The translations under genes and the position numbers were made by a program. Positions 1-33,156 of a stretch of DNA of 33,156 bases are shown piece by piece. Position 1 is the stretch's first letter. Every line of letters begins with the position of its first letter. The stretch spans positions 252 to 33,407 of the forward strand of contig CAZNJA010000012.1 of NCBI GenBank assembly GCA_964573245.1, written 5' to 3'. The stretch is from an uncultured bacterium (GTDB lineage: Bacteria > CAIJMQ01). The notes beneath the pieces were generated by a model, which saw nothing but the letters and a program-made list of their open reading frames with translations, was not told the origin of the DNA and did not search any database.

Positions 1-1
1 T

Positions 2-1504
2 GCTTCTCATGCAAGAACGCTTACAGGACATCTGAACACATTTCTTGCTTCAATGCAGGCGTATTATGCTGGAGCGTTAGGAGTAGGTTATGTAAATATT
101 CTATATGCCCCTTATCTTGTCGGTATGAGCGATGAGGAACTTAAACAAGAAGCGCAATATCTTATATTTTCCGGCTCCCAAAATGCTTTCTCGAGGGGCG
201 GACAAACACTGTTTTTGGATTTCAATATTCATACTGGTGTTCCCGGTTATCTTGCAAATGTTCCTGCTGTTGGCCCCGGCGGGAAATATACTGGGAAGAC
301 ATATAAAGGTTATAAAAAAGAAGCGCAAAGATTTTGTAAAGCCTTAATGGATGTGTGGAGAGAAGGCGATTGTTACGGGCATGTCTTTGCTTTCCCCAAA
401 ATGGATTTGCATATTAACGATGACACTTTTACTGATCCCTCGCAGTATGAACTTTTTGAATATGCTTGTCAGATTGCTTCTGAGAATGGGTCGCCATATT
501 TTGTTTTTGATAGGGATGAAGTAACTCTTTCCCAATGTTGTCGTTTAAGAACAGTGGTTGAAGACCAGCATATGATAAAACATCCTGAAAGCATGAGATT
601 TTGCGGATTCCAGAATGTTACGATTAATCTTCCGCAGGCTTCTTATCGGGCAGGTGTTGGGAATTTCGAAGGGTTACTGGCGGAAATTGGAAGGGCTATG
701 GAATTAGTGATAAAGGCGCATATACAAAAGAGGGACTTTATAGCAAAACTCATGTCAGCTCCCAATCTTCCTTTATGGCAAATCGGTAAACCCGCAAAAG
801 ATGGCAAGCCCTATGTTGACTTAAACCAGTCAACTTATATTGTTGGAATAATTGGACTTAACGAGTGCATTCAATATTTAACAGGAGAGGAACTTCATGA
901 AAGTGAAGATGCCTACAGACTTGGTCTTAAGGTTATTGCTTGGATAAATCTTAAAGCAAAAGAGATGGGGAAAAAATATGATTTAAAGATTGCGCTGGAA
1001 GAATCCCCTGCAGAATCAGCAGCTAGGCGCCTTGCAAGAATTGACCTTAGGGAATTCCCTGTTTCAGAAAAAGTAATAAAAGGGGATATAAATGGTGGGG
1101 AGTATTATTATACAAATTCAATACATTTTAGGGCTGATTCGCCTATTTCACTCGTAGAAAGAATAGAAAAGCAAAGCAGGTTCCATTCTTTGATTGAATC
1201 TGGCGCGATAATCCATGCTTTTATAGGAGAGCAAGAACCGCCAAAAGAAAGTATTGTCAATCTTGTGAGTAAAACATTTCACAACACTCAATGCGCGCAA
1301 CTTACCATTTCTCCTGAGTTTACTATATGCAACAGTTGTCATCGTTCGGGTAGGGGATTGAATGGTTCTTGCAGTTATTGTGGAAGCACGGATGTGTATG
1401 GAGTAACTCGTATAGTTGGTTATTTTTCTCGTGTAAACAACTGGAATAAATCTAAAGTTGGAGAATTGAAAGATAGGGAAAAAGGTAATTACGGAATAGG
1501 TTAA
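2..1504 (+). CDS. nrdD: Anaerobic (class III) ribonucleoside-triphosphate reductase, 5'-truncated by window edge
   Basis: Frame is open from position 2 (ASHARTLTGHLNTFLASMQAYYAGA...). Finger loop SQCCRL, ESPAES, YYTNS, C-terminal CxxC...CxxC zinc site and glycyl-radical loop TRIVGYF. Confidence 0.96.
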   Translation, partial: ASHARTLTGHLNTFLASMQAYYAGALGVGYVNILYAPYLVGMSDEELKQEAQYLIFSGSQNAFSRGGQTLFLDFNIHTGVPGYLANVPAVGPGGKYTGKTYKGYKKEAQRFCKALMDVWREGDCYGHVFAFPKMDLHINDDTFTDPSQYELFEYACQIASENGSPYFVFDRDEVTLSQCCRLRTVVEDQHMIKHPESMRFCGFQNVTINLPQASYRAGVGNFEGLLAEIGRAMELVIKAHIQKRDFIAKLMSAPNLPLWQIGKPAKDGKPYVDLNQSTYIVGIIGLNECIQYLTGEELHESEDAYRLGLKVIAWINLKAKEMGKKYDLKIALEESPAESAARRLARIDLREFPVSEKVIKGDINGGEYYYTNSIHFRADSPISLVERIEKQSRFHSLIESGAIIHAFIGEQEPPKESIVNLVSKTFHNTQCAQLTISPEFTICNSCHRSGRGLNGSCSYCGSTDVYGVTRIVGYFSRVNNWNKSKVGELKDREKGNYGIG

Positions 1505-1579
1505 GAACTCTCTGGGTACGGTTTTAGGCCTAACATTGGAGGATTGAAACAAAACCATAAACATACAAAGGAGAAACAG

Positions 1580-1813
1580 ATGGACATAAAATTGTTCTTG
1601 AAAAACGCAGGTTGTCCTGAATGCGAAAAATTAAAAAGGGAACTCGGAGAAGACTTCCAAAAAGTGCCTGTATACTTTGTGGACACTGTGGATGGGTTAA
1701 CAGAAGCTGCATATAACGATGTTTTGACAACTCCTACTTTAATTCATCAAGGAAATCATATTGTGGATTTGGAAGAAATAAAAAAAATTATTGGCGAAAA
1801 GACGAATGATTAA
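1580..1813 (+). CDS. NrdH/glutaredoxin-like small redoxin
   Basis: ATG at 1580 with AAGGAG RBS at 1568-1573. 77 aa with CPEC dithiol and thioredoxin-fold cis-Pro segment (TTPTLI), directly after nrdD. Confidence 0.8.
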   Translation: MDIKLFLKNAGCPECEKLKRELGEDFQKVPVYFVDTVDGLTEAAYNDVLTTPTLIHQGNHIVDLEEIKKIIGEKTND

Positions 1814-1824
1814 TTTTTTGTAAT

Positions 1825-3180
1825 TCAAAGAGATTTTGATTTTTTGATAAAATTTGAGGCAGTTTCGAAATAAATTTCTTTTTTGGCTTTTTGGGGCAGC
1901 CGTCCTTCTATCACTTCATTCATTATGAAATCTTTTATTTTTCCTATCAAACGTCCTGGTAGGAGATTAAAATGTTTCATAATGTCATCTCCGGAAATTG
2001 GACATTTCAATTCTTTTATGGATTTCAAATTTTTAATTCTTTCGCCTAATTCTTCAAGCATTTTGATTTTTTCTTTTACTTTTTCTTTCCTGTAGGAAGT
2101 TATATCGCAACTGGATAAAATAAGAACGTTGTCAAGTCTATTTCCCATTTCTTTTATAAATCTTCTTACAGCAGAGTCGGTCCATTCTCGTGTGTAAAGA
2201 TTGCAGCGCATGTGTTTTGCTACCAAAAAGCAAATATCCTCTTTAAGGTCTTTGGGGAATTTTAGACGCGATAGAATGGAGTAAGCCATTTTTGAACCGA
2301 GTTCCTCATGTCTGTAAAAATGGATTTTGTTTTTTTCTTTGGTTTTTACATAAGGTTTTGCGACATCATGTAGTAATGCCGCCCATCTTAAGGTTTTATC
2401 TTTGGGCGTGTTTTCGACTACTTTTAACGTATGCAGCCATACGTCTTTATGATGATAACCGCTTTCCTGATGAAGATTTTTTAAGGGATGAAGTTCAGGG
2501 ATAAAAAAATTCAAAATCTTTGCGTTTATCATATCCGTCAGCGCTTTTATGACAAAATCCCCGAGTAGGAGTTTATTCATTTCTGCCTGAATCCGCTCTT
2601 CGGAAATATACATTATCCTGAATGCGTTTCTTTCGATTGCTTTGTAAGTCGCTTTTTCTATTTCAAATCCTAATTGCGACTGGAAACGGAATGCTCTTAA
2701 AATTCTTAAAGGGTCATCTTCGAAAGACTCATCAGGCAAAGAAGGTGTGCGGATTAGTTTTTTTGAAAGGTCCTTTGTTCCGTCATATATATCTATGATT
2801 TTTCCTTCGGGAGAGATTGCGAGCGTATTAATCGTAAAATCTCTTCGTTTAAGGTCTTCTTCAAGACTTTTGCCAAATTCTACTAATGGCTTCCTGTTGC
2901 GGGGGCGATATATTTCTTTTTTTCTGTAAGTGGTTATGTGAATCTCTTGACCGTCGATAATAGCTCCAACCGTTCCGAAAGATATTCCTATAGGAAAGTT
3001 TTTAATCTTACTCTTATTAAGTATTTCTCTTGTTTTTTGCGGTGGAAGGGAAGTGGCAAAATCAAAGTCGTTTAATTGCTTGTTCATAAGCATATCTCTG
3101 ACAGAACCACCCACAAGAAATATTTCTCCCTTTTGCTTTTGGAAAATCTCGTATATTTTTTTAAATATTACTTTTTCCAT
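1825..3180 (-). CDS. cca: CCA-adding tRNA nucleotidyltransferase/poly(A) polymerase family with HD domain
   Basis: LVGGSVRD, DFDFAT, RRDFTIN, EDDPLRILRAFRF and LLHDVAK motifs. ATG at 3180 preferred over TTG at 3189. Confidence 0.9.
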   Translation of the reverse strand: MEKVIFKKIYEIFQKQKGEIFLVGGSVRDMLMNKQLNDFDFATSLPPQKTREILNKSKIKNFPIGISFGTVGAIIDGQEIHITTYRKKEIYRPRNRKPLVEFGKSLEEDLKRRDFTINTLAISPEGKIIDIYDGTKDLSKKLIRTPSLPDESFEDDPLRILRAFRFQSQLGFEIEKATYKAIERNAFRIMYISEERIQAEMNKLLLGDFVIKALTDMINAKILNFFIPELHPLKNLHQESGYHHKDVWLHTLKVVENTPKDKTLRWAALLHDVAKPYVKTKEKNKIHFYRHEELGSKMAYSILSRLKFPKDLKEDICFLVAKHMRCNLYTREWTDSAVRRFIKEMGNRLDNVLILSSCDITSYRKEKVKEKIKMLEELGERIKNLKSIKELKCPISGDDIMKHFNLLPGRLIGKIKDFIMNEVIEGRLPQKAKKEIYFETASNFIKKSKSL

Positions 3181-3188
3181 AACGAGCA

Positions 3189-3197
3189 ATTATAGCA
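3189..3197 (-). promoter_or_regulatory. Extended -10 promoter (TGCTATAAT) for cca, probably leaderless mRNA
   Basis: Minus strand reads TGC-TATAAT, 8 nt, then ATG, with no room for a Shine-Dalgarno. Confidence 0.55.
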
Positions 3198-3210
3198 TAG
3201 CTTATAATTG

Positions 3211-3219
3211 TGGTATAAT
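3211..3219 (+). promoter_or_regulatory. Extended -10 promoter (TGGTATAAT) for the two-component operon
   Basis: Exact TGnTATAAT ~78 nt upstream of the kinase ATG. Confidence 0.5.
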
Positions 3220-3233
3220 AGCCACATCTTTTG

Positions 3234-3268
3234 GACTAAAGACTATAGACCAAAGACCACAGACTAAA
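3234..3268. repeat. Five tandem degenerate heptamers
   Basis: GACTAAA GACTATA GACCAAA GACCACA GACTAAA. Confidence 0.85.
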
Positions 3269-3296
3269 AAGGGTTTCCAATCTTTAATTAAGGAAT

Positions 3297-4970
3297 ATGA
3301 GAATTTTTAAATCTAGATTACAAAAGAAACTTATTCTTTCTTTTCTTGTGGTTGGCATAGCCCCGATGATTATATCCATTTTTATAACCACTCAAATTAT
3401 GTCCAAACGTGTGGAAGAGGATATTAAAAGCACGGTATATGGCGCGTATAATATAGCAGAGGAGGAAATTTCAAAGTTGCAGGAAGCCGCGTTTGAGAGT
3501 AATCAAACTCGTTTGACACAGCCCGAATTTATTAAGAGTGCCCAAAATTTTTTCTCGGAAAGCAAGATATGGAATGAACAAACATATGTGCCAATTGCCG
3601 AAAATGTCTTCCTTTATAAGGGGCCTCATCCCAAGGAAGGGAAATTATTTATGGAAATAGGAGTGGGGCAATTAAAGACTTTGATGACTGGAGTAGTATC
3701 GCCTATTAAAGATGAGAATGGAGACATTATTGGTGGGTTAGGCACGGTATATCCATTGGGTCAAAGATTCGAACAGAATATAACTCGTCTTACAGGAGTG
3801 GCAGTTCGGGTTTTCGCAAGAATTTCCGAAGAAGAGGAAAAAGAAGTTAGGGATGTGCAATTTTCCGAAAAAGCTGAGAAAGCAATTTTTCAGAATCATG
3901 AAACATATTATGACAAAGGCGCAACATTAAAAGGCAAGCCATACGCGGCTTTAGGAAAACCTTTTATGGGGCAAGACGAAATGCTGGGACTTATGCTTAT
4001 AGGTATTCCGAAAACTTATGCTTTTCAAACCGTCCTTAAAGAATATCTTCCTTTTTTCTTGGGTATATGGATATTAGTGGCAGGAGCCTTGGGATATGTT
4101 ATAACTCGCGGAATAACAAACCCCATAAGCAGATTTATTAAGGGAGCAAATGCCATAGCTTCGGGCGATTTAAATCAGCATATTAATCTTATTTCTAAAG
4201 ATGAAATCGGCAGTTTGGCATCTGCGTTTAATAATATGGCTCAAGAACTTAAAAAAATGCATAAGATGCAAGAAGAACTTAGAAAAATTGACAGATTATC
4301 TGCACTGGGGCAGTTGGCGGCAGAAGTCGCTCATGAGATTAAAAACCCGCTTGGTATAATAAAAAATTCCGCACAAATTCTGGAAAGTGGTTCCTTGGAT
4401 GAAATAAAAAAGAAGGAAGTCGTAAATTTTATAATAGAGGAAACCGAACGCATAAACAAAGTTACAGAGAACTTTCTTCAATTTGCAAGACCTCCGAAAA
4501 CAAAAAAACAAAAGACAGACATAGTAGAAGTACTGAATAAAACTGTTCAGATTGTAAGTGACACATTGACAAAAAATAACGTTGAAGTCATTAAAGAGTA
4601 TAAAGAATCGTTTCCTTTGATTCGCGCAAACCAATCTCAATTGCAACAACTTTTTCTTAATTTGATATTAAATGCGGCAGAAGCCATGTCTGAAGGGGGT
4701 AAGTTGAAAATCTCATCTCAACTTGTATTTGGGAAAAGGCCAGGCCAACCAGAAGGGAAATGGATAGAGATTGTCTTTTCGGACACAGGCAAAGGAGTAT
4801 CAGGTAAACTTAAAAAGAAAATTTTTGAGCCGTTTTATACGACGCGCGAGCATGGAACAGGGTTAGGACTATCGATTTCACAAAAGATTGTGGAAAACCA
4901 TGGCGGGAGCATCACTTTAAAATCCGAAGTCGGAAAGGGCTCTACTTTTAAAATAACGCTTCCTGTATAA
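3297..4970 (+). CDS. Membrane sensor histidine kinase (TM-Cache-like-TM-HAMP-HisKA-HATPase)
   Basis: Two TM helices, HAMP (DEIGSLASAFNNM), H-box AHEIKNPL, N-box NLILNAAEAM, DTGKG and GTGLGL. Confidence 0.95.
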   Translation: MRIFKSRLQKKLILSFLVVGIAPMIISIFITTQIMSKRVEEDIKSTVYGAYNIAEEEISKLQEAAFESNQTRLTQPEFIKSAQNFFSESKIWNEQTYVPIAENVFLYKGPHPKEGKLFMEIGVGQLKTLMTGVVSPIKDENGDIIGGLGTVYPLGQRFEQNITRLTGVAVRVFARISEEEEKEVRDVQFSEKAEKAIFQNHETYYDKGATLKGKPYAALGKPFMGQDEMLGLMLIGIPKTYAFQTVLKEYLPFFLGIWILVAGALGYVITRGITNPISRFIKGANAIASGDLNQHINLISKDEIGSLASAFNNMAQELKKMHKMQEELRKIDRLSALGQLAAEVAHEIKNPLGIIKNSAQILESGSLDEIKKKEVVNFIIEETERINKVTENFLQFARPPKTKKQKTDIVEVLNKTVQIVSDTLTKNNVEVIKEYKESFPLIRANQSQLQQLFLNLILNAAEAMSEGGKLKISSQLVFGKRPGQPEGKWIEIVFSDTGKGVSGKLKKKIFEPFYTTREHGTGLGLSISQKIVENHGGSITLKSEVGKGSTFKITLPV

Positions 4971-4973
4971 AAT

Positions 4974-6383
4974 ATGAAAAAGAAAATTCTAATAGTTGAA
5001 GACGAGTCAAGGCAAGCAAAATTGTGGATGACAAAACTTGCAGAAGAAGGATATCAAGTTGATTGGGCTGACAACGGAAAAGTGGCATGCGATAAGATAT
5101 TAAGAGAAAATTATCAGCTTATTGTTACGGATATAAGAATGCCCAAACTGGATGGCTTGCAGCTTTTGGACTGGATAAGAGAAAAAGACAAGAAAATCCC
5201 CGTTATTATGATTACAGCGTTTGCCGATGTTGATTCTGCAGTTAGAGCTATGAAAAAAGGTGCGTATGATTATGTTAAAAAACCCATAGATTTAGAGGAA
5301 TTGACACAGATCATAGGCAAAGTTTTTAGAATGAAAATCTTGGAAGAAGAAAATATATACCTTAAAAACGAATTGTCACGCAAATCAGGTATGCTCATTG
5401 TCGGGGAAAGCGCAGAGTTCAAAAAAGTTATGGAGCTTATTGCGAGAGTGGCAAAAACCAAATCCACCGTTTTGATTGTCGGCGAGACGGGAACAGGAAA
5501 AGAGCTTGTGGCTAATGCTATTCATTACAATTCACCCAGAAAAAATTCGCCTTTTGTGGTGGTGAATTGCGCAGCATTGCCGGAAAATCTGTTGGAATCT
5601 GAATTCTTCGGGCATGTAAAGGGTGCTTTTACTGGCGCTTATGAGGATAAAAAAGGAAAATTTGAAGTGGCGAATTCTGGCACGCTTTTTTTGGATGAAA
5701 TCGGGGCCATACCGATTAATCTTCAATCCAAACTTTTAAGAGCGATTGAAAACCAGCAATTTGAATTAGTAGGAAGTACGAAAACCGTTTCTTGCGATGT
5801 TAGAATTATAGCGGCTACTAATGTTGATTTGAAAAAAGCTATAGAAAAAAGCGAGTTCAGGGAAGACTTGTATTATCGTTTGAATGTTTTTCCTATTTCT
5901 CTTCCTGCTTTAAGGCAAAGAGTAAAAGACATCCCATATCTCGTGGAACATTTTATCAAGATGTATAGCATAGAATTAAAAAAGAATATCAAAGGTATAG
6001 AGAAACAGGCGTTGGATATTTTGATGTCTTATTCGTGGCCCGGCAATGTGCGAGAACTTGAAAACATTATGGAAAGAGCGATGGTTCTTTGTGAAAAAGA
6101 TATTTTAACATCTGACCTTTTTAAAATGCTGGAAAACAAAGATATCGGGAGAAATTTTCGGACGAAATTTTCGGATGAATTTACCGCGTATCAAGACGGA
6201 GTGAACTATTCCGAATCTAAAAAAAAATTTCTCTCGTCTTTTGATAAGAATTTTATATTGAAAATTTTAAAAGAAGCAAAAGGTAATATTACAAAAACTT
6301 CTCATGTTTCCGGCATAGACAGGAAAAATCTATATCGGAAAATCAAAAATTTAAAAATAGACCCGAAACAATTTAAAGAATAA
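4974..6383 (+). CDS. NtrC-family sigma-54-dependent response regulator
   Basis: Receiver (ILIVEDE, TDIRMP), Walker A GETGTGKE, GAFTGA, LFLDEIG, WPGNVRELEN and C-terminal Fis HTH. Confidence 0.96.
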   Translation: MKKKILIVEDESRQAKLWMTKLAEEGYQVDWADNGKVACDKILRENYQLIVTDIRMPKLDGLQLLDWIREKDKKIPVIMITAFADVDSAVRAMKKGAYDYVKKPIDLEELTQIIGKVFRMKILEEENIYLKNELSRKSGMLIVGESAEFKKVMELIARVAKTKSTVLIVGETGTGKELVANAIHYNSPRKNSPFVVVNCAALPENLLESEFFGHVKGAFTGAYEDKKGKFEVANSGTLFLDEIGAIPINLQSKLLRAIENQQFELVGSTKTVSCDVRIIAATNVDLKKAIEKSEFREDLYYRLNVFPISLPALRQRVKDIPYLVEHFIKMYSIELKKNIKGIEKQALDILMSYSWPGNVRELENIMERAMVLCEKDILTSDLFKMLENKDIGRNFRTKFSDEFTAYQDGVNYSESKKKFLSSFDKNFILKILKEAKGNITKTSHVSGIDRKNLYRKIKNLKIDPKQFKE

Positions 6384-6487
6384 TTTTAACCGTTGAAAAC
6401 AGAATTTATTTATTGTCTTTTTCTATCTATACTTCCTTTTCTCCGCTCGCTACCTTTATAGATATGGGGTTAAAACACTACCATTAT

Positions 6488-6505
6488 TGTAGTAATAATA
6501 CTACA
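6488..6505. promoter_or_regulatory. Perfect dyad TGTAGTA-ataa-TACTACA, candidate enhancer (UAS)
   Basis: 7-bp inverted repeat ~90 bp upstream of a sigma-54-like box. A degenerate partner (TGGGGTTAAAACACTACCA) lies just upstream. Confidence 0.45.
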
Positions 6506-6594
6506 TTTAAGTTTGGTTTTTGTTTTTATATTACACGGGGATAAAACGAAAACCGCCTTGCCCAAGAATGTTTTAACGATATATGTTTTGGCAT

Positions 6595-6610
6595 TGGCAC
6601 GTAATTTGTT
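6595..6610 (+). promoter_or_regulatory. Sigma-54 (-24/-12) promoter-like element
   Basis: TGGCACG-TAAT-TTGTT against consensus TGGCACG-N4-TTGCW; one mismatch, at the -12 C. Confidence 0.5.
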
Positions 6611-6623
6611 AGATAGTAGGCAT

Positions 6624-6685
6624 GTGCGAGCATTCCGGGCAGAGTGTTCTTTCCCCTTTCCTTCTTCTCTCTGCCCGGTTTGCAC
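6624..6685 (+). other. Stem-loop with pyrimidine-rich loop (possible sRNA or lpxD leader)
   Basis: CCGGGCAGAG (6635-6644) pairs with CTCTGCCCGG (6669-6678), outer GTGCGA/TTGCAC pairing, loop containing TTCTTTCCCCTTTCCTTCTT. Confidence 0.5.
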
Positions 6686-6713
6686 TGAAGATTTAAGGTA
6701 TAAAAATTTTAAA

Positions 6714-7739
6714 ATGAGAAAAACTTTAAAAGAACTTACAGAAATAATAGGCGGACAGATAGTAGGTGACCCTTTAGTTTTAATAAAAGGCGTGGCTCCT
6801 TTGGAGGAAGCCAAAGAAGGAGATATAACATTTTTTGCAAATTCCAAGTTGTCCCCATTTCTGCATAAAACCAAAGCGTCTGCCGTAATTGTGGATTCTA
6901 AAACTCCGGGAAACGGAAAGCCCTTAATTAGAATAGATAACCCTTATGCGGCTTTTAGCAAAATTATGGAGTTATGGGTTCAAAATAAACCCTATTGTGT
7001 CGGAATCCATCCCACCGCTGTTTTGGGGGAGCAGGTAAAGTTAGGAGGGAATATTTCAATCGGAGCTTATGCTGTTATAGATGATAAAGTGGAAATAGGG
7101 GACGGGACAGTAATTCGGTCTCATACTTGTATAGGAGAAAACAGTAGAATTGGAAAGAATTGCCATATTCATCCGCAGGTTACAATTGTCGAAAATGTCG
7201 AAATAGGGAATGATGTCATAGTCCATTCCGGAACGGTGATTGGCTCGGAAGGTTTTGGTTTTATAGGAGAAAACGGAACTTATCGTAAAATCCCCCAGAT
7301 AGGTAAAGTAATCATAGGCAATAATGTTAGGATAGGCGCAAACGTAACTATTGATAGAGCCACTTTTGGAAAAACACTAATAAAAGACGGGACGAAAATA
7401 GATAATTTGGTCCAAATAGCCCACAATGTAGAAATCGGTAAAAACTGCATAATAGTGGGACAGGTTGGAATATGCGGTTCGGTTAAAATAGGCGATGGAG
7501 TAATTTTGGCGGGACAAGTAGGTATTGTAGACCATCTTTCGATAGGTGACGGAGCAAAAGTTGCAGCTAAATCCGTAGTAACGAAAGACGTTCCTGCAGG
7601 CAAATTAGTATCAGGTTATCCGGCAAGAGACCATAACGAAGAAAGAAGAATTAAGGCTTCAGTTGCTCGTCTCCCTTCTCTTTACAAGAAGGTGCAAGAA
7701 CTTTCAAAAAGATTGGAAAAACTCGGGAAAAAGTCTTGA
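6714..7739 (+). CDS. lpxD: UDP-3-O-(3-hydroxymyristoyl)glucosamine N-acyltransferase
   Basis: Homology starts at MRKTLKEL (ATG 6714). Hexapeptide repeats, GSEGFGF, IPQIG, IDRATF and KIDNLVQIAHNV. Confidence 0.95.
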   Translation: MRKTLKELTEIIGGQIVGDPLVLIKGVAPLEEAKEGDITFFANSKLSPFLHKTKASAVIVDSKTPGNGKPLIRIDNPYAAFSKIMELWVQNKPYCVGIHPTAVLGEQVKLGGNISIGAYAVIDDKVEIGDGTVIRSHTCIGENSRIGKNCHIHPQVTIVENVEIGNDVIVHSGTVIGSEGFGFIGENGTYRKIPQIGKVIIGNNVRIGANVTIDRATFGKTLIKDGTKIDNLVQIAHNVEIGKNCIIVGQVGICGSVKIGDGVILAGQVGIVDHLSIGDGAKVAAKSVVTKDVPAGKLVSGYPARDHNEERRIKASVARLPSLYKKVQELSKRLEKLGKKS

Positions 7740-7840
7740 AGTTTTCCTTGTCCTCTTGTTTTCTATCCCTAACACACCTCAATTTATAAGCATAAACAGC
7801 ATAATTCCAAAGCGTATTAGCATAGAGAAATTTGTTGAGA

Positions 7841-7870
7841 TTGACAAGAGAAGTTACCTTCCTATACAAT
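7841..7870 (+). promoter_or_regulatory. Sigma-70 promoter for icd-purA
   Basis: TTGACA (7841-7846), 18 nt, TACAAT (7865-7870), then 10 nt to the ATG with no SD. Confidence 0.6.
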
Positions 7871-7880
7871 TACCTCCGTT

Positions 7881-10217
<2,337 letters not shown>

Positions 10218-10438
10218 GAAATTTCATATTCAAAACTTTATCCTTTTCTAATTATCTAACCTGTTATTAGACTTTATAGTATATTCTTTTTAAAATCAAA
10301 ACTAATGTATAATACGCTTACAGTGTAATATGCGGTTTCAAACCGATACTTTAGAAGGTGTCCCGGATTCAGTAATCGAAGAGATTATAGAAGCAATAAT
10401 AGATACGTTGTAAAACACGCAAAACAAAGTCAAAAAAT

Positions 10439-11734
10439 ATGAAAACTTTAATTCTTATAATTTTTTTCTTTGCGTATATCGGGATAATTTTCAAGAGAGA
10501 ATGGGGATTGTTCTTTGTCTATGGGGCGATTTCTATTCTTCTGTTAAGTGGAGCTATTTTTTTGAGGCAGGTTCCTTCTTTCATCAATTGGAATGTCCTT
10601 GGGATATTTCTCGGCACCACGATTCTTTCTTATTTGTTCGCTTTTTCAGGCATTGCGTCTCTTTGGATGGAATACATTATAAAAAGAGGTTTTTCTCTTC
10701 CTGTGTGCTACTTGTTGATATGCGTTTTCGCGGGATTTATCTCAATTTTCATGGAAAACGTCGCTACGATTTTATTAATGGCTCCGATAGCACTTGAATT
10801 TTCGAAAAAATTGAAATTAAATCCTGTGTTTTTGTTTATAGGTATAGCAGTTTCAAGTAATCTTCAAGGATGCGCTACTATGATAGGCGATAGCCCCAGT
10901 ATAATTATGGCTTTGGAAACAGGCATGAATTTCAACGACTTCTTTTGGTTGAATAATAGACTCGGCATATTTTTTTCCGTTCAAATAGGAGCAATTTTAG
11001 GTTATATGGTTTTGTATCTTTTTTTTAGGAGAATAAAACCCGTTGGAGTAAGCACTCCCGCTGTTTTCTTACAAAAGCGGAAAGCTGGAACTATTTCTAA
11101 TAAGGTAAAAAGTTGGTTTCCGCTTTATCTTTTAGGGCTTTTTATAGCAAGTTTTGCTTTTGGTTCTTTGTTCCTCGCCGGAAAATTTGAGTTTTATCCT
11201 GCTTTTTTGGCGCTTTTTTGGGCAATAGTTGGTGTTGTCTGGCAATTGGTTTTTCATCGTGAAAAAATTTCTTTAACAAAAGATATAGATTGGACAAGTT
11301 TTTTCCTTTTACTGGGGATATTTATATTAGTTGGGAGTTTGAATAATGTAGGAATTATAAAAGATTTTTCGAGCAAATTATCACAATTTGGCGCAAATCC
11401 TTTCGGCCTTTACAATATAATTGTTTGGTTTTCGGTTTTTATCTCTGGTTTTGTGGACAATATCCCATACACAATGGCTATGATTTCAGCAATTAAATTA
11501 TTAGCGGATTCCTTAAGTCTTGTGGTTTATCCGTATGTGTTCGGACTACTTTTGGGAACTTGCATCGGAGGAAATATCACTCCTATCGGCGCCAGCGCAA
11601 ACGTAGTGGCAGTCGGTATTTTAAGAAGAGAAGGTTATCAAGTAAAGTTTAGCCAGTTTATTAAAATAGGATTACCGTTTACTTTTGCGGCAGTTATGGG
11701 AAGTTGTTTGTTTAACTGGCTTATTTGGAGATAA
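10439..11734 (+). CDS. SLC13/ArsB/NhaD-family (IT superfamily) anion permease
   Basis: About 12 hydrophobic segments with SIFMENVAT, SSNLQGCATMIGDSPS, VDNIP and GGNITPIGASAN motifs. Confidence 0.88.
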   Translation: MKTLILIIFFFAYIGIIFKREWGLFFVYGAISILLLSGAIFLRQVPSFINWNVLGIFLGTTILSYLFAFSGIASLWMEYIIKRGFSLPVCYLLICVFAGFISIFMENVATILLMAPIALEFSKKLKLNPVFLFIGIAVSSNLQGCATMIGDSPSIIMALETGMNFNDFFWLNNRLGIFFSVQIGAILGYMVLYLFFRRIKPVGVSTPAVFLQKRKAGTISNKVKSWFPLYLLGLFIASFAFGSLFLAGKFEFYPAFLALFWAIVGVVWQLVFHREKISLTKDIDWTSFFLLLGIFILVGSLNNVGIIKDFSSKLSQFGANPFGLYNIIVWFSVFISGFVDNIPYTMAMISAIKLLADSLSLVVYPYVFGLLLGTCIGGNITPIGASANVVAVGILRREGYQVKFSQFIKIGLPFTFAAVMGSCLFNWLIWR

Positions 11735-11813
11735 CTCTGTAAATAAAGAACGCATCCCATTTATTACACACCAATTAATAAAGCATTTTCTTGAAGATTT
11801 ACCGGAGAAATTA

Positions 11814-11888
11814 ATGAAGATAGCGGTTCATATTACACATGAAGCGATGAAGAAAGTTGGCGGAGTCGGAGCGGTTTTAAACGGTATT
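11814..11888 (+). pseudogene. Truncated 5' end of a glycogen-synthase-like glycosyltransferase
   Basis: GGAG RBS then MKIAVHITHEAMKKVGGVGAVLNGI, which carries the E-x-x-x-K-V-G-G nucleotide-sugar loop. The reading frame then continues into non-homologous-looking AT-rich sequence. Confidence 0.55.
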
Positions 11889-11959
11889 TGTTCCTTCATT
11901 AAGTCAATTCTACCACGTGTTTTTATGTTGTCCAGAATTTTCAAAAAGTTTTCATGGCA

Positions 11960-11978
11960 TTGGACACTATTTGGACAC
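11960..11978. repeat. Direct repeat TTGGACAC x2, 11-bp period
   Basis: TTGGACAC-TAT-TTGGACAC. Confidence 0.6.
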
Positions 11979-12051
11979 CAATCGTCTCACCCCAAAATAA
12001 AATCTAATATTATTTTCACAGATTTCAAAACTATAATATGCAAATATATAG

Positions 12052-12060
12052 TGGTATAAT
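12052..12060 (+). promoter_or_regulatory. Extended -10 promoter at the head of the secretin/F1 locus
   Basis: TGGTATAAT 26 nt upstream of the TTG start at 12087. Confidence 0.45.
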
Positions 12061-12086
12061 TAAAAAAATTATATAGAATTATTCCA

Positions 12087-13094
12087 TTGAACAATAAAGA
12101 CTATAAAAAATTAATCTTGTTGAGCCTTTTGTTTGTCTTTGCTTTCAGCATAAAATGTAGTGCTGAAACGTTTTTGGCTCCTTTCCAAGATGCACAGCAA
12201 AATCAACAAACCCAAAACCCTAAGATTGTTGGCGAGTTTTTTGGTGTTCCCGTTCCTATTGAAAACTATTATTTTGCGTGGGGAGTAATTCAGGTGTTTG
12301 GCACAAGATACAGAGGTGTCCCCAAGACTACAGAGGAGATAGAAGAACAGGTCTGGATTGAACTTCTTCTTTCTTATGAAGCTTTCCAGCGGGATGTTAA
12401 AATTAGCCGCGAAACAGTAGAGGGAGAAATAACCAAGGTTCTTAATAGTCATAAGGTTACGTTCGACCGGGAAAACTCGCCGGAAGATTATGCTAAATGG
12501 CTAAAAGAAAATACAGGCGAACCCGTTGAGCTTTTTGAAAATCAGATTGAACATCTTCTTAAAATTGAAGAACTTCGAAACCAGGTTATGGATGGTATCG
12601 AGCCGGTGGTTTCAGAAGAGGAAGCTATCCAGGAATTCCGCAATGAACATAACACTTTGAGCGTAGAGTTAATCCAGTTTGATGAATTAAAACAAGCGGA
12701 AGAGTTTTATAAGAAAGCAAAGGCTAATCCTGAATTTTGGGATAAAGAAAAAGAGAAAAATTCAGATTCTTTTAAACGTCCCGGATTTGTGGCTTTGGAA
12801 TTTTTGATGTATATGTGGAAATTTAATAAGGAAGATGTTTATAAAATGATTGAACTTCAAGTAGGTGAAATATATCATCCTGCTCCTATTTACAAAGGAT
12901 ATGGAGTTTTTAAAATACTTGAAGTAAGACATGCAGCCGAAGAAGATTTCCCGAAATATAGCGCCTCTTATTATGAGCAGCTCAAGATGCAAAAAAAACA
13001 TGAAGGATTTCAAAAATGGCTTGAAGATTTAAAAAAGAAGGCTAAAATCAAAATTTATATAAAATCAACTGAAATATTTCCGAAGGAGCAATAA
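12087..13094 (+). CDS. Exported SurA/PrsA-like chaperone (SurA N-domain plus degenerate parvulin region)
   Basis: Signal peptide, 'LLLSYEAFQRDVKISRETVEGEI', 'LQVGEIYHPAPIYKGYGVFKILEV' and C-terminal 'WLEDLKKKAKIKI' typical of SurA/PrsA. Confidence 0.7.
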   Translation: MNNKDYKKLILLSLLFVFAFSIKCSAETFLAPFQDAQQNQQTQNPKIVGEFFGVPVPIENYYFAWGVIQVFGTRYRGVPKTTEEIEEQVWIELLLSYEAFQRDVKISRETVEGEITKVLNSHKVTFDRENSPEDYAKWLKENTGEPVELFENQIEHLLKIEELRNQVMDGIEPVVSEEEAIQEFRNEHNTLSVELIQFDELKQAEEFYKKAKANPEFWDKEKEKNSDSFKRPGFVALEFLMYMWKFNKEDVYKMIELQVGEIYHPAPIYKGYGVFKILEVRHAAEEDFPKYSASYYEQLKMQKKHEGFQKWLEDLKKKAKIKIYIKSTEIFPKEQ

Positions 13095-13095
13095 T

Positions 13096-13962
13096 ATGAG
13101 CTATTTTGAAGTTTTGGGATTAGAAAAGGAGCCATTCTCTACAAGTCCTGATCCGGAGTTCTTTTATCTTTCTAAGGAGCATGAACGGGCTTTGACCAAT
13201 AGTTTGATAGAGCTAAGATTAAAAAGAGGATTAAGTGTAATTTTAGGAGATGTGGGGACTGGCAAAACTACTCTGTCCAGAAAACTTATACAAGAACTAA
13301 AAGAAAGAGAAGATTTTTGTTTCCATGTGATATTTGACCCCTCATTCGAAAGCGAGCAGTTGTTTTTAGAATACTTAGTTAGAAGTTTTAATTGTCCTAT
13401 CAATACTAACCGCCAACCAACTCTTCTTGACCTTAAAGAATCACTGGAAAGCTTTTTATTCCAAAAGGCAGTTTCTGAAGGTAAAATTATCGCGTTAATT
13501 GTGGACGAAGCTCAAAAACTTAACTCTGTTTCTTTGGAGGTCTTAAGAGTGCTTTTGAATTACGAGACAAACGAATTCAAACTTCTACAATTAATTCTAT
13601 TGGGACAAGAAGAATTTTATCATACTATAATGAACATTCCCAATTTTTTTGACCGTATAAGTTTTAAATTTACTTTAAACCCGCTTGATTACAAGGAAAC
13701 TAAAGAGATGATAGATTTTCGTCTTAAGCAGGCTGGTTATAAAGCCAGAAGACATCTTTTCTTGGAAGACGGTATAAAAAAAATCTATGAGTATACGAAC
13801 GGCTATCCCAGAAAAATAACAATGCTTTGCTATAAGGCTTTAAAGAAGTTAATTTTGGATAACAAATTAGCTGTAGACGGAAGAATGATTGATGAGATTA
13901 TAAAGGAAGAGGAAAAAACGGGATGGTACAAGACAGGATTACCCCTGAAAAGAAATTATTAG
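13096..13962 (+). CDS. ExeA/GspA-like AAA+ ATPase
   Basis: FEVLGLEKEPFSTSPDPEFFY, Walker A GDVGTGKT, Walker B LIVDEAQ, LILLGQ and GYPRKI. Confidence 0.9.
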   Translation: MSYFEVLGLEKEPFSTSPDPEFFYLSKEHERALTNSLIELRLKRGLSVILGDVGTGKTTLSRKLIQELKEREDFCFHVIFDPSFESEQLFLEYLVRSFNCPINTNRQPTLLDLKESLESFLFQKAVSEGKIIALIVDEAQKLNSVSLEVLRVLLNYETNEFKLLQLILLGQEEFYHTIMNIPNFFDRISFKFTLNPLDYKETKEMIDFRLKQAGYKARRHLFLEDGIKKIYEYTNGYPRKITMLCYKALKKLILDNKLAVDGRMIDEIIKEEEKTGWYKTGLPLKRNY

Positions 13963-14615
13963 ACTTAATTGAATCGCCCACCGGCCAAACATTCAAAGAA
14001 GTAAAAAAAAGACGTGGAAGAATCAGCTTTGTTTCTCCGGGCGCTTTAAAAGGAAGATTTTCCTTTTTTAGAAGATTTATAGCTAATAGTTTAGCAAGAC
14101 ATAAAATCGTTTTAGATATTAAAGAAGTCAATTTAATTCTTACTATTTGTATAATTGGTTTTGTAGTTTATTTATCTATGAGTTGGACGGATACTACCGG
14201 TAAATTAAATCAGATTCCCAATCTTGCTTTAGAACTGGCTCCCCAAAAGGATGTTAACTCGTTTTCAGCTGTTTCATTGCTGAAAGAGTTTTCTCATTAT
14301 TCCCAAATAGTAAATTCCAGAAATATATTTGAATTGGATTTGCAGAACGCTTCGCAAAACGAAGAACAAGCAGACGCAATAGAAGAGAAAGTAATTACGC
14401 CTAAAGATGAGTTGATGAAACTTATAGAATATTTCGTATTAGTCGGCGTGTCTTGGTCAGATGACCCGGTTGCAATGATAGAAAACACCGATGCTAAGAT
14501 GACTTATTTTGTCAGAAAAGGCGATGATATTAAAGACAGTATAAAAGTAAAAACGATTTTTATAGATAAAGTTATTTTAGAATATGAAGGAGCAGAGTTG
14601 GAGCTCAAACTCTGA
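13923..14615 (+). CDS. GspC/PilP-like single-pass membrane protein
   Basis: One TM helix, RNIF motif, then HR-like beta domain 'LVGVSWSDDPVAMIEN...YFVRKGDDI...VKTIFIDKVILEYEG'. Immediately precedes the secretin. Confidence 0.7.
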   Translation: MVQDRITPEKKLLDLIESPTGQTFKEVKKRRGRISFVSPGALKGRFSFFRRFIANSLARHKIVLDIKEVNLILTICIIGFVVYLSMSWTDTTGKLNQIPNLALELAPQKDVNSFSAVSLLKEFSHYSQIVNSRNIFELDLQNASQNEEQADAIEEKVITPKDELMKLIEYFVLVGVSWSDDPVAMIENTDAKMTYFVRKGDDIKDSIKVKTIFIDKVILEYEGAELELKL

Positions 14616-14661
14616 AAAACGATTATTGCTTTTGCAGTAGCGATGGTTTACAATTAAAAAA

Positions 14662-16263
14662 ATGTCGTATAAAGTCCGTATTTTAACTGTTCTATTTTTC
14701 CTTATTGTCTATCAACCCTGCCTTTTAAATGCTCAAAGATTATCCTTAGAATCTAAAGGGGAAATGTCAAAAAATGTCTCCTTAAATTTCCGAAATATAG
14801 ATGTGATAGAAGCTTTGCAGTATCTATCCGATGAAGGAGGATTTAATATAGCTTTTACTAAAGGAATTAGCGGCAGAGTTACTTTAAAAGCAGAAAAAGT
14901 AACTGTTAAAGATGCTTTTGATATTATTCTCCTTACAAGTAATTTGGCTTATGAAAAAAGGGGAAATATCTATAATGTAATGAGTGATAAGGAATATCAG
15001 GAGCTATATGGAGAAAAATTTGCAGATATAAGACAGATTAGAGTCTTGCGGTTGCAATACGCTATTCCCAAGAGAGCGTTTGATCTTTTAGATGCGTTAA
15101 AAAGCGATGTTGGGCGTATACTGGTTGACGAAGAAACAGGCACTGTCATGATTATGGACACTCCGGGAAAATTAGACCAAATGCAGAATGCTCTGGATTC
15201 CTTAGAGGAAAAAAGCGTTGTTGAGGTTTTCAATCTACAATATGCAAATGCTAAGGAAGTAGAGGAGCACCTTAAAATCCAACTTGAAGACAAGAAAGTA
15301 GGCTCAATTAGGGCGGATGAAAGAAATAATCAAATAATCATTCAGACATTACCCGGACGAATGGGGGAAATAAGAGAATTAGTCAAATCTCTGGACCAAA
15401 AGACAAAAGAGGTTTTAATAGAAGCAAAAATAATAAGAGTTGCTTTTTCTGATGATCTTGAAATTGGTATAAAGTGGGAATTTTTATTTGAGCAAATGAC
15501 AAAACATGGATTAGAATTTATCGGTTCACATGCTTATGACACTATGTATAGAACCGGGCAAACAATTATTGCAGACTATCCTCAAATAGAATCGGCAGCT
15601 AATTTACCTGCTGCTGCCAAACAACCTATTTTAGGGAAGGTTTTTTTGGGCGCGGTAGGTGAAGATAGCTTTGAAGCACTATTAACTTTTTTAAATACTA
15701 TAGTAGATGCTAGACTGTTGGCTAGTCCCAAAATAGCAGTAGTTAACAACCAAGAGGCAAAAATACATGTGGGCAGAAGAGAAGTGTATCTGGAAACAAC
15801 TACTACACAATCTGAATCTAATACTACCATCGTCGAAACTCCTAAATGGGTGGATACAGGTGTTCTGTTATCGGTAATCCCAAAAATTAACGATGAAGGT
15901 TATATCACTATGAATATAAAGCCCGAAATTACAAGTATTGCGCGTTGGTATAGAAGCCCTACCGGCAGAGAATATCCGGTAACGGAAGTATCTACTGCTG
16001 AAACAAAAGTTATGGTAAAAGACGGCACGACTATTATAATTGGGGGCTTAAGAAGAAAAGAAGAGATTCAAACTATTGAAAAAGTGCCCTTTCTTGGTGA
16101 CATATGGTTGCTGGGAAAACTTTTCCGTTCAGAAGAAACGACAACGATACAGTCTGAACTGATAGTATTTATTACTCCTCATATTATCAGCGGTAATCAA
16201 TTTATAAAAGGAGATGAGCACAAGGCAAGGGAACCAATTGCTCCATATAGAGAATATGAATAA
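14662..16263 (+). CDS. Secretin (GspD/PilQ family)
   Basis: Signal peptide, N0 'VSLNFRNIDV', two N-domains (LQYA...), 'EVLIEAKII', 'ASPKIAVVNNQEAKIHVG', 'VKDGTTIIIGGL', 'KVPFLGDIWLLGKLFR' and 'ELIVFITPHI'. Confidence 0.95.
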   Translation: MSYKVRILTVLFFLIVYQPCLLNAQRLSLESKGEMSKNVSLNFRNIDVIEALQYLSDEGGFNIAFTKGISGRVTLKAEKVTVKDAFDIILLTSNLAYEKRGNIYNVMSDKEYQELYGEKFADIRQIRVLRLQYAIPKRAFDLLDALKSDVGRILVDEETGTVMIMDTPGKLDQMQNALDSLEEKSVVEVFNLQYANAKEVEEHLKIQLEDKKVGSIRADERNNQIIIQTLPGRMGEIRELVKSLDQKTKEVLIEAKIIRVAFSDDLEIGIKWEFLFEQMTKHGLEFIGSHAYDTMYRTGQTIIADYPQIESAANLPAAAKQPILGKVFLGAVGEDSFEALLTFLNTIVDARLLASPKIAVVNNQEAKIHVGRREVYLETTTTQSESNTTIVETPKWVDTGVLLSVIPKINDEGYITMNIKPEITSIARWYRSPTGREYPVTEVSTAETKVMVKDGTTIIIGGLRRKEEIQTIEKVPFLGDIWLLGKLFRSEETTTIQSELIVFITPHIISGNQFIKGDEHKAREPIAPYREYE

Positions 16264-17383
16264 CGACGAAAAAGAAATTTTAGGTAAAAGCGGCAGAAAT
16301 TATAAAAAGATAATCGGGTTTATTATTCTGTTTATTTTGTTTGGCGCCGCATGCGCCGGGATAACTTATTATTTTTCTACCCAAAATATAACTCAAAAGA
16401 AAGATAAACAAATGCAAGGGTTTTCGCAGGAGGCCGAGAAGTTAAATAGTCTAAACAAATCCCTTGAAGAAAAATTTTCCAAATTATCCGCAGATTACGA
16501 CAGGATTTATAAGGACAGAGAAAATATAATTGAACAATCAAAAAGAATAATACAAGAAAAGAATGAGTTGTTAAATTTTAAGCAATCCTTTGAGGAAGCA
16601 ACTGAAGAGAAAGATAAACTTCTAAAAGAAAAACAACAACTTTCTAAAGAGGTTGAAACCCTTAAAGCACAGATGGGACAAGCCAAAGAAAAATATGGAA
16701 AAGAGATTACTGAAGCAGAGGAACAAATTAAAAACTATCAAGCGGATATTGTTGAGAAAGAAAAAGTTAATGAATCGTTGATTAAAAAGACTAACATTCG
16801 GAAATTAGAAACTACAATCAAAACATTAAAAAACGAAAACAGGGATTTGACTAAAAAGTTAAATGTAATTGGAGAAGAGAGTAATAGTCTAAGCAAGCAG
16901 TTAGAAAAACAAAAACAGGAATATAATAAAAATGAGTTAGCTTCGCAATCCCGTTATAATAAATTGCTTAATAAATACGAAGAGTTGGTGGCAAAACACG
17001 GTAAAACAGTTCAGGAGCAAGAAGCTTTGCAGGAAAGACTTGATGAATTTCCGCGTAAGATAGCTAATTTAGCGGGTGAAAATAAGAGACTCGTTAAAGA
17101 AACATCGGACATGCATTACAACTTAGGGCTCTTTTATTTCGAAAAGCAGGAATACAAAAGAGCAATTCCTGAGTTTGAGAGGGCTATAAAAATAAGTCCC
17201 CAGGATCCCGAGTCGTATTATTATTTAGGCTATATCTATGCAGAATATTTCATGCAACGAGAAAAAGCGATTAAATATTTTGATAAGTATCTGGAGTTAG
17301 CTCCGCGCGGAACTCATTCGGACTGGGTAAAGAGATATATATATAGTTGGCGAATTTGGGATAAAAAAGAAAACATAGAATAA
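16256..17383 (+). CDS. Membrane-anchored long coiled-coil protein with C-terminal TPRs
   Basis: ATG at 16256 overlaps the secretin stop (alternative ATG at 16214). N-terminal TM, ~230 aa K/E/Q-rich coiled coil, TPRs 'HYNLGLFYF...AIKISP...YYYLGYIY'. Confidence 0.8.
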   Translation: MNNDEKEILGKSGRNYKKIIGFIILFILFGAACAGITYYFSTQNITQKKDKQMQGFSQEAEKLNSLNKSLEEKFSKLSADYDRIYKDRENIIEQSKRIIQEKNELLNFKQSFEEATEEKDKLLKEKQQLSKEVETLKAQMGQAKEKYGKEITEAEEQIKNYQADIVEKEKVNESLIKKTNIRKLETTIKTLKNENRDLTKKLNVIGEESNSLSKQLEKQKQEYNKNELASQSRYNKLLNKYEELVAKHGKTVQEQEALQERLDEFPRKIANLAGENKRLVKETSDMHYNLGLFYFEKQEYKRAIPEFERAIKISPQDPESYYYLGYIYAEYFMQREKAIKYFDKYLELAPRGTHSDWVKRYIYSWRIWDKKENIE

Positions 17384-17386
17384 AAG

Positions 17387-18094
17387 GTGTTTATCACACA
17401 GTTATTAATTATTCAGGTAATTGTTTTTGCAGGGTTACTGTTTTTTCTTCGTTATGTTCTAACCCGCAATGTTGCCGGAGCTACGACACATCTTGAAGAA
17501 CTTAGCAAGGATTACACTAAAAAACAGGAAGAGACAAAAAAAGCTTTGGAAGAAGCCAAAAAAGAATCTGACCAAATATTAACGGATGCAAGAAGCGAAG
17601 CAACGAAGTATAAGAGCAAATCATCCCAGGAAACCCAACAAGAAAAGGACAGAATCATCCAGGAAGCACATCAAAAAAGCGAGCGAATGCTTCAACAAGC
17701 AGAGAAGACATGCGAGTTGCTAAAACAGGAAATAGAAGACAAAATATCTATAAAAGCAACGGAAAAAGCCGTCGAGTTAATCCAGAAAGCTCTCCCGGAC
17801 AAATTCCAGAAAGAACTTCACAGTCTTTGGTTTAAAGAATCGCTAAAAGGTGATTTTCAACTGGAAAGGCTGCATTTACCCGAGGATATTAAAGAAGTAG
17901 AAGTTATTTCAGCTTATCCTTTAACTGAAGAGCAGAAAAAAGAATTGAAAGCAAAATTATCCAAGAAATTAGTCAAGGATATTGAATTGAAAGAAAAGAT
18001 TAACTCTAAATTAATAGCAGGTATTGTAATAATTTTAGGAAGTGTAGTCATTGACGGCAGTTTAAAATATAGAATACAGCAGGAAACCAGATAG
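17387..18094 (+). CDS. F-type ATPase b/delta-like fused stator subunit
   Basis: N-terminal TM, b-like helix (ALEEAKKESDQILTDARSEA...RIIQEAH) and delta C-terminal motif 'VISAYPLTEEQKKEL...LIAGIVIILGSVVIDGSL'. Confidence 0.85.
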   Translation: MFITQLLIIQVIVFAGLLFFLRYVLTRNVAGATTHLEELSKDYTKKQEETKKALEEAKKESDQILTDARSEATKYKSKSSQETQQEKDRIIQEAHQKSERMLQQAEKTCELLKQEIEDKISIKATEKAVELIQKALPDKFQKELHSLWFKESLKGDFQLERLHLPEDIKEVEVISAYPLTEEQKKELKAKLSKKLVKDIELKEKINSKLIAGIVIILGSVVIDGSLKYRIQQETR

Positions 18095-18096
18095 AA

Positions 18097-19584
18097 GTGA
18101 ACCAAAGCCAATCTTTAAATAAATCCTATTCTTTGGGTGTAGAGGTTCGAGAAGTCGGCTATGTTAAGTCCGTACGTAAATTTATAGTAGAGGCCAAAGG
18201 ATTACCGTCTTGTTTTAATGGCCAAATTCTCCAGTTTGAAAAAGGTGGCATAGGATTGGTCATGGGATTCAAAGAAGACAGTGTCCAAATCCTTGTGTTA
18301 AAAGCAGATGTTCCTATACGTTTAAATGATGAAATCCACAATAAAGGTCAATCTCTCTCTTTGCCTGTAGGAGAAGCTTTTTTAGGAAGAGTGGTAAATA
18401 GCTTGTCTGAACCGGTGGATAATCGCGGACCTATAAAGTCAAAAGAATTTGCTTCTGTCTTCAGAGACGCTCCTGCGCTTATGGACAGAGTTCCCGTATA
18501 TGAGACAACAGAAACAGGCACTATAATGTTAGATGCTCTCATCCCTATTGCTAAAGGACAGCGTGAACTTTTATTAGGAGACAGACTCACCGGGAAAACC
18601 ACTGTAGGAATAGATGCGATTCTTAATCAAAAAGATAAAAATATAATATGCATATATTGTTGTATGGGAAAACCGCATTCCAGTCTTTTGAAGATACTAC
18701 GCCTTTTACAAGAAAGAGATGTTATGCCTTACACTGTTGTGGTAAGCGCTGTTGCTTCTGCTTCGGTTGGAGAACAGTATTTGGCTCCTTACACTGCTAG
18801 TATGTTAGGCGAATACTTTATGTATAATGGGAAAAATGTGTTAGTAGTTTTCGATGATTTAACTAGACACGCTTGGACATATAGGCAAATTTCCCTGCTT
18901 CTTGAACGACCTCCTGGCAGAGAAGCTTATCCTGGAGATATTTTCTACATCCATTCTCAATTAATCGAAAGAGCTGCGGCTCTAAAACCTGAGTTAGGTG
19001 GCGGCTCAATGACTTTTTTGCCTATAGTAGAAATACTTCAGGGTGATATTACCGGCTATATTCCCACTAATTTAATATCTATGACAGATGGCCAGGTCTA
19101 TTTTGATACCAACCTTTTTTATAAAGGTTTTAAACCGGCTATTGATTTCGGGTTATCGGTATCCAGAATCGGCAGTAAAGCGCAATGGCCAGCCATGAAA
19201 GAACTTAGCGGAACTTTAAGATTAGACTATATTAAATATCAAGAACTTTTGAAAATGACTCGGTTAAAAACCATCAGCTTATCCAAAGAAGCGGAGATGA
19301 CCTTACAACGCGGTGAAGTTATAGCTCAACTTATTGTGCAAGACAAAAATAATCCTATATCTATTGAAAAACAGGTCTTATATCTTTATGCTTTAAAATT
19401 AAAAGTCTTAGATGAGCTTTCTTCCCCTGAAATAAAAGAATTCAAGGAAAGATTCCCGGAACTTGTACAAAAACAATATCCTGAAATTCTTATAGAATTA
19501 AAGAAAACAAAAACTCTTTCACCTTCCATCAAGGATAACTTAAACAAAGCGTTAAAAGAATACTTTAAAGAAGCGACAAAATAA
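18097..19584 (+). CDS. atpA: Divergent F1-ATPase alpha subunit
   Basis: KGQRELLLGDRLTGKT, YRQISLLLERPPGREAYPGDIFY, IPTNLISMTDGQ and arginine finger SVSRIG. Confidence 0.93.
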   Translation: MNQSQSLNKSYSLGVEVREVGYVKSVRKFIVEAKGLPSCFNGQILQFEKGGIGLVMGFKEDSVQILVLKADVPIRLNDEIHNKGQSLSLPVGEAFLGRVVNSLSEPVDNRGPIKSKEFASVFRDAPALMDRVPVYETTETGTIMLDALIPIAKGQRELLLGDRLTGKTTVGIDAILNQKDKNIICIYCCMGKPHSSLLKILRLLQERDVMPYTVVVSAVASASVGEQYLAPYTASMLGEYFMYNGKNVLVVFDDLTRHAWTYRQISLLLERPPGREAYPGDIFYIHSQLIERAAALKPELGGGSMTFLPIVEILQGDITGYIPTNLISMTDGQVYFDTNLFYKGFKPAIDFGLSVSRIGSKAQWPAMKELSGTLRLDYIKYQELLKMTRLKTISLSKEAEMTLQRGEVIAQLIVQDKNNPISIEKQVLYLYALKLKVLDELSSPEIKEFKERFPELVQKQYPEILIELKKTKTLSPSIKDNLNKALKEYFKEATK

Positions 19585-19603
19585 AAGTTAAAATACAAAA
19601 TAT

Positions 19604-19767
19604 GAATAGGATATCCGTTTATCAGGTAATAAGGAAAGAGTATATCGGAATATCAGGATATGAGGTTATAATAAGTGATTTTTAATATGCCTGCCCGACA
19701 ATATTTGGCAGGCGGGCAATTTTGATATTTGATTTTTGAATTTTGATTTTGACCGAGTGAAACGAGG
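19604..19767. repeat. Intergenic repeat block with degenerate ATATCAGG and TTTGA(T/A)T units and a GC-rich hairpin
   Basis: ATATCGG-AATATCAGG-ATATGAGG; GCCTGCC (19689-19695) pairs with GGCAGGC (19707-19713); TTTGATA-TTTGATT-TTTGAAT-TTTGATT; CCGAGTGAAACGAGG. Confidence 0.65.
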
Positions 19768-19772
19768 AAACG

Positions 19773-20627
19773 ATGCCCTATCTTGCAGAAATCAAAAAAG
19801 AAATAGAGTTTTATAAAGATTTTTCTTCTCTCGTGGAAACACTTAAAAACTTAGCCCTTTTTCAATTCCATACGGCACAAAAAAAATTCAGGATCTTTGA
19901 GTTGTTCCCTAATGTAATAAAAAGTTTTTTTAATATACTTGATATTGAAAATATAAATCATCCATTTCTCCAAGATTCCGAGAAGGGAATTTTAGGTGTA
20001 GTAGCCATTACTTCAGATGCGGGGCTTTTAGGTGGGCTTAATAATCGAGTAATAAATATAGCAATGGATTTTTTAAGACAGAGAAAAGCCAAGATCATAG
20101 TTATTGGTAAACAAGGACAAAAGTATATCCAGGGACTGAATATACCGATTCTGACTCTACCTGGGGTTGAAGATAATCAAAGAGCTTTACTGGCTATGCA
20201 AATTAGGGATTATATTGTGGATGAGGTGGCTAAGGGTAATTTAAGCTCGGTGAAAATAGTATATCCGCAGGCATTTTCTCTTACTGCGCAAAAAATAGAA
20301 GTTCTGACTCTTTTACCATTGAATGAATGGCTCCCCAAGACCGCCGAAAATACAACTAAAAGCTCTTCAGAAATTCTATTTGAGTCTTCAATAACTGACA
20401 TCGTTGAATATTTGGTATATCTTTTTATTGGTCAGAAAATTTATGAAATTTTGGGCTTGAGCCGTCTTGCGGAATATGCCGCAAGATATATTCACTTAGA
20501 AGAAAGTACGGATAAAATTAAAGAAGATATTAAGAAATTGCAACTTAAATATTTCAAGATAAGACATGAAATAATTGATCAGCAGATGCGGGAACTATCA
20601 GCAGCAAAGGCTATAATGTCCAGATAA
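19773..20627 (+). CDS. atpG: Divergent F1-ATPase gamma subunit
   Basis: 'VVAITSDAGLLGGLN' and C-terminal helix 'EYAARYIHLEESTDKIKEDIKKLQLKYFKIRHEIIDQQMREL'. Lies between alpha and beta. Confidence 0.88.
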   Translation: MPYLAEIKKEIEFYKDFSSLVETLKNLALFQFHTAQKKFRIFELFPNVIKSFFNILDIENINHPFLQDSEKGILGVVAITSDAGLLGGLNNRVINIAMDFLRQRKAKIIVIGKQGQKYIQGLNIPILTLPGVEDNQRALLAMQIRDYIVDEVAKGNLSSVKIVYPQAFSLTAQKIEVLTLLPLNEWLPKTAENTTKSSSEILFESSITDIVEYLVYLFIGQKIYEILGLSRLAEYAARYIHLEESTDKIKEDIKKLQLKYFKIRHEIIDQQMRELSAAKAIMSR

Positions 20628-20645
20628 AAATTTAAAATTTAAAAT

Positions 20646-20711
20646 GCCCTTAGAGATTGCAGGGCAATCTCAAGGACTTTAGTCCCGGAAATCCTTTGGA
20701 TTTCTCGGGGC
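20646..20711 (+). repeat. Three-hairpin (four-way junction) REP-like element, copy A
   Basis: GAGATTGC-agg-GCAATCTC, GGACT-tt-AGTCC and GAAATCC-ttt-GGATTTC, closed by GCCC/GGGC. Confidence 0.8.
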
Positions 20712-20853
20712 AAAATGACAAATCAAAGTTATAAAAATTACAACAACCAAAATCACTTGTCGCTGGTTGGAATGTTAGTAAGTAGGTTATTGCGTATTGT
20801 TTTCAGTTTGTTTTATCGTAATTTATTTCTTTTTACATTTTAATGTGTAATTT

Positions 20854-20918
20854 CCCTCTGGAATTTCGTGGAAATTCCGAGGACTTAGTCCCTGAAATTG
20901 CAAGGCAATTTCTAGGGG
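20854..20918 (-). repeat. Three-hairpin REP-like element, copy B (inverted relative to A)
   Basis: Reverse complement reads CCCC-ta-GAAATTGC-ctt-GCAATTTC-ag-GGACT-a-AGTCC-tc-GGAATTTC-cac-GAAATTCC-aga-GGG. Confidence 0.8.
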
Positions 20919-20998
20919 TGATATTTGAACTTTGATATTTCATTTTACGGACAGTGAGGCATATTATAATTTGTACAAACATTACAGATAAGCCTTGA

Positions 20999-22399
<1,401 letters not shown>

Positions 22400-22477
22400 A
22401 AGACTTGCTTCTTCTGATAATTATGATAATATAGAATTAATTAATAATGCAGTTAAAAAAATAAAAGGAGATAGTAT

Positions 22478-23086
22478 ATGAAGAGGCTAATCGGATGGAT
22501 GGTAGTTTTGAGTCTTTTCGTTTTCACTGCAGCAGTAGTTGCAGCTGATAAAGATGTGGATGAACAAAAAAAACTCCTGGAAGCGGCGAAGATTGAGTTG
22601 AATAACATGGAGTGGAATATCAAATTGAGCCCCATAGGCGAAACAAATGCTCAAGGATATGAGGAAGATACGCTGCTTTTTATTGACAGCAAATTTTCGT
22701 CAGAAAAATTAGAATCCGAAAAGTTTCCCGTCTCAAACTATACAGTCTCGCTTAAGGGAGAAGACGTAATTATCTGGGAGACAATGCAGACAAGCGAAGA
22801 TGCAGGGGTTGCCTTCTGGCGTGGGGAATTAGAAAACGACGTAATGAGAGGAGTCTTGAGTGTGCATCCTGCCGAAAAAACATATATGGATTTTTCATTT
22901 TACAGTATCCAGAGAAAAGAGCTTGCAGCCAAGCCACCCAGAGCGGAGGAAATAAAGAAAGAGTCAACGCCGGAATCGGCAAAACCAGAAGAGATGAAAC
23001 AAGAAGCGACAGAAAAGATAGAAGAAGCTCCCAAGGAAGCAGAAGAAAAGCCTGCGCTACCTAAGAAAAAACATTGGTGGCAGTAA
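22478..23086 (+). CDS. Secreted hypothetical protein with 'WETMQ' beta-rich domain and E/K/P-rich tail
   Basis: AAGGAG RBS, Sec signal peptide (AVVA), and a domain clearly paralogous to the C-terminus of 23635-24918. Confidence 0.85.
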   Translation: MKRLIGWMVVLSLFVFTAAVVAADKDVDEQKKLLEAAKIELNNMEWNIKLSPIGETNAQGYEEDTLLFIDSKFSSEKLESEKFPVSNYTVSLKGEDVIIWETMQTSEDAGVAFWRGELENDVMRGVLSVHPAEKTYMDFSFYSIQRKELAAKPPRAEEIKKESTPESAKPEEMKQEATEKIEEAPKEAEEKPALPKKKHWWQ

Positions 23087-23473
23087 GAACAAGACCAATT
23101 GACAGTCTAAAAAAATAACATAAGAAGATTACCTGCAATTTGTATTGAACGTGGTAAGAGAATTTCTCGCCTTCCGTATGTGTAGACCAAAGACCCCTGT
23201 CCCCGTAGTCCACAACAAAAACTAACGGTGTTCAATTCTCACCCCAGACAAATAACGGTTATCAGTTGCGGTTATTTAAACAGGGAAATATAATAGGGGG
23301 AAAATCTGGTTTTATTATATTTACTTCCTAGAATATTGAGTCAATTAATCTTAATAAAATTTTTCCGTTTCTGAATATATTAGCTTTCTTAGCTATATGT
23401 CAGAGGATTAAAAGATTCTCTCTCCTCTCTCTTATTCTTCCCCCTTAATAAATTTTATCTCCGTTGTTTCCCC

Positions 23474-23501
23474 TTGACAATACAAACTCCCATGATAGAA
23501 T
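23474..23501 (+). promoter_or_regulatory. Sigma-70 promoter upstream of the RAYT-fusion/giant-gene unit
   Basis: TTGACA (23474-23479), 16 nt, TAGAAT (23496-23501) with a TG extension. Confidence 0.6.
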
Positions 23502-23509
23502 AAAACTAC

Positions 23510-23619
23510 AAGTGTCAGGCACCTGCTCTTTTAAAATAGGCATATTGAATTGCAAAAAGACGATTAAACGTAATCCGGGGACATCAAAACTTTTTTGACA
23601 GTGAAAGGTGCCAGGCATT
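23510..23619. repeat. Two short palindromes AAGTGTCAGGCACCT (23510-23524) and AGGTGCCAGGCATT (23606-23619)
   Basis: Related imperfect palindromes (core GTGYC-A-GGCAY) directly upstream of a RAYT-like gene; they resemble REP units. Confidence 0.55.
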
Positions 23620-23634
23620 AAAGGAAAAATTAAG

Positions 23635-24918
23635 ATGCCGAGATTACCGAGGATTCATGTAGAAGGAAGCTTATATTATATAACCTGCCAGAGCCATCAT
23701 TCCAACGAATTATTTAAAGATAGTAAAGATTATAATAAATATTTCAACTTGTTAGTCACATCTAAAAATAAACACCAATTTAAACTCTTCTCTTATTGTC
23801 TGTCTTCCGATAAAGTTTATCTCTTAATAGGTATAAACCCCGAAGGCTCAATTTCGGAGGTTATGTTTAACCTGAATTCTTTCTATACCAAATATTACAA
23901 TTCTCGTTATGGGAAAAAAGGACCGGTATTAGCAGGAAGGTTCAAAAGTAAATGGATAGAAAAGGGAACCTACCTTTTACCTTTAACAAGATATATACAT
24001 CGTATATCTATTAATAAAGATTGTGTTTACACAAGTTATCCTGCTTTTTTAGGAAAATCGTCTCCTATCCCAATAACAGACGAAATCCGAGAAATCATTT
24101 CCTGTTTACCTTCAAACACCGGCTATAAAGATTATGTGGAAAAAGCAACTCGTAGGGAACTGAAAGATTTAGAACAAAAATTAGCACGCAATAGATTTTT
24201 GGGCGCTAAAGAATTTGAACAGAAGGTTAAAACTACGCTCAAAGCTTATAAAGAAAATAAGAAAAATAAAGTTACAGCAGAAAAGGTAGAAGTAGTATTG
24301 CAAAAGCACATTCCTAAAAATTTGCTTTGGGGAAGTATAACGGTAACAACATTACTTTTGTTGCTTGTCGGCTATTTTTATAGTCGCCAACTCCTTTGGA
24401 AAGAAGAATTTAAGGTTGCTAAAGAAGAGTTTGAACAGAAGTTAACTAAGCTCGAACAAGCTCAAGTCCAACCCAATCTGCCCGCTACTGTCTCAATGGC
24501 GGGTGTGCAGGCAAAAGAAAAACCCTCTACACTTGGACATGTACTCCTGGGAAAAGAGAAAAGGAACATATCTGATCCCTTGGAGGGTGTAGTATGGGAG
24601 GTCAAATTGGGCCCTATTTCTTCCGAGGTTTCGCAAGAACCCCAAATAGATATATTAAAGTTTAAAGAAGGTAGATTTATCTCTAACATACTTACTAAAG
24701 AAGGATTTGGTCCCTCTAACTATTCCCTAATGCATAAAGAAAAAGGAGTCATTATCTGGGAGACTATGCAGAGTGGAGATGGAGGGGCAATAGCGAGCTG
24801 GCGTGGGAAATGGAACGGTGAAGTAATGAGAGGGGTTTTATCTCAGAAGTTTCCCGGAAAGGAAGCGAAGACTTTCTCGTTTATAGGATACATGAAGACA
24901 TCGACACAAAATGGATAA
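23635..24918 (+). CDS. Y1/RAYT transposase-like domain (HUH motif lost) fused to TM helix, coiled coil and extracytoplasmic WETMQ domain
   Basis: MPRLPRIHVEGSLYYIT, LFKDSKDY, LFSYCL, YTKYYNSRY...GRFKS, LTRYIH and YTSYPAF are RAYT hallmarks. The usual NHxH reads DKVY (23809-23820). TM at ~24322-24381. ATG at 23635 preferred over GTG at 23608. Confidence 0.85.
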   Translation: MPRLPRIHVEGSLYYITCQSHHSNELFKDSKDYNKYFNLLVTSKNKHQFKLFSYCLSSDKVYLLIGINPEGSISEVMFNLNSFYTKYYNSRYGKKGPVLAGRFKSKWIEKGTYLLPLTRYIHRISINKDCVYTSYPAFLGKSSPIPITDEIREIISCLPSNTGYKDYVEKATRRELKDLEQKLARNRFLGAKEFEQKVKTTLKAYKENKKNKVTAEKVEVVLQKHIPKNLLWGSITVTTLLLLLVGYFYSRQLLWKEEFKVAKEEFEQKLTKLEQAQVQPNLPATVSMAGVQAKEKPSTLGHVLLGKEKRNISDPLEGVVWEVKLGPISSEVSQEPQIDILKFKEGRFISNILTKEGFGPSNYSLMHKEKGVIIWETMQSGDGGAIASWRGKWNGEVMRGVLSQKFPGKEAKTFSFIGYMKTSTQNG

Positions 24919-24966
24919 GATTAAGGATAATATAATAATAGTAGAAAATACAATAAGGGGAACAAA

Positions 24967-25524
24967 ATGAGACAAAGAAAAGGGATAATTTTTATTCTCT
25001 TGCTCGTGAGTCTAATTTTTGAATTTCATATGCCGGAGGTTGCAAAAGCACAAGAAGAGAAAGTAGAGCAAGAAGTGAAGGAAATCCTGATAAAAGTTCA
25101 ACCCCGTATCATTGCTTTGCCGAAGAATGTAGAGATTTCTAAAGTTCATCTTTTAGCTGCAAGGATACGTTCAGTAGAATTAAGAGAGCTTTGCAATCAA
25201 TATAATGCTGTAAGTATTAAGAGATTATTTAAAATAAAAGAAGAATCTGATGGAATCAAACCGGTTAAAGGAAAGGACCCCCTGGTAAGTAAAGAAAAAG
25301 AAAAAACTAAAGAAAAAGTTGACCCCACAAAAGTCTTTACAAAAGCTAAACGGAAAGAACTATTGGCTCAAGACCAAGAAGTAATTGAAGTAAAAGATAC
25401 TTTTTTAATACAGTTTAAACCGAGTGACGATATTAATATGAAACAGGTAGCCAGTGAATATAGCGCGCTTTCAGTGGTATTGTTTGCCGAATATGTAGAG
25501 ATAGTAGGAGAGGAAGAAAAATAA
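24967..25524 (+). CDS. Secreted protein resembling a stand-alone subtilase (S8) prodomain
   Basis: Signal peptide (AKA), 'EILIKV', 'LRELCNQYNAVSIKRLF' and 'TFLIQF...DINMKQVASEYSALSVVLFAEY' match the S8 propeptide pattern; it stops with no catalytic domain. Confidence 0.6.
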   Translation: MRQRKGIIFILLLVSLIFEFHMPEVAKAQEEKVEQEVKEILIKVQPRIIALPKNVEISKVHLLAARIRSVELRELCNQYNAVSIKRLFKIKEESDGIKPVKGKDPLVSKEKEKTKEKVDPTKVFTKAKRKELLAQDQEVIEVKDTFLIQFKPSDDINMKQVASEYSALSVVLFAEYVEIVGEEEK

Positions 25525-25533
25525 CAAATCATT

Positions 25534-28500
25534 ATGGAAAGTAAAACTTTCACAAAAGAAAAATTCAAAGCAGGATGGTTTAAAGTTGGGCATATATTCC
25601 ATAGCCCTTTAGTTTTTATACTTGTATTTACAATCCTGTTTTTTGCTCTTTCTTCTCACACTGCATTTGCCCGTACTAAAGTCCAGTCAGGTTATACAGG
25701 TGAAATAACGGGCACAAGTCATACTATTGATATTGAGCCGGTGGATTTGGATAAAGCATTTATTATCTTTGATTTTCGCTGCACCACAACTTCTGATACT
25801 AGTCAGTATCCTTCAGCGCATGCCTGGGCGGCGAGATTTGTGGATAATGATACCATAGAATTTCACCGTTATTATGGTGCTAGTAGTGCAGGACACAGTA
25901 TTTCCTACTATGTGGTTGAGTCTGATGCTTATCAGGTTGAATATTTTGAGACGTCGTTAACTGCAGGTCAAATAACTAAAACCGTCAATTTATCTAACCT
26001 GACCCCTTCCGGTAAAGCCGTAGATTTTATACCGGGTCAAGCTTTCGTGGTTGCTCGTGTGACGGATTATAATAATACCAATGGAAACTCAATGAACGGC
26101 TGGTATACCAATTTTGAGCTGACATATAATACCTCTCCTACTCATGACCAGATATTTTTGCAGCGCCGAACGTCTGAATCCGGTGACACTTCGGCATGTA
26201 ATATCTGGGGGTTTGTAATTCAACTTTATGACGATTCAGAAGTTTATTATACTGCCGGCGGGTTTAATTTTGTTTCCGGCGGAGAATTACAGCAGTTCAG
26301 CGATATCCGTGATAGCTCCGGCGGCCTCTCATCACTTGACCGTTCAAAAGCATTTATGATTTTTCAGATGGATGTCAATAATTCAGCATTGACTGCCGAG
26401 ACAAGAGGCGCGCTTGCTTCAAGCACGCAGATATGCTGGAACAGGCGAAGTGCATCATCCACATATACCAATCCCTGCCATTTATTTTGGTATATTATCG
26501 AGCAGGGGACGTTAGGTGAAGCCGAGTCAGGAACACGTTTTATTCCATCAGGTACATTATCGGAAACACATACCTTTTCAAGCCCGCTTGATGTAAACTT
26601 AAGTTTTTGTCGCAGTGCCCAGGATTCAACCGGTCCGGGTACTCTTTATTACAGGGTGCGCCATACAACGCAGGTTATAAACGGCGGCGCTCAATTGGAG
26701 TTACGCAGAGGCGAGTCAGGCCAAAATGCCTTCTGTGACTTTTTTGCCGTTAAGCTGGAACCGATGATATTGTTCTCACCTAATGATGGAGGAACTTTTT
26801 ATGCCAATAGCGACTACGATATAACTTGGTATGCTCCGGAATGTCTTGGACCTTATAACGCTTCAAATAATCCCCCTTATGATAATGATGTAGAGATATT
26901 ATTGTCCAATGACGGCGGGACCAACTGGATACCGGTTATGACAACCGATAACGATGAATTTGAGACAATCACTTTTCCTTCAGGGCCAGGTACTACCGGC
27001 AACACAATGCGCTTTAAGGTAAGGGACCCAGATTGGAATAAAGTTGCCGGAGTAGAAATTGGCTCAAGGACTTCCGCAGGCGACTATTACAGCAGTGATA
27101 TTTCCGATATTGATTTAGAGATAGTTCCGGTTATTGATATTGTTTCTCCTGACGGAGGTGAAGTGTATGCTTATGAAGAGGATATTACTTTTAAGTGGAA
27201 TTATTACGGAGATTCGACTTCCAAGACCGTAAAAATAATGTATGATTCAAGCGGCGGCGGCGGCGGATATCCCGTAACCATTGCAACCGGGGTTACAGCA
27301 GCCTCAGGCGCCCCTGACCCGGTAAACGGAAACGGCAGCTATGCTTACGGAGCGAGTAACTGGACAAGCACGCCTTTTCCATTATCAAACACCTTAAAGA
27401 TAAGGGTTGAAGATGAAGCCGACAATCGGGTGAAAGGGAGTTCAGAATTAAACTTCACCGTAACAGGTGAGATTATTTTAGAAGCTCCTAACGGCGGACA
27501 GATGTGGAAAATAGGAGAGACAGAAGATATTACTTGGACTGCCGCGGGAGCAGATTTTATGACCAATGGAGTTAATATTCTTGTATCACGTAACTTAGGT
27601 GGAAGTTGGAGTAATATTGAAAATGGTGTAGTTGCTGACAGTTCACCATATCATTGGACGGTAGAAGCGCCTGCGTCAACCGAATGTTTAATAAAAGTAC
27701 AATCAGCTGATTTTCCGTTAATGGTGGATGAATCAGATGATATTTTTGAGATACGGCAGGTCATTACAGTCACAGAACCGAGTACACCGGGTGAGGTTTG
27801 GAAGGTCGGCGAATATAAAGATATAGAATGGGAGTTGCAGGGTACAATTGACAAAGTAGAAATTCACTATAAGAAAGGAGTAGGCGGTGCATGGATACCG
27901 ATAACAGAATCAGAATATCCGACCGGGTATCCTGCAGGCAGCCCTTACAAGTATACTTGGCAGGTCCCTAACGACATATATGATGAGGTGTATATCAGAG
28001 TACGGGATTTTGATAACAATGTGATTGAATATATTACCCCTTATATTTCCATCAAAGGTAAAATAAGCGTAGATGCTCCTAACGGAGGAGAGGAATATAC
28101 CGTAGGACAAACCGATGTAGTTATTACCTGGTCCTCAACGGGGACTATGACCGGAGAATATGTCAGGGTTTGGTTTGCTAAAGATGGAGTTGATTATGCT
28201 TATATGGATGTTACGGCTGCGATGGGATATCCATCAGGTAAGGATGTTGACAGTGGGAGTTTAGCATGGAATCCTGTTCCTGATGAGATTACCGAGACAG
28301 GCAAGATAAAGGTTGAGTTAATCGGTGATGAAAGCAGTGTTTATGATGTCTCAAATGATACCTTCTCAATTCAGGGTGGTTTAACTCTTACCTATCCTAA
28401 TGGCGGCGTAACCCTTTATGTTGGCGCTACAGATAGTTCACGCACTATTACCTGGGACGTAGATGGAAGCTTAGTTGGGCAACAGGTTACACTTACCTAT

Positions 28501-31500
28501 ACTATAGGCGGTAGCGGGGATAAGGCTATTGGTTCAACGGGTGCGATGGATGGGAGCTTTGACTGGGGTGCTTCAGCTGGTATTCCAGATGACATCGGAG
28601 ATAATCTAATTGTTAAGGTTGCCCTTTCCAGTAAGCCTGCCACTGTCTTTGATGTTTCTGACAGTGCAAATAAGATAAGAGGAAAGATTGCCAGTATCTC
28701 CAGCCCCACATCAGTTGATGAATGGTATGTGGATTCGGATATGTACAATATAGCCTGGACCATGGAGAACGATGCTGTAAGTATGGGAAATCTGGAGATT
28801 CGCTATTCAACCAGCGGCGCTTCATTCCCTGCTATTCAGGTTGTTGAAACGAATGTCAGTCCATTGGCTTCTCCCGTATCATGGCAGGTTCCTGATGAAG
28901 CGGGTATCATTACCACTACGGCACAGATAAAGATATTTGCTATTAATTATGCCTCCGACATACTCAAAATATCCGATGAATTTGAAATTAAAGGTAAAAT
29001 TACTCTTACACGGCCAGACCATGGCACGGATTATACATGGTATGTAGGGACTGATGAGAATATAGAATGGACGACTAAAGGCATAACCGATATTGATAAA
29101 GTAAATGTATATTGGGATGAAGGTACCGAAACATATACCAATCAGATTGCCGATTCTATAGCCAATGTCGAGGGGTTCCTCTGGCAGAATATACCCGCAG
29201 CAGCTATGGGAAATACAACACGGGTAAAGGTTGCAGGTTATGGCGATTACAGTGATGTATTGGATACCTCTCCGCAGGATGCTAAATACATTACGGTAAA
29301 AGGGAGAGTAGTAGTAGATTCGCCTAACGGTGACGAAGAATGGGTTTCCGGAACTGAGTATCCGATAACTTGGACACCTTACGGAGATATCGGAAATGTG
29401 CACCTGGAATACCACGACGGCATAGGATGGCATGATATAACCAACCCGGTAACAGGTGTTCCCGCCACAAAGTTGAGTGAGCCCTGGATGATTCCCGCTG
29501 ATGCTGCACCTGGAAGTGCTTATAAGATAAAGATTACGGCTTTAGCTCCCTATGATGATGTTACGGATGAATCTGATAACCTATTTACAGTCAGGGGTTC
29601 TCTTGACCTGACCTATCCTGACGGAGGGGCAGCGCAGGATTTTAACGTAAATGATATAGAGGAGATTCAATGGACTAAGACAGGAGCTATAGGAAATATA
29701 GAATTAAGATATTCTATAACCGGCGGTGAACCATATTTACTTGCAAATCAGATTGCTACTAATGTTTCTCCTACTAACCAGCCTGAAGGCGAAAAATATG
29801 GCGCAGGTGTATATTATTATCCTTGGTCAATACCTGCACCGGCCTTAAGCGATACTGTAAAGATCAAGATATTCCTTATATCGGATGAAGATAATGTTTA
29901 TGATGAATCTGTTAGCACCTTCAAGGTTAAAGGAAGCTTGCAGCTTACCGGCGAGGCTAACGGCGAAGGAGCTCCAACTTGGAAGGTGGGGGAAAATAAG
30001 ACAATCACCTGGGATGTAGTAGGGGCTTTAGGGAATATAGATATATATTATGCCAAAGACGGAATTCAATTCCTTGATAGTGTTGCCCTTGACGTTCCCT
30101 GCGGCACAGGAGGTAATGGCTCGTATTTATGGGAACCCATTCCTAATGATGTTATTGATGGCGCTAGAAACGAAAACATAAAACTTAAGATTACTACGCC
30201 TGCAGGCGATGTAAGTAGCACCTCTCTTAACCCGATTATTATTCAGGGACAAATTATAGTAGCCCAGCCGGACCCGGTCTTATATGTTGATGACCCCGAT
30301 AATCCAAACGATTATTACACTATAACCTGGACTACCAAGGGTATAGTCGGCCAAGTAAAATTGTCATACGATACAGACGGGAATGGTACTTATAGTAATT
30401 TTATAGAACAGATTGATAATGACGGCGATTATGATTGGGATATACCTAATTCAATTGGAAGTCAAGTCAAGTTTAAGGTTGAAGACTCTGTTTATAACCA
30501 GGTTTTTGGGATTACAACCGATTTTGAGATAAAAGGACAGATAAAAGTCACCGCTCCCACATCAGCCATTAAAGACGCCAGTGCATGGATTGTAGATAAT
30601 GCTGCATCCGGGCTTCCCAGCCAGCAGCTTATAGAATGGACCAATTACGGTGATTTGGGAGATGACGGCGGTAGTAATTATTATGTAGTGATAAAACATG
30701 CTGCAAACGGTGTGACTTTTGATAGCGAAATAACAAATGTTGCCAGTGGCAATAATGGCCCGCAGACCTTTAACTGGACCATCCCGGATAGTATCGCGAC
30801 TATTAATAGGATAAAGGTAATTGATAAAAACGACAGCAGTGTTTATGACACATCGGATGAGTTTGAGATTAAAGGTAAGATAGTAGTAACCGAGCCGGGC
30901 CCGGCAATAGGGGATGACTATTTTATAGGAGGTACTCCTATAGATATAACCTGGGACTATGCCGGTACCTTAGGCAATATAGATATGTTCATCAGTTATG
31001 ATGACGGAGTAAATTGGGAAGTGGATCCGTTTGCTACTGTTGATGTAGGGTATTCTCAGCCTTATCAGCTTTCTGTGCCCGATAATCCCACTACTCAAGG
31101 AAAGATTAAACTTGAACAGACAAATGACAGAACCTATGTCTACTCAGAATCTAAAAGGTTTGATATAAAAGGTTCGGTCTTTATGGATTCGCCTACTTCA
31201 TTGACCGAATGGACGGTTGATGCTGCCGATAATAGAATAGAGTGGCATACTACGGGTTCAATAGCAAACGTAACCCTTGATTTGGATACCACCAGCGGAG
31301 GCGGCGGTTACTCAATACCTATTGTTGCTTCAACACCGAATGACGGCGAATATATTTGGAGCATACCTGTCGGACAGTATGTAGCTGTAACCTCAGGTAA
31401 TCTAACATCAGACCAGTGCAAGGTGCGAATCAGGGATGCCAGCGACCCTACAGTGGAGGATTTTTCCGATGATTTCAAGATAAAACCGATGTTAGAAATA

Positions 31501-33156
31501 ACCGCTCCTGTAGGAGGAGAGAAGTGGTATCGCGGGACCAGCGAGTATATTACCTGGAATGCACCTAAAGGAAAGGTAGATAATTTAAAGATAGAATATT
31601 CATTAGATGCAGGTTCAACCTGGGAGACGCCGGCTGTTACGGAATCGGTTCCCTCCTCTGCCGGACAATTTCTCTGGCTTATACCGAATACACCGAATGA
31701 TGATACGGTGGTAAAGATATCTAAAGTAGGGGATGCGGATATTTCTGATGTTTCACCGGTTTGGTTCTCATTGTTTGCTGATGTTGAATTGTTACAACCC
31801 AACGGAGGTGTGGACCTTCCTATCGGAAGCGATTATCTGATAACGTGGAATCCTATAGGTTCTCTTACGGAATGCAGGATAATGTATGCTACGGTTGAAA
31901 ATCCAACTGCAGGGGATTGGAAAGTCTGTAAAGATGCCAGTGAGCAATTGGCTGATATTCCCGACCCGGTAACAACAACTCAGTTTAGCTGGAGAATACC
32001 CGATGAACCCTCTACACACGTGTTGGTTAAGATTTATGAGAAGTCACATGCTGATGATGTGCTGGACATATCCGTAGCTGATAACGCTATTATAGGAAGT
32101 ATCACCGTGGACCATCCCACAAACGGCGACGTAATGATAGCCGAGAAACCATATTCGATTCAATACACAAAAACAGGTTCTTTGACCAACTTTAAAATTG
32201 ATTACCATGACGGAAGCCAATGGTATCCTATAGTTGCCGATACCACTGATTATCCTTCATATACCTGGGCTTCTGTTGATGATAATATTGGCTCTACTAT
32301 TAAAGTAAAAGTAACAGATGTTAACAATACCACAGTTTACGGCGAATCCAGTGCAGATAACATAATAAAAGGAGAGATAGACCTAACCGCTCCCAACGGC
32401 TATGAAACATTAGTTGTAGGCGTACCGTTTGATATTACCTGGGATAAATGGGGTAATATCGGTAATATAAAAATAGAATACTCAACAGATGATTTTGCAG
32501 ACGATATACGCACTATAGTTGATAGTTACGATGCAAATAGCAGTCCTCGCTCTTGGACTCCGGGAATAGATGACATTACCAATGCGGATAATGTCAAAGT
32601 GAGAGTTACCAGTATCGGCGGAATTCCGGTTACGGATGAATCACTAAATCCGTTCAAGATTCAAGGCAAGATAACCAACGTCCAACCCAGTGGCAGCGCG
32701 GTTATATGGAAGAAAGACGAATCTAAGAATGTTACCTGGGACCAGGATGGTAATATTGATAGTGTAGATATTCTATATAAGATTATTAGCACCGATACTT
32801 TCAATAAGACCCTTGTTACTAACCATACCGGCCACGCTGACGGCCCCAATTCAGCAGGGATTACAGTGCCCGATGAAAACTCGGAAGACTGCTGGGTACA
32901 GGTATTGGACCACGACAATTCCGATGTTAAAGCCTCTTCTGTTGCGGCATTCTCCATCAGGCCTATTATAACGGTTTCAGAACCTGTGCTTGACAGTAAT
33001 ATCGTTGTTGACTCTAGTAATACTGATGCTATTGTTTGGAGCTTAAACGGTTCTACTAAGGTGACACTCGTAGATATTCTATATAGTACAAACGGTATTG
33101 GCGGGCCTTTTGACAAAACCATTGACACAGGAGTAGATGCGACCTTAGGTAAATAC
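25534..33156 (+). CDS. Giant secreted repeat protein (putative adhesin), >2541 aa, 3'-truncated by window edge
   Basis: Manual frame +1 translation shows no stop from ATG 25534 to the end. Begins MESKTFTKEKFKAGWFKVGHIFHSPLVFILVFTILFFALSSHTAFA|RTKVQSG (long signal peptide). Absent from the ORF track, presumably because no stop codon is present. Confidence 0.95.
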   Translation, partial: MESKTFTKEKFKAGWFKVGHIFHSPLVFILVFTILFFALSSHTAFARTKVQSGYTGEITGTSHTIDIEPVDLDKAFIIFDFRCTTTSDTSQYPSAHAWAARFVDNDTIEFHRYYGASSAGHSISYYVVESDAYQVEYFETSLTAGQITKTVNLSNLTPSGKAVDFIPGQAFVVARVTDYNNTNGNSMNGWYTNFELTYNTSPTHDQIFLQRRTSESGDTSACNIWGFVIQLYDDSEVYYTAGGFNFVSGGELQQFSDIRDSSGGLSSLDRSKAFMIFQMDVNNSALTAETRGALASSTQICWNRRSASSTYTNPCHLFWYIIEQGTLGEAESGTRFIPSGTLSETHTFSSPLDVNLSFCRSAQDSTGPGTLYYRVRHTTQVINGGAQLELRRGESGQNAFCDFFAVKLEPMILFSPNDGGTFYANSDYDITWYAPECLGPYNASNNPPYDNDVEILLSNDGGTNWIPVMTTDNDEFETITFPSGPGTTGNTMRFKVRDPDWNKVAGVEIGSRTSAGDYYSSDISDIDLEIVPVIDIVSPDGGEVYAYEEDITFKWNYYGDSTSKTVKIMYDSSGGGGGYPVTIATGVTAASGAPDPVNGNGSYAYGASNWTSTPFPLSNTLKIRVEDEADNRVKGSSELNFTVTGEIILEAPNGGQMWKIGETEDITWTAAGADFMTNGVNILVSRNLGGSWSNIENGVVADSSPYHWTVEAPASTECLIKVQSADFPLMVDESDDIFEIRQVITVTEPSTPGEVWKVGEYKDIEWELQGTIDKVEIHYKKGVGGAWIPITESEYPTGYPAGSPYKYTWQVPNDIYDEVYIRVRDFDNNVIEYITPYISIKGKISVDAPNGGEEYTVGQTDVVITWSSTGTMTGEYVRVWFAKDGVDYAYMDVTAAMGYPSGKDVDSGSLAWNPVPDEITETGKIKVELIGDESSVYDVSNDTFSIQGGLTLTYPNGGVTLYVGATDSSRTITWDVDGSLVGQQVTLTYTIGGSGDKAIGSTGAMDGSFDWGASAGIPDDIGDNLIVKVALSSKPATVFDVSDSANKIRGKIASISSPTSVDEWYVDSDMYNIAWTMENDAVSMGNLEIRYSTSGASFPAIQVVETNVSPLASPVSWQVPDEAGIITTTAQIKIFAINYASDILKISDEFEIKGKITLTRPDHGTDYTWYVGTDENIEWTTKGITDIDKVNVYWDEGTETYTNQIADSIANVEGFLWQNIPAAAMGNTTRVKVAGYGDYSDVLDTSPQDAKYITVKGRVVVDSPNGDEEWVSGTEYPITWTPYGDIGNVHLEYHDGIGWHDITNPVTGVPATKLSEPWMIPADAAPGSAYKIKITALAPYDDVTDESDNLFTVRGSLDLTYPDGGAAQDFNVNDIEEIQWTKTGAIGNIELRYSITGGEPYLLANQIATNVSPTNQPEGEKYGAGVYYYPWSIPAPALSDTVKIKIFLISDEDNVYDESVSTFKVKGSLQLTGEANGEGAPTWKVGENKTITWDVVGALGNIDIYYAKDGIQFLDSVALDVPCGTGGNGSYLWEPIPNDVIDGARNENIKLKITTPAGDVSSTSLNPIIIQGQIIVAQPDPVLYVDDPDNPNDYYTITWTTKGIVGQVKLSYDTDGNGTYSNFIEQIDNDGDYDWDIPNSIGSQVKFKVEDSVYNQVFGITTDFEIKGQIKVTAPTSAIKDASAWIVDNAASGLPSQQLIEWTNYGDLGDDGGSNYYVVIKHAANGVTFDSEITNVASGNNGPQTFNWTIPDSIATINRIKVIDKNDSSVYDTSDEFEIKGKIVVTEPGPAIGDDYFIGGTPIDITWDYAGTLGNIDMFISYDDGVNWEVDPFATVDVGYSQPYQLSVPDNPTTQGKIKLEQTNDRTYVYSESKRFDIKGSVFMDSPTSLTEWTVDAADNRIEWHTTGSIANVTLDLDTTSGGGGYSIPIVASTPNDGEYIWSIPVGQYVAVTSGNLTSDQCKVRIRDASDPTVEDFSDDFKIKPMLEITAPVGGEKWYRGTSEYITWNAPKGKVDNLKIEYSLDAGSTWETPAVTESVPSSAGQFLWLIPNTPNDDTVVKISKVGDADISDVSPVWFSLFADVELLQPNGGVDLPIGSDYLITWNPIGSLTECRIMYATVENPTAGDWKVCKDASEQLADIPDPVTTTQFSWRIPDEPSTHVLVKIYEKSHADDVLDISVADNAIIGSITVDHPTNGDVMIAEKPYSIQYTKTGSLTNFKIDYHDGSQWYPIVADTTDYPSYTWASVDDNIGSTIKVKVTDVNNTTVYGESSADNIIKGEIDLTAPNGYETLVVGVPFDITWDKWGNIGNIKIEYSTDDFADDIRTIVDSYDANSSPRSWTPGIDDITNADNVKVRVTSIGGIPVTDESLNPFKIQGKITNVQPSGSAVIWKKDESKNVTWDQDGNIDSVDILYKIISTDTFNKTLVTNHTGHADGPNSAGITVPDENSEDCWVQVLDHDNSDVKASSVAAFSIRPIITVSEPVLDSNIVVDSSNTDAIVWSLNGSTKVTLVDILYSTNGIGGPFDKTIDTGVDATLGKY
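25678..26757 (+). repeat. Four ~80-100 aa H-type-lectin-like beta-sandwich repeats (protein level)
   Basis: Units VQSG..VDLDKAFII..IEFHR..SYYVVE; FIPGQAFVV..IFLQRR..WGFVIQ; LDRSKAFMI..ICWNRR..FWYIIE; AESG..LDVNLSF..LELRRG..DFFAVK. Confidence 0.55.
26761..33156 (+). repeat. Twenty complete plus one partial ~100 aa Ig-like repeats (Kre9/KNH-N, 'Ser-Thr-rich GPI-anchored' type)
   Basis: Recurring hxhxxP(N/D)GGExWxxGxxxxI(T/E)W...hxhxYSxDGGxxW...YxWxhP...hKhKh...DxSDxxFxI(K/Q)G, e.g. APNGGQMWKIGETEDITW (27484), APNGGEEYTVG (28075), SPNGDEEWVSG (29320), APVGGEKWYRG (31504). Confidence 0.85.

Follow-up and report, generated by a model that had tools for sequence, protein, structure and literature searches.

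Genes at the locus

The window, the whole 33,156-nucleotide stretch of DNA analysed, comes from a tiny, uncultivated bacterium of the Ratteibacteria (genome G000; 93% complete, 110 contigs). Housekeeping and regulation genes occupy 2-11734. Positions 12087-33156 hold 13 genes, all on the + strand (Table 1), and their positions, order, common direction and spacing agree throughout with the initial annotation. From 12087 to 19584 the genes are separated by gaps of 1, 3 and 2 nt and one of 46 nt, or overlap by 40 and 50 nt. Downstream, 188 nt lie between alpha and gamma and 380 nt between gamma and beta, followed by gaps of 78, 521, 48 and 9 nt.

Table 1. Features between 12087 and 33156 of the window
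Feature	Position	Strand	Evidence
SurA/PpiD-like periplasmic chaperone, parvulin-type PPIase-like, exported, 335 aa	12087..13094	+	hydrophobic N-terminal segment 8-27
ExeA/GspA-like AAA_22 ATPase, secretin-assembly type	13096..13962	+	PF13401, E 3.5e-19
GspC/GspB-like single-pass membrane protein	13923..14615	+	PF11356 T2SSC, E 6.1e-7, residues 107-230
Outer-membrane secretin	14662..16263	+	Secretin E 1.6e-44, Secretin_N, STN
Coiled-coil protein, inner-membrane-anchored, C-terminal TPR, following the secretin	16214..17383	+	TPR_1/2/11, residues 299-343; TM 30-55
F-type peripheral stalk, b (TM + coiled coil) fused to delta C-terminal domain	17387..18094	+	ATP-synt_B 7-136; OSCP 166-232
F1 alpha, Omnitrophota 'symbiotic' clade	18097..19584	+	PF00006, E 1e-68
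F1 gamma, divergent	19773..20627	+	PF00231, E 6.6e-40
Two inverted copies of a dispersed palindromic repeat, gamma-beta spacer	20640..20925	.	read in sequence
F1 beta, catalytic motifs intact	21008..22399	+	PF00006, E 1.1e-66
Exported 202-aa protein	22478..23086	+	signal-like segment 3-24
436-aa protein: RAYT/IS200-like (HUH) N-terminal domain, one TM, extracytoplasmic C-terminal domain	23608..24918	+	Y1_Tnp, E 5.7e-7
Exported 185-aa protein, no family	24967..25524	+	hydropathy
Giant T/D/G/S-rich surface protein, 5' part, >2541 aa, N-terminal signal/anchor	25534..33156	+	open frame running off contig end

The first five genes form a secretion module. The chaperone has a weak match to Rotamase_2 (E 0.013) as its sole Pfam match. 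It has 264 homologues at E<=1e-5, mostly in Omnitrophota, some of them annotated as peptidylprolyl isomerase or SurA N-terminal domain protein, with PF13145/PF13624; the gene is retained in G003, a second species of the genus (genome 81% complete). The ExeA-like ATPase scores 181.5 bits with NCBIfam pepcterm_ATPase, under the cut-off of 324.5, and is 60% identical to an ExeA-like gene in a cluster of the Omnitrophota genome G206; among five Ratteibacteria tested, G003 alone has a homologue. The GspC/GspB-like protein also gives a weak T2SSB match and has a TM segment at 62-89. The secretin, one of four secretin genes in the genome, reaches 247 bits with PilQ and 241 bits with GspD, both below the NCBIfam cut-offs. 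Homologues of the GspC/GspB-like protein in the same position, and of the coiled-coil TPR protein directly 3' of the secretin, occur in both G206 and G003. The order of AAA_22 ExeA-like protein, GspC/B-like single-pass protein and secretin is that of the ExeA/GspA-GspB-GspD module of type II secretion (T2SS). In contrast to that module, the window proteins all score below the NCBIfam equivalog cut-offs, and an extra coiled-coil TPR protein is followed directly by ATPase genes.

Alpha and beta pass the canonical cut-offs (atpA TIGR00962, 546 bits against 484; atpD TIGR01039, 539 bits against 463). The motifs read were Walker A GDRLTGKT and SVSR in alpha, and a stretch of 15 residues and DELSAAD in beta. 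Gamma, at 102 bits, falls below the TIGR01146 cut-off of 194, and b/delta scores 58 bits with TIGR01145 against 57.5. The OSCP match of b/delta covers profile positions 100-167 only, the C-terminal part, and across 15 aligned relatives conservation lies chiefly in the delta part. Further copies of the repeat in the gamma-beta spacer were found on other contigs by blastn, and the same gap in G003 is only 3 nt; the repeat pair is not a component of the machine.

The three proteins after beta were called exported or membrane-bound from hydropathy. The 202-aa protein has a central domain paralogous to the C-terminal domain of the 436-aa protein (42% identity over 101 aa with the product of 24580-24882), and its gene is retained in G003. 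The 436-aa protein scores 33 bits with REP_Tyr_transpos, under the cut-off of 80, has its TM at 239-257 and has weak homologues in Omnitrophota clusters L155, L167 and G206. For the 185-aa protein, blastp found no homologue in G003. The 3' end of the giant gene is unassembled at the contig end. Its open frame is 58% identical to the G003 orthologue and, over long stretches, 25-31% identical (E down to 1e-173) to Omnitrophota giant ORFs that precede the ATPase genes and p297, a conserved 297-aa anchor protein.

The remaining subunits and the Omnitrophota relatives

As the initial annotation stated, the window has no gene for a, c, epsilon, GspE or GspF, nor for a pilin; genome matches to c, epsilon, GspE and GspF lie on other contigs only. 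Its description of the ATPase as Fo-less did not hold. Another contig (C11) carries p297, a short epsilon and c, the latter two identified by both Pfam and NCBIfam, back-to-back with a co-directional run of GspE, GspF and other genes. Of the F-ATPase subunits only a was not found. PF00119 gave no match in the genome even at E<=10, none in G003, and none in 10 of 19 other genomes carrying the cluster or a canonical relative. Five genomes that have subunit a encode it on a different contig, within a separate operon; in four cases this operon also holds c, b and a canonical alpha (40-46% identical), in the fifth c and b only. The initial annotation had reasoned that its reading would fall if a, c and epsilon lay elsewhere and these alpha and beta were the sole, canonical ATP synthase. 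Epsilon and c do lie elsewhere; the rest did not hold. The separate ATPase it had proposed to look for is present, a V/A-type enzyme with subunits A, B, c and I.

We surveyed 40 Omnitrophota loci. Their typical order is giant gene, p297, epsilon, c, b/delta, alpha, gamma, beta, GspE, GspF. Within these operons c is present in 40/40, b/delta, gamma and beta in 39/40 each, and epsilon in 35/40. GspE follows beta in 39/40, the exception being cut by a contig end, GspF is found in 37/40, and the pseudopilins G, J and K come next. Subunit a occurs in none of the 40, and the gap ORFs tested belong to other families. All 58 c subunits compared retain RNPS as the loop facing F1, and at the carboxylate position 40 have E and 18 a non-acidic residue. 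The wider family can dispense with this ion-binding carboxylate; our genome's own c retains the glutamate.

The anchor protein p297 was found in 34 of the 40 loci and an upstream ORF of >=2000 aa in 29; in 13 loci an ORF of >=1000 aa ends in a fused p297. Five genomes lack an adjacent p297, and in four of them it is encoded elsewhere. In our genome it is free, not fused to the giant protein. Gene order and a conserved TM helix make p297 a candidate for contact with the ATPase.

The linkage of secretin module, F-type ATPase and giant gene, on which the initial annotation relied, is conserved. G003 keeps the whole gene order of the locus, and in G206 a single co-directional cluster unites the ATPase, GspE/F, pseudopilins, ExeA, GspC-like protein, secretin, coiled-coil TPR protein, giant gene and p297. 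In six genomes blastp found no ExeA or secretin in the 20 kb that follow the T2SS genes, so the secretin link is established for part of the family only.

Ratteibacteria number nine species in the genome collection, two of them carriers. Among six of their genomes, G000 and G003 have alpha, p297 and ExeA, and G001, G002, G004 and G005 lack all three, a pattern that counts as a single event since kin are not independent. The window alpha is 64-70% identical to Omnitrophota alphas and nests within their 'symbiotic' F-ATPase clade (SH-aLRT 96). The Ratteibacteria lineage probably acquired the machine from Omnitrophota.

Comparison with known systems

The initial annotation suspected that the association was partly published, and in outline the pairing of ATPase and secretion is. 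The accessible part of Seymour et al. (2023, Nat Microbiol, PMC10066038) describes the link between ATPase and pilus, in Omnitrophota 'symbiotic' (non-respiratory) F-type ATPase/type-4a pilus loci. The window alpha is of the same clade, T2SS/T4P-type genes are likewise co-located, and the host is again a small-genome organism with giant ORFs. The window differs in its host and in its arrangement, with b/delta-alpha-gamma-beta after a secretin module and p297-epsilon-c elsewhere beside GspE/F. In that part of the paper giant ORFs are treated separately from the ATPase loci, and the missing a, the anchor module and the loss of the c carboxylate are not mentioned. What is new here is a second phylum, Ratteibacteria, and an operon split in two. 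The sections available of West-Roberts et al. (2023, bioRxiv 10.1101/2023.11.21.568195) describe a T2SS-like locus beside Omnitrophota giant genes, where the genes upstream of the giant gene include a gspD-type secretin and a PPIase of the Rotamase_2 type, as in the window. Unlike ours, their description includes no F-type ATPase; those sections never use 'ATP synthase', and their one instance of 'ATPase' is HATPase.

The Mycoplasma F1-like ATPases of type 2 (gliding G1-ATPase) and type 3 ('F1-like X0', MIB-MIP) pair F1-derived alpha, beta, gamma and epsilon with surface proteins, do not serve ATP synthesis and lack a, according to the portion of PMC12994834 available. There, as in the window system, the partner protein carries a signal peptide, an external domain and a C-terminal TM, and type 3 is needed for a surface system. 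The Mycoplasma clusters described in that portion lack c and b/delta, which the window system has, and include a 12-TM protein (PMC12994834). Window alpha and beta, above the canonical cut-offs, fall below those of the Mycoplasma models (MMOB1660, 389 against 600; MSC_0619, 298 against 520; MMOB1670, 433 against 850; MSC_0618, 381 against 570). In a PDB search every canonical beta outranks M. mobile G1 beta. N-ATPases (alternate F1Fo) resemble the window system as a second F-type operon of non-canonical order beside the main ATPase. They keep subunit a and pump ions, and the window proteins fall short of the alt_F1F0 models (497 against 750.5 for alpha, 488 against 752 for beta).

A candidate ATP-driven surface machine

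The window probably holds two pieces of one surface machine common to the Ratteibacteria lineage and Omnitrophota. One would be the outer-membrane side of a T2SS-like apparatus (SurA-like chaperone, ExeA, GspC/B-like protein, secretin and coiled-coil TPR protein). The other would be the head and side stalk of a 'symbiotic' F-type ATPase (b/delta, alpha, gamma, beta), with the giant surface-protein gene next to it; the remainder would be the set on C11. Together the ATPase genes supply catalytic alpha3beta3-type subunits, gamma, epsilon, c and a stalk. ATP hydrolysis would turn gamma, epsilon and the c-ring without ion movement. The mechanical work would pass across the membrane to the conserved single-pass anchor module, which is free in our genome and elsewhere forms the C-terminus of the giant protein. 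The giant protein would be exported or exposed by GspE/F, pseudopilins and secretin. The missing a, the linkage to GspE/F, the secretin link and the loss of the c carboxylate point to what is probably an ATP-burning motor serving a giant-protein/T2SS-like machine. For the explanation as a whole, an ATPase without ion flux working with that machine, our confidence from sequence is moderate, and the initial interpretation is partly supported.

A normal ion-coupled F-type ATPase or synthase, with a unassembled or too divergent and the secretion neighbours a habit of gene order, is improbable. Alpha and beta do pass canonical cut-offs, b/delta, the usual holder of subunit a, is retained, and the glutamate in our c and in 40/58 relatives would fit residual ion binding. 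With genomes 93% (110 contigs) and 81% (G003) complete, the missing a gene is unproven for the organism itself. Against this stand the PF00119 searches, the survey in which no locus or tested gap ORF yielded a, and the non-acidic c subunits. A V/A-type ATPase with a membrane sector of its own is also present in the cell, and where genomes bear a, it belongs to a second, canonical operon. The invariant F1-facing loop of c and the membrane-anchored b/delta stalk have no counterpart in FliI systems. They weigh against a FliI/FliJ-like role, in which the ATPase would energise an export gate or unfold a long protein at the inner membrane and do nothing after export. F1 and FliI/FliJ are homologous in architecture, the giant proteins with their signal/anchor segment must cross the inner membrane, and the ATPase genes lie between giant gene and export genes. 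FliI family models nevertheless score far below cut-offs, no FlhA-like gate was seen in the loci, and we regard such a role as unlikely, if somewhat less so than a normal ATPase.

In the initial annotation's proposal, an F1 motor tethered to the membrane would take the place of GspE and the pseudopilus, threading the giant protein through the secretin. The window alone, with ATPase genes directly after the secretin module and no GspE, GspF or pilin gene, invites this. Gene content already contradicts it: GspE, GspF and pseudopilins follow beta in the surveyed loci, and at least five GspE/PilB genes of full length occur in the genome, one lying with its GspF back-to-back with p297-epsilon-c. 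The motor does not replace GspE, and we give that proposal very little credence. Hardly credible at all is a decaying remnant of a transferred operon, functionless in its host, even with the operon split across two loci and mobile palindromic repeats in the 380-nt spacer. All frames are intact and catalytic motifs are kept. Two species keep every gene, and dN between them is far below dS for all 12 genes yielding a value (dN/dS ~0.04-0.29, rough ratios with dS saturated).

Gene content of the window

Re-listing the window ORFs confirmed the gene observation of the initial annotation as real. The same 13 co-directional ORFs extend from 12087 to the window end, with the gaps and overlaps first described; two spacers between ATPase genes are wider, 188 nt (alpha–gamma) and 380 nt (gamma–beta). 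Only 3 nt separate the secretin module from b/delta. The predicted identities of b/delta and of the chaperone are settled by family matches and named homologues.

Features of the secretin and ATPase gene cluster in the window
Feature	Position	Strand	Remark
Exported 335-aa protein	12087-13094	+	Homologues named peptidylprolyl isomerase or SurA-N protein; weak Rotamase_2 match, E 0.013
AAA_22 / ExeA-like ATPase	13096-13962	+	
T2SSC/T2SSB-like single-pass protein	13923-14615	+	
Secretin	14662-16263	+	
TM, coiled-coil and TPR protein	16214-17383	+	
b fused to C-terminal part of delta	17387-18094	+	
Alpha	18097-19584	+	
Gamma	19773-20627	+	
Beta	21008-22399	+	
Three exported or membrane proteins	22478-23086, 23608-24918, 24967-25524	+	
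Giant ORF	25534-33156	+	>2541 aa; leaves contig end

The gamma–beta spacer holds, at 20640-20925, two inverted copies of a multi-hairpin palindromic repeat of about 70 nt, and whole or partial copies of this repeat are dispersed over many other contigs of the genome. The gap in the sister species (G003) is only 3 nt, so the repeats look like a recent insertion inside the operon. Rfam gave no match in the window at gathering score. Promoter and terminator scans of the window were close to chance (51 vs 40.6 expected and 11 vs 10.1 expected).

As listed, the ORF of the coiled-coil TPR protein shares 50 nt with the secretin 3' end (16214-16263), and its true start may be a later codon. In p436, the 436-aa membrane protein of the cluster (23608-24918), a RAYT/IS200-like (HUH) domain at the N-terminus is linked to a TM helix and an outside domain, placing a transposase fold within a membrane protein of a secretion locus. 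This outside domain and the adjacent exported 202-aa protein (22478-23086) are paralogues (42% over 101 aa), and weak homologues of p436 occur in Omnitrophota clusters (L155, L167, G206). Genes for a HAMP histidine kinase and for a sigma-54 response regulator of the NtrC type are found at 3297-6383, 6 kb before the cluster.

Alpha retains GDRLTGKT and the arginine of SVSR; beta retains a 15-residue stretch and DELSAAD. Both pass the NCBIfam equivalog models (atpA, 546 vs a cut-off of 484; atpD, 539 vs 463). Gamma, epsilon and c fall below the canonical NCBIfam cut-offs, c below all of them. The b/delta protein has retained a TM helix, a coiled coil and, of delta, the C-terminal domain only; delta is matched over profile positions 100-167 and is not full-length. 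The alpha N-terminal arm is predicted to be shorter than in solved alphas, because alignments to these begin at residue 9 vs chain residue 16-25. In one relative a single 795-aa ORF spans alpha and the place of gamma (L142:11968-14355), which is either an alpha–gamma fusion or a sequencing frameshift.

Ring subunits, the missing channel and the GspE engine

The initial annotation had read the cluster as a candidate Fo-less F1 motor that could replace GspE and the pseudopilus and thread, extend or retract the giant protein through the secretin. The host genome (1.46 Mb assembly, 110 contigs) contradicts the first two parts of this reading. On another contig, C11, epsilon (80 aa, beta-sandwich only, covering profile positions 1-83 of 130 and thus not full-length) and an F-type c (75 aa) are neighbours, preceded by p297, a 297-aa conserved anchor protein. 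Since epsilon and c are encoded there, the window ATPase is, on gene content, not Fo-less, and only the channel subunit is missing. The genome-wide search for a, c and epsilon thus recovered the latter two, and subunit a (PF00119) had no match at E<=10 anywhere in this 93% complete genome. A control search found subunit a in 9/14 known genomes. The search for a separate complete F- or V-ATPase found a V/A-type enzyme, with A and B on contig C5 and a double-hairpin c and subunit I on contig C16.

Divergently oriented upstream of p297 on C11 are a 156-aa ORF, a 576-aa GspE, a 403-aa ORF that is GspF by size only, and further co-directional ORFs. GspE and GspF lie <3 kb from p297–epsilon–c. At least five full-length GspE/PilB genes occur in the genome, so the GspE engine is not missing. 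The type II secretion (T2SS) components are thus divided, with the secretin and GspC-like protein in the window and GspE and the GspF-size ORF on C11; pseudopilins G, J and K are known from the clusters of relatives, not from the C11 annotation.

Synteny was surveyed in two sets of relatives, of 18 and 40 loci. In the first set (L040-L057) the genes usually run giant ORF, p297, epsilon, c, b/delta, alpha, gamma, beta, with p297 either free or the C-terminal part of the giant ORF; the order is permuted in 6/18 (L050, L052-L056). c was found in 16/18 loci and missed in L046 and on one contig beginning with b/delta. For p297 the count is 13/18; four misses are contigs too short upstream, and in L048 it is absent although upstream room suffices. 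After beta, L040 encodes a small MshEN protein, GspE, GspF, a Peptidase_MA protein, GspG and N-methyl pilins, GspJ and GspK. L048 and L057 likewise have a confirmed GspE, and L057 a confirmed GspF; some GspE proteins after beta have a PilZ end. The tested operon-gap ORFs of this set belong to other families, and none is subunit a.

The second set comprises 40 Omnitrophota loci from the best 150 alpha matches, chosen solely for enough flanking DNA. All 40 have c, and GspE follows beta in 39, again contrary to an Fo-less motor in place of GspE. b/delta, gamma and beta are each present in 39/40, GspF in 37/40, epsilon in 35/40 and p297 in 34/40, in 13/40 inside an ORF >=1000 aa. An upstream ORF >=2000 aa was seen in 29/40, all incomplete at the edge of the DNA examined. 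Four of five genomes without an adjacent p297 have it elsewhere. Blastp with three canonical a proteins found subunit a in 0/40 loci.

We also searched PF00119 across the 20 genomes of L040-L058 and G003. Nine matched above the cut-off, one below, and ten had no match. One of the nine matches belongs to the canonical operon of L058. In five other genomes, examined at the locus, subunit a lies on contigs distinct in length from those of the accessory ATPase; at four of these loci c and b are accompanied by a canonical alpha (40-46% identical), whereas only c and b were seen at the fifth. For the remaining three, placement was judged from contig numbers and positions only.

The secretin part of the linkage is seen in some relatives. 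In one Omnitrophota genome without an adjacent p297 (G206) c, b/delta, alpha, gamma, beta, GspE, GspF, GspG and GspK are followed by ExeA, a GspC-like gene, secretin, a coiled-coil TPR gene, a p436-like gene, a giant gene (4548 aa) and p297, and ExeA is 60% identical to that of the window. On this gene order, the secretin module of the window is part of the same supercluster. Six other Omnitrophota genomes have no ExeA or secretin within 20 kb after GspK (blastp, E<=1e-3), so that the link to the secretin is demonstrated in only some members of the family. The linkage of ATPase, secretin and giant gene proposed in the initial annotation is in this form conserved. The surveys show a fixed gene linkage between the predicted ATPase, the putative anchor of the giant protein and a complete T2SS-like gene set.

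Some loci carry additional genes. Three Lentisphaerota-type loci (L052, L054, L056) have two tandem alpha paralogues, which form separate clades in the alpha tree, in the order p297, alpha, alpha', epsilon, c, b/delta, gamma, beta. L048, from a Planctomycetota MAG, has a PD-(D/E)XK nuclease between gamma and beta and a NERD-domain ORF just upstream of c, and in L051 a 23S rRNA-intervening-sequence protein separates c from b/delta. The L048 nuclease and the L051 protein are selfish or defence-type ORFs within the ATPase operon.

Relation to known ATPases and origin of the system

The window's alpha and beta reach the equivalog scores of canonical F1Fo, whereas subunit a was not found in the genome and neither delta nor epsilon is full-length. 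The alt_F1F0 (N-ATPase) models failed for alpha (497 vs 750.5), beta (488 vs 752) and gamma (34 vs 282). The Mycoplasma type 2/3 models also failed (389 vs 600 and 433 vs 850 for MMOB1660/1670; 298 vs 520 and 381 vs 570 for MSC_0619/0618), as did the FliI/SctN models of the type III secretion ATPase complex (FliI/FliH/FliJ), at best 198 bits vs a cut-off of 619. By curated family models the system is thus outside the Mycoplasma type 2/3 and N-type families, a separation that rests on NCBIfam scores and PDB ranks. With the "symbiotic" Omnitrophota loci the window shares the alpha clade and T4P/T2SS genes within 10 kb; it differs in host phylum (Ratteibacteria) and in its split layout.

The alpha tree was built from 53 of 95 alpha rows, with 42 canonical rows left out, and four beta outgroups. 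An accessory clade of 23 rows (SH-aLRT 96) unites Omnitrophota, Planctomycetota, Lentisphaerota and the window, apart from respiratory F-type alphas; canonical Omnitrophota alphas place elsewhere. Within it, the window and G003 alphas fall in 10-row (95) and 11-row (97) sets that otherwise contain Omnitrophota and one Nitrospiraceae-labelled row. In an alpha search of 401 genomes the E-values were continuous and did not separate the two kinds of alpha cleanly.

The host itself is outside Omnitrophota, the closest named protein being from Candidatus Ratteibacteria. The next closest alphas are from Omnitrophota, at 64-70% identity. Nine species represent this phylum in the genome collection, and two of them have alpha, the window's own genome and G003, which belong to the same genus (85% identical). 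Across six Ratteibacteria, alpha, p297 and the ExeA-like gene are all present in these two and absent in G001, G002, G004 and G005. This shared pattern fits a single acquisition of the whole system, although it counts as one event only; the system probably crossed the phylum border from Omnitrophota to Ratteibacteria. G003 keeps the full window order, with p297–epsilon–c at a separate locus. Between the two species every gene giving a value has a dN well under its dS, though dS is saturated.

Much of the association has been described. In its available text, Seymour et al. 2023 (PMC10066038) report a non-respiratory F-type ATPase beside type-4a pilus clusters in every Omnitrophota class, the two within 10 kb in 57/66 contigs. 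They grouped alpha with the Mycoplasma type 2/3 enzymes, proposed attachment and motility, and handled giant ORFs separately. West-Roberts et al. 2023 (10.1101/2023.11.21.568195) report that giant genes have T2SS-like loci, including a Rotamase_2 PPIase, upstream of them, and the available text never mentions ATP synthase. A 2026 preprint (10.64898/2026.06.07.730766), in the text available, counts alpha and beta only as incomplete F1Fo. Literature searches on giant genes together with Omnitrophota and ATP synthase yielded only these three, and supplements may add more. The nearest functional precedent is the Mycoplasma type 3 F1-like ATPase, on which the MIB-MIP surface system depends (PMC12994834). 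The core association is already published; what is added is a second phylum and the split layout. With function predicted only, the value lies in detail and testable hypotheses, not discovery.

A possible output of the rotor

Rotary F-type ATPases are textbook ion-coupled machines. The gene content here shows a predicted enzyme whose F1 head is catalytically intact, with gamma, epsilon and c as rotor, a stalk anchored in the membrane and no channel subunit. An alignment of 58 clade c subunits shows the ion-binding carboxylate to be apparently dispensable. Its column holds E in 40, as does the c of the window's genome, and is non-acidic in 18 (Q in 10; G, S and A in 2 each; I and T in 1 each). 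The F1-facing loop RNPS is kept in 58/58, and helix 1 has LGPS in place of the glycine packing motif of four canonical c rows.

The candidate anchor p297 begins with a signal sequence, followed by a beta-sandwich at residues 37-107, a three-helix bundle at 115-197, a TM helix and a variable acidic tail. The structure model (pLDDT 76.8) has the sandwich, bundle and TM helix. The TM helix is strongly conserved, with W227, I230, F236 and W248 invariant. p297 has no Pfam family, and a Foldseek search of the PDB with the model found nothing at E<=0.001. VIA-align returned generic helical bundles only (best Z 10.4, under the level meaningful for helix bundles), and the ESM Atlas holds only unnamed clusters, mostly from Omnitrophota.

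Such an enzyme would most likely burn ATP and turn its ring without ion flow. The work would go to the anchor module and the giant protein, and GspE/F, pseudopilins and the secretin would export or expose the latter. The anchor helix may touch the ring as part of the rotor, the b helix as part of the stator, or both. In Ratteibacteria the system tolerates a split into one locus with head, stalk and secretin module and another with anchor, epsilon, c and GspE/F, a layout new from the window. This is compatible with two halves that dock to different parts of the secretion machine. It is possible, if improbable, that the c ring, lacking a channel and often the carboxylate, is kept as an output shaft, with the anchor helix docking on or in the ring and ATP-driven rotation acting through the inner membrane to twist, tension or reel a giant fibre that exits via the secretin. 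That anchor helix belongs to free p297 here and, in many Omnitrophota, to the C-terminal end of the giant protein. It is likewise a long shot that the split operon, whose halves both remain next to a T2SS part, is a natural hint of stator and rotor docking to different secretion-machine parts.

If an output shaft of this kind were true, the complex would be an F-type rotary actuator for an extracellular protein. A widespread ring-keeping, channel-less version tied to a giant protein and secretion would be a new use of rotary catalysis. The system may also account for the way in which ultra-small bacteria, probably predators or parasites, manage proteins that run to tens of thousands of residues.

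Regulatory genes adjoin the ring gene in two places. A response regulator and a histidine kinase directly follow c on C11 (C11:32286-34156; L010:1717-3185), and a response-regulator GGDEF protein precedes c in L057. Several cluster GspE proteins have a C-terminal PilZ domain. These arrangements hint that the machine may be controlled by c-di-GMP or by a two-component system.

Follow-up and report, generated by a model that had tools for sequence, protein, structure and literature searches.

In the window, a stretch of 33,156 nucleotides from an uncultured bacterium, the gene for P0001, a membrane-anchored protein with a Y1 domain, is the first of three successive cistrons and is followed by the genes for a small protein, P0003, and for a giant protein whose frame continues past the window end (Table 1). 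The frame of P0001 is uninterrupted, and its ATG is taken to be the real start because the MPRLPR that it encodes is the conserved N-terminus of the family in the alignment; an alternative GTG start at 23608 lies inside the second copy of a short leader element. Upstream of P0001 lie a sigma-70-like promoter, the gene for a secreted paralogue of the C-terminal domain (P0002) and a type II secretion-like cluster. The promoter agrees with the consensus at 11 of 12 positions and has an extended -10 TG, and conservation of this block extends to the closest relative, L003. A scan for promoters and terminators gave counts within shuffle expectation. No tRNA genes were found in the window, no Rfam family reached the gathering threshold there, and our own riboswitch model (R1) was also without a match; between 23050 and 23660, an Rfam search at E up to 5 returned two chance-level rows and no GEMM-I aptamer. 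The window and L003 stand together in having the conserved promoter instead of a riboswitch, which was found in neither.

Table 1. Features of the P0001 locus, in nucleotide positions of the window.
Feature	Position	Strand	Basis
Type II secretion-like cluster: AAA_22 ATPase, GspC-like protein, secretin, TPR protein	13096..17383	+	Pfam
P0002, secreted paralogue of the barrel domain, 202 aa	22478..23086	+	Hydrophobic N-terminus, K/E/P-rich tail
Sigma-70-like promoter, TTGACA-16-TG-n-TAGAAT	23474..23501	+	Consensus match only
Leader element copy 1, GTGTCAGGCAC	23512..23522	+	Family consensus AAA-GTGCCAGGCAC
Leader element copy 2, GTGCCAGGCAT, AAAG before it	23608..23618	+	Sequence match
Gene for membrane-anchored Y1 protein P0001	23635..24918	+	427 aa plus stop, ORF translation
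Cytoplasmic RAYT-like Y1 domain, residues 1-140	23635..24054	+	Pfam, Foldseek, conservation
K60-V61-Y62 at HUH motif position	23812..23820	+	Family alignment, hmmalign
Y120-I-H122 of Tyr motif	23992..24000	+	Alignments, including to 4er8
Helical linker, residues 141-228	24055..24318	+	Conserved LG(S/A)xxF motif; AF2
Single transmembrane helix, residues 230-250	24322..24384	+	Hydropathy
Helix on to residue 277, then low-confidence spacer 278-311	24385..24567	+	AF2
Extracytoplasmic 8-stranded beta-barrel ('WETMQ' domain), residues 312-420	24568..24894	+	AF2, pLDDT 92.5
P0003, 185 aa, hydrophobic N-terminus, second cistron	24967..25524	+	Cluster c18
Giant protein gene, >2541 aa, third cistron, past window end	25534..33156	+	ORF

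P0001 begins with a RAYT-like Y1 domain and a helical linker, which are followed by one transmembrane (TM) helix, a disordered spacer and the beta-barrel. The preliminary description of this DNA had proposed that a transposase domain is fused in frame to a TM helix and a domain outside the cytoplasm, and on this hydropathy, the AF2 helix and the barrel fold agree. The TM segment has a Kyte-Doolittle value of 1.92 over 19 residues, and its N-terminal flank is K-rich (7 K/R vs 3 D/E). For the coiled coil proposed earlier, the AF2 model (pLDDT 83 for the whole protein) has one continuous helix over residues 228-277, which leads into a spacer with pLDDT <50, and this helix-plus-spacer stretch after the membrane is the least conserved part of the protein. 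The 'WETMQ' domain described earlier is modelled as an 8-stranded barrel, and BLASTP aligns it with P0002 at 42% identity over 101 aa (E 1e-20). In the linker, G190 and F194 of the LG(S/A)xxF motif are invariant in the family alignment, and by profile the linker weakly matches the corresponding part of soluble paralogues. The predicted topology, with a cytoplasmic N-terminus, a single TM helix and a periplasmic C-terminal domain, follows from the one hydrophobic segment, the positive-inside flank and the secreted paralogues of the C-terminal domain. For homodimer prediction with two P0001 copies and the family alignment, the mark is 0.42 and the scores were 0.02 and 0.01.

It has been found by Pfam, by structure comparison and by family alignment that the N-terminal domain is derived from the Y1/RAYT fold, as first proposed. 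Pfam Y1_Tnp (PF01797) matches residues 20-94 with 30.2 bits (cutoff 23), and NCBIfam REP_Tyr_transpos (NF047646) scores 33.1 bits, below its equivalog cutoff of 80. The top Foldseek match of the AF2 model is the E. coli RAYT-REP complex 4er8_A (E 7e-6, 150 columns, TM-score 0.68 normalised to the target), and the Y1 structures 2a6o and 2vjv are matched as well, with E from 7e-6 to 1e-4 when 4er8 is included. No Bac_DnaA_C, HTH_23 or HTH_28 match was found in P0001 by Pfam at E up to 1.

Where relatives show H-u-H, P0001 has K60-V61-Y62 within the sequence YCLSSDKVYL, and the HUH metal-binding motif is thus absent. RYIH of the Tyr motif is present (Y120, H122), with H122 invariant across the family; position Y+4, where N or Q is expected, is Ile in P0001 and Asn in most relatives, and Y120 itself is present. 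Loss of the HUH histidines, as read in the preliminary description, is upheld, and the Tyr remains. YYI in place of YHI had also been pointed out; it is indeed seen, but the membrane family as a whole, HUH-intact members included, has YY(V/I)T as its consensus. YH(V/I) is carried by soluble RAYT-like paralogues in a genome of the same genus. In the alignment with RAYT, the most conserved stretch of the domain (S74, M77, L80, N81, Y84, T85, K86, N89 and R102) falls on the helix and strand bearing the hairpin-contacting residues R78, K82 and R97, and R97 aligns with the invariant R102 of the family (contacts as given in the sections available of PMC3479197).

The family members found here come from 81 sources, most of which are Omnitrophota MAGs; 63 have the full architecture and 19 lack the barrel, and at least 95% of the query is covered by 31 of 36 database matches. 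A TM segment is present in 63/63 full and 17/19 barrel-less members (80/82), and both exceptions are cut by contig ends. The members are predicted bitopic inner-membrane proteins of Omnitrophota and Ratteibacteria-like bacteria that were previously undescribed; literature searches, which brought up Quentin et al. (PMC6006769), returned no paper describing the membrane Y1 family or its leader element. Because the fusion is conserved across the family, it is not a chimera, and low-depth contigs from two other sequencing runs span the fusion junction with zero differences.

In a tree of 87 sequences, HUH is absent from 7/7 members of the well-supported clade to which the window belongs and also from sister lineages, and both motifs have been lost repeatedly, with at least 5 state changes for HUH and at least 10 for Tyr. 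HUH and/or Tyr is missing in 36/82 members, and both are kept in 37/63 full-architecture members. The condition that the preliminary description had set against its own reading, retention of HUH in close homologues, thus has a split outcome, failing in the window's own clade and applying to much of the wider family: catalysis is dispensable in many lineages, and family-wide death is unsupported. The anticipated purifying selection was found in the HUH-dead clade, where the N domain is the best-conserved part (mean identity 77%, range 72-90%, against 29% for the spacer) and has a dN/dS of about 0.07 (0.066 for the window vs L003), a rough value because dS for this pair is near saturation (1.2-1.7).

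The gene order is constant across 80 species-level genomes, in which the family gene is followed by a small secreted protein and then the giant protein, with median intercistronic gaps of -1 and +1 nt. The suspected link to the giant gene is supported, as a giant ORF is found among the next four same-strand ORFs in 69/80 loci, and in 67/68 loci with at least 1.5 kb downstream; in 63 loci the family gene has a homologue of the window's giant gene (cluster 1) downstream of it. The small protein is more variable: the P0003 type (c18) occurs in 7 loci, most loci have the unrelated small protein c2 in its place, and homology between the two is unsupported (hhalign probability 11.6%). Within the small phylum of the window, the full-length gene and the giant homologue occur together in G000 and G009, and neither was found in G006, G007, G008 or G012.

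The leaders of these operons carry a directional element, AAA-GTGCCAGGCAC, which is present in 1-2 copies before 71/82 family genes and has at least two sites in 53/82. In the window, copy 1 begins ~10 nt past the -10 box, and L003 and L044 have an identical 12-mer in the corresponding position; copy 2 stops 4 nt short of the GGA in the ribosome-binding site and 16 nt short of the ATG. Of the proximal copies, 24/71 end 9-15 nt upstream of the start codon, and in L009, L027 and L032 the element lies after the family gene, before the small or giant gene. The pattern GTGYCWGGCAY has only 3 matches in the 1.46-Mb genome, two of which are the leader copies; the third (contig C78) is antisense in a sigma-70-type coding region and was treated as chance. 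In 1.05 Mb, 141/169 strand-hits sit at most 260 nt upstream of a family gene, and in five Omnitrophota genomes (11.8 Mb) 8/8 matches of the 12-mer version are in the family locus, 1-2 per genome. Those five genomes also hold further Y1 paralogues. The element is found with HUH-dead and HUH-intact members alike.

The preliminary description had pointed to nearby palindromes as targets, and these are weak: the inverted repeats found in 22300-25700 are AT-rich, their arms are 74-92% complementary, and none is a GC-rich hairpin of the REP kind. A REP-like reading of them was rejected. The leader element, which is distinct from those palindromes, is the candidate target instead. A sigma-54 promoter reading of its reverse strand (TGGCAC) was also rejected, as there is no TTGC at the required spacing and TGGCAC is wrong-stranded in most copies.

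The best explanation, to which we assign about an even chance, is that P0001 is a domesticated, non-catalytic, membrane-tethered nucleic-acid binder that acts on its own operon leader. Because the metal-binding HUH motif is gone in the window lineage, the domain most likely acts only by nucleic-acid binding. The Y1 domain and linker are predicted to be cytoplasmic and the barrel, of a small ligand-binding type, periplasmic. In the proposed mechanism, P0001, as the first cistron before the genes for a small and a giant secreted protein, would recognise an element that lies in its own operon leader and almost nowhere else in the genome, and whose nearest copy abuts the ribosome-binding site. Binding would then set operon expression by what the barrel senses outside.

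Such an arrangement would recall regulators of the ToxR/CadC type, which are bitopic one-component proteins, ToxS being the periplasmic partner of ToxR. Like these, P0001 is predicted to place a nucleic-acid-binding domain in the cytoplasm and, beyond a single TM helix, another domain in the periplasm. The gene for a secreted barrel paralogue adjoins it (cf. ToxS), and candidate sites spaced at close to multiples of 10.5 nt lie at its own promoter or leader. Unlike these regulators, it is built on a Y1/HUH fold rather than an OmpR/PhoB-type winged helix.

Through its membrane anchor, P0001 would on binding also keep the giant-gene message by its 5' end, or the DNA, at the membrane and close to the secretion machinery. 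A more specific form of this idea, which seems doubtful, is a membrane tether in which P0001, translated first and inserted into the membrane, would grip its own very long mRNA by the AAA-GTGCCAGGCAC hairpins near the 5' end, or the matching single-stranded DNA of the transcription bubble, so that the giant protein is made at the export machine and the barrel tunes the grip. If true, this would be a new bacterial way to localise an mRNA or gene, and P0001 a new type of one-component signalling protein on the HUH fold. The giant genes of Omnitrophota and their relatives pose the puzzle of how tiny cells express and export proteins that are thousands to tens of thousands of residues long. The P0001 family also offers a clear natural case of an HUH/Y1 domain kept for a non-cutting role with a short, locus-specific candidate target, and this target makes the question directly testable in vitro though the hosts are uncultured.

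One alternative, which we consider unlikely, is that P0001 is a structural or assembly part of the type II secretion-like machine, in which the Y1 fold would serve as a protein-protein module with no nucleic-acid role, by analogy with GspL/PilN/PilO. Proteins of the GspL/PilN/PilO type are bitopic, as P0001 is, and P0001 has a long helix after the TM segment. In many loci the family gene is preceded by the same four secretion genes, and stand-alone barrel genes, often adjoining, are present in 32 loci. In many other loci, however, a glycan-synthesis cluster precedes the family gene instead and the giant gene still follows, the best-conserved residues of P0001 are on the part that touches DNA in RAYT, and the leader has a dedicated cis-element. 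The association with secretion itself has been noted before, in that a conserved type II secretion-like locus upstream of Omnitrophota giant genes is described in the passages available of a preprint (West-Roberts et al., 2023; 10.1101/2023.11.21.568195). The family loci are of the same kind as those in these passages, with a c-di-GMP-I riboswitch upstream of the element in 71/81 sources here and none in the window. The word 'transposase' is absent from the main text of the preprint, and in its available passages the family gene and the leader element are unmentioned.

A second alternative, held to be similarly improbable, is that the element is an RNA-only device, such as a leader stem for translation start or mRNA stability, or the site of another factor, with the Y1 protein sensing or scaffolding. 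An RNA-only device is possible because the two copies pair with each other in predicted RNA folds, and window copy 2 pairs with the start-codon AUGCC; moreover, because the element always travels with the operon leader, its co-occurrence with the gene fits binding by a P0001-type protein and another leader role alike. Against this, it is the sequence and not pairing alone that is conserved, including the loop and centre bases, across proteins only 30% identical (C5 in 126/126 sites, centre base A in 117/126, 5' AAA in 101-111/125), and a plain stem needs neither self-complementary arms nor a conserved 5' AAA. The element also persists in the window and L003, which have no detected riboswitch.

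For the preferred reading, in which the element is bound by P0001, the evidence on the form of nucleic acid is conflicting. The substitutions are strand-asymmetric (C4->T 11 and C9->T 11, vs G8->A 1 and G3->A 4), and this asymmetry, with its wobble-compatible changes, may point to a sense-strand hairpin; inner-pair disruptions number 19 vs 22 wobble changes, and no compensatory double changes were seen in the element sites. The copy-to-copy spacings, on the other hand, cluster at ~21, 32, 42, 53 and 63 nt, with a best period of 10.5 (uncorrected for relatedness), which would point to duplex DNA as the bound form.

Much less likely is that the family is still an active HUH nuclease that, for example, nicks or covalently attaches to DNA at the element, the window copy being a decaying, non-functional remnant. 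As 46/82 members keep HUH and Tyr, cleavage might still be part of what the ancestral protein or the majority of members do, and a same-genus genome holds soluble paralogues with both motifs intact. A decaying remnant would nevertheless be hard to reconcile with a HUH-dead state common to the whole clade and its sister lineages, with the intact frame, N-domain conservation and low dN/dS described above, and with the retention of the gene elsewhere despite at least 10 losses of Tyr.

An ordinary IS200/RAYT transposase fused by chance or misassembly is scarcely credible, as it is favoured by database labels and contradicted by a single-copy gene with HUH lost and no dispersed repeats, by synteny fixed over 80 species-level genomes and by the junction-bridging contigs from other runs. 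P0001 is not a mobile-element transposase. Its gene is single-copy in its own genome (1.46 Mb, 93% complete) and the family has fixed synteny, in contrast to the multiple copies and variable location of IS200/IS605 elements. The family is the constant first gene of giant-gene operons, yet its relatives are annotated in public records as 'transposase' or 'REP element-mobilizing transposase RayT', and where mobile elements near giant genes are counted, this label can be misleading; transposase flanks at giant genes are counted in the available part of a 2026 preprint (10.64898/2026.06.07.730766).

P0001 shares with RAYT (TnpA_REP, PDB 4er8) the fold and the R97/R102 correspondence, and the Tyr-motif helix is of the Y-x-x-x-N-P type, with Ile at the N position in P0001. 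For binding, RAYT requires a hairpin together with a 5' tetranucleotide, and its own sites lie on either side of it (PMC3479197, sections available); the family gene is also preceded by a directional palindromic element, whose conserved AAA recalls this tetranucleotide requirement. P0001 differs from RAYT in the change of HUH to KVY, in its NCBIfam score (33 bits vs a cutoff of 80), in its TM helix and periplasmic barrel, in its place at the head of a giant-protein operon and in being single-copy without dispersed REPs. The element has 3 matches in the genome of P0001 and 1-2 in each of five others, whereas the cognate REPs of a RAYT flank its gene and are scattered in many copies over the genome.

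Another comparison is with TnpA_Y1 subclass 2.1 or TIRYT-like proteins, which have a Y1 core, a C-terminal extension and no nearby REPs according to the portions available of Quentin et al. (2018; PMC6006769); the word 'transmembrane' is absent from the main text of that paper, and its supplements might list such forms. These proteins resemble the same-genus soluble relatives, in which the region after the core weakly matches the family linker profile, and they have a helix-turn-helix tail where the P0001 family has a TM helix, with or without a barrel. One such soluble relative combines Y1_Tnp with a sub-threshold Bac_DnaA_C match (30.3 bits, cutoff 31.5).

The evidence supports P0001, the product of the studied gene (Table), as a domesticated, HUH-dead and membrane-anchored Y1 protein that is tied to the giant gene downstream, where HUH and Tyr are the catalytic motifs of Y1 transposases. 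In a preliminary description its N-terminal domain was likened to that of a REP-associated tyrosine transposase (RAYT), and this was borne out by a Y1_Tnp match at residues 20-94 (Pfam, 30.2 bits; cutoff 23) and by the top PDB match of the AF2 model, the REP-hairpin-bound E. coli RAYT (4er8_A; Foldseek E 7e-6, 150 columns), which was followed by the transposases of IS608, ISDra2 and IS200; the RAYT equivalog of NCBIfam scored 33.1 bits, far below its cutoff of 80. The model (31 homologues as input, mean pLDDT 83) comprises a beta/alpha core (12-127), a helical region up to residue 223, a single long helix (228-277), a low-confidence spacer (278-311) and a beta domain (320-420). The claimed in-frame transmembrane (TM) and outer domains were likewise recovered: residues 230-250 form the only hydrophobic segment, and because its N-terminal flank is rich in K/R, a cytoplasmic location is predicted for the Y1 part and an external one for the C-terminal domain. 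An alternative GTG start at 23608 is unlikely, since all relatives share MPRLPR as a conserved N-terminus. The barrel of P0001 is 42% identical (E 1e-20) to P0002, the secreted product of an upstream gene, which has a hydrophobic N-terminus and a 60-residue K/E/P-rich low-complexity C-terminal tail that is absent from the fused barrel.

Table. Features of the window
Feature	Position	Strand	Remark
Sensor histidine kinase and sigma-54-dependent response regulator	3297-6383		kinase with HAMP, HisKA, HATPase_c
F-type ATP synthase operon	17387-22399		b/delta fusion, alpha, gamma, beta
Secreted barrel paralogue (P0002)	22478-23086	+
P0002 C-terminal tail	22910-23086
Region before promoter	23087-23470		about 390 nt
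Promoter-like block	23474-23501		TTGACA-16-TG-n-TAGAAT
Element copy 1	23512-23522		shortly after -10 box
Element copy 2	23608-23618		4 nt before GGA of ribosome-binding site
Copy 2 to start codon	23608-23640		GGCAU complementary to AUGCC
P0001 ORF	23635-24918	+	427 aa; ORF reading
Small protein (P0003), second cistron	24967-25524	+	cluster c18
Giant protein gene, third cistron	25534..33156	+

The fusion is real, old and not unique to this assembly. Contigs of two further sequencing runs (perhaps from one sampling campaign, or including the source sample) span the Y1-TM-barrel junction without difference. In a collection of 5.8 billion proteins, 31 of the 36 matches found covered at least 95% of the query, with Ratteibacteria and Omnitrophota among the source names. 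Scanning of species-representative genomes gave 81 confirmed relatives, and analysis was carried out on the 80 loci listed, which together with the window hold 82 ORFs of the membrane-anchored family, divided by profiles of the N domain, linker and barrel into 63 full and 19 barrel-less members. A TM segment is present in all 63 full and 17 of the barrel-less members, the other two of which end at contig ends. Family profile matches occur in 143 of 201 sampled Omnitrophota genomes, only 21 of which have one match covering at least 410 of the 416 profile positions, the remaining matches being mostly ORFs of 160-350 aa with the N domain alone. On these figures the membrane form is widespread but by no means universal. 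Three full-span matches in this sample (G047, G103, G125) are interrupted by one or two in-frame stops and could be pseudogenes or assembly errors. Among nine genomes of the window's phylum, a full-length family gene is found in the window's own genome, where it is single-copy, and in G009, which is also the only one of five relatives searched with a giant-protein homologue; neither gene was found in two genomes of the window's genus, G007 (92% complete) and G008 (96% complete).

The loss of HUH proposed for P0001 was confirmed, with K60-V61-Y62 occupying the positions of the family-consensus H-L-H and 'RYIH' retained as claimed (Y120, H122), while the Asn at Tyr+4 is replaced by Ile. The YYI noted in place of YHI is present, but it does not set this gene apart, since YY(V/I)T is the consensus across the membrane family. 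As to whether close homologues keep HUH, the motif is absent from all seven members of the window's well-supported clade (maximum-likelihood tree, 87 sequences), whereas both HUH and Tyr are retained in 37 of the 63 full members; HUH alone is lost in 12 (the window among these), both in nine and Tyr alone in five. The barrel-less members comprise nine with both motifs, six without HUH and four without either, and on the tree the state of HUH changed at least 5 times and that of Tyr at least 10 times. Within the HUH-dead clade the N domain is the best-conserved region, with a mean identity of 77%, the values for linker, TM region, spacer and barrel being 57%, 50%, 29% and 65%. Compared with L003, the closest relative and the sole clade member whose DNA sequence was used, the N domain has a dN/dS of 0.066 and the whole protein one of 0.136, figures that are rough because dS (1.2-1.7) is close to saturation. 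Residues S74, M77, L80, N81, Y84, T85, K86, N89 and R102 are invariant or nearly so in the family, and the conserved stretch aligns with the RAYT segment bearing R78, K82 and R97, which are REP hairpin contacts according to the available text of Messing et al. (PMC3479197). Because these residues align in this way, with invariant R102 opposite R97, the alignment points to a nucleic-acid-binding surface retained in the family.

Subclass 2.1 of the Y1 classification is characterized by helix-turn-helix tails and a lack of REPs, and the word 'transmembrane' is absent from the main text of that paper, as far as it was available (Quentin et al., 2018; PMC6006769). Soluble relatives of this type, with HUH and Tyr intact, are encoded in a same-genus genome, and the membrane family is probably derived from such proteins through tail replacement. 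These RAYT-like paralogues (221-313 aa; L084-L087 in G008, L088 and L089 in G012) also have an intact YH(V/I), and one has a Bac_DnaA_C-like tail (30.3 bits, slightly below the cutoff of 31.5). An additional G008 match has four stop codons inside.

The suggested link to the giant gene held up, as in 69 of the 80 loci listed a giant ORF is found among the four ORFs that follow on the same strand; of the 68 loci with 1.5 kb or more of downstream sequence, 67 show this, and the remaining one has it as the fifth ORF. Gene order is highly stable, most commonly with MerR-like, AAA_22, GspC-like, secretin, TPR, secreted barrel and at times PPIase-like genes upstream, and with genes for a small, N-terminally hydrophobic protein and for the giant protein following the family gene (median intercistron gaps -1 and +1 nt); alternatively, a glycan-synthesis cluster immediately precedes the family gene. 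In the window and L003 the ATP synthase operon is interposed between the TPR and barrel genes, an insertion found in no Omnitrophota locus. The second-cistron protein of the window belongs to a cluster of 7 loci, unlike that of L003, which is of the commonest type (c2, 48 loci); homology between the two types is undetectable, though both have hydrophobic N-termini. A two-component system is also encoded upstream in the window, and no sigma-54-type promoter is readable in the family-gene leader. A secretion-like locus upstream of giant genes has been described (West-Roberts et al., 2023; 10.1101/2023.11.21.568195), in whose available main text the word 'transposase' is absent, and a 2026 preprint (10.64898/2026.06.07.730766) counted transposase genes beside giant genes and interpreted them as mobile-element flanks, naming IS110, IS5 and IS1634, with no mention of RAYT in the part available.

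A c-di-GMP-I riboswitch lies immediately upstream of the operon in 7 of 8 loci tested (Rfam), and by a purpose-built covariance model it is present in 71 of 81 sources (L004, L008, L017, L024, L033, L036, L077 and 64 more), some 100-300 nt ahead of the family gene and always on its strand; a terminator-like hairpin comes next, and after it a short leader element. The window (Rfam and covariance model) and L003 have no riboswitch and instead carry a conserved sigma-70-like promoter block; there was also no match in L018, L023, L025, L027, L070 and three loci truncated 5' of the gene. The intergenic stretch ahead of the promoter is long given a genome of 1.46 Mb, aligns poorly with L003 and has no Rfam match.

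In the upstream alignment with L003 a conserved 12-mer comes after the promoter-like block; an exact copy of it precedes the L044 family gene, and relaxing the 12-mer gave the element consensus GTGCCAGGCAC. Across 1.05 Mb searched, 141 of 169 strand-hits lie at most 260 nt upstream of a family gene (61 loci), the others being mostly slightly farther upstream or directly before the small or giant gene. With two mismatches allowed within 300 nt, 71 of 82 family genes have at least one site and 53 at least two. All eight matches of the 12-mer version in five Omnitrophota genomes (11.8 Mb) are at the family locus, the window's genome has a single further element match, antisense within a sigma-factor gene, and no copy was found near six soluble paralogues examined. 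The element is thus, apart from that antisense match, unique genome-wide to the family locus, and as a pair it is retained where the family reaches a Ratteibacteria-like lineage without the riboswitch. The earlier proposal that a non-catalytic hairpin-binding domain might link envelope or secretion status to giant-gene expression, or tether its nucleic acid to the membrane, remains an inference, now with the element as its specific candidate target. Literature searches with its sequence returned only unrelated eukaryotic papers.

The evidence on the form in which the element is read conflicts, and any of duplex DNA, an RNA-only device and a sense-strand hairpin may apply. Reading as duplex DNA would fit the distances between adjacent copies, which cluster at 20-23 (n=11), 30-33 (n=25) and 41-43 nt (n=4) and further at 53, 63, 71-72 and 96-97 nt, with a best period of 10.5 and a phase near zero (related loci included, thus non-independent), but four cases at 47 nt misfit. 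A sense-strand hairpin, as RNA or single-stranded DNA, would accord with the directionality of the element (5' AAA at 101-111 of 125 sites, 3' flank weak) and with the excess of C-to-T over G-to-A at paired positions (22 vs 5 at inner pairs), although disruptive changes come close to wobble changes in frequency and compensatory pairs are absent. The centre base is A at 117 of 126 sites, and the last copy ends 9-15 nt ahead of the start codon in 24 of 71 genes. An RNA-only device would be consistent with RNA folding, in which two copies form a single stem with a central A-A mismatch, and with the pairing in the window of the start-codon AUGCC with the 3' half of copy 2, which may form an RNA switch for translation initiation; family members share a conserved ATG-CCN (Met-Pro), and the 5' half of the element, GUGCC, thus resembles the start region.
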